The notes beneath the pieces were generated by a model that had not been told where the DNA came from, ran no database searches, and worked only from the letters and a program-made list of their open reading frames with translations. The position numbers were made by a program, and so were the translations under genes. This document shows, one piece after another, positions 1-64,000 of a stretch of 64,000 nucleotides of DNA (the stretch's first letter is position 1; each line of letters begins with the position of its first letter). This stretch comes from Geosiphon pyriformis uo1 (lineage: Eukaryota; Fungi; Glomeromycota), in the NCBI GenBank assembly GCA_016748015.1, contig JAAOMT010000082.1, forward strand, positions 219,483 through 283,482, given 5' to 3'.

Positions 1-696
1 ATAGTGAGGCACAAGTTAAAAAAATGACAGCGAGAAAAGCAGTGTAGATGGGATGCAAAATTTAAAATAAAATTAGAGCATTGACATAAGAATATCTAAA
101 AAGAATCATCGATCATAATATCAGAAAACCCTATTACTGTGTCTACTCTATCCTACGGAGGTAAAAAGGAGAACGACGTACCTGAAATATGGACCCAGTT
201 GATGGAATGAAACAGGGCGTACGCGAATAGAGGACAGCAATAAGTTCACGAGTTAGTCAACATCGAAAACATTCCCATGAACGGATGAATAAACGAGGCA
301 GAAGTGATGCATGGAAAATAAACTTTATACTAAATGCCTACCTTCGTCTAACAAGATAGGTTTGACAACAGAAAATAAGAGATGAAAAAGAGAAATAACC
401 ACTTGTTAGTCAGCTATCGGTCAATAACAGAGACGCATAAACATGAACCAAAGAACACACGTTGAATGGAAGGAAAAAGCAGTACAGGTAGATATGTGAA
501 CACAGTCGTTCAGAAAGTGCATTACACAAAAGAGAGGATAATAAGACACAGACAGTAAAAAAAAGAAACATCGTTAGTTGTCATAAACTCTACTCTATAT
601 ACGCTGTCTACTCTAACCTAGTACATACTACTCTACCACCCCAACACCTAAGCAACAAACTCATAATAAAAGAAAATCATATTACAAAGTCGTTAC

Positions 697-988
697 CTGT
701 ATCATCTGTTGCTGTACGTAGTTTTTCTGCCCATTTTAGCAACTCCTCCTTCCACTCCTTCTTTTCTACTTTTAAATCATTTGCTTCTTCTTCCAACTCT
801 TCCTTTTCTTCTATCCACTTCTTCCTTTGCTTTTCGTCCACATCCTCTTTCTCTCTCAGATTCTTCTTCAACTCTTCTAATCTATCTCCCTTCCCACCCT
901 CCATAAACTTCTCTAGCTTCTCCACGCATCTGTCATACTCGCTCTCAGCTTTCTTCAATGCTTGTTTAATATCTTCAACGCTCGCCAT
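697..988 (-). CDS. Probable first exon of a host gene encoding an E/K-rich coiled-coil protein
   Basis: ATG-initiated ORF MASVEDIKQALKK... with heptad-like E/K/L content and no frameshifts. A canonical donor ACAG|GTAACG follows codon DDTG at 697/696, so the ORF-track tail (NDFVI*) is probably intron. Confidence 0.55.
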
Positions 989-1305
989 GGTGTTTTGCGT
1001 GTTTGTTATGGTTTGGGAAGATATGGCCTAATATATGTTTGGTTCGTTTCAGATCTTTGATTATCAATATAAATTTACTATTTAGGTGACAAACCCGCCT
1101 TTGTTAAATTATAACAAGATTAATTATTTTTATATTTTAATGTTGTATAAAATCGGTTTTATTATTTTAAAATAAAAATAATTGTAAGTTTTAAAAATTA
1201 GAATTAATACTATTAAAATTGGATATATTTTTATTATTATTTTGTAATTTTATATTAATTTTAAACTTATTAAATAAAAGTTTATGTATTTTAATTTAGA
1301 AATTA

Positions 1306-1882
1306 TTTTTTTTTATTTTTTTATTCACTTAACAAGTGAGGTCCAAACACTACCTAGTGCTATACATCAAAGAAATGATCTAAACTAGGCATCAATCATG
1401 CACTTTTCACATGTGACCAGCCACTTGGGCTGATCAGAACAACACTACACAGCTATATGAACTAAAACTGGATCACTTATATCTAAAAAAAACAAACAAA
1501 ATTTACAAAAGCCAAAATGAACACCAAAAGCATTAGTAATGCCAAGCAATTTGACCACTTCAGCAGAAAATCCCAAAGCCAAACCAGAAACCAAGACAAG
1601 AGCCGAACCATCAAGTGAAATCAATCTGTTCTTCTCCATATAAGCATGATACTTAGCATGAACTGACCAGATATCTCTCTTAAAAGCAAGACTAAGAAAG
1701 CATACAAATTTAACAATCTCTAAACCAGCAACCTTGGGATTGTAAAAGATAGAGACAGTTTTGTGAAACCAACCATTAAAAACAAAACCTTTATAAAGAG
1801 CTATAAACACAGAGAAATCAAAAACACAGGACAACAACAACTGTAATACACTTAAAGAAGAATAAGAAAAACCAGAAACCAC
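1306..1882 (-). mobile_element. 3' end of a non-LTR (LINE) retrotransposon: ORF2 C-terminus, 3' UTR and A-rich tail
   Basis: ORF 1445-1882 joins the 62243-64000 segment in frame (…WKA|VSGFS…) once element A1 and one TSD copy are removed. AATAAA and an A-rich tract end the element at about 1306-1326 on the minus strand. Confidence 0.8.
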
Positions 1883-2579
1883 TGTTACTGGAGGTTTTTG
1901 GTCTTTTTTCTTGAATATTGTTGATGTCTGTTTGTTGTAAATTCACATTTTCTAGAAGTAGTTGAACCTCCAATAACTGAATTTATCTTCAAATTATCTC
2001 TTATAATTTGAACTGCTGGGCTTATAAGTAGAATAACCAATTCCGTGCCAGTTGCTTTGTGTAGTTATATTGTAGTAAACATTAACTCTTTCTTAGGAAT
2101 TGCTCATCTGAAAGCTCACTAAAAATGTGTAGTTACTTTGCTGTGAAAGTCAATTCTTCTACAAAAATCTCATCTGTAGACTACCCTAATGATTGTAATA
2201 AAAAAATAAAAAATAAATAAAAAAAATGTAAAAGAAATAGAATTCTGTCAAGAGAAACGTTTTTTATCCAGGCCTGGAGTCACTAACAGTTTATTAAAAT
2301 TGGTAGCTAATTAATTTCAAAACGTTAGTTGTGTTGAGGGAATTTCAAGTATAATAATTTAAGGATTTGGTTTTCGAATATTTAATTTTTATTTAATTTT
2401 ATAAAAGAATGATTTGTTCTAATTAAGATAGTTAGAGTAAGATACTATGATAAAATATGAAAAGAATACATTTTCTTGAAGAGAGAAGCTTTTTTTTTAT
2501 ACAACTTGTTGTAGTACTAGTCTTTAAACTTGCATTTTTCTCTTTTTTTTAATTTGGGTGAACTAAAAATACATTTTGG

Positions 2580-3443
2580 TGTTACAGATGTTTATTTGGG
2601 TCTCAGGTCAAATAACAAACTCGTAACTTGGTACTCAAAAGCTATTTTCATTGATGATGTTCTAAAAGTGTTGTATCTGAAGGTTTTGATGGAGTCCTTT
2701 GTATAATGGACAGAGATTCAATAGTGATAGGTGTTCACATGTTCAGTTGTTTCCCAATTTCTTTCTCAGCTTGGTGGCTGGATTTATTCTGGCAGTCGTG
2801 CCCTTCTGGTAAGCTAACCAATAATATATATAAGTCTACCCTTATTTCTGGGTCTTTTACCAGGCTATCTGTGACATCAATAACTTAGTGCTTTTAATTC
2901 TCAATCAATTAGTATGCACAACAAAATCAAAAAAAGAAAGAAAATAAAATAAAGAAAATAAAATAAAAAAAATAAGCCAAGACAATGTAGTAAGTTAGTA
3001 TCCTATCAATAGCCGTGATTAAGAACTATTGTTCCAGTATGGTTAAGTATCAATTACTATCAACATGAAGTGTTGATAGTGGAGAGTAGATTGAGATATG
3101 GAATAATTATTTATTTGATGATTGAAAACTGGAAAATTGCTTAGATTAAATCTAAACTGAGAGATCTGTTTTTTTAGCTTTTAATCCTACTGCTATATAT
3201 ACATAATTGAGATTTCTCAATTTCTCAATTTTTCACAACAGGAATCCTGAGATTCCTGAAATTCTGCAATTCCTTTGAGAAAAATTCTGGAATTCTGGAA
3301 TCCTGCAATTCCTTGTAAGAATCCTGTAATTTCTGGAATCCTGTAATTCCTGAGAGGAATTCTGGAATTCCACATTTTACTACGTCTACTTTTAATTGGT
3401 TAATAACTATGCTAATATATTTCCTATATTTCTATGAGTAACA
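2580..3443 (-). repeat. B1 3' LTR
   Basis: TGTTACAG…GAGTAACA; direct repeat of 11812-12666. Confidence 0.93.
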
Positions 3444-3456
3444 TTATTCTCTTTTT

Positions 3457-4116
3457 TTAATATTGAGCTCTGTCAAAATTCAATTCTTTTAATTTTCCCT
3501 CTTGAAGTATTTCCTGAATTTCATTTTCAAGAATTACTTGTGTTATTTGAGTCTGTAATTTTTCAAATTGAGCATTGGTGATTTTTCCCAATTGATTACT
3601 GGTAACCATATCTATTGCTTTGTTGAATAGGATTTCTGGTCTATTCTGAAATGCTGTGTGTATTTGGTATATAGCTCGAGCTTGTGTGGATAAGTTGTTT
3701 TTCTCCACAAAATGTTCTAGTTGTTGTAGTATTGTTGTGTCGAATAACTGCTTTGTTTTATCCATATATAAGTTCTGGATATTCACATGTTGTCCCAAGT
3801 AAAAATAACAATAGTTTCTTGGAAATTGTTGTATCCAACAATTCCAAGTTTTTTTTGTCAACTCTTGGTATATTGACTCTTTTGTCAATTCTTTTATTGT
3901 CAATTTTACTTTTGTAATAATTTTGTCAATAGTATTTTCTGGTTTCTTCTGTTTTCTGTTTTGCAGTGTTTTTCTAGTATCTTGATATCAAATGGTTTGT
4001 TGATTGATTGTAATCTCTATTTCTTGGTGTTGGATCAATTGAAAGAGTTGTTGTGCTAATGAGTGGATATTGTCCGTAATTTCCATTTTTCCGATATCTT
4101 TTGTCACATCTACCAT
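3457..4116 (-). pseudogene. B1 accessory ORF3 (unknown function), one internal stop
   Basis: 220 codons between integrase and PPT. Homologous to 50990-51649, 31986-32643 and, more distantly, to ORF3 of A and C. Confidence 0.75.
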
Positions 4117-4140
4117 GTCTTTATATATTCTTTTGATGAA

Positions 4141-5520
4141 TTAATTTAACATGTTGTTGTCAATAATGATGATTGGTTCCAGATCTCATGGAATCTCCTC
4201 TGGTTGGACTAGTATCTTCTGTACTCTTAATTGTGGAATATTATTAGTAAATGGTGATACTGTATGGTAATATGGTTTCAGTCAATCTTCATGTGCTGCT
4301 TTGGTTAAGATTTTGTTGTTCAATCTTAATTTATAAGCTCCATTTCCAAGAATTTCTTCAATGTGAAATGGTCCATCCTATTTGGGGTTAAATTTTCCAC
4401 TCCATTGTTTTTCTGCTTTGATATGATGTAGAAGTACTTTGTCTCCAATCTTGAATTCAACTGGTTTATCTGGTAATTAGTTATTATGTTGTTCTTTCTG
4501 TTTTTCTTGTGACTTTTGTATGTTGTCAGCTGCTTTTTTTTTTGTTTTCCAGAGTTTCTATTAAGTCATATGTTCTTCTTAACAATGTTTCTTGGAAATT
4601 CTGTTTGTTATTGGTTCTGTTGGATACATGTTGACTTCTATCTTAACTGGTAATGTTGCTGTTCTACTATATACCAATTTAAATGGTGTTGCTTGTGTAG
4701 TATATTGCTTTATTGCCCGATAAGCAAATAATACTGATGGTAATAACAAATCCCAATCATTTTGATTTTCTTGGCTCAGTTTGGTTATCACTTTACACAA
4801 TGTTCTGTTAAACCTTTCAACTAATCCGTTGGTTTGTGGATGATATGATGATAATAGTGGCCTCTTAATTCCGAATCTTTGGCTTAATTCTGCTAATGTT
4901 CTGTTCACAAAATGAGTTCCTTGGTCTGAAAGTAATTCTTTTGGACATCTGTGTTGACAGATCAAATCTTGATGAACGAATTCGGCAATGAATTTTGCAT
5001 CTGCTCTTTGAATTGCTTTTGCTTCTGGCCATTTGGTAAGATAGTCTATGGCTACTGTTATGTATCTGTTTTCTCTGCTGGTGATTGTCAATGGTCCAAC
5101 TAAGTCAATTCCAATTTGATCAAATGGTTGTCTCATTTTGATTGGTCTTAATGGTTCACTGGGCCTTATTCCTCCTTTTTTTTGGCAAGCATCACAATTT
5201 TGAACATATTGGATAATGTCTGGGTACATTGATGACCAATAGTATCTTTTTTTGGCTCTTTTTATTGTGGCTTCTTTGTGAAAATGTCTTGCTGTTAGAT
5301 CTGAATGTATGTTGTACAATATTGTCTCTTTTTCTGGCTCTGTAACAACTCTGAGTGATTGATTGGGTTCTTTTTTGTTTTTCCAATAAAGTATATTTTG
5401 GTAAGTGATAAAATATTTTGATTGTTGTTTTATATGGGTTTGTTCTTTTTGAGATAATTTCTCCTTAAACAGTTGGGTATTAATATAGTGTTGGAGTTGT
5501 TGGTATTTTTGTATGTTCAT
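4141..5520 (-). pseudogene. int: B1 integrase (stand-alone ORF)
   Basis: ATG MNIQKY…, H-H-C-C (IHSD…HF…CDAC), GIDLVG/SDQG/GLVERFN DDE core and GPF motif; frameshift near 4590. Confidence 0.9.
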
Positions 5521-5582
5521 CTTTTGTTATATTTTTATTTGAATTCTTTTGGGTTTTGTTATATTTTTGGTTTGAAACATTT

Positions 5583-8500
5583 CTAGATTTGTCTTATTCG
5601 CGACAATCCGTCTGCGTTTCCATTGTCTTTTCCTTTTTTGTAATGTACTATATAATTAAATGGTAACAATTCTATTTTCCATCTTGCATGATGTCCATCC
5701 CCAAATTTTTGTTTCTGGATTGATGTCAATCCTTTGTGATTAGTGTACACATCAAATTTTTGGCTCAAGTATTCTTTCCATTTGGTTACTGTCTAATAGA
5801 TAGCCAAATGTTCCAATGCTAGTGTTCTATAGTTTCTCTCAGCTGGAGTTAGATCTCGACTTGTATAAGTTACTAAATGTTCTCTTCCATTCAGACCTCT
5901 TTGTGACAATACTGCTTTCAATGCTTGGTCTGATGCATTTATAGTAATCATGAATGGCTTGTTGTGATTGGAGTATATCAATACTGAAGCTTGAATTAGC
6001 TTCTTTCTTAGTATATCAAAAGCTTCTTGTTGTGCTTTAGTCCATTCATATTTAATGTTCTTTGCTAATAATTGATTCAGTGGCTGGGCTATTTTGGAGA
6101 AGTTTTGGATAAAGCAGTGGTAATATCTAGCAAATTCTAAGAATGCTCTTAATTCAGTGAGATTCTTTGGCTCTGGAAAGTTTTTGACTGTCTCAAATTT
6201 TTCTTGGATCCGTTTTGAGCTGTTTTTGCTTACCACATGTCCCAAAAACTGAAGTTTTGTTTTTCCAAAGAAACACTTATTAGCATTGAGCTTTAATCCA
6301 GCTTTTCTTAATCATTCAAACATCTGTTGTAAATGGTGGAGATGATTATCAAATGTTTCTGAGAATACGTTGGTGTCATCCAAGTATACTACAACTGACT
6401 TCCATAGCAAGCCTTGATATATGATCTTCATTAGCTGTTGAAATGTGGCTGGTGCATTCATTAAGCCAAATAGCATGATTTCAAATTCGAAATTCTCTTC
6501 TCTGGTAATAAAAGCAGTCTTTTCTTTGTCATCTGGGTTCATGGCTACTTGTCAATAACCACTGTCCAAGTCTAATGTTGAGAACCATTTCTTTCCTCCA
6601 AAAGCATCAAACAATTCTTGAATTTTGGGAGTCAGATAGCTGTCACCACGAGTAATACCATTGAGCTTTCTGTAGTTCACACAAAAGCAAATCTTTCCAT
6701 TCTTTTTCCGAACTAGTATCACTGGTGATAACCATTGGCTCATTGATGGCTGAATTAGCCTGTTGTCAAGCATCTGATTAATTTCTTGATAAATGATCTC
6801 ATGGCTGGCTAGTGGCACTCTGTATGCTCTTTGTTTAATTGGCATTGCATCTTCAGTCTTAATTTGATGCTAAATGATATCAGTTCTGCCAAATTCATTT
6901 TCACTGGCAAAGATGTCATTGAATTTGTTAAGCAACATTTTGAGCTGCATCTGTTGGAGTGGGTCTAAGTTATCCATGTTCATTTGCTCCAATTGTTCTG
7001 ATTGGAGCAAGCAACATTTGTTTTGTTTGTAAATTGCCTGTAATGTGGTATCGATATACTCACAAAGTTGTGGAAAGTCTGAAATGTAGTGTGGTGGCTG
7101 GTCTTCTACTTCTGTGCTTAAATGTCCAATTGTGGTTCCTTCTGGAACTTCGATGATGTCTCCAGTGTTGTTGTAGATGGGAATTTTTATGTGGCTATGA
7201 TTCTTGGCTGGCACATAGAGATTGATGAATCCAATTTTTTCTGATTTACAAAACATTGGTTCTGCTTCAAAAATTTGATCCTGATTCTTCACTTTCCACT
7301 CTATAATTACCATGTGCTGGCCATATGGCGGAATGGAAATTGGTTAACTGATGGAGATAATTTCTCTTTTGCCAACAATTTCTTCTTCTGCCATATTGAC
7401 TGGCACATCTATTCTACCTGTGGATCCAAATCCCTGTATCCTTCTTGCTGTCATCCCTAATTTTTTTCTTGTTTCCATTAACACTAATTTAGTTACTTTA
7501 ACTAGAAGTAGGAATATTGCCTGTGCTATCTTTTCATTTGGCTCAATGGTATAAGCTTTTTCTGAGTCATTTTGTAGCATAGCAATGATATTTCCTACAT
7601 ATCCTGCATCAATTATTCCTTCTCTGATGTTGACTCCCTTTTTTGCTAAACTACTCCTAGATACTAATAGAGCCATGGTGGTAGCTGGGATCTCCATTGC
7701 TACTTTCAAATCAATACTGGTGTGCGAGTGTGGTTCTAATTTGATGGCATTTTTCTCTGAATACCTCAGATCAAATTCTGCATCAGTATTATGCGTGTGT
7801 TCTGGCATAATATCCTCATCATTATCACTGAACCATTTAAGTTCTTGCTTTTTAGTAAGATTAGGAAGCGCAATATATTGCTTATAGTTTGAATTGGAGT
7901 TTGAATCTGAGTTCTTTTTGTTGTCATATTGAACCAAGCTGGAACCAGTGTTTTTGTTGTTATCATTGTCGGAGTTTGAATCGGGATTGACAATCGATTC
8001 TGATTCCAATGCACAGTTGCTAATTGGTTTGATTTTTTCTAGGATGGTGTATATCATGTGTGGTGGTGAATTGTAGATGAGATCACAATTGTCACAATAT
8101 TCAAAGTCACTGGGAATTAAGCAATAGCGACACAGCCTTGTATTCAATTGTGCTAGCCATTGTTCTTGCTTCTTTCTCATGGGTGCCAGGTTCTGATAGT
8201 GCTCATAGAATTGCTCGGGATTGTTTTCGACATTATCGAAAACATTGAAAGTTACAATGTACTTAGGTTTAGGAAGAGTAAGTGGGTTGTTTTTAATTTC
8301 CAGTAGTTTGCTGATTGTGACACCTTCTGCCATAGTGCTGGCCATTCTTCAGATTTTATGTTCGTTGTACAGGTACTTTTCCAAACATCGTAATGCTCTT
8401 TTCCAAGTGTTGTCAATGGAAGTTCTTTTATGTACCCAATCATTTATTAAAATAGTATACTGGCATGTTTTGTCACACGTTCCTCTCCATCCAGGAATGT

Positions 8501-11500
8501 CGTTCCATATTCCTTCATCTAAGAGAGTCTCTCCACAAGCTAGACATGGTGTATTATCCTATTTTCTTACTCATTTTGGTCTCCCAAAACATTTTAGAAC
8601 GTATGAGCAGCAATAGAATTTAGTTGTCATTGAATACTCCTCATCGTCATCACAGCATGTACCCATCGACGACAATTTCTTGCTGCAATTGATGCATATC
8701 AGTTTGGGTCGGCGATAAGTCAATAATAGTTGTTGACCATAGGTGTATGAGATATAAGTGTTGTTGGCTTGAGTGTTTTCTTTCTCTCTTTCTTTCCCTT
8801 TTTCTTTTTCTTCTTTCTACTTCTAACTCAATGGTTCTTCCTGTTTGTTGTCAGTCCAGGTCAAATCATCTGTCTCCCAAGTCAGTTCTTCTTTTTGCTT
8901 TATCTTGGGGTTGTTATTCTATGAGAGTATTGGTGGCAGTTTGTTGTGATCTGGGTCAGCCCACAAAACTTGGTAAGCTTTCCAAGTCGGTTTCTTTTTT
9001 TCTTCTTTCAGCTCAATCAATGGTTCTTCCTTTAAAAAAACCTTGAAATGGCCACATGTGGCTGGCATATATGTGTGTTGGTTATTAAATGTCAGCTGGA
9101 GCTCTTGTATTGTCTAGTCTAAAACGGTCTTGGTTTTGGACAACCAGTTGTTGCCCACTAAGACTTGGTATTGCATGGCTTCTATTACCAAGACTTTGAT
9201 TGGTACTGTGATACCATTGACTTCGATTAAGAAGGCATTGATTTTGCCAATAGGCATTTTGGTTGTTCTATTGGCTGTGATGATTCTGGCACTGGCAGCT
9301 CGATTAACTTGGCAATCTAATTGGTTCATGAGTTGTCATGTGATGATACTGCCTACTGAACCGCTATTGAGAATCAATTTGATGGATTGACCATCAACTT
9401 TGGCATCTGTGTACATTGTGGTGATGGGTTTTTCATTGAGAGCAGCTCTACTAAATAATGGGGTATTTGACAGCTCTTCAGTCTCAAATGAGAAGATAGT
9501 GGTTAGTGATTTGTCATTAGTGACTGTTGCTGGCAGAATATTGCTAATAAGTGTTTGTTGTTTTTGGGTGGGTTCCTGGTTATTGGCTGAAGCATTTTCT
9601 GGGGTGACCAAGAGACTTAAATAGTTCTGGGAATTCAGGTTCTGGGGTTGACCAGTACCCAAATTCTGCTGGCGTAATCCAGATGGTTGCTGTAAAGAAC
9701 TGAAGATCAATTGATGGACTACCATCGCTGATCTCCAGTTCTGTTGAGTCATTCTCAGTCTTTGTGTTCTATTGTGTGGTAAGTTTTGGGGCAGTGTTTG
9801 AATTTGTTGGGGTTAATAGATTATTTGTGGCTGTGGTTGTTAATAAATTACTTGTGACTGCAATTAATAAATTGGAGCTTGATATATTGGAGACTGATAG
9901 ACTGATGACTGCATCACTGGTAGATAAGTGAGTTGGTTTTGATTTGGCTACTGGTTCGGAGTTTGGAACTGGCAATTAGGGTTTTGATATTGATTTCCCA
10001 ATCATTAGTTATTTAAGCATTGGCAGCAATTGACTTGTATGTATCCTTGTCTACCACAGTAGTGACAAACATGCATTTTTTGTTGACACTGTTGATTGGC
10101 CACAAATGATGAACGTGGCTGATTTTGGACACAATTGGAGTTTCCCTGATTGTTGTGTCATTGGAACAGTTGATAGATTGCTCAATTGTTAGCTAAGTAT
10201 CCCTCTAATTTTTAATTAATGGAATTACTGAATTGTTTCAATTTAGAATTCAATTCAGATGATCTGTTTATTGTTAGATTTATGGCTTGGGCATGGTTGG
10301 CTTTAAGTTCAACTGATTCGAAATCTCAGGCATGTGTAACTGCTGCTTGAAGGTTGGCTGGATGTAATGGATATATGCGTTGCAAGATGCTGCTTTGTAA
10401 GCCGCGAATAAACTGGTTCAGGATTTGTGGTGCTGTGAAGTAGTTAACATTTATGGCTTGAATTTGGCACAGATTGCGATGAAAGCGTCCCAAGTAAGTG
10501 GTAACTGCTTTTGTTTCTTCTTGTCTAATGCTGATAAAGATGTTGGTTAGGCAATTGATACTGTTATTATTATTAAAGTACTGGAGAAATTCCTGTTTGA
10601 ATACAGTAAAATCCTGAGGCTTGTTAATCAAGCTTTGGTATCATGAGTCAGCAGTATCCTGGAGAAAATATGAAATGGCCTGTAGAACATGTGCATCATT
10701 CCATCTGTTGGCTGCAATGGCTTTCTTAACATTGTTAAGCCATACTTGGGCATCGTCTTCCTCGCCAGTGAACTTCTCAATTTTGGTGATAAGTGCATAG
10801 ACCATTTGTTGAACTGGTTGAATTGGTTGCTGAGGTGATACTTGAAGTGGTTGAATTGGCTCACTGATCAGCTTAATTGGTAGTTGATTGATGACGATTA
10901 CTGGAGATAAGTTTTGCTGATTAATTAATTTGGAGTTTGGATTGTTCTGTTTTTGATGATTTGGAGTTTTGATTTCCGAATTTTTTAGGTTTAGATTTTG
11001 CTAAGTTTGAAGATTCGGGGTTTCAACTTCTGGATTTTTAGTGATTAGGTGCTGGTAAGTGAATTCTTGATCTTTTGATTCTTCTTCTTCTTTTTCTGAT
11101 TCCATTACTTCCCATGGATCAGAAATTCCGAAATTTGGTAGAGGCGGTGGTGATCAAAGTCCTAATGGGATTGATGATCGCGAATTAAATCTCTCAAAGT
11201 ATTCACTGTATGGTCCTAATAATTCTGTTTTCTTTGTCTACTTTGGAATGAAAATTGTCCAAATGCTGATGTCACAGTTGATGAGAATGCATCTGTTAAT
11301 GGTATGTTGATGGCGCTTTCAGGTATATAATAGTAGAATGGGTTGCTTGGAGATTCAATTCTGTTTTTCTTCCAACTAGGTGGTTGTATCTTTCTGGGTG
11401 TTACTGCTGGTGTTTGTAGTTTTCTTTTGTCTTTACTAGCTTATGTAATTGGATATCTTTGTTGGGTGTGATGTTTAATTTCTTTGTTGATCTCAGTGAT

Positions 11501-11749
11501 GATGGATGCAAAATTATGATTTGTTGGTAGGTTGGTGTTTTGAATTAATTCTCTATAGAAAGTTTCCCTTGCTGATTCAGTATTCACTGGTGTTCCTAAC
11601 AAAGAGGAAATTTTTTTATTGATATAGAAATTGAAGGCTGATTCAGTAAATATATGATTGTGGTTTAATCCCAAGTATTAACAATAGTGTTGAAATAAAG
11701 ATTTTGCAAATTCTAAATGGTTTGCTCCTATATTTTCTGATTCTGCCAC
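5583..11749 (-). pseudogene. gag-pol: B1 gag-pol (Gag, zinc knuckle, protease, Cys-rich domain, dUTPase, RT, RNase H), degenerate
   Basis: LILNSGS protease motif, dUTPase motifs at ~7410-7840, VVVYLDD RT and RNase H ending NADGLSRIRQI*; fragmented by stops. Confidence 0.9.
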
Positions 11750-11811
11750 TTTTGGATGATGTTTGTTGGTGCTGGTTCTCTGTAGGATTATATTTCACAG
11801 GAAGCACCAAA

Positions 11812-12666
11812 TGTTACAGATGTTTATTTGGGTCTCAGGTCAAATAACAAACCTGTAACTTGGTACTCAAAAGCTATTTCTGTTGATGATGTTCTGAAAG
11901 TGTTGTATCTGAAGATTTTGATGAAGTTCTTTGTATAATGAACAGAGATTCAATAGTGATAAGTGTTTGCGTGTTCAGTTGTTTCCCAATTTTTTTCTCA
12001 GCTTGGTGGCTGAATTTATTCTGGCAGTCATGCCCTTCTGGTAAGCTAACTGATAATATATATAAGTCTACCCTTATTTCTGGGTCTTTTACCAGGCTAT
12101 CTGTAACATCAATAACTCAGTGCTTTTAATTCTCAATCAATTAGTATGCACAACAAAATCAAAGAAAGAAGGAAAATAAAATAAAAAAAATAAAATAAAG
12201 AAAATAAGCCAAGGCAATGTGGTAAGTTAGTATTCTGTTAATAGCTGTGATCAATAGCTATTGTTCTAGTGTGGTTAATTATCAATTACTATCAACATGA
12301 AGTGTTGATAGTGGAGAGTGGATTGAGATATGGAATAATTATTTATTTGATGATTGGGAACTGGAAGGTTGCTTAGATTAAATCTAAACTGAGAGGTCTG
12401 TCTTTTTAGCTTCTAATCCTACTGCTATATATACATAATTGAGATTCCTCAATTCCTTAATTCCTCAATTCTTTACAACAGGAATCCTGCAATTTTTTTA
12501 AGAAGAATCCTGGAATTCTGAAATTCTGCAATTCCTTGTGAAAATCCTGTAATTCCTGGAATCCTGCAATTCCTGAGAAGAATTCTGGAATTTCACATTT
12601 TACTACGTTTACTTCTGATTGGTTAATAACTATGCTAATATATTTCCTATATTTTTATGAGTAACA
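11812..12666 (-). repeat. B1 5' LTR
   Basis: Followed on the minus strand by the PBS TTTGGTGCTTCCTGTGA. Confidence 0.93.
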
Positions 12667-12924
12667 TTAGCAAACTACAAGTTATTTCACTGAATTATTT
12701 GATTATTTCAGCAAATTTTCATTAATTTCGACAAATTTTGTCTATATTAAATGGTTCAGGGTATTGTGTAATTTGATCATCTCAATTTCTAGAGTACAAA
12801 TTAGGTTATTGGTTGAATTATGATAATTGCTAATTTGATTAAAATAATAAGTAATATTTGATTTGATAATAATATGCTAATTAATAATAGGAATTATGAG
12901 GGTAATTTCATGCTAATTTAATAG

Positions 12925-13632
12925 CTAAAATTCTACTGGTAACATAATCTCCTCCTCAAGACTGAGCTCTGTCAAAGTCCAAGCACTATCTGTAATATTA
13001 AGATAGTGGTCCAAAATAATTAAAGTAATTTGGTCTGAAAATTGTTGAAATTTCAGTTCTGTGAGCTTTCCAATGTATTGAATCTTCATTGGTTGGAGTA
13101 TTGGGTTTTGTAGAATGTTTTCACACATATTGAATAGATCATAGAGTCTATAAGCTGCTCTAAGTTTGTAGTAAATGTTTGTTGGTCCAGCTGCTGTCTT
13201 GAATTCATTGTGAATTTGTTTTTGTATAGCTTTAGAAATGATGTTTGTTGCTTCAAATTCTAATTTTTGTTTATTAAGTGTTTTTCCAATATAAAAGTAT
13301 CTATAAATAAGGATATGTTTATTGTTCTGTTTATTGAAAAGTAGTAATAGTTTTTGTTGAAATATGGCATTTGGTGGAATGTTAATAGGGGCAAATAAGA
13401 GGTTTTCTTTTAAAGCTTGTTTTAAAAGTTCTGGTAATTAACTTTCAGAATAACTTTTTGTTTTTCTTTTATAGGGATAATAATTCTGAGAATTATTCAC
13501 TATTAGGGCTGTGGTTTTTTTCTGAATGTAATTAATTTGACTTCCATTAATTATTATAGATAAGTCAGGAAGTGTTTTCAAAGCTAGCATTAATTTTTGG
13601 GATATTTGTTGGATATTTCGGAGAATAATCAT
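12925..13632 (-). pseudogene. A1 accessory ORF3 (unknown function), broken by stops
   Basis: Fragments 13438-13632 and 12925-13128 match the intact A2 ORF 34529-35236. Confidence 0.75.
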
Positions 13633-13788
13633 GATAAAGATGACTAATTAATAAGAAAAATAAAAAAAATTATTTTTGGGTATGGGGTTTTTATTTGTTT
13701 TTGGATTTGTGTGTTTCTTGTGATTATTTACAATTTTTGCTTTCTGTTTTTGTGTGTATTATTAAAAGAATTATTATAAAATGTTAAA

Positions 13789-15173
13789 TTAAGTATTCAA
13801 GTTTGGTTGTTGTTCTATTATAATTATTGGTTCTAGATTTTAGGGAATATCTTCAGGATTAATTAAAGGAGAATGTGTACCAATTTGTGGAATTAATGGT
13901 TCAGGATTGTTTCTGGAATGATAATGTTTCAATCAATCTCCATGTGCAACTTTTGCTAGTATTTTGTCATCAAGTCTTAACTTGTATAATCTATTGCCTA
14001 GAATTTTGTGAATATAGAATGGTCCATCTCATTTGTTTTCAAATTTTCCACTCCATTGTTTTTCAGCCTTAGTTCTGTGTAAGAGAACTTTATTTCCAAT
14101 TTTAAATTCGTTGCTTATGGGTGGTAATTTGTTGTTGTATCTTTCTTTTTGTTGAGCTTGGGAATGTTTAATATGAGTTGCTACTATTCTTCTTTTTCTT
14201 TCCAGTATACTAAAAAGAGTGTAGACCCTTCTTTGGAGTGTTTCTTGAAAGTTCTCTTCATTAATTGGTTGTACAGGGTATGTTTCTACTGTGAAATTAA
14301 TTGGTAATATTGCTATCTTTTCATAAGTTAAATCAAATAGTGTGTGTTTATAGTATTTTGTTTTAGTGTTCTGTATGCTAGTAACACTGATAGAATAAAG
14401 ATATTTCATTCCTGCTCAAAGTCTGTTGAGACTTTGGCTAGAGATTCACACAATGTTCTATTGAAATATTCTACAAGTCTATTTGTTTGAGGATGATAAG
14501 ATAATGATAGAGGTCTTTTGACATTGAATTGTTCACAAATTTCTTGTATCAAATTGTTCACAAAATGTGTTCCTTAATCAGATAAAAGTTCAATTGGACA
14601 TCCATGTCTACAAATAATGGCTTTATAGATGAAATTTGCTACTGATTTTGCATCTGCTCTTTAAATAGCTCTAGCTTCAGACCATTTGGTGAGATAATCT
14701 ACTGCAACTGCAATATAACAATTTCCTTGGGTTGTAATAGGTAGTGGTCTGACTAAATTAATTTCAACTCTGTCAAAAAGTTGTTTAACTTTGATTGGAT
14801 TTAAAGATTCTGTGGGGTGAGTTCCTTCTTTTCTTTGACAACTATTACAAGATTCTACATATTGTCGAATATCTTTTTGCATGTGGGGCCAAAAGTAATG
14901 TTCAAGAGTTTTTTGAATTGTTCCATCTCTTCCCAAATGTGTTGAAGATGGGTCTGTATGCATGTTGTATAAAATTGTTTCTTTTTTATTTTCTTGTACT
15001 AGTCTAAATGGTTAATTTAGATTTTTGTGATTTTTGTAATAGATTTTGTTATAGTGGATGAAATATTGTTTTGCTTGTTGTTGTAATCGATGTTTTTCAC
15101 TTGGAGACCAATTCTCTGGCATGATAAGGATCTTCAAATAATTTTTGATGTTGTTGTAATTTTCTGGGTCTAT
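13789..15173 (-). pseudogene. int: A1 integrase (stand-alone ORF; start codon mutated to ATA)
   Basis: MHTDPSSTHLG…CNSC, AVDYLTKW, KQWSGKF; C-terminal EPIIIIE. Confidence 0.88.
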
Positions 15174-15238
15174 TGTTGTTGATTTTGTTGTTTGTTTGGC
15201 TAGTAGTTGGTTGGTATTTTGTTGGTTTGGTGTTGGTA

Positions 15239-18200
15239 TTATTCTTGTCTTATTTTTGAAAAGCTATCAACATTTGTGTGTAGTTTTCCTGGCTTGTAGT
15301 GCACAATGTATTTGTAGTCTGCTAAAAAATTATTCCATTGAGACTGTTTAGCACTTTGTTCTTTTTTGTTTTTATTGAGCTATTTGAGACCAATATTGTT
15401 AGTTATTATGTTAAATTCTTTTTCATTCTTCAGATATTGTTGAAAATGTTTTAGAGCCCAGATAACTGCAGCAGTTTTTAATTCAGTTGAGCCATATTTT
15501 AGTTCTGTTGGTTTGAGTGTTCTACTAGCATAGACAATGACTTGTTCTTGCCCATTTTTATCTACTTGTAATAAGATGGCACCAAATGCTATGTGTGAAG
15601 CATCAGTGGCTAGTTGAAATTATTTGTTAAAGTTTGGGTATGCAAAAACTGGGGCTGTTGTCAGCTTTGTTTTGAGAGTTTCAAATGCTTTTTGTTGTTT
15701 TTCAGTCCATTTGTATAGTACATTTTTGTTGATGAGATAATTGAGTGGTTTGACAATTTCTGAGAATCCTTTGATGAATTTTCGATAATAGGAAGCTAAT
15801 TCTACAAATTCTTATAGCTCTGTGGTATTTCTGGGTGTTTGAAAGTTTTTAACAGCACTGATTGTTCCAGGATTTGGTTTGACTTCATCTTTGCTAACAA
15901 GTATCCAAGGAAGATTAAGCTTGTTTTTTCAAAGTGATATTTCTCAATGTTTAACTTCAATCCTGCTTTCTGTAATCATTGAAAAACTTCTCGCAGGTGG
16001 ATAAGATAAGCTTCAAAGCTTGGTAAGTATACATCAGTGTTATCAAAATAGACAACTACTGATTGCCATAAGAGTTTTTCATATACAACATCCATGAGTT
16101 GTTGGAATATTGCTGGTGCATTGCAAAGTCTAAAGGGCATAACATTGAATTCATAGTTTCCTTTTTGGGTGGTAAATGCTGTTTTGGGTCAGTCTTTTGA
16201 ATCTATTTCGACTTGCCAGTATCCACTTTCCAAGTCTAAAGTTAAGAAAAACTTGGCTTTTCCTAGAGCATCTGGCATGTTATCAATTCTTGGGAGAGGG
16301 TAAGCATCTTCAATTGTCACACTGTTGAGTTGACAATAGTCTACACAGAATCTGATTTTTTCATTTTTTTTTGACCAGAACCACTGGTAAGGCCCATAGA
16401 CTTCTTAACAGTTAAATTAATTTATTATTGAGCATTCTTTGGACTTCTTCCCTAATGAATTGGTGGCTGGCTGGTAGTACTTAATAAGCTTGTTGACGTT
16501 TTAGTGAAGCATTTTTTGTGTGGATCTAATGTTGAACAATATCAGTTTTTCCTAGATCATTGTTGTCTTTGGCAAATATATCAGCAAATTCAACTATCAA
16601 CTGTTTCAATTGTCTTTGTTGTTAGGGTTCTAAGAGACTCATGTTAATTCAGGTGAGTTTTTCTTTGATTAGGTGGTAGTTTTCAGTTGTTGGCAGTATA
16701 TTTGGACTTGAAAGTAAGGTGTGTTTCACAATTTCAGTGAAATTAGAAACAATTTGAGGGTTTTTATCTTGAAAAATATTACTATGTATAATTCCAATTT
16801 CTAGTTTATTTAATAAGACAATAGGGTAATTGTTGGGGTTGTAGAATGTAACTCGAAATTTTTTTATTCCTTTGGAAATATAAACATTTAGAATTGAGAT
16901 TTCATGATTTAAACAGATTTGTTCATTGGATTTAAAGATTTGTTGGGTAGTGGTGGGTTTTGAGCAAGTGTAAATTTCATGATGTTTTCCAAAAAGTGAA
17001 ATAGTAATTGGTTGGGGAAGTTGAAGAATCTGGTAAGATTCATTCTGTGTATTAAAAGCTATGTTTACTGGCACTGTAAATTGTTCAGTTAAACCAAAAC
17101 CTTGAGTTTCTTTTTAACTTTTTCCCAATTGTTTTCTGTTTTTAACTGATTGTAAACCCAAAATGTTGATTAGAGGTAGATAAATTGTTTGGGCAATCTT
17201 TTCTGTATGCTCAATTTTGAATGGTTTTTCAGTTTCATTCTGTAGCATAATGGTGATGTCTTCAGTGTATTCTGCATTTATAATTTCTCCTTTAACATTG
17301 ATTCCTTTACTAGCTAAAAATGATCAAGAGGCAATTTGGACTATTGCTCCTGATGGAATTTTAAGAGCAATTTTCAGGTTGATTTTTGTAAAAAACTTTG
17401 ATTGAAAGATTAAAGTATTTTTGCCAGAATATCATAAATCATATTCTACATCAATTTTGTGGGCTTTTTCTGATTTGATTCTTTGGCCATGGTTGTCAAA
17501 GTATTTGAGTTGTAGGGGTGGTTGATTTTCGAGTAGATAGATAGGAGTGGTTGGTAGTTCTTCTATTAGTTCAAGTACTCCAAATTCAATTTCATTTTCA
17601 TCATTTTCATTTGGCAAAAGAATGCTAAGAGCATAGCATTCTAAACACTATTGGTCATTATAAGACATGATGCATTCTTCACACAATTGAATGTTTATTT
17701 GCTCTAATCATTAAATTTGAGCTTCTTTGGTCAGATATGTGTGGCTTGCAATTTGGTGATAGGTTTTTGTTTTATCTTCATAATCAAATCCAGCTAATTC
17801 CATGGTGTACTCAATATATTCAGCTTTTTTTATTTGGCAGACATCTTTTTGAGTGGCTCCATTAATTAAAGCTATTGCTAAGTCAAAAATCATTTCAGCA
17901 TCATGTGAGTAATAGTATAGTTTGTTGAGAGCATTATTGTATGCTGCATTAAATGGTGTTCCTCTTTTTACTTTTTCCGAGATTGATAGAGCATATTGGC
18001 AGATTTGGTCACAAACTTCTTCTCTCATTGTAACATCAATCCAGTTGTATTTTTCTGGTAGCATATCTCCACATGTAAGACAAGGGGTATTGTTCTATTT
18101 TCCACTTCTTTTTGGAGATCCAAAATGTTCTTTATGGCATACTTTGTAGAAGTAGCAGGTGCGAGTTTCATATTCCTCTTCTGGAAAAATTCATGCTCCC

Positions 18201-20856
18201 ATAAATAAAAGCTTCTTCTTGTAGTTTTTGCATTTTAGTGGAATATATGGTGGTTTTTTTTGTAGTTCTGGTGTAGAATATTTAACTTTCTTCCATCTCC
18301 TTGTTTCTTCAAAAATCTTTTGTTCTGTTTCTTTAGCCCAATTGGATGTTGATCTAAGAGCCATGTAGGTTTCAGTAATTGCTATTTCTTTCTTCTCTTC
18401 AAATTTAAATACTGGGGCTTTTTCTAATCACTTGTTAAAAGTTTCACAAATAGCAAGTACTATGGTGTATTGTTCTTGGTATGAGATTTTTAATTTTTGA
18501 GTTTCCCAGTCTAAGTTTGCATTGGCCTTAAGAAGTCAATCATTTTCAACCAGAGCTTGGTATTGGGGTACATCCATAACTAAGACTTTGACTGGAATGG
18601 TAATTCTATTAATAGTGAATAAGAAATTGTCAATTTCTCCTACTGGTGTCTTTTTCATACCATCTGTTGTAACAATTACAGTTTGGGCTGGTCTGTCAAC
18701 AGTTTTTTGAAGCTGTTGTATTAGCTGGTAGGTGATAATAATTCCAGCTAATTCACTGTTTAGAATTAATCGGATGAGTTTTTCTTCTATTGTAGCTTCA
18801 GTGTACATGGCAGTAATAGCTTTTTGTTCATTAGCTGTTATATTACTAAGCAAGAATAGTAATTTATTTGCTTCAAATTCAAATGAGAATATATCTGAAA
18901 AATTGGCATTTTGGGCAATTTGGACTGATGGAATAGTGTTGTTGGAAGGGTTTAATCTTGTTGCTGCAACTTTACTTTCAGAAAGTGCAATTTGTTGAAA
19001 AGCCGATTCTTTAGTCATTGTTAAATAACTGGGTTGAGTGTGAAAGTGATTTGGTTTTTGCTGACCAAAATTTTGGGGAACTAATTGGTTATTTGAGTTG
19101 ATTCTATTGTTATTATTCTGAAATTGATTTTGAGGTGTGAATTGGATATGTTAAACCAATTTTCTGGCTGGTACTTGATATTATTGAGTGGATTGTGTCT
19201 AATATTGCTGAATTGGTAAAGGTTGCTGATATTGTTGCTGTATTAGTTATGAAGCTAGTTGATAGTAATTGTTTTGATTTTGTGGTCTTGGTAAGTAATA
19301 AGTTGGTGGTAGAGATTGGTAATAAGATTGTTATGGTGAAGAATAACATTGATTATTTGTGTTTTGTTGGTCTCTTTGTAATTTTCTGCAATCTTGTTTC
19401 CAGTGTTCTGGAATTCCACAATAATGACAATTTTGAGATTGGTTGTTGAATAGTAATCCAGAATTGTTTTGGTTGCATTGTTGTGGGAGTTGGTATCTTT
19501 GTGGTTGTTGCTGTTGTTGTTATTGGTTTGTAAAGTAGCTTTCAACCTTTTTTGTAAGTTGGTCTATTTTCTCTTCAGCTGCTGAGCTGGTTTCTCCAAT
19601 AGCTAGATTGACAAGTTTGGTGTGATTTGCTTCTTCTATTGTCATTTTATAGTTCTTTGTATGTCTAATGGCAGTTGCTAAGTCTACTGGGGCATGTGGA
19701 CAAACTTTCTTAATTAATTTGTCTTTTAGTCTTGTTATAAACTGATCCAAAATCTGGGCATCAGAATAGTAATCATTGGTTTCCAATTGTCGAATCCATC
19801 GAAGAAGTTTGTTGAATTTTCCAAGATAGATCATGAAAGTTTTAAATGTTTCTTGTTTGATATTGTAAAAGCAATTGCAGAGAGTGATAGAAGTGTTGTT
19901 GTCAATGAATTGTTATAAGAAAGCATCTTTGAATGCTTGCCAGTTTTCAAATGGTTCTTCTAAATTTTCAAACCATTCTCCTACAGTTCCTTGAAGGAAG
20001 TATGGAATTGCTTTAAGTATTCTTGCTTCAGTTCAACCATTTGCATCTCCTGCTTTTTAAACTTTGTCAAGCCATTCTTGAGGACTGGTATTGTTATCTT
20101 CACCAGTAAATTCTGGAATCTTTGCAATATAAGCAGTTGTCATTTCTTCTTTATTTTCTGTAGTTTCTTTTTGTTCTGATTCAGTTTCTTTACTTTTCAG
20201 ACTTTCTGAATGATTACTTTCGTTTTCCTGTAAGTAATCAATAATATTGGCACTTGTTGATATTGGTTTCTGCTATTAAGTAGGATTTCTAGGTGACTGA
20301 AAATCTTCTGGTCTGAAGAAATGGTTAAGTGGTGAACTTGGTGTTTGTGATTGAGCAAATGAAATTGGAAATAGTGTAATAAAAAGTGGTAATTGACACT
20401 GGTTCTTTGTTCAGATGTTTGCAAGTATTGGGCAGTTGTCTTTTGTAGTATTGGAGTGTTTGGAGTGGTTCTTGAGTATTGCTTCAATTTTTGTTTGCCT
20501 TTGTTGCTTGTTTCTGTCTCTGATTCAAAGTCAATAGAGTATTGAGACTGTACTGGGTAATTTTCTTTACAATACTCAATAATATTAAAATTAAGTTCTT
20601 GAAAATAGGTAGCAAGTGTTTCACTGTTTAGGTCTTCTGTTCTTAATTGTGAATAGTGTACTAAATTATTGTAGAAATTGCTTCTAACTTCTGAAATGTT
20701 GTAGTTTCCAAAAAGATAATTGTTGATATGGTTTTCAATGTATTGGTATACTGATTTCTTAACAACTTCAATTCTGTCTAAGATGTTGAATTTTTGCTTG
20801 CAATGGGTGTAAATTGACTGATAATACTCTAGAGTTGTTGTGTCTGGTGTGGTCGC
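15239..20856 (-). pseudogene. gag-pol: A1 gag-pol, degenerate; its first codons lie at 61227-61233, beyond the B2 insertion
   Basis: Gag QILDQF…, protease region ~18500-18800, Cys-rich ~17640-18240, dUTPase ~17075-17510, RT/RH 15239-16600. Confidence 0.88.
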
Positions 20857-21303
20857 TGTTACAGATGATTATTTGGAGTCTCAAATCAAATAACAAATCC
20901 ATAACTTGGTGCTTTTAGTATTTTGATGATATGAGTATTATTGGTAGATTGTTGTTATCTGAAGGTTTGATTAATCTGAAGGTTTTGGGTTGAGTTTTTT
21001 GTATAATGGACAGAGATTCTTTGTCAATATTATTTACAGTTTTTTTATAAGTTGTTTCTCAATTTCTTTCTTAGCTTGGTGGCTGGATTTATTCTGGCAG
21101 TCATGCCCTTCTGGTAAGCTATCCAATAATATATATAATTCTACCCTTATTTTTGGGTCTTTTATCAGACTATCCATGATGTCAATAACTTAGTGCTTTT
21201 AATCTTTAATTAATTAGTATACAACAAAAATCAAAGAAAGAAATAAAGAAAATAAAAAAATATAAAGAAATAAGCCAAGGCAATTTGCAAGTTAGTATCC
21301 CAT

Positions 21304-22404
21304 TGTTACCCGAGTAAAAAAACCGATCCAAAGTTATGAAGAAACATGACCAAAACGTGACATAACACAGAATAACATGCAATAACGTTGGATAATGTAT
21401 TATAATGTTGAATAACGTGTTATAATGCAGAATAATACAGAATAGTATGCAATAATGTAGGATAACGTGTTATAATGCAAGATAACACAGAATAACATGT
21501 AATAACGTCAGATAACGTGTTATAACATAGGATAACTAGTGATAACATAGAAAAACAAAGCAATAACAGAAACAACAAAGCAATAGCTAGTGATAGTGAG
21601 ACAATTGAAAGCAATCCTGTAAAACCAAAAGAATGTATAAAAACAAGTAGTTGTAGAAGTAAGAAAAGACAAAAAGAAAAAAAAATAGATACGAACCTCT
21701 AGACCAGAAATTAAAATATCCATATCTTTTCATCCTTTATTATCTTTCTTATTTCATCTTCTGAAATAAATCAATTATTAAAAGAAATCAGAATTGTGAA
21801 TTCATGTTCTCAAACTTTGTGAAATTTACATGAATTAACTCTTGTCTTGTACCTCCGTTCTAGAACAGATGCTCTTAGCATAACTGCCTTAAACTTATTA
21901 ACAATTTGGACCAATCGCTTTTGATCATGGCGATTGATGATACTAATTTATCATTTCTCTCTTTTTTTTTCTTTTCTTTTCTTTTTTTTTTTCTTTTTTT
22001 TTCTGTCTTAATTTTTTTGTGGAACGGCAACATAGTAAAATTGACTGTCTAGGAATAGACTTCGTGATAGCCTGGTAAAAGAAAGAAGTTCCCCCTAAGT
22101 TTTGAATATTAACATTATCTTTTTAGCTTACCAGAAGGGCAAAAAGACAATGTCAGACCCTAACAACTGCACTCGTTAGCTTGAAAAAGAAAGCTCACAT
22201 TTACGAAAAACATTGTAATCGACGAAAGACAAACTCTGTGCCTTATAACCAAAGAACTCAATAGGTAAAATTCACATCCAGAAATAGACTTTCAGAGACT
22301 GATAATCAAGACTAAGCCGACAGAATTACGCAGAAAACGCATCATCAATAATTGAGAGCACCAAATGTTACCATTTCCCATATCCACCAAGTTTACTCAT
22401 AACA
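21304..22404 (+). repeat. C1 5' LTR
   Basis: TGTTACCCGAG…CATAACA; direct repeat of 30460-31534. Confidence 0.93.
21360..21550 (+). repeat. Family C U3 tandem array of ~9-10 bp ATAACR/ATAATR units (also ~30510-30695)
   Basis: About 20 units such as ATAACACAGA, ATAACGTTGG, ATAACGTGTT, upstream of TATAAAA at 21636. Confidence 0.85.
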
Positions 22405-22406
22405 TT

Positions 22407-22423
22407 TGGTACTCTCTGTGAGG
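22407..22423 (+). promoter_or_regulatory. Primer-binding site TGGT(G/A)CTC(T/C)CTGTGAGG, complementary to a tRNA ending …CCUCACAGRGAGCA-CCA (elongator Met or Ile-UAU-like)
   Basis: Starts 2 nt after the LTR end. The same motif occurs at 43284-43300, 11793-11809(-) and 60327-60343(-). tRNA identity rests on recalled resemblance only. Confidence 0.75.
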
Positions 22424-22466
22424 TTATAAATCCACAGAGACAGAGCACTCCTAAAAATACATAAAA

Positions 22467-25400
22467 GTGGTGACTATTGAAACAATAGGAAAAGACCACT
22501 CCTCGTATGGAAAAGCACTATTTCAATACTTTCGAAAAGACTTAGGAATACCAGCAGGAACCGCTTACACAGAAAGTGATTTTTGTAACTATATCAACAC
22601 AAAAATCGACTGCTTGTTAGGCTGCGCAACTGATACAGGAAGACTTGGAGAACAAATCCATCAAAGCTTACTAGGGTACTCAACAGCCATGACTACCCGA
22701 GCAATTGTTGAAACTCTGCGCATAATTGATACAGACATTAAATATTACATGGCACAACGATTCCCTCAAGTACAACAACCAGTGGAATCCGACCCTAAGG
22801 AATATGAAAACAAATCTAACAAACCTGTAACTGCCCAAGCCAAATCCACGGTCAACAAAAAACCAAGGGTTCTCTCCCTAACAACTTCATCATACCATCA
22901 GACACCTCAAAGTAGAATTGTATTCAACCCACCCCCGGAAACCCAGTTGGAAACACCACGAACTCCTGGAAATCCACACTCTTGGAATCAACACAGTTGG
23001 ACCAAATTACTAGAAGAATACGGATTGCTGTTTGGAAATCTTAACCCAGCAGCTGGTCAAACAGAAGGAAACCCATCAACTTGGGAACAGCCACCAGCAC
23101 AAAATTTAGCAGAATCAGCATCTCCTCTGATGAAAGAAACAGCTATCTTACAACCTATTGGTTTAAGTGACAAAGGAAAGCAACCAGCATTAGCACCCGG
23201 AAAACACTTGAATACGCAGACACCAATCCCTTTAAACATAACCAGTAACACCCCACCCATTAACTGGATCATGGCTTACCAGGATATCACTAAATTGGAA
23301 AAATTCTTTGGTGAAGAAGATAACGCATATTCTTGGATCGTGGATGCCGAGAAAGCAATTACCACTAACAGTTGGAATGATAACCGCACAGTTCAGGCAC
23401 TACCATTCTTTCTGATCAGAACTGCCAATTCGTGGTACCAGAGCCTGGCAGAAAAGCCTACCTCCTTTACCGAGTTTAAACTTGCATTTCTGCAATACTT
23501 CTGTGACCCCAATACATTAATCTGATTGCAGAATCAATTCAGCATAATTAAACAAAAAGATCATGAAGCAGTAACTACTTATTTTGGATGATTTAATCAA
23601 ATTCTGCATCAAATATTAGGTATCAAAAGGGACTACACCATGGCACAAGTTCTTAATCAATTCATTAAAGGATTGCAGAGTAGTATTCTAAGATCCGTAA
23701 GACCCTACCATCTGACCAGTTTACAAGACGCCATCACTCTCGCTCATGATTTTGAGTCTGCAGAACAAGAAGCGAACCATACCCAAGCCGTTAATTTAGC
23801 CATTAACAGAACCTCTGACATCGATGCAAAGATAACCCAATTGAGTAAGAAACTAACTCAGAAAATTGAGAGATTTTTAGCTGAAACTACAAGAACTTAC
23901 CAACCACTCCAACAGAGAGAAAATAACAACAACAGCAGATACCCACAGTAACAGAACCATCAGCAACAGCAACAATCTTGAAGATCCGATCTCCACAACT
24001 GCTACTACTGCCAAAAACCTGAACACATCGTCCGTGACTGCAGAAGGAAGATCATGGACCAAAATCAAGGAAACCCATACCAGCAACCCAGATATCAGCA
24101 AAACATGGTACCCCAATATTCCATACCTTAGAATCAACCGCCCCTATATGCACAACAGGTCTTGTACATTCAATCACCATCCCAGAATTATTATCAACCA
24201 CCACCAATAACACAAGCAATCCCTCACTATCAAACTTCCCCTTACAGCCCATCCAGACCTCGAGCTATAGACTATAATCAGAGATGGAGGAATCCCAACA
24301 ACAATCAAGTGCAAACCAACAGTAGACTGTCTCGACCAATCCTTCGCGGTCCTGTCCAATCTCGACCAACACCAACTGGATACCCAAATCAAGCTTCCTA
24401 TCTCAGTTTTATGGAAGACCAGGATTTGATAAATCTACACCTGTGGAAGGGAAGGATATAGAATGAATTTTCCAACCTTCCAAGCAAACAAAAAGCAATA
24501 TCCCACCAGCCACTATTACTGAAGACACCACCCTAGCTGCCATATTTTCTTTTAACATCGATAATTTGAACACACATAGCCTTTTTAGTGGAGCAGCCAT
24601 CAATCAGGATAAACCAATAACAGCCCTATACACCAATGCCAGAGTTGGAAGAATAGACATTAAATTAATCCTGGATAGCAGATCAGCTGGTAGCATAATC
24701 ACGAAGCAGCTCATGGACCAACTAGGTTGCCAAGTAGACCGTGCTGCTACTGCCTGGATTATTACAGCGGATGGGAACACAAAAACCCCGATAGGAGAAA
24801 TTGACAACTTCCCCTTCAAGATTAATAGAATCCAAATTCCTACCAAAGTACTCGTCATAAAAGCTACTCAATATCAAGCTCTAGTAGAAAACGACTGGTT
24901 GTCAAAAGCCAATACTACTCTCGACTGGAACACCCAAGAACTTCAACTCACATTCAACAGACAGTATGTCCGAGTCCCAGCTATATGCGAACACTTTAAA
25001 AACCAACATACTGAGGAACCCCTTATTGAATTCGAAGACACATCAATGCCACCAACCATTGAGACCTATCAGGTTTCATGGGTGGTTGATTATTGAACTG
25101 AATTACCCCTACCACCAACCTGGGAAGAAAAAGGAAAAGGCAGAGCTAAAAAAGAATCCCAATCGTCATCACTAGGATACGTAATCTCAAACCAAAGAAA
25201 CTTATTTTACCAACTCCCAAGACTAATATGTGTCAATTATGGAAAAAAACTATTCACTATGGGTGCATGTATCGGGGACAACAAAGAATGGCCCATCATC
25301 ACCAAATACTATTGCAGGCCTTGTTTACTGGAAAGATTTGGATGACCAAAATGACAAGGCAAGTGGGACCACATGCCATGTTTTGCATGTGGCGAAATCC

Positions 25401-28252
25401 TGTCAGATGAAGGACTCTGGAATGATGTGCCTGGCAGAGGAGGAACATGCGATAAGGCTTGTCAATAAACCATATTAATCAACAATTGGGTATGAAAGGG
25501 AACCTCTATCGAAGATGCTTGGAAACGAGCACTCAACAGGCTAGATGGTTATCCACACAATGACCACAAAATCTGGAGAATGGCAAGCACCAAGGCCGAA
25601 GGTGCTATGCACGAAGAAATACGAGAAATTAAGGACAACCCTTGGATGCCTGAATATACTGGACCTGACTACCCCAAGAATAATTTCTTCACAGATGACC
25701 CAAACACATTTCAGAACCAATATCAGAAATTGGCCCCAACTCGCAAGGAACAGGAGCAAAGATTGGCTGATTTGAATACCAAACTATGCAATTACTGTTT
25801 GATTCTCTGTCATTTCCAGTACTGTGATGGATGTGATCTCATGTTCAATCCGCCTCCAAGAATACTGTTTCCAATCACCGAACTACCTGAACTTGAAGAA
25901 GAAGTATTGATTACCGAGGACATGTCATTTCAAGATCCAACTGAGGATACCAAAACAAAACAGTATTTCGTGTATCCCAATCTATCCAAAGAACTAGAGC
26001 TAAAATGGTACAGTGACAACGAGGAAGGAATCTGCCCCGAAAGAGTGCATGACACCAATGCCAGTTTTGACTTATGATACCCCGGACAATCACCCATCAT
26101 TATAGCCCCACATTCCTTCGTAAAAATAGATCTTAAGATAGTGTTAGAAATTCCTGTTAGTACAATGGTACAAGTTGCCTCTTGATTTAGTCTAGCCAAG
26201 AAAAAAATCAACATAAAAGGAAGAATCATTAATGCCGGTTACATGGGAAACATCATCATGATGCTACAGAACAATTCGGACAGACTCTACAAAATAGAAT
26301 TACAAGAAAAGATTGCCCAAGCTATCTTTCTACCTTTAGTCAAAATACTCCAATTAACCCCGGTAACAACTTGAGAAGAGTTAGGCCTCATTGCCTGAGG
26401 AATCAACGGGTTTGGATCAAGTGGAAGAGGAAACATACCAGTTAATTTCACAGAGGAAGACAGTAACCAGGTAGAATTTATCCTCACCAACACCGTCATC
26501 TCTATTCTCTCATACTAACAATACATCTTCAAGATGAATTGAAAAATCCAAGATCAAGCCCTATTATTCAAAGCCAGTCTCAAAATCTGTTCCCTAGCCA
26601 ATGTTGTTAATCTATACCTACTGGCCAAAGCCCATAAACACTTCAAAATCCTCATTCACAACCCGACAGAAGATGTCATTGAAATCCCCAAAGGGACCCT
26701 TGTCGGTTCCATATCCGCAGATAGTCAGAATCCTGAAAAACCCCAGTCCATTCCAGATTTTGCACAATTATTCTTATTCTGTGACATTACCTTACAAGTA
26801 TGGAATTTGCCAAAAGAAAGTTACTTGTTTGCACCAGAAGAGATCAATAAATTGAATTTAGGAAATTTAAGTACCTTGCAACAAATGCAACTCAAAGTCC
26901 TTCTGAATCAGTATGCCAATGTCTTTGTCAGTGAAAATGAGTTCGGATGCACCGACATCGTGAAGCATCAGATTGATACAGGAGACACTCGACCAATTAA
27001 GCAATGAGCTTACCGCATACCTCCATCTGGTGATAACCTAATTAAGCAAGAAGTACAACAGATGCTTGATAACGGCCTAATCAAAGAATTGTTAAGCCCT
27101 TGGTCCTCACCAGTAGTCTTGGTTACTAAGAAAAACGGAAAAGTGCAATTCTGCATAAATTATTGAAAACTAAATAGCGTCATGCGAAGAGATAGTTATC
27201 TCACTCCCCTTATCCAGGAAATTCTGGACAATCTAGAAAAAAAAAAATGGTTCTTGTCATTAGATTTAGCAAGTGGTTACTGGCAAGTTGAAATAGACCC
27301 CAAAGACAAAGGAAAAACAGCGTTTACCACTCAAGACAGAAACTTTGAGTTTAACGTAATGCCTTTTGGACTTTGTAATGCTCCTGCCATGTTTCAACGT
27401 CTAATGGATGTAGTATATAAAGGAATCCTTTGGAAATCAGTAGTAGTCTACCTAGATGACACAAACATGTTCTCCGAAATATTCGAAGACCATCTGCTTC
27501 ACCTGCAACAAGTCTTCAAACGCCTTCATAGTGCCAGATTGAAACTCAATTCCGAGAAGTGCTTCTTTGGAAAAACTGAGTTAAAATTCCTAGGACATGT
27601 AATTGGCAAGGATGGAGTTAAACCCGATTCAGATAAAGTACAAAAAGTCAAGGATTTTTCAGCCCCAATCAACCTCAGAGAATTACAAGGATTTCTAGGA
27701 TTAGCAGGATATTATCGTCGATTTGTCAAAGATTTCTCAAACATCACAAAACCACTCTATCAATTGTTGTTCAAATACGTACCGTACTTGTGGAAGGAAG
27801 ATCAACAGAAAGCATTCGACTATCTCAAGCAGCAATTGATCACATTCCCAATCCTGATTTACCCAGATTTCACTAAATAGTTCATTGTTGCTATGAACAC
27901 CTCGAAAAATGCTCTAGGAGCAGTCTTATCACAGATAGGACTGGACAATAGAGAACACCCAGTTGCCTACGCTAGTCACAGCACTAGCCCAGCAGAAAAG
28001 AATTACAGCACAACAGATCTAGAATGTCTCACCATTTATTGGGCCATACAGATTTGGAAACATTACCTCAGTCAACCATTTGATCTATATACCAACCACA
28101 AAGGACTTATTTGGTTACTCAACAATCCACAACTAGAAGAAAAATATGTGAGATGGAGTACTTATCTGCAACAATTCCCACTCAAAGTTCATTACAAAGA
28201 AGGATCCAAGAACACCAATGCCAACAGTTTGTTGAGGATGCCACAAACCTAA
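22467..28252 (+). pseudogene. gag-pol: C1 gag-pol, degenerate
   Basis: Gag 22467-24450 with CYYCQKPEHIVRDC knuckle, LILDSRS protease, Cys-rich ~25225-25835, dUTPase ~26000-26430, RT YLDD 27182-27880 and RNase H to MPQT* at 28252. Confidence 0.92.
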
Positions 28253-28262
28253 TCCCAGACCC

Positions 28263-29630
28263 ATGGACACACTCACTTATCAATGACTACATTAGTATCT
28301 ATCGACACTACATTTCAAGAAGATATTATCTCAACAGGAACAGAGTACTATACAAAAACAAGCCTGAAATTATTTTATTCAAGACAACCAACTATATTGA
28401 CGAGAATGCCAAAACCATTCCAACCCACAACAACTAATCATGGACAGTGAAAGAGAAACTATACTATATAGTGTGCACTCAGATCTGACTGCAGGACACT
28501 TTAACAAAGACATTACCCTCGAAAGAACACTAAACTTATACTATTGACTAATAATGCACAAAGACATTTTCAAATACATGCTCAATTGTGACGCATGCCA
28601 GCGAAGAGAAAGAGCAAGATCAACAGAACCACTTCAATCCATTCTAGTTGGAAATCTATTTGATAGAATTGGAATCGATTTGGTTGGATCTTTTTCAATT
28701 ACATCCCAAGGAAATTGCTATATTGCTGTAGCCATAAACTATCTTACAAAATGGCTAGAAGCCAGAGCAATCCAAGTGGCTAATGCCAAAACAGTCGCCA
28801 AATTTGTGCATCAAGACCTAATTTGCCAACATGAATGTCTGAAAGAATTATTATCTGATCAGGGAACACACTTCGTTAATAATACACTAACTGAACTAAG
28901 CCAACAGTTTGGAATAAAAAGACCCTTATTGTCACTATACCACCCACAAACAAACAGGCTGGTAGAACAGTTTAACAAAACACTGTGTGAAGCACTAGTA
29001 AAAATAAGTCATGAAAACAGACAAGAATGGGACTTATTCATATTTTCTGTACTTTTTGCATACCAAACATTGAAACAAAATACAACTCAGTTCACACCAT
29101 TCGAACTAATCTATGGAAGAAAATCTACATTACCGATTGAATGAGTAATACCATTATACCCAACAGAAACAATCAATGAAGAGAATTTTGAGACTACCTT
29201 ACACCAAAGAACATACCAGTTAATGGAAATGTTGGAAAACAATCAAAGAACAGCAGCTGACAATATTAGTCATGCTCAAGAACGACAAAAAGAAAGACAT
29301 GATAAACACCTGCCAGAACAACCAATGGAATTCAAGATTGAAGACCAAGTACTGTTACATCATACAAAAGCTAAGAAACAGTGAAGTGAAAAGTTTGACC
29401 CAAAGTGGGATGGTCCATTCCACATACATGAAGCGTTAGGAAATGGAACTTACAAATTACGATTGGAAGACAGGATTTTAAAGAAAGTAGCACATAGAAA
29501 TCGGTTAAAAATTTATCATGTAAAACAGAAATCATCATCATCAGTACCTCAACTAGGAACACAAATTTCATTAATCAGACCAGAAGATATACCACGAGAT
29601 CTGGAACCAATCATTGTTATCGAAACGTAG
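28263..29630 (+). pseudogene. int: C1 integrase (stand-alone ORF)
   Basis: ATG 10 nt after the RNase H stop; VHSD…GHF…CDAC, GIDLVG/SDQG/LVEQFN, GPF; ends EPIIVIET*. Confidence 0.9.
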
Positions 29631-29710
29631 ACAATGGGCAGCAAATTAAATTGGGGAATTCAAATATATATAGCATCCAAAAAGCAGCAAGAAATGATAG
29701 AAATTTCAAC

Positions 29711-30445
29711 ATGAACCTTTCAGATCAAATTTTAAAATTATCTAAACAATTATTTGAAACAATTCAAAAATTGACATCTCAAATAGAAATAACAATTGAT
29801 AAAAAAGAGATACGGTACAAAGATAAGAGCAAGAGAGAAGAGAACGAGAGTTCAATTAGAATTAAACGTTCTTTCTTCTACCCACTACCCGAAAGGCAAT
29901 GTGGAAGGAAAAATTGTTTTCAGGTGGGGGGTGGAAAAGAAGGAGACAAAGAATGAGAAAAAGGTTACAAAAGAAGATACTTGGTCCCTAAGCTCGAAGA
30001 AATAAAACAAGCTTTAGCTTGTAAGACCAAACTCCCTAAAACAAGGGAGTGAACACTTGACAATGCTCAGGAATGGAAAAAAAGACTTCCTCCAGCTTAT
30101 TGGTTCTACAAAATTGGAGAACAGCTTGACTTGAAAACACCATACAAAGACCTCAGCCAGAAAACATTTAACAAAGAAACAATACAACAAGTAGAAAAAT
30201 TCGTAAAAAAAAACAACTTGACTCTACATTACAAAGCAGTATACTGACTATATGTCATCTTCCAACATTGCCCAAACATACTACTAAATGGATCTATGAA
30301 AACCATAATGGTTAACAGCATAGGACAAATAACCAATCAACAGTTCAAAGATCTACAAAAGACAATACTTGAGACAACAATCGAACATTACACAAACAAA
30401 GCCATGATAACAGATACATACGGTTTCGCAGGAGCTCAATTTTAA
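29711..30445 (+). pseudogene. C1 accessory ORF3 (unknown function), frameshifted
   Basis: MNLSDQILKLSKQLF…IEITID…YWFYKIG…KAVY*LYVIF…IGQITNQQF…FAGAQF*; colinear with ORF3 of B. Confidence 0.7.
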
Positions 30446-30459
30446 AAAGAAAGGGATAA

Positions 30460-31534
30460 TGTTACCTGAGTAGAAAAACCAATCCAAAGTTATGAAGAAA
30501 CGTGACCAAAATATAACATAACACAGAATAATGCACAATAACATTGGATAATACGTTATAATGTTGGATAACGTGTTATAATGCAGGATAATACAGAAAA
30601 GTATGCAATAACATAGGATAACGTGTTATAACGCAGAATAACATGTAATAATGTCAGATAACGTGTTATAATATAGGATAACTAGCAATAATATAGAAAA
30701 ACGAAGCAATAACAGAAACAACAAAGCAATAGCTAGTGATAGCGAGACAATTGAAAGCAATCCTGTAAAACCAAAAGAATGTATAAAAGCAAGTAGTTGT
30801 AAAAGTGAGAAAAGACAGAGAGAAGAAAAAATAGATACGAACCTCTAGACCAGAAATTAAAATATCTATACCTCTTCATCCTTTATTATCTTTTCTATTT
30901 CATCTTCTGAAATAAATCAATTATTAAAATGTGAATTCATGTTCTCGAACTTCGTAAAATTTACATGAATTAACCCTTGTCTCATACGTCCATTCTAGAA
31001 CAGATGCTCTTAGCATAACCACCTCGAACCTATTAACAATTTGGATCAATTGCTCTTAATCATGGTGATTGACGATACTAATTTATTATTTCTCTCTTTT
31101 CTTTTTTTTTCTTTTTCTTTTTCTTTCTTTTTCTGTCTTAATTTTTTTGTGGAGTAACAACATAGTAAAATCGACTGTCTGGGAATAGACTTCATGATAG
31201 CCTGGTAAAAGAAGAAAGCTCTCCCTAAGTTTTGAATATTAATATTATCTTGTTAGCTTACCAGAAGGGCGAAAAGACAATGCCAGACCCTAACGACTCT
31301 GCTCGTTAGCTCAGAAAAAAAAGCTTACATTTACAAAAAACATTGCAATTGATGAAAGACAAACTCTGTGCTTTATAACCAAAAAACTCAATGGGTAAAA
31401 TTCACATCCAGGAATAGACCTTCAGAGACTGATAATCAAGACTAAGCCAACAGAATTATGCAGAAGATGCATCATCAATAATTGAAAGCACCAAACATTA
31501 CCATTTCCCATACCCACCAAGTTTATCCGTAACA
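30460..31534 (+). repeat. C1 3' LTR
   Basis: Preceded by PPT AAAAAGAAAGGGATAA. Confidence 0.93.
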
Positions 31535-31985
31535 CCGGCAATAGCCATGATTAAAAGCTATTGTTTCAGTGTGGTTAAGTATCAATTACTATCAATATAA
31601 AGTGTTGATAGTGGAAGTGGGTTTTTAAGATAGCAAATAGTTATTTATTGTGGTTTGAAAAGTTGTCTAGATGAAATTTAAACTGAGAGATCTGTCTTTT
31701 TAGCTTCTAATACTACTGTTATATATACATAATTGAGATTCCTTAATTCCTTAATTTTTCATGACAGGAATCCTAAAATTCCTGGAATCCTGCGATTCTG
31801 TTAAGAGAAATTCTGGAATTCTGGAATCCTGCAATTTCTCATGTGAAAATCCTGCAATTCCTGAAATCTTGCAATTCTTCTAAGAAGAATTCTGGAATTT
31901 TTTATTTACTACATCTACTTCTGATTGGCTAATAACTATGCTAATATGTTTTCTATATTTCTAGTAATAAGATTATTTCCTTCTT

Positions 31986-32643
31986 TTAATATTGAACTTC
32001 ATCAAAATCTAGCTCTTTTAATTTCCCTTCTTGAAGTATTTTCTGAATTTCAGTTTCGAGAATTACTTGTGTTATTTGGGTCTGTAATTCTTTAAATTGA
32101 GCATTAGCAATCTTTCCCAATTGATTACTGGTAACTGTATTTATTGCTTTGTTGAATAGAATTTCTGGTCAATCTTGAAATGCTGTGTGTATTCAGTATA
32201 TGGCTTGGGCCTGTGTGAATAAGTTGTTTTTTCCCACAAACTGTTCTAGTTGTTGTAGTATTGTCATGTTGAATAACTGCTTTGTTTTATCAGTGTACAA
32301 ATTCTAGATGTTCATGTGTTTTTCTAAGTAAAAATAACAATAGTTTTTTGGAAATTGTTGTATCCACCAATTCCAAGTTTCTTTGGTCAACTCTTAGTAT
32401 AGTGAATCTTTTGTCAGCTTCTGTATTGCCACTTTTATTTTTTCAATAACTTTGTTAATGGTATTTTCTGGTTTCTTCTGTGTTCTGTGTTGGGATGTCT
32501 TTCTAGTATCTTAGTACTGAATTGTTTGTTGATTAATTGTAACCTCCATTTCTTGGTGTTAGATTAATTGAAAAAATTCATGCTAATGAGTGAATGTTGT
32601 CTGTAATTTCTATTTTTCTGATATTTTTTATCACGTCTACCAT
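31986..32643 (-). pseudogene. B2 accessory ORF3, degenerate
   Basis: Nucleotide-colinear with 3457-4116. Confidence 0.7.
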
Positions 32644-33576
32644 GTCTTTATATATTCTTTTGTCAATCACTTTTATTTGTTGTCAATAATGATGATTGGT
32701 TCCAGATCTCGTGGAATCTTATCTGGTTGGACTGGTGCTCTCTGTACTCCTAGTTGGGAAATATTATTGGTAAATGGTAATGTTATATTGTGATATGGTT
32801 TCAGACAATCTCCATGTGCTGCTTTGGTCAAAATTTTGTTGTTCAATCTTAATTTATAAGCTCTATTTTCTAGAATTTTTTCTATGTGAAATGGTCCATC
32901 CTATTTGAGATCAAATTTTTTACTCTATTGTTTTTCCACTTTGGTATGATGTAAGAGTACTTTGTCTCCAATCTTGAACTTAACTGGTTTGTTTAGTAGT
33001 TACCTATTATGTCTTTCTTTTTGTTTCTCTTATGACTTTTGAATATTATCAGCTGCTCTTTTTTGTTTGTTTTCTAGAGTTTCCGTTAAGTCATATGTCT
33101 TTCTTAACAATGTTTCTTGGAAATTCTCTTCTGTTATTGGTTCCATTGGATATGTGTTTACTTCTATTTCTACTGGTAAGATTGCTGTTCTACTGTATAC
33201 TAATTCAAATAGTGTTGCTTGTGTGGTATCTTGCTTCATTGTTTAATAAACAAATAATATTAATAATATAAACAAATCCCATTCATTCTGGTTTTCTTAG
33301 CTAAGTTTGGTGATTGCTTCACACAATGTTCTATTAAATCTTTCAACTAAACTGTTTGTTTGTGGATGATATAGTAATAATAATGGTTTTTTAATTCCGA
33401 ATCTTTGGCTCAATTCTGCTAGTGTTTTGTTCACAAAGTGAGTTTCTTGGTCTGATAATAATTTTTTGAACATTCATGTCAACAAATCAGATTTTGATGG
33501 ACAAATTCAGCAATGGATTCTGCATTTGCTCTTTGAATTGCTTTTGCTTCTGGCCATTTAGTAAGATAGTCTATGG

Positions 33577-34548
33577 TATTACCAGAGATTTTTGGTCTCT
33601 TTTCTTAAATGTTGTTGATGTCTGTTCATTGTAAATTCACGTTTTCTGGATGTGGTTGAATCTCCAATAACTGAATTTATCTTCAAATTATCTCTTATAA
33701 TTTGAACTGCTGGGCTTATAAGTAGAATAACCAATTCCTTGCCAGTTACTTTATGTAGTTACATTGTAGTAAACATCAACTCTTTCCTAGGAATTGCTCA
33801 TTTGGAAGCTCACTAAAAATGTGTAGTTACTTTGCTGTGAAAGTCAACTCTTCTACAGGAATCTTGTCTGTAGGCTACCCTAATAATTGTAATAAGAAAA
33901 GAAAAAAAAAATAAAAAAAATGTAAAAAAAATAGGATTTTATCAAGGGAAACGTTTTTCTATTCAGGCCTAGAGTCACTAACAGTTTACTGAAATTGGTA
34001 GCTAATCAATTTCGAAATGTTAGTTGGATTTTGGGGATTTTCCAAGTACAATAATTAAAGAATTTGGTTTTTTGAATTATTTGATATTTATTTCTTTTTG
34101 TGTGTATAAGAACGGTTTTAAGAGATAAATCTAAAGTAAGATACATTTTTTTGAAGAAAAAAGCTCTTTTTTTATACAACTTGTTGTAGTACTAGTCTAT
34201 GAACTTGCACTTTTTCTCTTTGCTCAAATTTTGGCAAACTAAAGATACATTTTGGTAAACTACAAGTTATTTCGCTGAACTATTGATTAATTTGGGTGAA
34301 CTATTCATAATTTCGGCGAATTTCTGTAAATTTCGGCGAATTTTTGAATATTACAAAGTTCAGAGTATTGTGTAATTTGATCATCCTACTTTCTGTTATA
34401 CTAATTAGATTATTTTAATTGAATCATGATATGTGATAATTGATTAAATAATAAATGATAATTTGAAATGATATTAATATATTAATTAATTATAGGAATT
34501 ATAAAGGTAATTTCATGCTAATTAATAGCTAAAATTCTACTGGTAACA
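33577..34548 (-). repeat. A2 3' LTR
   Basis: Direct repeat of 52578-53506; PPT adjacent at 34549-34562. Confidence 0.92.
34228..34345. repeat. Family A U3 array of TTCGNCGAA-like palindromes, ~20 bp period
   Basis: TTTGGCAAA, TTTGGTAAA, TTCGCTGAA, TTGGGTGAA and TTCGGCGAA x2; similar arrays in the other A LTRs. Confidence 0.75.
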
Positions 34549-35236
34549 TAATCTCCTCCTCAAGACTGAGCTCCATCGAAGTCCAAGCACTATCTGTAAT
34601 ATTAAGATAGTGATCCAAAATAATTGAAGTAATCTGGTCTAAAAATTGTTGAAATTTCAGTTCTGTGAGTTTGCCAATGTATTGGACTTTCATTGGTTGC
34701 AGTATTGGATTTTGTAGAACATTTTCACAAGTATTAAACAAATCATAGAGTCTAAAAGCTGCTCTAAGTTTGTAGCAAGTGTTTGTCAGTCCAGCTGCTG
34801 TTTTGAATTCATTGTAGATTTGTTTTTGTATAGCTTCAGGAGTGAGATTTGTTGCTTCAAGTTCTAGTTTTCGTTCATAAAGTGTCTTTCCAATGTAAAA
34901 GTATTTATAGATAGAAGTGTGTTCATTGTTCTGTTCATTGAGAAGTAGTAGAAGTTTTTGTTGCATTGTAGCATTTGATAGAATTTCAATAGGGGCAATT
35001 AAAAGATTTTTTTCTAGTGCTTGCTTCAAAAGTCTTGGTAACCTATTTTCAGAGTGACTTCTTGTTTTTCTTCTATAGGGGTGATAGTTCTGTAGATGAT
35101 TTGCTACTGGAGCTGTGGTTTTTTTCTGAATGTAATTAATTTGACTTCCATTAATCGTTATGGATAAGTCAGAAAGTGTTTTTAAGGCTAAAATTAACTT
35201 TTGGAATATTTGTTGAATATTTCGGGGAATAATCAT
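34529..35236 (-). CDS. A2 accessory ORF3, intact 235 aa, unknown function; runs through the PPT into the 3' LTR
   Basis: Uninterrupted ORF with motifs LSITIN…INY, YFYIG, RAAFRLYDLF and IGKLTELKF shared with ORF3 of B and C. Confidence 0.8.
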   Translation of the reverse strand: MIIPRNIQQIFQKLILALKTLSDLSITINGSQINYIQKKTTAPVANHLQNYHPYRRKTRSHSENRLPRLLKQALEKNLLIAPIEILSNATMQQKLLLLLNEQNNEHTSIYKYFYIGKTLYERKLELEATNLTPEAIQKQIYNEFKTAAGLTNTCYKLRAAFRLYDLFNTCENVLQNPILQPMKVQYIGKLTELKFQQFLDQITSIILDHYLNITDSAWTSMELSLEEEIMLPVEF

Positions 35237-35382
35237 AATAAAATTGACTAATTATGAAAAGAGAGAATAAGAAAAATTATTTTTGGGATATGGGGTTTTT
35301 TATTTGTTTTTGGGTTTGGGTGTTTTTGTAATTTATTTACTATTTTTGTCTTTGTGTTTTTATTGGAGAATTATTGTAAAAT

Positions 35383-36744
35383 TTAAGTGTTTAAGTTTGG
35401 TTGTTGTTCTATTATAATTATTGGTTCTAAATTTTGGAGAATATCTTTAGGATTAATTAAAGGGGAATGTGTACCAATTTGTGAAATTAATGGTTCAGGA
35501 TTGTTTCTGGAATGATAGTGTTTCAATCTGTTTTCATGTGCAACTTTTGCTAGTATTTTGTTATCAAGTCTTAATTTGTATGATCCATTGCCTAGAATTT
35601 CGTAAATATAGAATAGTCCATCCTATTTGTTTTCAAATTTTCTACTCCATTGTTTTTCAGCCTTAGTTCTGTGTAAGAGAACTTTTATCTCCAATTTTTA
35701 ATTTGTGAGTTATGGGTGGTAATTTGTTGTCATGTCTTTCTTTTTGTTGAGCTTGGGAATGTTCAATATGAGTTGCTGCTATCCTTCTTTTTCCTTTCAG
35801 TGTACTAAGAAGAGTGTAGGTTCTTCTTTGGAGTGTTTCTTGAAAGTTTTTTTCATTGATTGGTTGCACTGGATATGTTTCCACTGTGAAATTAATTGGT
35901 AATATTGCTGTCCTTCTATAAGTAAGATCAAATAGTATGTGTTTCATAGTATCTTGTTTTAGTGTTCTGTATGCTAGTAACACTGATGGAATAAAGATAT
36001 TCTATTCCTGCTCAAAGTCTGTTAAGACTTTGGCTAGAGATTCACACAATGTTCTGTTAAAACGTTCTACAAATCCATTTGTTTAAGAGTGATAAAGTGA
36101 TGATAGAGGTCTTTTGACATTGAATTGTTCACAAAATGTGTTCCTTGATCAGATAAAAGTTCAATTGGGCATTCATGTCTACAGATAATGTCTTCATAGA
36201 TGAAATTTGCTACTGATTTTGCATCTGCTCTTTGGATGGCTCTAGCTTTAGGCCATTTGATAAGATAATCCACTGCAACTGCAATATAATAATTTCCTTG
36301 GGTTGTGATAAGTAATGGTCTGACTAAATCAATTCCAACTCTGTCAAACGGTTGTCCAACTTTGATTGGATTTAAAAGTTCTGTGGGGTGAGTTTCTCTT
36401 CTTTTTTGACAACTCTCACAAGATTCTACATATTGTTGAATGTCTTTTTACATGTGAGGCCAAAAATAATGTTCAAGGGTTCTTTGAATTGTTCCATCTC
36501 TTTCCAAGTGTGCTGAAGATGGATTTGTGTACATGTTGTATAAAATTGTTTCTTTTTCATTTTTTTGTACTAATCTGAGTGGTTGATTTGGGTTTCTGTG
36601 ATTTTTATAATAGATTTTGTTCTGGTGTATAAAATATTGCTTTAATTGGTATTGTAAACGATGTTTTTCACTTGGAGACCAGTTTTCTGGCATGGTAAGA
36701 GTCTCCAAATAATTTTTAAGATTGCTGTAATTTCTGGAATCCAT
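35383..36744 (-). pseudogene. int: A2 integrase (stand-alone ORF)
   Basis: ATG MDSRNY… 57 nt after the RNase H stop; DYLIKWP, SDQGTHF; small internal deletion or frameshift. Confidence 0.88.
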
Positions 36745-36801
36745 TCTTGTTTGGTTATTTTGTTAGTAGGTTAGTAAGTTGTAGTGGAATTGTTGTTGGT
36801 A

Positions 36802-39800
36802 TTAATCTTGTCTCATTCTTGAGAGGCTATTAACATTGGTATGTAGTTTTCTTGGTTTGTGGTATACAATATATCTGTAGTCTGCTAGGAAGTCATTCCA
36901 TTGAAACTGTTTGGCACTTTGTTCAGTTTTCTTTTTATTGAGCCATTTGAGGCCAATGTTGTCTGTTATTATGTCAAATTCTTTTCCATTCTTCAAATAT
37001 TGTTAAAAATGTTTAAGAGCCCAAATAACTGCAGCAGCTTCTAATTCAGTTGAGCTATATTTTAGTTCTGTTGGTTTGAGTGTTCTACTAGCATAAGTGA
37101 TGACTTGTTTTTGCCCATTTTCATCTACTTGTGATAAGATGGCACCAAATGCTATGTGTAAAGCATCAGTGGCTAGTTGAAATTATTTGTTGAAGTCTGG
37201 GTAAGCAAGAACTGGGGCTGTTGTCAGCTTTGTTTTGAGCGTTTCAAATGCTTTTTGTTGTTTTTCAGTCTATTTGTATGGCACATTTTTATTGGTAAGA
37301 TAATTGAGTGGTTTGGCAATTTCTGAGAATTCTTTGATGAATTTTTGATAATAGAAGGCTAATCCTACAAATTCTTGTAGCTCTGTGGTATTTTTGGGGG
37401 TTTAGAAGTTTTTGACAACACTGATTGTTCCAGGGTTTGGTTTGACTCCATCTTTGCTAACAATGTGTCCAAGAAAGATTAAGCTTGTTTTTCTAAAGTG
37501 ACATTTCTCAATATTCAACTTCAATCCTGCTTTCCGTAATCATTGAAAAACTTCTTGCAGGTGAATAAGATGGGCTTCAAAGCTTGGTGAGTACACATTA
37601 GTATCATCAAGGTAAACAACTACTGATTGCTATAAGAGTCCTTCATATACAACATCTATGAGTCGTTGGAATGTTGCTGGTGCATTACAGAGTTCAAAAG
37701 GCATAACATTAAACTCATAGTTTCCTCCTTGGGTGGTAAATGCTGTTTTGGGTCGGTCTTTTGGGTCCATTTTGACTTGCCAGTATCCACTTTCCAAGTC
37801 TAGAGTTGAGAAGAACTTGGTCTTTCCTAGAGCATCTAGCATGTCATCAATTCTTGGAAGAGGGTAGGCATCTCCAATTGTAATACTATTTAGTTGTCTA
37901 TAATCAACACAGAATCTGATTTTTCCATTTTTCTTTTAACTAAAACTACTGGTGAGACCTAAGAACTTTTTGATGGTTGAATCAATCTGTTATTGAGCAT
38001 TCTTTGGACCTCTTCTCTGATGAATTGGATGCTGGCAGGTGGCACTTCATAAACTTGTTGATGTTTTGATAGGGCATCTCCTGTATGGATCTGATGTTGA
38101 ACAATGTCTGTTTTTCCCAAGTCATTGTTGTCTTTTGCAAATATATCTGCAAATTCAGCTATCAATTGTTTCAATTGTCTTTGTTGTTAAGGTTCTAAGG
38201 GACTCATGTTGATTCGAGAGAGTTTTTCTTTCACAAAGTGGTAGTTTTTAGTAGTGGGAATGATATTTGGATTTGGGAGTAAAGTGTGCCTTACAATTTC
38301 GATGAAATTAAAGACAATTTGAGGGTTTTCATCTTGAAAAATATTGCTGTGTATGATTCCAATCTCTAGTTTGTTTAATAAAACAATAGAGTAATTATTG
38401 GGGTTGTAGAATGTAACTCGAAATTTTTTCATTCTTTTGGGAATATAAATGTTTGGAATTGAGATTTTATGCTTCAAACAGATTTGTTCATTGGATTCAA
38501 AGATTTGTTGTGTGGTGGTGGGTTTTGAGCAAGTATAAATTTCGTGATGTTCTCTAAAAGGTGAAATGATAATTGGCTGGAGAAGTTGAAAAATCTGGTG
38601 AGATTCATTTTGTGTATTAAGAGCTATGTTTACTGGGACTCTAAATCGTCCAGTTGAACCAAAACTTTGAGTTCCTCTTTCACTTTTTCTCAATTGTTCT
38701 CTGTTGTTTACTGATTGTAATCCCGAAATGTTGATTAAGGGTAAATAAATTGCTTGAGCAATTTTTTCAGCATGTTCAATTTTGAATGGTTTGTCTGTCT
38801 CATTCTGTAACATGATGGTAATGTCTCCAGTATATCCTGCATTTATAACTCCTCCTCTAATATTGATTCCTTTGTTTGCCAATGATGATCTGGAGGCAAT
38901 TTGAATCATTGCTCCTGGTGGAATTTCAAGAGCAATTTTGAGATTGATTTTTGTTAAGGACTTTGGTTGGAGAACCAAAGTATTTTTTCCTGGGTATCTT
39001 AAGTCATATCTAGCATCAATTTCGTGTGCTTTTTCTGGTCTGATTTCTTGGCCATGGTTGTCAAAATATTTAAGTTGTAGAGGTGATTGCTTTTCAAGAA
39101 GATAGATGGAGGTGGTTGGTAGTTTTTCTACTAATTTAGATACTCCAAATTCGATTTCATTTTCTCATTCTCATCTGGCAGAGGAATGCTAAGAGCATAA
39201 CATTCTAAACACTATTGGTAATCACAAGGCATAGCACATTCTTCACACAATTGAATGTTTATTTGCTCTAATTATTGAATTTGAGCTTCTTTGGTCGAAT
39301 ATGTGTGGCTTGCAATTTGGTGGTAGGTTTCTACTTCATTTTCATAATCAAATTTAGCTAATTCTATAGTATACTCAATATATTCAGCTTCTTTCATTTG
39401 GTGGACTTCTTCTTGGGTGGCTCCATTAATCAATGCTATTGCTAGGTCAAAAATCATTTCAGCATCATGAGAGTAGTGGTAAAGTTTATTGAAAGCACTG
39501 TTGTATGCTGCATCAAATGATGTTTCTCTTCTGACTTTTTCCGAAATTGATAGAGCATATTGACAGGTTTAATTACATACTTCTCCTCTCATTGCTACAT
39601 CAATCCAATTGCATTCTTTTAGTAGCATTTCTCCACATGTAAGGCAAGGAGTTTTGTCCCATTTTCTACTTCTTTTTGGGGATCCAAATTGTTCTCTATG
39701 GCATGCTTTGCAGAAGTAACAAGTGCAAGTTTTGTATTTTTTTTCTGGGGAAATACAGGCTTCTATAGATGAAAGCTTCTTTTTGCAATCTTTGCATTTT

Positions 39801-42409
39801 AGTAGAATGTATGGTGGTTCTTTTCGTGGTTCTGGTGTGGAATATCTAACTTTCTTCCATCCCCTTGATTCTTCAAAAATCTCTTGTTCTGTTTCCTCAG
39901 CCCAATTGGATGGTGATCTAAGAGCCATATAGGTTTCAGTGAGTGGCATTTTCTTCTCTTCTTCAAATTCAAATACTGGAGCTTTTTCTGATTGTTTGTT
40001 AAAGGTACCACAGGTTGCAGGTACTATGATATATTGTTCTTGGTATAAGATTTTAAGTTCTTGAGTTTCTCAGTTCAGGTTTGCATTGGCCTTGAAAAGC
40101 CAATTATTTCCAACTAGAGCTTGATATTGGAGTGTATTCATAACAAGAACTTTAACTGAAATGGTGATTCCATTAATTGTAAAGGGGAAATCATCAATTT
40201 TTTTTACTGAAATCTTCTTTATACCATCAGCTGTGACAATAACTGTTTGAGCTGGTCTGTTTATATTTCATATGAGTTGTTGCATCAGCTGATAAGTGAT
40301 GATACTTCCAGCCAATCTACTATCTAAGATTAAGCAAATGGGTTTTCTTTCTACTGTAGCTTCTGTATACATAGCAGTAATTGTTTTTTGTTCATTGACT
40401 GCTGCATTACTAAGCAGAAATAGTGATTCATTTGTTTCAAATTCAAATGAAAATATATCTGACAGATTGGCATTTTGTGCAATTTGAGCTGGTGGAATGG
40501 TGTGGTTGGAAGGGTTTGATCTTGGTGCTGTAACTTCACCTTTAGAAAGTGCAATTTGTTGAAAATCCGATTCCTCTGGTATTGTAAAATAACTGGATTG
40601 AGTGTGATAGTAATTAGGTCTATGCTGACCAAAATTTCGGGAAACCAACTGGTTATTTGAATTGATTCTGTTGTTGTTACTCTGCAATTGATTTTGGGGT
40701 GTAAATTGGTTATGTTGAACCAATTTTCTTGCTGGTACTTGATATTGTTGAGTGGGTGGTGTCTGATATGGCTGAATTGGTAAAGGTTGCTGATATTGTT
40801 GCTGCATTGGTTGTGGAGCTGGTAAATAGTAACTGTTTTGATTTTGTGGTCTTGGTGAATAATAGGTTGGTGGTGGAGATTGGTAATAAGATTGTTGTGG
40901 TGAAAAGTAACATTGATTACTCCTGTTTTGCTAGTCTCTTTGTAATTTCCTACAATCTCGTTTCCAGTGTCCTGGAATTCCACAATAATGACAATTTTGA
41001 GATTGGTTGTTGGATGGTAATCCAAAATTGTTTTGGTTGTGTCATTGTGGGAGTTGATATCTTTGTGGTTGTTGTTGGTTTGTGAAATAGCTTTCAACCT
41101 TTTTTGTGAGTTGGTCTATCTTCTCTTCAGCTGTTGAGCTGGTTTCTCCAATTGCAAGATTTACAAGCTTGGTGTGATTTGTTTCTTCCAATGCTATTTC
41201 ATAGCTCTTTGTATGTCTAATAGTAGTTGCTAAGTCTGCTAGAGCATGTGGATGGACTTTCTTAATCAGTTTGTCTTTTAACCCTGCTATAAACTGATCC
41301 AGAATTTGAGCATCAGAATAGTAGTTATTGGTTTCCAATTGTCGAATCCATCTGAGAAGTTTGTTAAATCTTCCAAGATAGGTCATAACAGTTTCAGATG
41401 TTTCTTGTTTGATATTGTGAAAGCAGTTTCTGAGAGTGATAGAGGTATTGTTGTCAGTAAATTGTTGTAGAAAAGCATCTTTGAATGCTTGCCAGTTTTC
41501 AAATGATTTTTCTAAATTTTCAAACCATTCTCCTGCCATTCCTTGGAGAAAGTAGGGAATTGCTTTGAGCATTCTTACTGCGATCCAACCATTTGCATCT
41601 CCTGCTTTTTGAACTTTGTTAAGCCATTCTTAAGGACTGGTATCATTGTCTTCACTAGTGAATTCTGGGATTTTTGCAATGTAAGCAGTTGCCATTTCTT
41701 CTTTATTTTCTGTAATTTCTTCTGGTTTTGATTCAGTTTCTTTACTTTCCAAGCTTTCTGAATGATTACTTTTGTTTTCCTGTAAGTAATTAATGATATT
41801 GGCACTTGTTGATATTGGTTCCTGCTGTTGAATAGGGTTTCTAGGTGACTGAAAATCTTCTGGTCTGGAGAAGCAGTTGAGTGGTGAATTTGGTGTTTGT
41901 GGTTGAATAAGTAAAATTGGAAATAGTGTAATAGAAAGTGGTAATTTGACACTAATTTCTTGTTCAGGTGTTCACAAGTGTTTGGCAATTGTCTTTTGTA
42001 GTATTGGAGTGTTTGGAGTGGTTTTTGAGTATTGCTTCAATCTTTGTTTGTCTTTGTTGCTTGTTTCTGTCTTTGATTCAAAGTCAAAAGAGTATTTAGA
42101 CTGTACTGAGTATTTTTCTTCACAATATGCAATAATGTTAAAATTAAGTTCTTGGAAGTAGGTAGCAAGTGTTTTACTGTTTAGGTCTTCTGTCCCCAAT
42201 TGTAAATAGTGCACTAAATTATTGTATAGATTGCTTTTAACTTCTGAAATGTTGTAGTTTCCAAAAAGATAATTGTTGATGCAGTTTTTAATGTATTGGT
42301 ATACTGATTTCTTGACAACTTCAATTCCATCTGGAATGTTGAATCTTTGCTTGCAGTGGGTGTAAATTGACTGGTAATACTCTAGAGTTGCTGTGTCTGG
42401 TGTGGTCGC
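36802..42409 (-). pseudogene. gag-pol: A2 gag-pol, degenerate; GTG start at 52529-52531, beyond the B3 insertion
   Basis: Gag 41042-41572, LILDSR protease, Cys-rich ~39200-39800, dUTPase ~38640-39075 (SRSSLA, GVINAGYTG, KIAQAI, RGTQSFGSTG), RT and RNase H to MRQD*. Confidence 0.9.
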
Positions 42410-42479
42410 TGTTATTCATAGAAATATAAGAAATATATTAGCATAATTATTAGCCAATCAGAAGTAAGTGTAGTAAATG

Positions 42480-42636
42480 TGGAATTCCAGGATTCCTCTT
42501 AGGAATTGCAGGATTCCAGGAATTTCAGGATTCCTAATGAGGAATTGCAGAATTCCAGAATTCCTCTCAAAGGAATTGCAGGATTCCAGGAATTTCAGGA
42601 TTTCTGTTGTGAAGAGTCGAGGAATTGCGGAATCCC
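42480..42636 (+). repeat. Family B U3 tandem array of GGAATTCC/GGATTCC/GGAATTGC units (all six B LTRs)
   Basis: About 14 near-palindromic 8-10 bp units directly upstream of TATATATA (42644-42651). Confidence 0.85.
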
Positions 42637-42643
42637 AATTATG

Positions 42644-42651
42644 TATATATA
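42644..42651 (+). promoter_or_regulatory. Putative LTR TATA box
   Basis: ATGTATATATAGCAGTAG in B aligns with ATGTATAAAAACAAGTAG in C (21633) and TGTATAAAA in A, each right after the U3 array. Confidence 0.55.
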
Positions 42652-43343
42652 GCAGTAGTATTAGAAACAGAAAAGACAAAATCGATACCACAGAATCCTT
42701 AGCCAAGAAACCAATCATCAAATAAATAATTATTCTATTTCTCAATCCACTCTTTACTATCAACCCTTTATGTTGATAGTAATTGATACTTAACTATGCT
42801 AAAACAATAGCTCTTGATCATAGCTATTGATGAAATACTAATGTACCGAATTGCCTTGGCTTATTTCTTTATTTTCTTTAATTTTATTTTCTTTCTTTCT
42901 TTGATTTTGTTGTTATATACTAATTGAGTAAAAAGATTAAGCACTGAGTTATTGATGTCAAGGATAGCCTGGTAAAAGACTCAGAAATAAGGGTAGAATT
43001 ATATATATATTAACAGATAGCTTACCAGAAAGGCATGACTGCCAGAGTAAATCCAGCCACCAAGCTGAGAAAGAAATTGGGCATAATTGCGACTCCAAAA
43101 AAACTACTATTATCAACACTAAATCTCTGTCCATTATACAAAAAACTCCACAAAAAAATCTTCAGATCAACCAAAACCTTCAGATACCATACCTTTCACA
43201 CATCATTCATGAAAATAGCTTTTGAGTACCAAGTTACAGGTTTGTTATTCAATTTAACAACAGAAATAATCACTTGTAACATTTGGTGCTCTCTGTGAGG
43301 TATAATCCTACAGAAAACCAGCACTAACAACACCAAACCAAAA

Positions 43344-46300
43344 GTGGCAGAATCAGAAATTATAAGAGCTAACCATTTAGGATTCGCAAAATCCTTATTT
43401 CAACACTATTGTCAATACTTGGGATTAAACCACAATCATATATCTGCCGAATCAGCCTTCAATTTCTATGTTAATGAAAAAATTTTTTCTTTATTAGGAA
43501 CACCAGTAAATACTGAATCAGCAAGAGAAACTTTCTATAAGGAATTAATTCAAAACACCAACCTACCAACAAACTATAATTTTGTATTCATTATCATTAG
43601 GATCAACAAAAAAATTGAACACCATACTCAACAAAGATATCCAATTACATATGCTAGTAAAGGCAAGAGAAAATTACAAATACCAACAGTAATACTCCGG
43701 AAAATACAGCCACCTGCTTGGAAGAAAAACAAAGTTGAATCTCTAAGCAACCCATCATACCATTATACACCTGGAAGTGCCATCAACATATCATCAACCA
43801 ACACATTTCCATCAACTGTGACATCAGCATTTGGATGATTCCCATTCCAAAGTAGACAAAGAAAAACAGAATTGTTAGGACCATACAGCAAATACTTTGA
43901 GGGATTTAATTTGCAATCATCAACCCCATCAGGACTTCAGTTACCACTGCCTCCACCAGATTTCAGAATCTCTGATCCATGGGAAGCAGCAGAATCAGAA
44001 AAGGAGGAAGAAAAATCAGAGGATCAAGAATTCACTTACCAGCACTCAATCACTGAAAACCCAGAAGTTGAAACCCTGAACATTCAAACTCAACAACAGT
44101 TAGAAAATCCGGAAATCGAAACTCCGAATATTCGAACGCCACCTAATCAAAGAAATCAAAACCCTGAATTAATCCATTAGCAAAACTTACCTCCAGTAAT
44201 TGTCATCGATCAACTGCCAATTAATCCCATAGCCAAACCCATACAGCAGCCACTTCAGCTACCACCCCAACAGCCAGGACAACAACAACTGTTTCAACAG
44301 CCACCACAACCACTTAACTTAGACCCAATGGCCTACGCTCTAATTGCAAAACTTAACAACTTTACGGGCGAAAAAGATAACACTCAAATATGGCTGAATA
44401 ATGTAGAAAAAGCCATCGCAGCCAACGGATAGAATAACACTCAAGCAATGCAAGCCATTCTCTACTTTCTTAAGGATACTGCCGATTCATGGTACCAGAG
44501 CTTGATTAATAAACCACAAGATTTTAATGCCTTCAAAGCGGAATTCCTAAGATACTTCAGCAACAATAACAGCATCAATCACCTAGTCAATGCATTCACC
44601 ACCATGAAACAAGGAGAAACTGAAGCAGTCACCACTTATCTGGGATGCTTCTATCGAAACCTACATCAAATTCAAGCAATTAATGCCAACTATTTTATAG
44701 CACCACAGATACTCAATCAGTTTATCCGTGGCCTGCACAGCAGCATCTTGCAACATATATGTCCATTGCATTCAGGCACTCTTTAAGATGTAGTTACACG
44801 TGCCAGAGATTTTGAATCTGCTGAGTCAGAGACTAACCACGCCCAAGCCATTAATCTAGTAATAAACAAATCATCTGAATTGGATTCCAAATTGGAGAAG
44901 TTCAGTGAATCAATTAATAAGAGATTGGAAGGATACTTAGCTGACAATTACATCATATATTGGCCTCCACAATGACACAATAATCAAGGAAACTCTAATC
45001 ATGCCCAAAATCAACCACGTCTATCTTCATTAACCAATCAACAGTGGCAACAGGAAATGCGTATCTGCCACTATTGTGGTAAACAAGAACATATCCAAAT
45101 TGACTGTTGCCAGCATTTAAATAATTAATGATTGGAAAATCAATATCGAAACCCTGATCACCAGTTTCAAACTCCGAATCAGTACCCAAATCAAAACCCA
45201 CCCGTTTACCTACCAGTGACGCAGTCATCAGTCTATCAGTCTCCAGTATATCAACCTCCAATTTATCAGTTGCAGCCACAAGTAATATATTAACCACAGC
45301 CACAAATAATCTATCAACCCCAATAGATCCAAACACCGTCCCAAAGCTTACCACCCAATGGAACCCAAAGACTGAAAATGACTCAACAAAGCTGGAGATC
45401 GGCAATAGTAGTCCATCAACCGATCCCCAGTTCTTCACAGCAACCATCTGGATTACACCAGCAGAATTCGGGTAGCAGTCAACCCCAAAACCCAAATTTC
45501 CAGAACTATTTAAGTCTCTTGGTCACTCCAGAAGATGCTTCAACCAATAATCCGGCATTTACCCAAAAACAACCACTCACCAGTAATATCCCACCTGCTA
45601 CCATCACCGAAGATGAGTTATTGGCCACTATCTTCCTATTCGAATTTGAGAAAACAGCTGCAATGCCATTATTTAGTGGAGCCGCTCTTGAAGCCAAACC
45701 AATCACCGTGATGTACACTGATGCCAAAGTCGAAGGACAATCCATCAAATTGATCCTGGACAGTGGTTCCACAGGCAGCATAATCACAAGACAACTCATG
45801 GATCAATTAGATCGCCAAGTTGATCGAGCTGCCAGCACCAGAATCATTACAGCCGATGGAGCAATCAAAACTCCAATCAGCAAAATCGATGACTTTCCTT
45901 TTAAAATCAATGGCATTATGACTCCCATTAAAGTTCTAGTGATAGAAGCCACTCAATACTAAGCTTTTGTTGATAATGACTGGCTATTTAAAGTCAACAC
46001 AACATTAGACTAGAACACCCAGGAACTCCAGCTAATGTATCAGGGCCAACACATACATGTTCCGGTCACATGTGGCTACTTCAAAACTTCTCCAAGAGAG
46101 AAACTATTGATCGAACTGGAGGAGGAGAAAAAAAAGCCTACCTGAAAAGCCTACCAAGTGTCGTGGGTGGACAAAGAGCACAATGAACTACCGCCAATAC
46201 TCTCCTGGAACAACAGCAACAAGAGAAAAAGGAAACAAAAAGAAAAACATACCTGGGAAACTGATGACCTGACATGGACTGACAACAACAAGAGCAAACC

Positions 46301-49300
46301 GACTTCAAGCTGGGAATGGGAAGAAGACAAAGAAAATAAAGGAAAAGAGAAAGAAGAAGAGACCACCCAAACCACCACCACTTATAACACCTATACTATA
46401 CCACAACAATCTACCTATCGTCAACCTAAGCTTATATGCGTCGATTGTGGCAAGAAATTGTCATCAATGGGCGCATGCTGTGGGGACAATGAGGAATATT
46501 CAATGGCAACTAAGTTTTATTGCCACCCATGCATTTTTGAATGCTTTGAAAGACCAAAACGAGTAGGGAAATAAGACAATCAGCCATGTTTAGCTTGTGA
46601 AAAGACTCTCTTGGATGAAGGAATATGGTATAACATTCCTGGACGTGGAGGAATGTGTGATGTAGAGTGTCAATACATGATTATGATTAGTGACTGGGTT
46701 AAAAAGGGGACACCAATTGAAGCCACTTGACAAAAAGCAGTGTGACGATTAGACAGTTGTCCACATGACGATGACAAAATTTGGAGAATGGCAACTGCCA
46801 AAATTGAAGGTGCATTACCAGAAGAAATCTGGACAATTAAAAACAACTCACCAGAACCCATCAAGCTTGACTGGGACGCAGAGCCAGTTATAAATTTTCT
46901 AGAACCAGAAGAGTTCCATGAATACTACCAAAACTTGGCACCCACTAGAGAAGAGCAAGAACAATGGCTAGCACAGTTAAATACAAAACTGTGTCACCAT
47001 TGTTTAATTCCCAGTGACTTTGAATATTGTGACGATTGTGACCTTATTTACAATCCATCACCACACATGATCTACTCGATCCCTGAAGAAAAAGAATCAG
47101 AATCGCAAATCAATTACAATCCAGACTCTGACAATAACGACAAAAACACTGGTTTCAGCTTTGTTCAAAATAGCAATGATGACAAAAATGATTCAGATTC
47201 AGATTTAAAATCCGAGTTAAACTATGAACAATATATTGCCCTACCAGATCTCTCCAAGAAACAAGAGTTGAAATGGTATAGTGACAATGGAAAAGGTATT
47301 ATACCAGAACGTACACATGATATGGATGCAGGATTTGATCTGAGATATCCAGGAAAAGATGCCATCAAATTGAAACCACATTCACACATCTGCATTGATC
47401 TGAAAATAGCACTAGAGATTCCAGCAACAACAATGGTTCAATTAGCATCTAGGAGTAGTTTAGCAAAAAGAGGGATCAATATAAGAGGAGGAATAATTGA
47501 CACAGGATATGTAGGAAATATTATCACCATGCTACAAAATAACTCAGAAAAGGCCTATATAATAGAGCCTAATGAAAAGATAGCACAGGCAATATTCCTG
47601 CCTCTGATTAGAGTAGCTCAGTTAGTGTCAGTGGAAAAGAGGGAGGAATTAAGAATAACAGCAAGAGGAATACAAGGATTTGGATCAACAAGTAGAATAG
47701 ATGTACAAGTTAATATGGCAGAGGAAGAAATTGTTGGCCAAGGAAAAATTATCTCAACCGGTCAAGCTATTTCTATTCCACCATATAGCCAGTACATATT
47801 AGCAATAGAAAGAAAGAAAAAAGAGCAAGAACAGATTTTTGAAGTGGAAGCAACTCTTTGTGAATCAGGAGAGATTGGGTTGATCAATCTTTACATACTA
47901 GCCAAAAGCTATAGCAGCATAAAAATTCCCATCTACAACAATACTGGCAATGTCATCAACATACCAGAAGGAACCACCATCAGATATTTAACCACAGAAA
48001 TAGAAGACCAACCACCAAACTCCATTCCAGACTTTCCATAACTTTGTGGATATGTTGACATCACATTATAAACAATCTATGAACAAGATGAATGTTATTT
48101 GCTCCAACCAGAACAATTGGAACAAATGAACCTGGGAAACTTAGATCCACTCCAATGTATGCAGCTCAAGATGTTACTCAACAATTTCAACAACATCTTT
48201 GCCAGCAAAAATAAGTTTGGCCGAACTGACATCATCCAGCATTAGATCAAGACTGAAGATGCAATGCCAATCAAACAAAGAGCATACAGAGTGCTGCCAG
48301 CCAGCCACGAGATCATTCGTCAAGAGATAAACAGAATGCTTGACAATGGGCTAATTCAACCATCAATGAGTCCATGGTCATCACCAGTAGTACTCATCCG
48401 TAAAAAAAATGGAAAAATCTGGTTTTGTGTAGACTACAGAAAACTCAATAGTGTAACTTGTGGAGACAGTTATCCAACTCCACAAATACAGGAATTATTC
48501 AATGCTTTCAGTAGGAACAAATAGTTCTCTACATTAGATTTGGACAGTGGTTACTGGCAAGTAACCTGAATTTAGCTGACAAAAAGAAAATGGCATTTAC
48601 TACTAGAAAAGAAAATTTCGAATTTGAAGTAATGCCATTCAGCTTAACCAATACTCCAACAACTTTCCAATGGCTAATGGAAATCATTTATACTGGCTTA
48701 TTGTGGAAATCAGTAGTTGTATACTTGGACAACACCAATGTATTCTCAAAGACGTTTGATGATCATCTTTATCATCTTCAACAAGTGTTTGAAAGACTAA
48801 GAAGAGCAGAACTAAATGTGACAAAGTGCTTCTTTGGCAAAACAGAACTCAAATTCTTGGGACACATAGTTAGCAAAGACGGCATCAAAACGGATCCAGA
48901 GAAAATAGAGATAGTAAAGAACTTTCCAGTGCCGACCAATATAACAGAACTGAAATCATTCTTGAGATTTGCCAGTTACTATCGTTGTTTTATCAAGAAC
49001 TTTTCCAAGATAGCGCAGCCACTCAATCAACTGCAAAACAAAAATGCGAAATATGAATGGACAGAAAGTCAACAAGAAGCTTTTGATATTTTGAGGAAAA
49101 AGCTCATTCAAGCTCCAGTACTGATCTATTCAGATTACAGCATACCATTCATTATCACCACTGATGCATTTGGCCAAACATTGAGAGCAGTATTATCTCA
49201 GAGAAGACCGGACGGCAGAGAAAATCTAGTAGCATATGCCAGCAGAGATTTAATACCAGCTGAAAAGAACTATAGAACACTGGAACAAGAACACTTAGCA

Positions 49301-49519
49301 ATATACTGGGCCGTCATAAAATAGAAAGAATACTTGAGCCAGAAGTTTGAAGTATACACAGATCACAAGAGATTAACATCACTTCAAAAACAAGAATTTG
49401 AAGATGGAAGACAGTCAAGATGGAAAATGGCACTCACACCATATAATTATACTATACATTACAAAAAGGGAAAAAACAATGGAAATGCTGACGGTTTATC
49501 GCAAATAAAACAAATCTAA
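43344..49519 (+). pseudogene. gag-pol: B3 gag-pol, degenerate
   Basis: GTG start, capsid-like region from MAYALIAKL (~44328), CHYCGKQEHIQIDC knuckle ~45066, LILDSGS protease, RT YLDN, RNase H to IKQI*. Confidence 0.92.
47270..47700 (+). CDS. dut: Trimeric-type dUTPase domain inside Pol (in all six copies)
   Basis: All five motifs: AGFDL, SRSSLA, GIIDTGYVG, KIAQAI, RGIQGFGST. Confidence 0.92.
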
Positions 49520-49582
49520 AAACATTTCAACCCAAAAATATAATAAAACCAGAACAATACCAACGGAAAAATACAACAAAAG

Positions 49583-50965
49583 ATAAACATACAAAAATAT
49601 TAACAATTGCAACATTATCTAAACACTTAACAGTTCAAGGAGAATTTATCTCATATGGAATAAAAGAGTATTAAACAACAATCAAAATATTTTATCACTC
49701 ACCAAAATATACTTTATCGGAAAAATAGAAGGGATCCAGATCAACCAACCAGAGTAATTATGGAGCCAGAAAAAAAGACAATATTATTTAACATGCACTC
49801 AAATCCAACAGCAGGACATTTTTACAAAGAAGCAACCATGGAAAGAACTAGAAAAAGATACTATTGGTCATCAATGTACCCAGACATCATTCAATATGTT
49901 CAAAATTGTGACACTTGTTAGCAAAGAGAAAGAACAAGACCCAGTGAACCATTAAGATCAATCAAAGTGGGACAACCATTTGACTGTATGGGAATTAATT
50001 TAGTTGGACCATTAACAATCACCAGCAGAGAAAACAGATACATAGCAATAGCTATGGACTATCTCACTAAATGGCCAGAGGTGAAAGCAATTCAAAGAGC
50101 GGATGCAGAATCCATTGCCAAATTTGTTTATCAGGATTTGATTTGTCGACATGGATGTCCAAAAGAATTATTATCAAACCAAGGAACTTATTTTGTGAAC
50201 AGAACATTAACAGAATTGAGCCAAAGATTCGGAATCAAGAGACTATTATCATCACCATACCATCCATAAACTAACGGATTAGTAGAAAGATTCAACAGAA
50301 CATTGTGTGAAGCAATAGCCAAGCTCAGCCAAGAAAACCAGAATGATTGGAATTTGTTCATACCATCAGTACTATTTGCTTATCGAACAACAAAACAGGA
50401 TACTACACAAGCAACACCATTTGAATTAGTATATGAAAGAATAGCAACATTACCAGTAGAGAGAGAAATTAATACATATTCAGCTGAACCAATAACAGAG
50501 AAAAATTTTCAAGAAACATTGCTGAGAAAAACATATGACTTAATGGAAACATTGGAAAACAAACGAAAAAAAGCAGCTGATAATATCCAAAAGTCACAAA
50601 AAACACAGAAAGAAAAACATGATAGTCAACTACCAGACAAACCAGTTGAATTCAAGATCAGAGACAAAGTATTACTACATTGTACCAAAGCGAAAAAACA
50701 ATAGAGTGGAAAATTTGATCCCAAATGGGACAGACCATTTCACATAGAAGAAATTCTAGGAAATGGAGCTTACAAATTAAGATTGGATAACAAAATTTTA
50801 ACCAAAGCAGCACATAGAGATCAACTGAAATCATATCACAACATCACATTACCATCTACCAGTAATATTCCACAATTAGGAGTACAGAGAATACTAGTCC
50901 AACCAGATGAGATTCCACAAGATCTGGAACCAATCATTATTATTGACAACAACACGTTAAATTGA
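49583..50965 (+). pseudogene. int: B3 integrase (stand-alone ORF; ATG mutated to ATA)
   Basis: Colinear with the B1 integrase; ends EPIIIIDNNTLN*. Confidence 0.88.
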
Positions 50966-50989
50966 TCCATCAAAAGAATATATAAAGAC

Positions 50990-51649
50990 ATGGTAGACGT
51001 GACAGGAAATATAAGAAAAATGGAAATTACAGACAACATTCACTCACTAGCACAACAATTCTTTCAATTAATTCAACACCAGGAAATGGTGATTACAATC
51101 AATTAACAAACCATTCGATATCAAGATACTAGAAAGACATTTCAACTCAGAACACAGAAGAAAACTGAAAATACTGTGGACAAAATCATGGCAAAAGTAA
51201 AATTAGCAATAAAAGAATTGACAAAAGAGTCACTATATCAAGAGTTGACTAAAGAAACTTGGAATTGGTGGATACAACAATTTCCACAAAACTATTGTTA
51301 TTTTTACTTGGGACAACACATAAATATCTAGAATCTATATATGGATAAAACAAAGTGATTATTTGACAAAAGAATACTACAACAATTAGAACATTTTGTG
51401 GGAAAGAACAACTTATCCACACAAATCCAAGCCATATACTGAATACACACAGTATTTCAAGATAAACCAGAAATATTGCTTAACAGAGCAATGGATATGG
51501 TTATCAGTAATCAATTAGGAAAAATTACCAATGCTCAATTTGAAGAATTACAGACCCAAATAACACAAGTAATTCTCAAAAATGAAATTCAAGAAATACT
51601 TCAAGAGGGGGAATTACATGAGTTAGATTTTGACGGAGCTCAATATTAA
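50990..51649 (+). pseudogene. B3 accessory ORF3, several C>T stops
   Basis: 220 codons, ends FDGAQY* at the PPT. Confidence 0.75.
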
Positions 51650-51662
51650 AAGGAAGAAATAA

Positions 51663-52524
51663 TATTACTCATAGAAATATAAAAAATATATTAGCATAAT
51701 TATTAGCCAATCAGAAGTAAGCGTAGTAAATGTGGAATTCCAGAATTCCTCTCAAAAATTACAGAATTCCAAGAATTTCAGAATTCCCAATGAGGAATTG
51801 CAGGATTTTAGAATTGTAGGATTCCTCTCAAAGGAATTGCAGGATTCCAGGAATTCCAGAATTCTTGTTGTGAAGAGTCGAGGAATTGAGGAATCCTAAT
51901 TATGTATATATAGCAGTAGTATTAGAAACAGAAAAGACAGAATTGATACTACAGAATCCTTAGCCAAAAAACCAATCATCAAATAAATAATTATTCTATT
52001 TCTCAATCCACTCTCCACTATCAACCCTTTATGTTGATAGTAATTGATACTTAATCATGCTGGAACAATAGCTCTTGATCACAGCTATTGACAAGATACT
52101 AATGTACCAAATTGCCTTGGCTTATTTCTTTATTTTTTTTAATTTTATTTTCTTTCTTTCTTTGATTTTGTTGTTATATACTAATTGAGTAAAAAAATTA
52201 AGCACTGAGTTATTAATGTCAAGGATAGCCTGGTAAAAGACCCAGAAATAAGGGTAGAATTATATATATATTAACAGATAGCTTACCAGAAAGACACGAC
52301 TGTCAAAGTAAATCTGGCCGCCAAGCTGAGAAAGAAATTAGGCATAATTGCAACTCCAGAAAAACTACTACTATCAACACTGAATCTCTGTCTATTATAC
52401 AAAAAATTCCACAACAAAACCTTCAGATACCATACCTTTCGCACATCATCCACGAAAGTAGCTTTTGAGTACCAAGTTACAGGTTTGTTATTCAATTCAA
52501 CAACAGAAATAATTACCTATAACA
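51663..52524 (+). repeat. B3 3' LTR
   Basis: Terminal TG mutated to TA; ends TATAACA. Confidence 0.92.
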
Positions 52525-52577
52525 TCATCACTTTGAATTTGTTGTTTGCTGTATTATTTCTATAGGAGAGCACTAAA

Positions 52578-53506
52578 TATTACTGGAGGTTTTTGGTCTC
52601 TTTTCTTAAATGTTGTTGATGCCTGTTCATTGTGAATTCACATTTTCTGGATGTGGTTGAACCTCCAATAACTGAATTTATCTTCAAATTATCTTCTATA
52701 ATTTGAACTACTGGGCTTATAAGTGGAATGGCCAATTCCTTGCCAGTTACTTTATGTAGTTACATTGTAATAAACATCAACTCTTTCCCAGGAATTGCTT
52801 GTCTGGAAGCTCACTAAAAATGTGTAGTTATTTTGCTGTGAAAGTCAACTCTTCTACAGGAATCTTGTCTGTAGGCTACCCTAATGATTGTAATAAGAAA
52901 AGAAAAGAAAAATAAAAGAAATGTAAAAGAAATAGGATTTTATCAAGGGAAACGTTTTTTTATCCAGGCCTGGAGTCACCAACAGTTTACTAAAATTGGT
53001 AGCTAATCAATTTCGAAATGTTAGTTGAATTTTGGGAATTTTCCAAGTACAATAATTAAAGAATTTGGTTTTTTGAATTATTTGATATTTATTTTTTTTT
53101 GTGTGTATAAGAACAGTTTTAAGAGATAAATCTAAAGTAAGATACATTTTCTTGAAAAAAAAAGCTTTTCTTTTATACAACTTGTTGTAGTACTAGTCTA
53201 TGAACTTGCACTTTTTCTCTTTGCTCAAATTTCAGTGAACTAAAGATACATTTTGGTGAACTACAAGTTATTTCGCTGAACTATTCATAATTTCGGCAAA
53301 TTTCTGTAAATTTTGGCGAATTTTTGAATATTACAAAGTTCAAAGTATTGTGTAATTTGATCATCCTACTTTCTGTTATATTAATTAGATTATTTTAATT
53401 GAATTGTGATATGTAATAATTTGAAATAATATTAATATATTAATTAATTATAGGAATTATAAGGGTAATTTCATGCTAATTAATAGCTAAAATTTTACTG
53501 GTAACA
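52578..53506 (-). repeat. A2 5' LTR
   Basis: Followed on the minus strand by PBS TTTAGTGCTCTCC. Confidence 0.92.
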
Positions 53507-54040
53507 ATGGCTACTGCAATGTATCTGTTTTCTCTACTGGTAATTGTTAATGATCCAACTAAGTCAATTCCAATGTGATCAAATGGTTGTTCCACTTTGA
53601 TTGGTCTTAGTGATTTACTGGGTCTGGTTCCTTCTCTTTTTTGACAAGCATCACAATTTTGAACATATTAGATGATGTCTAGATACATTGATAGCCAATA
53701 GTATCTTTTTCTAGTTTTTTCCATAGTTACTTCTTTATGGAAATGTCCTGCTGTTGGATCTAAATACATATTGAATAGTATTGTCTCTTTTTTTGGCTCT
53801 GTAATTACTCTAGTTGATTGATTTGGATCTTTTCTATTCTTTTGATAAAGTATATTTTGGTAAGTAATAAAGTATTTTGATTGTTGTTTAATACTATTTC
53901 ATTCTGATTGAGATAATTTCTTCTTGAACTGTTAAGTATCTATATAATGTTTGAGTTGTTGGTATTTTTGTGTGTTCATCTTTTGTTATATTTTTATTGG
54001 GTTTGGTTTGGTTTTGTTATATTTTTGGGTTAAAATGTTC

Positions 54041-57000
54041 TTAGATTTGTCTTATTCATAACAAACCATTAGCATTTCCATTGTCTTTTCTCTTTCTATA
54101 ATGTATGGTATAAGTATATGATAAGAGTGCTATTTTCCATCTTGATTGTTTGCCATCTCCAAATTTTTGGTTTTGGAGTAATATCAGTTCTTTGTGATCT
54201 GTGTACACCTCAAACTTCTGGCTCAAGTATTTTTTCCATTTTATGACTGCCCAATAGATTGCTAAGTGTTCTAATTTTGGTGTTCTATAGTTTTTTTTGG
54301 CTGAAGTTAAATCTCAGCTGGTATATGTGACTAAATGTTCCCTTCCATCCAATCCTTTTTGGGATAGCACTGCTCCCAATGCTTGATCTGATGTATCAGT
54401 GGTGATAATGAATGGTTTACTGTGATCTGGATAGATCAATACTAGAGCTTAAATAAGCTTTTTTCTTAAGATGTTAAATGCTTCTTGCTAAGTTTCAGTT
54501 CATTTGTATTTTACATTCTTGGTTTGGAGATAATTAAATGGCTGAACTATCTTAGAAAAGTCTTTGATGAAGTGACAATAATAGTCTGCAAATCCCAAGA
54601 ATGATTTTAACTCCATTATGTTGGTCGGTATTGAAAATTTCTTTACTATCTCTATTTTATCCAAGTCTGTCTTGATGCCATCTTTGCTTACTATATGTCC
54701 CAAAAACTTGAGTTCTGTTTTGTTGAAGAAACACTTTGTTGTATTCAATTTTAATCCAGCTCTTCTCAGTCTTTTAAACACTTGTTGGAGATAATATAGA
54801 TGGTTGTCAAATGTTTTTGAGAACACATTGGTGTCATCCAGATAAACTACTACTGATTTCCACAATAAGCTGGTATATACTATTTCTATTAGCTATTGAA
54901 ATATGGCTGGAGCATTCATCAAGTCAAATAACATGACTTCAAACTCAAAATTTTTTTCTTTCATCATAAAAGCCGTTTTTTCTTTGTCTACTGGATCTAT
55001 GGCTACTTGTTAGTATTTACTGTCTAGATCCAGTGTTGAAAACCATTTATTTTCTTCAAAAGCATCAAATAGCTTCTGGATTTATAGAGTTGGATAGCTG
55101 TCTCCATGAGTAATTCCATTAAGTTTTCTGTAGTCTACACAAAATCTGATTTTTCTATTCTTTTTCCAGACAAGTACTACTGATAATGACCATGGGCTCA
55201 TAGATGGCTGAATTAGCCCATTGTCAAGCATTTGGTTGATCTCTTAATGAATGATCTCATGACTAGTTAGTGGTATTCTGTATGCTTGTTGTTTGATTGA
55301 CATAGTATCTTTAGTCTTGATCTGATGTTGAATAATATCAGTTCTACCAAATTTGTTTTTGCTAATGAAGATGTCATTGAAGTTGTTCAGTAACATCTTG
55401 AGTTGTATACATTGAAGTGGATCCAAATTTTCTATGTTCATTTGTTCTAATTGTTCTGGTTGGAGCAAATAACATTTATTTTGTCCATAGATTGTTTGTG
55501 ATGTGATATCCACATATCCACATAGCTATGGAAAATCTGGAATAATACTTGGTGGTTGATTTTCTAATTCAGTGCTCAAGTATTCAATGATGGTTCCCTC
55601 TGGTATTGTGATGGCATCTCTTGTTGTGTTGTAAATAGAAATTTTGATATGGTTGTGGCTTTTGGCTGGTATGTGGAAATTGATAAGTCCAATTTCTCCT
55701 GATTCACAAAGGCTTGTTTCTGCTTTAAAAATCTGATTCTCATCTTTCACTTTTTTTCTATAACTACTATGTACTGGTCATATGGTAGAATAGAAATTGC
55801 TTGACCAGTTGAAATAATTTCTCCTTGGCCAACAATTTCTTTTTCTGCCATATTGACTGGTATATCTATTCTACCCGTTGAACCAAATTCTTGTATCCCT
55901 TTGGCTGTAATCCCTAATTCTTCTCTGTTTCCCACTGATACTAGTTGAGCTATTTTCACTAGAAACAGGAATATTGCCTGTGCTATCTTTTCATTTGGCT
56001 CTATAATGTAGGCTTTTTCTGAGTTGTTCTGTAGCATAGCAACAATATTTCCTACATATCTTGCATCAATTATCCCTCCTCTAATGTTGATTCTCTTTTT
56101 TGCTTAACTACTCCTAGATGCTAATTGAACCATTGTTGTTGCTAGAATTTCCAGTGCTATTTTGAGATCAATGCATGTGTGTAAATGTGGTTCCAATTTG
56201 ATGGCATTTTTGCCTGAATACCTCAGATCAAACCTGGTATCAGTATTATGTGCACATTTTGGCATGATCTTTTCCTTATTATTGCTGAACCATTTTAATG
56301 TCTGCTCTTTGGTGAGATTAGAAAGTGTGATATATATTTTTGGGTTTGAATCGGAGTCCAAATTGCTGTTTTTTTTGTTGCCATTTTGGACAGAGCTGGT
56401 GTTTTTATTGTCATCATTGTCAGAGATTGAATCGGGATTAAACAATGATTCTGATTCCAATGCGCAGCTGCTAATTGGTTCAATTTTTTCTGAGATCATA
56501 TAGATTATGTGTGGTGGTAGATTGTAAATAAAGTCACAATCATCACACAATTGAAAATTACATAGAATTAAACAGTGATCACATAATTAGGTGTTGATTT
56601 CCTTCAAGCATTGCTCTTGCTCTTCTCTTGTGAGTGCTAGATTTTAATAGTGTTCATGGAATTTTTCTGGGCTGTTTTTCAAGTCAAGAAAGACATCCGG
56701 GTTGAGAACCAAAATACTGTCTGTTGGTTCTGGAGAGTTGTTTTTGATCTCCAGAATTTTACTGGGTGAAGCACCTTCTACTTTGGCATTGGTTATTTGC
56801 CAGATCTCATCCTTGTCGTGTGGATAACCTTCTAAATAAGAGATTGCTCTGTGCCAGGCTGCTGTGATGGGTGTTTCATGACTCACCCAGTTGCTAATGA
56901 GGATTGTGTATTGGCACAAAGTGTTACACGTTCTTTCTTGACTAGGAATGTCATTCCACATCCCTTTGTCAAGCAGTTGTTCTCCACAAGTGAGACAGAG

Positions 57001-60000
57001 TTCATTGTTCTTGTCTCTTAGGGTACTCATAGCATTCGCGGTAGCATGGTTTACAGTAGTAATGGGTGCACATTCAGTAGTCTTCATCTAGTGCAACCCA
57101 AGCTCCCATTGAGGACAACTTCTTGTTGCAGTTTTTATACTTGAGAGGAATACGCAGTGGTTCTGGTCTGGTGTTAGTCGAGTAGGATCTTCTCCAGCCA
57201 TTGGTGCTGGCTTTGGTGGTTTTATTAGTTTCAAGTCAGTTTTCTTCATTTCCTTTCCTTTTTTTTTGATTGCTTTTCTTCCACTCTTAGGTTGATGAAT
57301 CTTCTTGATTATTGTTGATTTCCCAGATTTGGTTAGTGTTCCAGGTAAGTTCTTCTTTTCTTTTTCTTTTTTCTTGGTTGTTGTCATCCCAGGCGAGTAT
57401 TGGCAGCAGTTTGTTGTGGTCAACATTGGTCCACAATATTTGGTACGCTTCTCAGGTGGGTTTCGGCTTCTCTTCTTCCAAGTCGATTAGTGGTGCTGGT
57501 GTGTGACTGGGTTTGAAATGGCCACACGTCACTGGTACTTATGTGTGTTGGCCATCTCGATTGATTTGCAACTTTTGTGTGATCCAGTCAAGCATTACAT
57601 TTGTTTTGGACAGCCAGTTATTACCAACTAGAGCTTAGTATTGGGTGGCTTCCATGACTAGTATCTTGATTAGTACTATGATGTCATTGATTTCAATGAA
57701 AAGGTTGTCAATTTTACCAATTGGGGTCTTGGTAACCCCATCAGCTGTGATTATCTTGGTGCTAGCAGCTCAATTAACTTGGTGACCTAATTAATCCATA
57801 AGTTGTCTTGTAATGATGCTATCTGCTGAACCACTATCAAAAATGAGTTTGATGGTATAGCCATCAATTTTCACATCAGTATACATGGCAGTGATTGATT
57901 TTTCTTTGAGTGTGGCTCCACTAAACAACGGGACTTCCGAGAGTTCATCAATTTCAAAGGGAAATATTGTGACAAGTGACTCGTCTTTTGTGATGGTTGC
58001 TGGTAAAATGTTGCTGGTAAGTGTGGGTAATTGATTGGATTTCAAGTGGTTGGATGTGACGTTTTCTGGAGTAATTAGAAGACTTAAATAGTTCTGGGAA
58101 TTTGGGTTTTGAGTATGACCAGTACCCGAATTCCGAGAATGTGATTCAGTTGGTTATTAAAAGGAGCTGGGGATCAGTTGATGGACAACTATCACCTATC
58201 TCCAGTTTTGAGTGACTCTTAATCTGGGGTTTCCTAATGTCATCTGAGCTGGGTGTGATGATAGTGTTAGAACTATGGGTGTCTAATAGATAATTTGTGG
58301 CTGTGGTTGATAAATTGCTGGTGGCTGCAGTTGATAAACTGGAAGTTGATATACTGGTGATTGATAGATTGGTGGCTGCATTATAAGCAGGTAAGTCGGT
58401 TGATATTGGGTTGAGTTTGTTTGATAATTCTGGGTTGGAAACTGGTGATCGAGGTTATAATATTGATTTCCCAATTGTTAGTTATTTAAATGTTGTTAGC
58501 AGTTGATTTGTATGTGTCCTTGTCTACCACAATAGTAGTAAATGCATGTTTTATACTGCCACTGTTGATTGGTTGAAGATGAGGGACGTAATTGATTCTG
58601 GAAATAATTCGCATTTTCTTGATTATTGCATTGTTGTAAAGGCCAATAAATTACATGATTGTCAGCTAAGTATCTTTCTAGTTTCTGATTGATTGAATCA
58701 TTGAATTGTTTTAATTTGGAATTCAATTCAAATGATCCATTCATTACTAGGTTTATAGCTTGAGTGTAATTAGCTTCTAGTTCAGCTGTTTCAAAATCTC
58801 GGACATGTGTGACCACAGTTGGTAGGTCTACTGGGTGCATTGGACATACTTGTTATAGAATGCTGCTGTGCAAGCCTCTAATAAATTGATTCAAAATCTG
58901 TGGTGCTGTAAAATAATCAGCTTGAATTGCCTGTATCTGGTGCAAATTTTAATGGAAACATCCCAAATAAGTAGTAACTGCTTCAGTATCTCTTTGCTTA
59001 ATAGTGGTAAAGGTGTTAGCTAATTTGTTGATGCTGTTATTGTTACTAAAATATCTTATAAATTCAGTTTTGAATTCATTAAAATTTTGGGGTTTTATAG
59101 CGAAACTTTGATACCACGTGTCAGTGGTATCCTGGAGAAAATAGGGAATGGTTTGTATTGCTTGGGCGTCATTTCATCTGTTGGCTGCAATGGTTTTTTC
59201 CATATCATTCAGCCATAGTTGAGTGTCATCCTCTTTGCTGGTAAAATTGTTGAGTTTTGTAATTAGTGCATAAGCCATTGGATCTAAGTTGGGTTGTTGT
59301 GGTGGCTGTTGAAGTGATTGTTGTTGCACTAGTTGTTGAGATGGTAGTTGAAGTGGCTGCTGTATGGATTCAGCTATTGGATTAATTGGTGGTTGATCAA
59401 TGACAATTACTAGAGGTAAGTATAATTGATTATTTAGATCAGGGTTTCAATTATCCTGAGTTGGCAGTGTCTGAATATTCAGAGTTTCAATTTCTGGATT
59501 TTCTGGATTTAGATTTTGCTGGGTTTGAGAATTCAGGGTTTTAAATTCCGGGTTTTCAGTAATCAGGTTCTAGTAAGTGAATTCTTGATTCTCGGATTCT
59601 TTTTTCTCTTTCTCTTCTTGTTCCCCTTCCAATTCAGTAATTTCTCACAAACTTGCTGTTCTGAAGTCTGGTTGAGGTGGTGTTGACCGGAATCCTGATG
59701 GCATGGGCAATCATGATTTAAATCCCTCAAAATATTTGCCATATGGTCTTAATAACTCCATTTTTTTTTGTTTACTTTGGAATAGGAATTGTCTAAATGA
59801 TGATGCTGTGTTTGATGTGGACACACCTGCTGATGTAATATTGATGGTGCTTCCAGGTGTGTGATGATATAATGGATATGGTGGGAATTCAATTCTTTGT
59901 TTCTTCCAGGTTGGTAGTTGTATCCCTTTAAGCGTTATTGCTTGTATTTGTAACCTTCCTTTGCCTTTGTCTGCGTAGGTGATAAGGAATTGTTGTTGGA

Positions 60001-60283
60001 TGTATCTTTCAATAGTTTGGTTGATTTTTCTGATTATTGGTGCAAAATTATAGTTCCTTGGTAAGTTGGTGTGTTAGAATAATTCTGTGTAAAAGTTTTT
60101 TCTTGCTGTTTCAATGTTAATTGTTCCTCCTAAGCAGTCAGTGATTTTGTTGTTGACATAAAAGTTGAAGTCTGATTCTGCTGGAAAATGATTACTGTTT
60201 AATCCTAGTTGTTGGTTGTATTGTTGAAACAAAGATTTGGCAAATCCTAAATGGTTGGCTTCTATGTTTTCTGGTTCTGCCAC
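54041..60283 (-). pseudogene. gag-pol: B2 gag-pol, degenerate
   Basis: GTG start at 60283, CYYCGRQGHIQINC-like knuckle, LIFDSGS, dUTPase ~55865-56295, VVVYLDD 54500-54865. Confidence 0.9.
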
Positions 60284-60345
60284 TTTTGGATGGGTGTTGT
60301 TGGTGCTGGTTCTCTGTAGGATTATACCTCATAGGGAGCACCAAA

Positions 60346-61226
60346 TATTACAGATAATTATTTGGGGTCTTAAATCAAATAATAAATCTGTAACTTGGTG
60401 CTTTTAGTATCTTGACAATATAAGTACTATTAGTAGGTTGCTGTTATCTGAAGATTTGATTAATCTGAAGGTTTTGGATTAAGTTCTTTGTATAATGGAC
60501 AGAGATTTTTTGTTAATATTATTCACAGTTTTTTTGTAAGTTGTTTCCCAATTTCTTTCTTAGCTTGGTGGCCAGATTTATTCTGGCAGTTATATCCTTC
60601 TGATAAGTTATCCGATAATATATATAATTCTACCCTTATTTCTGGGTCTTTTATCAGGCTACCCGTGATGTCAATAACTCAGTGCTTTTAATCTTTAATC
60701 AATTAGTATACAACAAAAATCAAAGAAAGAAATAAAGAAAATAAAAAAATGTAAAGAAATAAGCCAAGGCAATTTGCAAGTTAATATCCCATTAATAGCT
60801 GTGATTAAGAGCTATTGTTCCAGTGTGGTTAAGTATCAATTACTATCAACATAAAGTATTGATAATGGAAGTGGGTTTTTAAAATAGCAAATAGTTATTT
60901 ATTGTGGTTTGGAAAGTTGTCTAGATGAAATCTAAACTGAGAGGTCTGTCTTTTCAGCTTCTAATACTACTGTTATATATACATAATTGAGATTTCTCAA
61001 TTCCTTAATTCTTTATGACAGGAATTCTAGAATTTTTGGAATCTTGTGATTCCATTGAGAGGAATCCTGCAATTCTAGAATTCTGCAATTCCTCATGTGA
61101 GAATTCTGCAATTTCTGGAATTCTGCAATTTCTCTGAAAGGAATCTTGGAATTCCTCATTTACTATGTCTACTTCTGATTGGCTAATAACTATGTTAATA
61201 TGTTTTCTATATTTCTATGAGTAACA
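60346..61226 (-). repeat. B2 5' LTR
   Basis: Colinear with 20857-21303+31539-31972. Confidence 0.9.
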
Positions 61227-61278
61227 TTGTCACTTTGAAGTTGTTATTGTTGTGTTATTTTTGTAAGAGAGCACCAAA

Positions 61279-62238
61279 TGTTACCAGAGATTTTTGGTCT
61301 CTTTTTTTGAATATTGTTGATGTCTGTTTGTTGTAAATTTACGTTTTCTAGAAGTAGTTGAACCTCCAATAACTGAATTTATCTTCAAATTATCTTCTAT
61401 AATTTGAACTGCTGGGCTTATAAGTGGAATGGCCAATTCTGTGCCAGTTGTTTTGTGTAATTACATTGTAGTAAACGTTAACTCTTTTTCAGAAATTGCT
61501 CATCTGGAAGCTTACTAAAAATGTGTAGTTACTTTGCTGTGAAAGTCAACTCTTTTACAGAAATCTTGTCTGTAGACTACTCTAATGATTGTAATAAGAA
61601 AAGAAAAAAAATATAAAAGAAATAGAATTCTGTTAAAGAAAACGTTTTCTATTCAGGTCTGGAGTCATTAACAGTTTATTGAAATTGGTAGCTAATCAAT
61701 TTCAAAACGTTAGTTGTGTTGAGGGAATTTCAAGTGTAATAATTTAAGGATTTGGTTTTTGAATATTTAATTTTTATTTAATTTTGTAAAAAAATAATTT
61801 GTTCTAATTAAGATATTTAGAGTAAGATACTATGGTAAGATATGGGAAGGATACATTTTCTTGAAGAGAAAAGCTCTTCTTTTATACAACTTGTTGTAGT
61901 ACTAATTTTTGAACTTGCACTTTTTTTTTTTCTTCAATTTGGGTAAACTAAAGATACATTTTGGCAAACTACAAGTTATTTTACTGAACTATTTGATTAT
62001 TTCAGCAAATTTTCATTAATTTCGGCGAATTTTGACTATGTTAAATGGTTCAAGGTATTGTATAATTTTATCATCTCAATTTCTAAAGTACAAATCGAAT
62101 TATTGGTTGAATTAAGATAATTGCTACTTTGACTAAAATTATAAGTAATATTTGATTTAATAATAGTATGCTAATTAATAATAAGAATTATGAAGGTAAT
62201 TTCATGCTAATTTAATAGCTAAAATTCTACTAATAACA
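61279..62238 (-). repeat. A1 5' LTR
   Basis: TGTTACCAGAG…TAATAACA. Shares diagnostic variants (GTTAGTTGTGTTGAGGG) with the 1883 copy rather than with the A2 LTRs. Confidence 0.92.
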
Positions 62239-64000
62239 CTGCCTTCCAGAAATTTACATAAGATTCCAATAACTGACATCGAACAGATTCATCAACTTTA
62301 CAAGAAAACACATGAACTGACACCTCTACATTATCACAATATAAGCACAATACACTAAGATAGAGTCTATTATAAAGACACTTCTGAATGGCAATTAGCA
62401 GCCAATAGTACAAAGCTTTTATAAAGTAAGTGTATACATTGGCTAAAAGTCTGCTAGTGAAACCTGCCATACTAACAATAAGCAAAGCCAATCAACCTCA
62501 GAAAGCAAATTGTCTGCCAAAAACTTAGAACCAAAACCAATCTTCCAGCATGTATGACAAACTGAATAATAAATATTATAGACAAAATGTCTGGAATTGC
62601 CAGAAACAATATTACCATCAACTATTATAAAGTGTTTACTTAAGTGAGAAGAAAGATATCAACCAGAGAGAAAAGCAGCACCAGCTATTATGTCAGTGCA
62701 CTCATTTCCTGAAATGTCAGAGTAATCTTTTATTTTATGCCAGCTAATCTCCAAATTTTTACTGCAAATAACATTAACAATATGATGATGTTTGACCCAA
62801 CACTAATTATGAAAGTTGGAACACACTAGATCCAATTCTGACTTATAAGCATCCAGAACAAATTGACTATCTGAAAACAATTGAATAGAGCTTGATAAGG
62901 GAACACACTCTAGAGCCAATGCAATAGTCTGCAATTCCACTAAAGTAGACGACATTAAATCTGACACACCAACACCCAAACCCAAATTAATATTCTTGAA
63001 AAAAACAGTAGTGCTAACTCTACAGCTGACTGTGTTCAGATTACTAAGAAACCTATCCATATACACTAACAAATTACTAGTATCAGTGCACAAGAAATGA
63101 TCACAAACAGACATAAAATCATTAGATTCAAGAATGTTCAAAGAACCAACACCACTTAAAACCAAGAAAATAGTAGAAAAAAAACTCATACCATTGAGAA
63201 ATACAATAGAAAGCTCAAACCACTCAAGAACAAGGCTGTGGGGGTTCAATCTCTTCTAACATTTGAAGGTGTACCAATCAAAAACAGCACTATGATGATC
63301 ATGAAGTTAATCCACAAAGGCAATACCATATCACTAGAGAAAAAAAAAAAACCTAAAAAACTTTAACTCATTCAGAACAGCAAACATTAGAACTCTACCA
63401 TGAAACTAAAAAAAATTGGCCAAAGAGCCACTCAGAAACAAATTGCAATCAAAAAAAAACACAAACCATGTCCACCAGAAAGTTATTAAGAGCATTGACA
63501 TGAATACAAACAGGAAAACTCAATAGATAAACAAGGTACCAATACAGAACTTGCAAGTTATGGAATCTGTGAAAAAACAAACAATCCAAGATATCATTAG
63601 AGTTTGCAAAATTAACAAGAGAAGCAACTTTACTCTCAGATTGAACTTAAAAGAAAAATTTCAAACCATAAAAAAAAGGATAGTAAATTGTATCACTAGG
63701 AAAATTGAGTGATAGACCAAATTTAAGCTTCAAGCTCTTATGAATCAAAACATTTCACTTGTTGCACACATCAATAAGAACAAAGCTGAACTGTATTCTA
63801 TAGCTGACTATAGAATGAAGAACTACCCATACTAAATACAAGAACTGCTTATCTAAGACAGCTTTTCTCAGAACCAGATTTGTGAAAAAACAAATATCTG
63901 AATTTGTCTTAGCCAAACTAGGCTTTAAAAGACCCTCAGTTAAAAAAAAAATACCCAAATACCAATAAGATTCACTCTTTTTAGCAATAGAAATTGGCAA
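62239..64000 (-). mobile_element. Non-LTR (LINE) retrotransposon, degenerate ORF2: end of RT, RNase H, CCHC zinc finger; continues past the window
   Basis: YWYLGIF (RT thumb-proximal YLG) in 63755-64000. RNase H-like VYMD…SSTLVELQTIALALE…LFSDSQ in 62803-63249. CLYCDNVEVSVHVFSC in 62219-62491. Many stops and frameshifts. Confidence 0.8.

Follow-up and report, generated by a model that had tools for sequence, protein, structure and literature searches.

Evidence for a CpG-centred target preference among nested Ty3/Gypsy LTR retrotransposons of the fungus Geosiphon pyriformis

Background

Integration into a 4-bp target with CG at its centre is known from Ginger1, in which 75% of the target-site duplications (TSDs) of 112 Hydra elements were CCGG and 24% were CCGT/ACGG (Bao et al. 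2010, PMC2836005). Ginger1 elements have TGTNR ends and an integrase with a YPYY region, H2C2, DDE and GPY/F (PMC2836005). Among LTR retrotransposons, base-level target specificity is described in a review as exclusive to errantiviruses, one subgroup of which in Drosophila (ZAM, judging by the order in which the source lists them) targets CGCG (PMC5408687); Drosophila is described as having no DNA methylation (PMC6673714). The retroviruses with 4-bp TSDs, PFV, MLV, PERV and XMRV, are reported to share a central pyrimidine-purine (YR) step (Serrao et al. 2015, PMC4422553), and the arthropod CopiaMBD elements, which captured an MBD, are reported to be associated with CpG-dense methylated regions (PMC6673714). 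A CpG-centred motif is thus not new in kind, as Ginger1 and the CGCG errantiviruses, as the review presents them, precede it.

Results

The window analyzed here is a 64,000 nucleotide stretch of the Geosiphon pyriformis genome with a CpG o/e of 0.26, and it is almost entirely TE. No tRNA genes were found within these 64 kb. Six nested elements were delimited, all of which are Ty3/Gypsy LTR retrotransposons. The outermost, A1 (1883..62238, minus strand), has LTRs at 1883-2579 plus 12671-12944 and at 61279-62238 that diverge by 9.3%. Inserted in an A1 LTR is B1 (2580..12666, minus strand; LTRs 2580-3443 and 11812-12666, divergence 7.8%), and B2 (20857..61226, minus strand; LTRs 20857-21303 plus 31539-31968 and 60346-61226, divergence 10.5%) lies ~50 bp inside the PBS-side end of A1. 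An LTR of B2 contains C1 (21304..31534, plus strand; LTRs 21304-22404 and 30460-31534, divergence 9.9%), the B2 integrase gene contains A2 (33577..53506, minus strand; LTRs 33577-34548 and 52578-53506, divergence 5.5%), and A2 in turn contains B3 (42410..52524, plus strand; LTRs 42410-43281 and 51663-52524, divergence 7.4%). Direct LTRs of 0.86-1.1 kb with TG...CA ends, a PBS, a PPT and a TSD are present, several ends having G>A or C>T changes, and RT/RH and the order gag-PR-RT-RH-INT were found in all six elements, with a dUTPase between PR and RT. No env-like match was found in these elements. Ginger1 elements are DNA transposons with TIRs, and the present ones differ in being LTR retrotransposons that encode gag, protease, dUTPase, RT and RNase H; the TIRs of 40-270 bp, single transposase and lack of RT that characterize Ginger1 are not seen here.

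The six TSD pairs were confirmed at the element ends exactly as the initial annotation had written them. Read on the plus strand, they are CCAC/CTGC for A1 (1879-1882 and 62239-62242, followed by C at 62243), TTGG/TTAG for B1 (2576-2579 and 12667-12670), TCGC/TTGT for B2 (20853-20856 and 61227-61230), CCAT/CCGG for C1 (21300-21303 and 31535-31538), ATGG/ATGG for A2 (33573-33576 and 53507-53510) and TCGC/TCAT for B3 (42406-42409 and 52525-52528). With a TSD length of 4 bp there are 9 mismatches in 24 positions, one of them a transversion. Lengths of 3 bp (14/18 mismatches, 11 transversions) and 5 bp (20/30 mismatches, 16 transversions) were tried and rejected, as were 2, 6 and 7 bp. The centre is YR in 12 of 12 TSD copies and CG is kept in three of the 12, the CpG survival estimated from the LTRs being 0.345. 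Because C>T changes occur in the LTR pairs in every context, a TG/TA or TG/TG pair counts only weakly towards a CpG origin.

The claim that all six targets were CpG-centred goes too far: a CpG centre is secure for four insertions, which represent three of the five distinct sites, and the B1 and A2 sites are only compatible with CpG. The A1 TSD has a CA/TG centre in a LINE-like repeat, and the proposed target CCGC, which would restore LINE coding sequence, gains support from the alanine found at this codon in two of three informative paralogues; both TSD copies leave the reading frame open, and the frame alone therefore does not discriminate. For C1, five other B LTRs provide empty sites (CCAT, CTAT, CTGT, TTGT and TCAT) that show decay in both directions, and these paralogues back CCGT as the probable target in the B2 LTR. 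The B2 and B3 sites each keep the CG of a TCGC target in one copy. At the B1 site, where TCGG had been proposed, the YR centre and compatibility with CpG hold, but all four A LTRs read TTGG (one being the left TSD itself) and a CpG origin is unproven; the neighbouring repeat units read TTTCGGCGAA. The ACGG proposed for the A2 site is disfavoured, since the codon starts with AT in four of four B/C copies, and this target was probably not CpG. Likelihood ratios for CpG against YR alone are 0.4 at the A2 site and 0.8 at the B1 site, so that YR alone fits these two as well or better.

These two sites bear on the strongest of the rival explanations, namely that the integrase needs no more than flexible YR in the middle of its 4-bp stagger, as PFV and MLV do, and that the CpG excess reflects a small sample and a local hotspot. 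The elements resemble PFV, MLV, PERV and XMRV in both the stagger and the flexible central step, a YR preference is reported to be general among 4-bp-TSD retroviruses (PMC4422553), and it would account for all 12 TSD centres. The retroviral preference is, however, weak and not CpG-specific in the published account, with YR only ~63% above random (PMC4422553). Counting as strictly CpG-derived only those centres in which CG is kept in one copy or the reading is CA/TG, we found four of six, whereas the six LTR pairs contain 96 such cases in 5,507 aligned dinucleotides (P 1.3e-6), which upholds the earlier view that chance is unlikely where CpG is scarce; counted as distinct sites, three of five gave P 5e-5. 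The CpG-derived background in five element-element alignments was 0.9-2.1%. Among YR/YR pairs in the LTRs 7.9% are strictly CpG-derived, and against a null of YR alone the observed counts gave P 5e-4 (4/6) and 4e-3 (3/5), which rose to 0.007 and 0.03 when the background was deliberately set high, all of these statistics resting on only five distinct sites. A mixture model fitted to the six pairs, with the paralogues not used, gave a CpG fraction of 0.32-1.0 or above, the value varying with the choice of null.

A requirement for YR alone also leaves unexplained the site GTCGCC, which, as the initial annotation had noted, was used twice; B2 hit it in A1 and B3 in A2, in opposite orientations. 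A shared origin of the two insertions was rejected on account of these orientations and an identity of 76.6%. Of the 87 CpGs detectable in 9,419 aligned A1/A2 positions, the one in GTCGCC alone fits G-N-CG-N-C, a pattern itself derived in part from these very sites. As claimed, C directly follows the right TSD in all six insertions on the plus strand; at the mirror position, just ahead of the left TSD, only two of six have G, and these represent one site (1/5 distinct sites). One further single contig has the flank ATGC with T before the TSD. The suggestion that insertions fall into CpG-richer young transposons found no support, as the LTR elements hit (A1, A2 and B2) are the CpG-poorest, with o/e of 0.14-0.17, and C1, B1 and B3 (0.24-0.47) were not hit, possibly just because they were the last to arrive.

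Genome-wide, 33 contigs that leave an A-family LTR end have the majority flank A-T-A-G followed by T, not C, at +5, with an agreement of 0.43. In simulations, the probability of a T-A centre majority was 0.0005 if all sites were CpG with decay of the age seen in the window, 0.05 at 70% CpG, 0.22 at 50% CpG, 0.47 with older decay, 0.92 with YR alone and 0.20 for background. The majority in these contigs is thus better explained by a preference for YR, by a mixture or by older decay than by a strict rule of CpG. The 80 metagenome loci checked were mostly internal or had collapsed LTRs, and credible, one-sided flanks came from two relatives; ACGG followed by C was read in L041, and CTGT followed by A in L047. 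Three further loci (L005 GAGG, L037 TCCT and L046 TAAA), whose LTR ends rest on a 5-bp match only, were left out and would be counter-examples if real. Four genome-contig loci with clean LTR pairs (among L081-L105, with L096, L099, L100 and L102 left out) served as controls, and these Gypsy loci had the TSDs CATA, AAAG, GATC and GATT. No additional LTR flank was found in five contaminated assemblies, and IMG/VR scans gave no match. The ACGG flank of L041, like the double hit at GTCGCC, is left unexplained by YR alone, and in sum we regard that explanation as unlikely.

The integrase gene of B1 (4267..5520, minus strand) appears to form an ORF of its own that follows RNase H; it is broken by stops and has a YPYY-like N-terminus, H2C2, a DDE core and a GPF motif, with no chromodomain seen. 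The domains PF17921 (H2C2) and PF00665 (DDE core) were identified, and the GPF motif was read in B1 and C1. In YPYY-type Gypsy integrases a Y/F-P-Y/F-Y/F motif precedes the zinc finger; here, on inspection by eye, the three aromatic positions are present, the proline being missing in B1, B3 and C1 and present in most aligned relatives. In their TGTNR ends, H2C2, DDE core and GPY/F-type motif, as in the 4-bp TSD with a CG centre at the secure sites, the elements are like Ginger1, the YPYY-like region being a possible further likeness. Over 214 aa the B1 integrase shares 45% identity with an INT+Ulp1 protein, and in a quick, unrooted tree search with long branches on a shared 25-row set the integrase fell on the same side of a split with 100% SH-aLRT as the INT+Ulp1 (Ginger1-type) proteins, with the four control Gypsy loci opposite, a split that does not amount to sisterhood with Ginger1. 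Among solved relatives Ty3 was best and PFV integrase second-best. Unlike in Ginger1, no Ulp1 or OTU domain was found, either in the scanned window ORFs or in the 120 nearest integrases listed, and the host is a CpG-depleted fungus.

Discussion

A second rival holds that the intasome prefers methylated CpG, recognizing 5-methylcytosine by direct contact or with the help of a reader, and would thereby steer insertions into silenced repeats. All six insertions fall within repeats, and the decay of their CpGs is of the kind expected of methylated ones; high levels of CG methylation are reported for the TEs of a related AM fungus (bioRxiv 2021.03.30.436303), CopiaMBD is presented as a retrotransposon tied to CpG and is a precedent for a reader (PMC6673714), and the title of a 1992 paper pairs CpG methylation with in vitro integration of retroviruses. 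Decay comes after insertion, however, and is therefore silent on the state of the target at insertion, and since the window is nearly all TE, nesting is no test of methylation steering. CopiaMBD, as described, combines an MBD with a regional bias, whereas here the signal is base-exact and no MBD was found: no chromodomain is among the Pfam domains precomputed for the 120 integrases listed as closest, and neither a chromodomain nor an MBD occurred in the scanned proteins, the C-terminal part of the integrases in the window, which is broken, having been read by eye only. An extra ORF after the integrase showed no convincing likeness to any named family in an atlas comparison. We consider selection of methylated targets quite unlikely, and the decay of the TSDs probably shows only methylation after insertion. 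A bolder version, equally improbable in our view, is that G-N-CG-N-C recognition was inherited in common by the Glomeromycotina LTR clade and Ginger1 and selects the methylated form without a reader domain; such elements would aim themselves at silenced repeats while host deamination destroyed their targets and hid their TSDs.

That chromatin or a tethering protein picks the sites, for example the open leader by the PBS or the LTR repeat units, with CpGs incidental, is very improbable. In its favour, four of the five nested insertions are inside an LTR or at most ~50 bp from one, and detectable CpGs are somewhat denser at the A ends (16, 11 and 11 per kb vs 4-10), but a local CpG density below ~2% is too low for three of five base-exact CpG centres, and the A1 target in a LINE-like repeat is likewise CpG-centred.

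We therefore favour, with a probability of roughly 0.6, the explanation that the Geosiphon Gypsy integrase itself reads the target sequence, taking a YR centre, CpG above all, with G/C likely outside the TSD. The LTR-pair null, the paralogous empty sites, the twice-hit GTCGCC and the flanks of two relatives support the CpG-centred preference, and G and C probably belong at the symmetric flanks. The preference would sit in the intasome, which would favour a bendable pyrimidine-purine centre, and no methyl group would be needed for target choice. It would be strong but not absolute, governing perhaps half or more of the insertions. After insertion, the host would methylate both TSD copies, which would then deaminate independently at about the rate of CpGs in the LTRs, and this may be why five of the six pairs no longer match.

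Direct reading of the target by the integrase would be looser than in Ginger1, because the outer TSD bases vary (CCGC, TCGC and CCGT); only the C1 site CCGT and the ACGG of L041 match Ginger1 TSDs exactly, and CCGC and TCGC differ. The CGCG errantiviruses are similar in being Gypsy LTR elements with a palindromic, sequence-specific 4-bp target containing CG, and differ in host and lineage and, going by the reported motif, in a centre that is GC, not CG.

Conclusions

LTR retrotransposons seldom show target specificity at the level of bases. Since five of the six elements have no matching TSD pair, pipelines that demand exact TSDs would likely miss or misjudge such elements. A CpG-centred target in a fungal clade near Ginger1, if true, would suggest a preference that has passed across the divide between retrotransposons and DNA transposons. 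Such a target also bears on the spread of LTR elements in Geosiphon, where LTRs are reported to make up 41.2% of the genome (PMC11952901): nesting at CpGs would limit the damage done by insertion, and deamination would deplete the targets.

Elements and genes

Self-comparison of the window resolved a nest of six LTR elements, each about 10 kb long, in families A, B and C: A1 (1883-62238, minus strand), B1 (2580-12666, minus), B2 (20857-61226, minus), C1 (21304-31534, plus), A2 (33577-53506, minus) and B3 (42410-52524, plus). A1 holds B1 and B2, B2 holds C1 and A2, and A2 holds B3. Since all six carry gag, protease, dUTPase, RT, RNase H and integrase, they were assigned to Ty3/Gypsy. The dUTPase domain (7344-8348, minus; 46746-48041, plus; 38187-39164, minus), with matches in all six, lies between protease and RT. 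A further sense ORF of about 170 aa (3457-3987 and 12925-13437, both minus), also matched in all six elements (in A2 and C1 by similarity), lies between integrase and PPT; it had no Pfam match, and a protein-atlas search gave no convincing family. Judged from B1 (4267-5520, minus) and B3 (49583-50839, plus), the integrase seems to have an ORF of its own, with a stop ending RNase H and a separate Met start. Stand-alone proteins of about 400-440 aa make up most of the best 120 integrase relatives (P0001-P0120), fused gene models also exist, and the closest named integrases among the matches listed are from Rhizophagus. The PBS (43282-43300, plus), like those of the other five elements, begins TGGTGCTC after a 2-nt spacer, which we take to resemble the 3' end of elongator tRNA-Met; a different PBS is common to many metagenome relatives. 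The A-family LTRs contain degenerate repeat units with the core TTTCGGCGAA (34230-34420, 61900-62100), and the B LTRs a GGAATTCCTG-like array near 3240-3370.

The window has a GC content of 34% and a CpG o/e of 0.26, and LTR elements are reported to form 41.2% of the Geosiphon genome (PMC11952901). For the repeat flanking the elements, the protein search gave nine matches, all from Geosiphon, including one of 100% to a Geosiphon pyriformis protein. The public gene model G9A89_007814 (1448-1900; P0241) appears to be chimeric: the further ORF of B1 and the A1 LTR are matched by its N-terminal part, while the LINE-like repeat forms the C-terminal part. The sequence to the left of the LINE-like piece (1-1080) is richer in CpG: the o/e over positions 1-1878 is 0.61, nearly all of it from before 1330, and there is an AT-rich stretch at about 1080-1330.

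Target-site duplications

The six TSD pairs were exactly as the initial annotation had given them (left/right: A1 CCAC/CTGC, B1 TTGG/TTAG, B2 TCGC/TTGT, C1 CCAT/CCGG, A2 ATGG/ATGG, B3 TCGC/TCAT). At a length of 4 bp, 9 of 24 positions mismatched, with one transversion, and all other lengths tested were far worse. The TSD copies thus differ at 37.5% of positions, compared with 5.5-10.5% for sister LTRs of equal age. Transitions account for 450 of the 467 differences between LTR pairs, with C>T in every context, beyond CpG, which points to widespread deamination of cytosine or to methylation outside CG.

All 12 TSD centres are CG, TG, CA or TA. The six LTR pairs served as an age-matched null: of the 5,507 dinucleotide pairs aligned between them, both members were YR in 1,221 (22.2%), and 96 (1.74%) counted as strictly CpG-derived, defined as CG in either copy or CA facing TG. 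Strict centres were found at four of the six insertions (P = 1.3e-6) and at three of the five distinct sites (P = 5e-5). Whole elements gave backgrounds of 0.9-2.1%, and even at 4% P was 6e-4. CpG survival in the LTRs was estimated at 0.345, with which the retention of CG in 3 of 12 TSD copies is consistent. The CpG-centred insertion bias is real and statistically solid, though the sample is small.

The proposal that all six targets were CpG-centred was overstated, in that four centres are strict, A2 was probably never CpG and B1 rests on a neighbouring unit. CG is still present in both left TSD copies of B2 and B3. At the A1 site, the codon is Ala in two and Met in one of three informative paralogues, in agreement with CCGC. 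The C1 empty site reads CCAT, CTAT, CTGT, TTGT and TCAT in five other B LTRs, a two-way CpG decay from which its target is taken as CCGT and the G of CCGG as a later transversion. The B1 site is TTGG in all four A LTRs, one being the TSD itself, and its CpG origin depends on the neighbouring repeat unit. The A2 site codon starts with AT in all four B/C integrases, and among 116 matched homologues 86 have Thr there, 16 Met, 8 Ile and 3 Val, the remainder having Ser or other residues; judging by these sequences, the target ATGG probably never was ACGG.

B2 and B3 share 76.6% identity, run in opposite directions and entered A1 and A2 at the same base, and so are independent insertions. Their site, GTCGCC, is alone among 87 detectable CpGs (9,419 aligned A1/A2 positions) in fitting G-N-CG-N-C, a pattern that is partly post hoc. 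A rule of CpG alone would produce such a double hit about 1 time in a hundred per pair; it becomes likely if the flanks are preferred as well. Ahead of the left TSD, G is found in two of six cases, both from this one site.

Target sites elsewhere

The element family is highly repeated, with 13,687 contigs matching 1.2 kb in one DNA run. In all, 33 contigs ran past the end of the A-family LTR into other sequence, with the majority A-T-A-G then T (agreement 0.43); this consensus, in which contigs may not count equally, represents one family. In the window, C follows the right TSD at all six insertions; the A-family majority has T at +5. The simulated probability of a T-A majority centre was 0.0005 if all targets were CpG with window-age decay, 0.05 at 70% CpG, 0.22 at 50% CpG, 0.47 with older decay, 0.92 under a YR-only preference and 0.20 under background. 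The 33-contig majority speaks against a strict CpG requirement and against a general C at +5. In a second run, one contig had the flank ATGC, preceded by T.

Two of 80 metagenome loci yielded flanks: L047 reads CTGT then A, with an LTR end confirmed by the second LTR of this locus; L041 reads ACGG then C, with an end placed from a 6-bp inverted repeat. The flanks of three relatives (GAGG, TCCT, TAAA), which would oppose the CpG reading, were left out, their LTR ends matching over 5 bp only. Four more distant Gypsy elements, on contigs in MAG records that are probably eukaryotic, have the TSDs CATA, AAAG, GATC and GATT, so integrases of this type do not all favor a CG centre. In several prokaryote MAG records (L085, L086, L089-L091, L096-L100, L104 and L105), Gypsy-type integrases occur on long contigs poor in CpG, four of which have intact LTR pairs; these contigs are probably host contamination.

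Target choice and precedents

We consider an intrinsic intasome preference for CpG among YR steps, with later methylation and decay, to be the most likely explanation (probability about 0.6). The intasome would cut the target with a 4-bp stagger and kink it at its centre, favoring CpG among YR steps, with some contact to the G/C pair immediately outside; both TSD copies would then be methylated and decay independently. CG methylation on TEs is described for a related fungus (bioRxiv 2021.03.30.436303), and we infer DNA methylation in Geosiphon solely from CpG loss.

A preference for YR alone at the centre, as favored by retroviruses with 4-bp TSDs (PMC4422553), is unlikely, although it best reproduces the T-A majority: given YR, the CpG excess has P = 5e-4 (four of six) and 4e-3 (three of five), rising to 0.007 and 0.03 if the background is set generously. 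Read-out of methyl-CpG by the integration machinery, as also suggested initially, is somewhat less probable still; domain searches of the window proteins and the closest integrases listed found no reader domain, in contrast to CopiaMBD (PMC6673714), a precedent for such a reader. The related idea of insertion into CpG-richer young transposons was not borne out, the elements hit having the lowest CpG today, in a comparison that insertion order confounds. Choice of sites by chromatin or tether hotspots is the least probable explanation and seems very doubtful.

Drosophila errantivirus subgroups are described as targeting TATA, CGCG or ATAT (PMC5408687), and for GingerRoot the account is of a merely GC-rich bias (PMC6839031). 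We found no publication on Glomeromycotina Gypsy target sites in a search lacking most subscription papers and Repbase records, which is weak evidence of absence. Ginger1 DNA transposons have TGTNR ends, a YPYY-type integrase and 4-bp TSDs of CCGG (75%) or CCGT/ACGG (24%) (PMC2836005). The Ginger1 architecture is seen in two scallop proteins that combine integrase with Ulp1, a weak PHD match being present in one as well; over 214 aa, the B1 integrase shares 45% identity with one of the two. In a quick tree of 52 rows, a 100% split separates the four distant Gypsy controls from a set formed by the scallop proteins, the integrases of the window and of Glomeromycotina, L041 and L047; this shared set includes long branches, and the split indicates common placement, not sisterhood. 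In its CG-centred 4-bp TSDs, the insertion bias of the Geosiphon elements has a close precedent in Ginger1.

Follow-up and report, generated by a model that had tools for sequence, protein, structure and literature searches.

Integrase as a separate gene downstream of RNase H in nested Gypsy-type LTR retrotransposons of a likely Glomeromycotina fungus

In LTR retrotransposons, integrase (IN) within Pol is the standard arrangement for both expression and particle loading. The pol gene of Gypsy elements normally combines protease (PR), reverse transcriptase (RT), RNase H (RH) and IN, according to the passages that deal with it in PMC5408684. Gypsy elements with a dUTPase between PR and RT are described from fungi and bdelloid rotifers, and the passages describing them report no split IN (PMC2864245; PMC5408684). 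A free-standing Gypsy-type IN of about 400 aa, starting just ahead of a Y-P-Y/F-Y motif, is found in Ginger1 DNA transposons, which have TGTNR ends and 4-bp target duplications at CCGG, CCGT or ACGG (PMC2836005); how a Gypsy integrase becomes a free DNA transposase is a question left open by Bao et al. (2010; PMC2836005). In foamy viruses the whole Pol is made apart from Gag via splicing and needs another loading route, and an excerpt on this system has genomic RNA bridging Gag and Pol (PMC3185757). Termination-reinitiation is used by calicivirus and influenza B TURBS, CHV1, HvV190S, SART1 and LINE-1 ORF2. The excerpted sources give coupled spacings of UAAUG, AUGA and AUGnxUGA with x = 2, 5, 8 or 14 (PMC5972666), precedents in SART1 and in LINE-1 with its 63-nt spacer, and an efficiency of 2.5–4.4% for CHV1 in a fungus (PMC2699510). 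In the literature searched, no LTR-retrotransposon case of termination-reinitiation was found and no split-IN Gypsy lineage is described; subscription papers, Repbase entries and supplements lay outside that scope and may already record the layout.

The DNA analyzed here (the window) is a stretch of 64,000 nucleotides containing six nested elements, which likely belong to a Glomeromycotina fungus. The outer element A1 (1883–62238, minus strand) contains B1 (2580–12666, minus strand; LTRs at about 2580–3444 and at 11812–12666) and a minus-strand B element, Bx; Bx contains C1 and A2, and A2 contains a plus-strand B element. C1 (21304–31534, plus strand) has LTRs at 21304–22404 and 30460–31534 with TGTTA...TAACA ends, a PBS-like TTTGGT 3' of the 5' LTR and a purine tract 5' of the 3' LTR. 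Its decayed gag-pol region (22455–28252) encodes a CCHC motif (24000–24041), protease (24665), a dUTPase-like segment, the RT YLDD motif (27449) and RNase H, and terminates at TAA 28250–28252. A 10-nt spacer (28253–28262) is followed by an integrase ORF with its own ATG (28263–29630), decayed by a frameshift close to the start and by internal stops, and by a decayed third ORF, ORF3 (29711–30445).

The same layout recurs in the other five elements. In B1, a single reading frame covers gag-PR-dUTPase-RT-RH and ends at TAG 5585–5583; with the 62-nt spacer this junction occupies 5521–5585, minus strand, followed by IN from ATG 5520 (4141–5520, with H2C2, rve and one frameshift near 4580) and ORF3 (3457–4116). 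On the minus strand of A1, TAA 15241–15239 and a 65-nt CAA-rich spacer (together 15174–15241) precede IN from ATA 15173 to 13789 and ORF3 at 13632–12925; in A2, also minus, TAA 36804–36802 and 57 nt (36745–36804) precede IN from ATG 36744 to 35383 and ORF3 at 35236–34529. The plus-strand B element has TAA 49517–49519, 63 nt (49517–49582), IN from ATA 49583 to 50965 and ORF3 at 50990–51649. The Bx junction (53980–54043, minus strand) consists of TAA 54043–54041 and 61 nt; its IN starts at ATG 53979, is split by the inserted A2 (33577–53506) and continues to 32673, with ORF3 at 32643–31986. The INs of the window end about 455–465 codons past their start.

Thus the Gag-Pol frame stops at the RNase H end and integrase is encoded separately, from a start codon of its own, which we regard as practically certain. 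In all six elements the stop sits 3–4 codons past the RNase H-terminal D.LS[RKQ]-type motif and is followed by an A/C-rich spacer (77–91% A+C; little or no structure in the three folded) and an IN start codon. The first-pass annotation had described this: a separate integrase ORF in six of six copies, an RNase H stop at one position, the same six spacer lengths, and ATA as the IN start in two copies. The two ATA starts are those of A1 and plus-strand B. Spacer lengths modulo 3 are 1 (C1), 2 (B1), 2 (A1), 0 (A2), 0 (plus-strand B) and 1 (Bx), and both in-frame spacers (57 and 63 nt) carry additional in-frame stops. The copies are heavily deaminated. As the LTR pairs are 89–95% identical, with differences almost all transitions, the copies are old, and decay could not be excluded from the window alone.

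Anatomy and domain order make these elements Gypsy-type, but not canonical members. Like canonical Ty3/Gypsy elements they have direct LTRs with TG...CA ends, a PBS, a polypurine tract, short target duplications, a Ty3-type capsid with CCHC, the order gag, PR, RT, RH, IN, and an IN with an H2C2 finger, an rve core and a GPY/F motif (GPF). Unlike them, they carry IN outside Pol, in all six window copies and in all 50 junction-bearing relatives. In quick LG+G4 trees, with SH-aLRT support only, the split RTs cluster (support 80) among fused Pols, in a tree holding no named Gypsy reference clades and in which the window rows of A1, A2 and plus-strand B contain some frameshifted sequence. One tree lacked 30 of the 40 IN-before-RT proteins and 22 of the 23 long matches without an RH match. 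Genuine fused ORFs among the best 120 matches are no more than 45% identical to the intact IN query, and no more than 40% where they cover most of it. Precomputed Pfam domains of 120 stand-alone INs include no chromo domain, a chromovirus trait. Elements with IN before RT, which we take to be what is called Gmr1-like, share RNase H as the last domain of the ORF and make up about 40 of the best 120 long matches; their IN lies within the polyprotein upstream of RT, a domain order that does not fit, and both trees place them in a group of their own. The window elements resemble the known dUTPase-bearing Gypsy elements in having dUTPase between PR and RT, and the passages on the latter report no split IN; since four scanned relatives lack dUTPase, this domain is a feature of the window's branch.

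Several traits are shared with Ginger1, namely the free-standing IN with its YPYY motif, TGTNR ends and 4-bp target duplications, which are degenerate in five of the six pairs and whose CG centre is deduced by allowing for deamination and lacks support at the B1 site. Assignment to Ginger1 as a DNA transposon with terminal inverted repeats and no RT is rejected, direct LTRs, Gag, RT and RH being present instead, and no C-terminal Ulp1 or OTU domain was seen. Two IN+Ulp1 proteins share the split INs' side of a branch with support 100, but are not nested in the split clade.

The question raised by the old window copies is answered by relatives, of which 50 metagenome loci retain the RH–IN junction, dozens of them less damaged than the window copies. 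These less-damaged relatives likely come from mycorrhizal fungi, and IN homologues bearing organism names are from Glomeromycotina, Rhizophagus irregularis among them; no close relative was found in IMG/VR. RH and IN are fused in none of the 50, so the open, in-frame junction that would have pointed to decay is absent from the less-damaged relatives, and IN has its own ATG in 49. The stop-to-ATG gap ranges from -20 to +827 nt, with frames 0, 1 and 2 represented 11, 19 and 19 times in the 49 loci. Stop and start overlap in 12 loci (-1 twice, -4 twice, -8 six times, -14 and -20) and are separated by 2 nt in one more; they thus overlap or lie close in 13 of 49 loci, as in C1 of the window, and not in the other 36. 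A further -1 overlap is seen in locus L002, and in L059 the passage from IN to ORF3 is also coupled, with a -8 overlap. Gaps exceed 120 nt in eight loci, in four of which (162–365 nt) they are not attributable to a broken RH tail; three of these four carry upstream ATGs. The IN start itself is well conserved: residue 2 is D, E or N in 76 of 76, and a Met start lies 68–72 residues ahead of the first zinc-finger His in 91 of the best 120 IN homologues, from a search limited to 172–548 aa. One natural ORF, P0124, is fused throughout (RT-RH-IN-ORF3).

That the stop arose by decay of a normal Pol, or that such a Pol is completed by readthrough or programmed frameshifting, can hardly be credited, even though the window copies are deaminated, P0124 is fused and the lineage uses signals resembling those of readthrough and frameshifting at other places. 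In relatives whose frames stay open for up to 1621 codons, the stop is still at the RH end, in some behind a longer tail; all three stop codons are used (TAA 32, TAG 10, TGA 8), and all three frames and negative gaps occur. The earlier arguments from spacer length against readthrough or a fixed frameshift, and against a decay artefact, are thereby borne out.

Given the sequence evidence, we put roughly even chances on translation of IN by termination-reinitiation on the same RNA. Ribosomes would finish Gag-Pol and then restart at the IN ATG; at junctions with overlapping or almost adjoining stop and start codons, the 40S subunit left after termination would restart on the spot, and across spacers of 20–120 nt it would traverse an ATG-free stretch, unstructured and CAA-rich in the window. 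A conserved stem-loop that directly adjoins the ATG in one clade may assist or gate restarting. Restarting is usually inefficient, so IN would stay well below Gag-Pol. By analogy with foamy-virus Pol, IN made in cis might enter particles by binding genomic RNA or RT rather than within Pol; in foamy viruses the whole Pol is separate, whereas here it is IN alone. The relatives' overlaps match the spacings known from coupled reinitiation and are therefore counted in its favor; spacings identical to those of the described systems occur in one quarter of loci, and the spacers of about 60 nt resemble that of LINE-1, whereas gap length here varies widely inside one lineage. In nine non-redundant coupled loci, ATGs occur at 3.3 per 100 nt upstream, undiminished to the start, so that a scanned leader is not favored there. 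Coupled and spaced junctions are intermixed on the IN tree (at least six changes among 56 rows), which fits one tolerant mechanism.

A tentative possibility is that IN is made from its own unspliced subgenomic RNA, arising from an internal promoter at the RH 3' end or spacer, or by processing of a long RNA through cleavage or a 5'–3' nuclease block at the stem-loop. The start context is strong (A at -3 in 62 of 75, G at +4 in 65 of 75) and follows an ATG-free zone of about 90–150 nt: the last 90 nt hold 5 ATGs in 1890 nt at 21 spacer loci and 6 in 2190 nt at 26 stem-loop loci, and densities beyond 150 nt are roughly 1–4 per 100 nt. Spacers contain 4 ATGs vs 21.0 in dinucleotide shuffles, none of 200 being as low; as GTA is also below expectation (4 vs 11.6), part of the deficit may be compositional. 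In the spacer class the depletion reaches about 60 nt into RH (0.87 per 100 nt there vs 3.65 in the 60 nt beyond, a comparison confounded by shared ancestry), as for a leader starting there. Reinitiation and a separate capped IN mRNA are equally compatible with ATG-free spacers and a good start context. U-rich and A/T-rich tracts past the stop (TTTT 63 vs 21 expected) and a stem-loop behind an unstructured A/U tract also suit a subgenomic RNA. However, coupled loci have ATGs 7–60 nt upstream of the IN start, a separate mRNA does not require a start placed on a stop, no promoter word common to all clades was seen, and the stem-loop has no Rfam match. Reinitiation has difficulties of its own, as a frame of more than 1000 codons upstream normally requires a TURBS-like tether or a transactivator, neither of which was seen here, and the four long gaps, the ATG inside the B1 spacer and the fully fused P0124 also count against it.

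Internal ribosome entry at the spacer, independent of upstream translation, would suit the A+C-rich, little-structured spacers of the window and, in another clade, the stem-loop conserved right at the ATG, but is distinctly unlikely, as a dedicated element would not fit into overlaps or into spacers no longer than 10 nt, and the clades share none. Splicing, which would yield a spliced IN mRNA or remove stop and spacer as an intron to restore an RH–IN fusion, is very improbable. Spliced RNAs are used by ORF3s of LTR elements and by foamy-virus Pol, as far as the excerpted sources go; in a Rhizophagus-like clade TTAAC/TGATT words are enriched immediately 5' of the IN ATG; and two fungal gene models (P0121, P0122) join RT to IN. 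These models, however, lose the conserved RH end and IN N-terminus, as prediction artefacts would, P0122 joining a truncated RH to a truncated IN, and a Met removed by splicing would not stay conserved along with its start context. AG lies immediately before the ATG in 1 of 75, YAG is absent from 13 of 28 spacers, none of 28 RH ends has a donor-like word within its last 120 nt, and the first AG past the ATG is scattered (4 to 98 nt); an acceptor may lie further upstream in RH. The branch- and acceptor-like words pointed out earlier in C1 and A2 are present, but relatives do not conserve them.

The stem-loop is a covarying structure of about 38 nt, present in 27 of 80 loci just 5' of the IN ATG; both its sequence and its pairing are conserved, and its 3' end lies 0–30 nt from the ATG. 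Single-sequence folding energies are unremarkable (z -1.5 to +1.1), so that its support rests on covariation. No Rfam match was found at E<=1 (13 loci searched, 8 carrying the motif), nor a match of the exact pattern in viral or prokaryote collections; against the window the model gives nothing significant (best E 0.71), and no junction element is common to all clades. Likeness to a hammerhead, twister, IRE or K-turn is not supported. Placed right before the ATG, such a structure would impede simple scanning.

A third ORF lies 3' of IN in all six window elements. In relatives, ORF3 forms an all-helical family of about 140 aa with no Pfam family and no Foldseek match at E<=0.001 in PDB or BFVD; the best VIA Z is 5.1 and Atlas matches fall under its recognition threshold, absences that do not show a new fold. 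The family HMM matches the window at the expected place in three of six elements (i-E 0.03–0.06; 0.056 in C1), A2 ORF3 matches weakly (probability 6.5%, E 0.006), and B1 ORF3 has no real match to it. As ORF3 is in frame with IN past one stop (TAA/TGA) in two of three B copies, family B might conceivably carry a decayed IN–ORF3 fusion. Because ORF3 is fused to IN in one natural polyprotein, P0124, it is likely a C-terminal partner module of IN that has become detached. The tricistronic layout first proposed holds for the window and many relatives, but not for others, as ORF3 varies and P0124 is fully fused.

Taken as a whole, it is rather unlikely, though conceivable, that the lineage represents an extant intermediate linking Gypsy retrotransposons with Ginger1, with an autonomous, CG-targeting Ginger1-like IN made by reinitiation, gated by a stem-loop in one clade, and targeted or packaged by an ORF3 of unmatched fold. 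The lineage bears on how a Gypsy integrase becomes a free DNA transposase (PMC2836005), and supplies a structured RNA and a family of small proteins, both new. Such INs will be labeled by gene callers as belonging to the host or to Ginger, or joined through invented introns. For work on reinitiation behind very long ORFs, the junctions provide a naturally graded set of stop/start distances, and a widespread fungal lineage that has dropped Pol-borne IN needs other routes for its translation and packaging.

The window carries a nest of six LTR elements from three families (A, B and C). The outermost is A1 (1883-62238, minus strand): B1 (2580-12666) lies within its 3' LTR, and Bx (20857-61226) follows its 5' LTR. 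Inside Bx, in turn, are C1 (21304-31534, plus strand), inserted into the 3' LTR, and A2 (33577-53506), inserted into the integrase (IN) gene; a plus-strand B element (42410-52524) sits within A2. The elements end in TGTTA...TAACA or decayed versions, followed by a PBS-like TTTGGT word, and a purine tract precedes the 3' LTR; LTR pairs are 89.2-94.5% identical, with differences that are nearly all transitions. Their coding regions run from gag with CCHC through protease, a Cys-rich insert, dUTPase (Pfam E-values of 4e-19 to 2e-22 in three copies), RT and RNase H (RH) to IN and a third ORF. The Cys-rich insert is present in all three families (~8400-8900, minus; 25000-25700, plus; 39500-39900, minus). 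Two B elements, oppositely oriented, occupy an identical nucleotide position in separate A copies, ~50 nt past the 5' LTR of A (20849-20856/61227-61230 and 42402-42409/52525-52528), suggesting a strong target-site preference. The C1 LTR contains a 10-nt short-period repeat tract (21361-21660 and 30507-30816), and ORFs at the edge of or outside the nest (492-1031, plus; 1445-1942 and 62803-63255, minus) have no Pfam match.

In all six elements the frame stops 3-4 codons past the last RNase H motif and IN restarts as a separate gene, as the first-pass annotation had described. The spacers of 62, 65, 10, 57, 63 and 61 nt reported there were reproduced and represent all three frames, the two in-frame ones containing additional stops; IN starts with ATG in four copies and ATA in two. 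The spacers are 77-91% A+C, and the three that were folded are almost without structure. Because the window copies are decayed, the test of the junction had to rest on relatives.

A protein search with B1 IN yielded 1246 proteins of 172-548 aa. Among the best 120 of these, the named organisms are Rhizophagus clarus and R. irregularis, making a Glomeromycotina fungus the probable host; a Met start lies 68-72 residues ahead of the first zinc-finger His in 91, a Met is present at the same place in 5 further, and the remaining 24 have a different called start or are incomplete. In a separate set of 120 long matches, the closest three (48-55%) are fungal gene models, two of which were examined and contain neither the RH end nor the IN start. 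In a length-unrestricted search, 16 RH-less proteins outrank the first fused Pol (408 bits; best match, 633 bits). Half of the metagenome collection was scanned, giving 569 loci; of the best 80, 50 include the RH end together with the IN start (seven of the 50 being near-duplicates). An open RH-IN junction, which would have counted against the first-pass reading, was found in none of the 50, and 49 have an in-frame IN ATG. Frames upstream of the junction are open for up to 1621 codons. The RH stops are TAA (32), TAG (10) and TGA (8), the gaps range from -20 to +827 nt, and the frame relations 0, 1 and 2 occur in 11, 19 and 19 of 49 loci. The separate IN is therefore a feature of the lineage, not of decay, and we regard this architecture as almost certainly real and lineage-wide.

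Split INs form one group in two quick trees (support 94 and 87), as do split RTs (support 80, quick tree), and the six window elements cluster together. P0124, a 1023-aa metagenome ORF, joins RT, RH, IN and an ORF3 domain (probability 98.6%) in a single frame and counts against a separate IN as a strict rule. In the IN trees it clusters with elements that have -4/-8 overlaps (support 98), and in the RT tree it attaches at the base of the split group, where the branching is unresolved, positions that fit either re-fusion or a retained ancestor.

By every sequence test, the IN ATG is a genuine start: of 75 loci, 62 have A at -3 and 65 have G at +4, and the second residue is always Asp, Glu or Asn (76 of 76), as in N-termini acetylated by NatB. 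The first-pass annotation held that IN needs another translation route, naming splicing among the candidates; splicing at the junction is not supported, with AG immediately 5' of the ATG in 1 of 75 loci, YAG absent from 13 of 28 spacers and no donor-like word ahead of the stop in any of 28. Reinitiation is favoured, at roughly an even chance, and a separate mRNA for IN is its main rival. In 13 of 49 loci, stop and start overlap (-1, -4, -8, -14, -20) or are 2 nt apart, spacings listed for coupled termination-reinitiation in excerpts of PMC5972666 and PMC10275272. Upstream ATGs in these coupled loci are dense right up to the IN start (18 in 540 nt), which would thus hardly be reached by leader scanning. 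In spaced loci, the final 90 nt before IN are nearly without ATG (5 in 1890 nt); 4 spacer ATGs are observed versus 21 in dinucleotide shuffles, though GTA is likewise depleted (4 versus 11.6). A separate IN mRNA fits this spacer class equally well. On the IN tree, junctions changed between coupled and spaced at least six times. Under termination-reinitiation, the ribosome would restart after Gag-Pol termination via a short slide or scan, and one tolerant restart mechanism would cover both kinds of junction. LINE-1 (63-nt spacer) and SART1 are precedents in the portions of the literature consulted, and an efficiency of 2.5-4.4% is given for the fungal virus CHV1 in part of PMC2699510. In the Rhizophagus-like clade (L003-L013, L020), GGAY/CGAY words recur in the spacers, and a TGATTTAAC-like word lies 3-12 nt 5' of the IN ATG, with no AG after it.

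In one clade, the spacer includes a ~38-nt motif whose 3' end lies 0-30 nt ahead of the IN ATG. It is predicted to fold into two stacked helices; the bulge is purine-rich and 11 nt long, and the 8-nt loop is conserved at its ends. Pairing holds in 96.4% of cells across 25 sequences (slid controls, at most 65.9%), and 8 of 10 pairs are changed on both sides; relatedness raises scores of this kind, and the structure was derived from the same sequences. A model built from the 25 sequences finds the stem-loop in 27 of the best 80 loci. Every occurrence is in sense orientation ahead of IN, the rest of the 254,712 bases being free of it; the window lacks it, and Rfam has no match. The predicted stem-loop is a new RNA element, which may serve as restart helper, gate, processing site or packaging signal. 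Members of this clade (L018, L022, L026, L041, L060, L064) also have a 216-315 aa acidic tail with Cys/His behind RNase H, missing from other clades.

Upstream, an in-frame TGA followed by CTA, a known readthrough context, lies just 5' of RT at the same position in all five members of one sub-clade (L023:2882, L043:2498, L049:870, L073:86, L078:902); in these elements RT would be made by readthrough and IN from a start of its own. Where the pol frame begins in L006, L014, L020 and L042, a TTTAAA(C) word of slippery-site type lies at the gag/pol frame change, suggesting a -1 frameshift; gag-pol is a single frame in L018, L022, L046 and window B1.

Many relatives carry a ~140-aa ORF3 family 3' of IN (121 matches, including Rhizophagus and Cetraspora names), predicted to be all-helical (pLDDT 94) and having no match in Pfam or in a fold search. 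Because P0124 carries it fused to the C-terminus of IN, ORF3 may act as an IN partner. Window ORF3s match the family weakly, though the shared aromatic-Gly and Arg-Tyr-Phe motifs line up. Of the three B copies, two (4141-4116, 50963-50990) have ORF3 in the IN frame, separated from IN by a single stop and 24 nt; the third has it out of frame. Part of the relatives have different ORF3s, among them a NUDIX (L054:1945-2886), a helix-turn-helix (L020:6546-6941) and an unrelated 117-aa protein (L036:1671-2021). Antisense ORFs of 150-230 aa lie 3' of IN in several relatives (minus strand; L046:5493-6191, L064:2780-3361, L067:2520-3062, L070:2272-2724).

Ginger1 DNA transposons, as characterised by Bao et al. 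(2010, PMC2836005), combine TGTNR ends and 4-bp duplications (CCGG/CCGT/ACGG) with an IN that is Gypsy-like and bears a YPYY motif; their relation to Gypsy is left open there. Split INs likewise begin just ahead of a YPYY-type motif (Y12, P19, F/Y37, Y45). The window duplications are TTGG/TTAG, CCAT/CCGG, TCGC/TCAT, TCGC/TTGT, ATGG/ATGG and CCAC/CTGC; a central CG as in Ginger1, if deaminated, is compatible with 4 of 5 distinct sites, and empty copies of the C1 site (CTAT, CTGT, CCAT, TTGT) suggest CCGT. On the split-IN side of a 100-support branch there are also two IN+Ulp1 proteins, which fall outside the split group, as well as 8 fused and 22 context-free INs. These sequence comparisons support kinship of split INs with Ginger1, short of descent.

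No description of a split-IN Gypsy layout was found in the literature searched, whose scope stopped short of Repbase, subscription papers and supplements, and the layout is unmentioned in the portions consulted of PMC5911963, PMC6839031, PMC5408684, PMC2864245 and bioRxiv 2021.03.30.436303. The lineage-wide separate IN is real and, within that scope, new among Gypsy-type elements. If made on Gag-Pol RNA, IN would attach to that RNA or to RT, and its packaging might thus proceed via genomic RNA or RT, by analogy with foamy viruses, in which, according to excerpts of PMC3185757, genomic RNA bridges Gag and separately made Pol.

Follow-up and report, generated by a model that had tools for sequence, protein, structure and literature searches.

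The window, by which we mean the whole stretch of 64,000 nucleotides of Geosiphon pyriformis DNA analysed here, was resolved by self-comparison and boundary reading into a nest of six Ty3/gypsy-dUTPase elements belonging to three families, A, B and C. Boundary reading placed B1 in the 3′ LTR of A1 and B2 in the A1 leader, C in the 3′ LTR of B2, and B3 in the leader of A2. The A elements and the ends of A2 are located as follows:

1883-62239, A1 element, the outermost of the nest
33577-53506, A2 element, inserted in the B2 integrase
33577..34548 (-), 3′ LTR of A2
34552..34561 (-), polypurine tract (PPT) of A2, whose in-frame translation is the acidic tail of ORF3
52578..53506 (-), 5′ LTR of A2, which holds two further copies of the A motif described below

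Pfam searches recovered gag, protease, dUTPase, RT, RNase H and integrase in Ty3/gypsy order, the dUTPase being located between protease and RT. The host elements thus present LTRs, a primer-binding site, a PPT, target duplications and the canonical order of domains; their departure from the canonical Ty3/gypsy layout is an integrase encoded as a separate frame. LTR pairs are 90-94% identical, so none of the copies is recent and all have undergone neutral decay; the gag-pol of A2 is fragmented. B2 in A1 (20858/61227) and B3 in A2 (42410/52525) were found at the identical nucleotide and in opposite orientations, each some 50 bases into the leader of its respective A element, which suggests a strong insertion hot spot.

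Downstream of the integrase, all six elements carry a homologue of an additional frame, ORF3:

34529..35236 (-), ORF3 of A2, 235 aa, open; runs over the PPT and terminates in the 3′ LTR
12925..13632 (-), ORF3 of A1, 235 aa, one internal stop
3457..4086 (-), ORF3 of B1, 209 aa, one internal stop
~31986..32618 (-), ORF3 of B2, decayed, with several stops and a frameshift near the start
51020..51649 (+), ORF3 of B3, 209 aa, four internal stops
29711..30445 (+), ORF3 of C, 244 aa, three internal TGA

ORF3 of A2 consists of 235 codons followed by TAG, with no internal stop. It is therefore fully open despite a broken gag-pol, as the first-pass annotation had remarked. The five other copies in the window contain 1 to 8 stops each, and full-length open versions of the A, B and C types were found among database proteins (P0003, P0125 and P0239). 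That same annotation had described, in every element, an ORF of ~220-240 aa between integrase and PPT. The presence of the frame was borne out in 6/6 elements, but its length had to be widened to 209-244 aa. The position is correct for B and C, where ORF3 terminates just short of the PPT, but not for family A, in which the frame reads across the PPT and ends 5 codons within the 3′ LTR (LTR start 34548). The motifs proposed to be shared, (L/I)xITI(N/D)xxxIxY, YFY(I/L)G or WFYKIG, (R/K)AxxxLYxxF or RAIYQIHTAF, and (I/L)G(K/Q)(L/I)TxxxF, were all found, and aligned with each other.

Two observations concern the borders of the frame. The ~35 bases preceding the 3′ LTR are similar in A, B and C (34548-34590, 3445-3481 and 30425-30460); A uses a different frame over these bases, which gives it a distinct ORF3 tail entering the LTR, and this A-type tail is also present in the metagenomic locus L001 and in protein P0305. 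At the other end, a pyrimidine-rich run ending in TAG lies directly upstream of the ORF3 ATG in A1 and A2 (35237-35290, (-)), and could be a candidate splice acceptor. In L001 the pyrimidine-rich run upstream of ORF3 is present, with no nearby AG.

ORF3 proteins of the window families are mutually 18-25% identical. Alignment of the core of the protein with hhalign gave probabilities of 96.7% for A-C (E 3e-10), 91.0% for A-B (E 1e-6) and 99.3% for B-C, against a maximum of 3.2% for reversed controls. The N-terminal module aligned at 82% for A-B, 95% for B-C and 96% for A-D, and at only 36% for A-C. The A-E core pair scored 1.2% directly, which is not significant, and is connected via the other families (D and E are further Geosiphon families, see below). 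Judged from these profile alignments, ORF3 homology across A, B and C is above chance.

The matches obtained by homology search were hypothetical proteins of Geosiphon pyriformis (best 120 of 197 for A, 114/114 for B, 37/37 for C), two of which are 100% identical to parts of the window frames. A profile search among 1.84 billion protein representatives yielded 94 matches, of which 30 new ones were examined and 10 looked up. Eight of these 10 were from G. pyriformis, and the two others were metagenomic proteins of 230 and 234 aa. Families D and E came from the 30 examined matches; one E protein was looked up and belongs to G. pyriformis, and D was placed in this species from flanking gene-model context alone. 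Scanning about 36 of 64 parts of the metagenome collection returned two loci, L001 and L002, and the metagenomic relatives of ORF3 come from soil samples. L001 reads RT-RNase H, stop, an integrase frame with its own ATG 24 bases on, a 316-base spacer and an intact ORF3, which overlaps the PPT and the LTR start as in family A. In L002, ORF3 also lies downstream of an integrase tail, from which it is separated by another open frame of 137 codons (398-811). Pattern-limited searches of viral contigs, prokaryote genomes and phages returned no ORF3 relative, nor did a search of this kind in viral contigs return any relative of the L001 integrase. Altogether, the homology spans at least seven lineages. 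The Atlas returned 24 unnamed clusters, mostly from Mucoromycota, at up to 0.93, and a wider fungal family is possible.

The dN/dS ratio of ORF3 was 0.48 for A2/A1 (95% interval 0.32-0.71), and 0.36, 0.42 and 0.43 for three B pairs, which are not mutually independent. These ratios were computed on frame-blind DNA alignments with transitions weighted sixfold; without this weighting they fell to 0.19-0.27. Comparison genes gave 0.50 for the integrase of B, 0.40 for dUTPase, 0.33 for gag and 0.24 for RT; the integrase of A2/A1 (126 codons) gave 0.77, with an interval that spans 1. Decay after insertion drives every one of these values toward 1. When the ORF3 frame was shifted, dN/dS rose to 0.88-2.87. 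An independent, diverged contig was also compared with A2 ORF3: 22 of 30 differences (30 of 32 being listed) fell at third positions, and 19 of the 27 changed codons were silent. From the window pairs and this one contig, we concluded that ORF3 is under purifying selection, with a dN/dS like that of integrase and dUTPase. A ratio near 1, which the first-pass annotation had named as the outcome that would speak against its proposal, was not what we obtained (0.36-0.48).

These data bear on the simplest alternative, namely that ORF3 is open by chance, or through conserved DNA signals near the PPT, and is no functional gene. The last codons of family A do coincide with the PPT and the LTR start, and A, B and C have similar DNA just ahead of the PPT, though read in differing frames. 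Against this stand the dN/dS below 0.5, with shifted frames near or above 1 and an excess of silent changes, as well as protein homology that extends across more than 100 residues with 20-30% identity. Moreover, open frames of 230-235 codons occur in two organisms, and none of 20,000 base shuffles remained open end to end for either of them, A2 ORF3 included. This explanation is already largely refuted, and we regard it as hardly credible.

The separate integrase frame was examined at the following junctions:

36742..36804 (-), split-pol junction of A2: RNase H stop, 57-base spacer, integrase's own ATG
5518-5585, split-pol junction
28250-28265, split-pol junction
L001 772-801, split-pol junction

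An RNase H stop followed by a separate integrase frame was found in the six window elements and in L001, that is in 7/7 elements with a junction, L002 being too short to include it. The integrase ATG is retained in A2, B1, B2, C and L001, and the spacers between RNase H and integrase are 10-62 bases long and A/C-rich. All seven elements with the junction also carry ORF3, and the linkage between ORF3 and the split-integrase layout, which had been put forward for survey, therefore holds in 6/6 window elements and in L001.

Such an association would suit ORF3 being an RNA- or ribosome-binding factor that enables restart on the separate integrase frame of a predicted polycistronic RNA, in the manner of caulimovirus TAV. 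TAV is likewise separately encoded, and acts in reinitiation after long frames, according to the accessible part of PMC5972666. However, Pfam, PDB and BFVD searches gave no similarity to TAV, the short A/C-rich spacers may permit restart in cis, and the co-occurrence comes from one lineage, so that it reflects shared ancestry and not independent cases. We think it unlikely that ORF3 acts in this way.

Trees of RT-RH, integrase and ORF3 each part (A, L001) from (B, C), with supports of 98-100; this comparison has a single informative split, and long branches are flagged in the ORF3 tree. It fits with ORF3 having been inherited together with pol. To our knowledge, extra genes behind the integrase occur in LTR retrotransposons, most of them with no assigned role or origin. 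As far as sequence data go, ORF3 is a third gene that this fungal Ty3/gypsy lineage passes on vertically and maintains under selection.

Two groups of genes in other LTR retrotransposons can be compared with it. Sense additional ORFs (aORF-3S) occur between pol and the 3′ LTR, and those described in the available portion of PMC7264820 are env-like with membrane segments. ORF3 likewise lies in sense orientation behind pol and ahead of the 3′ LTR, occurs in 6/6 elements and is conserved (dN/dS 0.36-0.48); it thus shares with the aORF-3S, to the extent that this source describes them, its position and orientation, its occurrence in every copy of a family, a degree of conservation similar to that of the element proteins, and an unknown origin. 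ORF3 differs in having no membrane segment; its lineage has a dUTPase and encodes the integrase as a separate frame, and ORF3 of the A-like branch passes through the PPT into the LTR. The second group is that of the bdelloid rotifer elements Juno, Vesta and TelKA, dUTPase-bearing LTR retrotransposons with non-env ORF3s (PMC5408684, in part). The likeness lies in a third gene, in the env position, of gypsy-like elements that bear a dUTPase. However, in the same part of this source the rotifer ORF3s are family-specific and comprise DEDDy exonucleases, GDSL esterases, and coiled-coil or membrane proteins, whereas the Geosiphon ORF3 matches none of these in Pfam and is common to at least seven lineages. 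No Pfam match to the rotifer-type enzyme families (DEDDy, GDSL) was recorded among the 29 and 21 members scanned.

A structural model of full-length ORF3 had a mean pLDDT of 74, with an N-terminal helix and hairpin of low confidence, a linker that is basic and disordered, and a helical core modelled with confidence. Two parts were delimited:

34601..34975 (-), conserved helical core of ORF3, residues 88-212, predicted pLDDT 88
35126..35236 (-), N-terminal module, residues 1-37, predicted helix and beta-hairpin of low confidence, common to the families

Modelled alone, the core reached a pLDDT of 88 and a pTM of 0.81, with seven helices. The earlier description of ORF3 as a helical accessory factor agrees with this all-helical prediction. 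It had also been called not env-like for want of a transmembrane stretch, and indeed no membrane helix was found in seven members (peak 19-residue hydropathy 0.27-1.29), in keeping with a soluble helical model. In a comparison of seven lineages, basic residues were conserved at K138 (6 lineages), K150 (6), R158 (5) and R162 (6), together with a turn, G149-K-T-N152, whose Asn is invariant; the other conserved positions belong to the hydrophobic core. Invariant residues are Y, N, F, L and I. No D, E, H, C or S is invariant across the seven lineages, and nothing looks catalytic. The basic linker contains a PY plus basic motif in 5/7 lineages, which we take to be of the nuclear import type. Overall charge is mildly basic or slightly acidic in 6/7 members. 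An acidic activation tail was considered as a family feature and rejected: the tail of family A is the PPT read in frame, and those of B and C have a net charge of 0 to +1 (the boundary being set by the analyst).

Searches for a known family or fold gave nothing significant, by sequence or by structure, which agrees with the initial statement that no domain is recognisable. A confident match to a described retrotransposon ORF family, the other outcome that the first-pass annotation had named as speaking against its proposal, was likewise not obtained. Neither Pfam nor PDB sequence searches returned a significant match to ORF3, and Foldseek against PDB and BFVD gave 0 matches at E<=0.001. A structural aligner found none at Z >=8, the best, at Z 6.2, being a designed repeat protein. 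PHROGs matches were to unnamed families only, with a best E of 1.7e-4 for core pieces and 0.001-0.1 for whole proteins. A literature search, most subscription journals lying outside it, found no publication on ORF3 or on these Geosiphon elements, and ORF3 is apparently an undescribed protein family.

Below significance, several leads pointed in one direction. The DNA-binding domain of Spo0J aligned over the whole core (Z 4.7, rmsd 4.7, 91 residues aligned), ranking 15th and under the caution level of the tool; the Raf1 N-domain also gave a whole-core alignment, at Z 4.5. In Pfam, DUF1016_N (PF17761) was matched with a best E of 0.037 (2/29 members) and 0.053 (1/21), short of the curated cut-off. 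With hhalign, this family reached 39%, with a score of 29 versus a maximum of 19 for 120 column shuffles and 18 for 17 real-protein decoys; the pairwise E of 3e-4 becomes about 8 after correction, the family having been picked post hoc from 24,736. The DUF1016_N alignment built for this comparison had 10 rows, the plasmid row L006 having been dropped as it contains a stop. DUF3102 clusters of the Atlas scored 0.87 and 0.85, and Plasmid_parti_N clusters likewise 0.85-0.87, all under the lead threshold. DUF1016_N, DUF3102 and Spo0J-type domains presumably form one group of ParB-type helical folds. The likeness between ORF3 and DUF1016_N, DUF3102 (PF11300) or ParB/Spo0J is a weak match over the Y(F/W)xIG helix, the turn with the invariant Asn and the next helix. 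These families are however prokaryotic (DUF1016_N being the YhcG N-terminus), and their scores lie below library-wide significance. The DUF1016_N, DUF3102 and ParB DNA-binding domain leads thus converge, and are weak hints, none being significant after correction for library size. DUF1016_N itself has no known function in the accessible text of PMC1189080.

The top named match in the Atlas, at 0.91-0.92, was of another kind, the coat protein of closteroviruses (filamentous viruses), flagged by the tool as probably wrong. Together with the all-helical prediction, it speaks for ORF3 being a particle component, a chaperone or an RNA-silencing suppressor without sequence-specific DNA binding; sense extra ORFs of plants have been suggested to act as chaperones (PMC7264820, same portion). 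Yet the coat-protein match has no more than 129-145 of 256 features in common with ORF3, no other match in the top ten is of its kind, and structure comparison gave no capsid match. Such a role is improbable in our judgement.

If ORF3 binds DNA, candidate sites may be sought in the LTRs. In each family, a distinct repeated motif precedes the TATA box in U3 and is nearly confined to the LTRs of that family:

34310..34341 (-), family-A U3 motif, two copies, upstream of the TATA box; candidate ORF3 sites
35219..35230 (-), echo of the A motif with one mismatch, just past the ORF3 start codon
42501..42602 (+), family-B U3 array in the B3 5′ LTR, 8/17-base period with GGAATTCC-type palindromes, preceding the TATA box
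21402..21525 (+), family-C U3 array in the C 5′ LTR, inverted repeat ATAAC-GT-GTTAT
30528..30692 (+), family-C U3 array in the C 3′ LTR

The A motif has 14 matches versus 2.6 expected, with A LTRs accounting for 8 and the start of ORF3 for 2, and the C inverted repeat has 7, all in C LTRs, versus 0.21 expected; these motifs were picked by eye from the very LTRs tested, and the 7-mer test alone gave no enrichment of the A motif. In L001, TTGCCCT is found 3 times in U3, twice in the spacer between integrase and ORF3 (0/20,000 spacer shuffles) and not at all in 2.8 kb of coding DNA. No echo of this L001 motif was seen in L002, nor of the U3 motif upstream of ORF3 in B and C. One target common to A, B and C was also considered, and rejected, as the LTRs share no word of at least 9 bases with at least 3 G/C. 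U3 repeats are common in LTRs and can be sites for host factors. The case for the U3 arrays as targets of ORF3 is circumstantial.

Alternatively, ORF3 could be a DNA-binding cofactor of the integration complex, which would guide nuclear entry or site choice via LTR ends or target DNA. The basic helical core and the possible import signal would suit this role, as would an integrase made apart from pol and the same-nucleotide insertions of B2 and B3, which point to site choice. However, it is in the promoter part of U3 that the family-specific arrays are found, and not at the LTR tips, which are alike across all families, and site choice is usually set by the integrase itself. We consider a function in integration quite unlikely.

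Two regulators offer models of how ORF3 might work. The Tas/Bel1 gene of foamy viruses lies near the 3′ LTR and encodes a protein that binds both the LTR and an internal promoter at response elements (PMC517496, as far as the source was accessible). As a model of action only, it resembles L001, where the U3 motif is also found upstream of ORF3: a possible Tas-like pattern, with candidate sites in the LTR and also at the own gene, was observed for L001, with an echo for A, and was not observed for B or C. ORF3 elements differ from foamy viruses in having no env, and ORF3 in having no general acidic tail; no link of sequence or fold was found, Tas not being among the matches listed for ORF3 in Pfam, PDB and BFVD. 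The second model is VANC, an anti-silencing protein of Arabidopsis VANDAL elements, whose targets are family-specific tandem repeats that differ between related elements (PMC5735166, accessible part). Here the likeness, again one of working, lies in family-confined repeat arrays in non-coding DNA, the binding of ORF3 to such arrays being our proposal. VANDALs, however, are plant DNA transposons, and no similarity to ORF3 was found. Of the three guesses made at the outset, Tas, TAV and VANC, the evidence thus leans, circumstantially, to a DNA-binding regulator of the Tas or VANC type over a TAV-like factor.

The reading that we tentatively prefer, as a serious possibility somewhat short of probable, is that ORF3 is a DNA-binding protein, specific to its family, which activates its own LTR or counters its silencing. 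The protein would be made from a subgenomic or spliced RNA, or through downstream initiation, and imported into the nucleus by the PY plus basic motif of its linker. The helix-turn-helix-like part, residues 133-167, would read DNA, with the conserved K/R touching the backbone and family specificity residing in the variable positions. ORF3 might dimerise, perhaps via its N-terminal module, to bind the U3 repeats, which are mostly palindromic, and binding would raise transcription from the LTR or shield U3 from methylation. A fuller picture, which we regard as doubtful, is that the lineage long ago captured a prokaryote-type, ParB/DUF1016-like helical domain as its own transcription switch, each ORF3 reading its own U3 motif and the A-like branch having a second site at its own gene, in a foamy-virus-like loop; the outcome would be family-private activation or anti-silencing in a methylated genome.

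If ORF3 does bind the promoter repeats of its own family, a fungal retrotransposon would here encode its own family-specific regulator. This could explain the expansion of such elements despite host silencing, and natural protein-site pairs would be supplied, with 3 or 4 candidate pairs at hand. LTR elements make up 41% of the G. pyriformis genome, as given in the available section of PMC11952901.

A few further features of the nest were noted. Target duplications in the window are of 4 bases, and several are apparently CpG-decayed. A primer-binding site common to the families was read at 43283-43300, 11795-11811 and 22405-22422, and resembles, we assume, the end of elongator tRNA-Met. In all families, a long unannotated N-terminal stretch precedes the gag capsid domain (41972-42415 (-), 43299-43838 (+) and 22455-23000 (+)); it had no Pfam match in the one copy scanned. 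Finally, the nest is flanked by pieces of another element (1445-1942 (-) and 62803-63255 (-)), apparently one frame split by A1, which by motif we take to be the RNase H end of a non-LTR retrotransposon.
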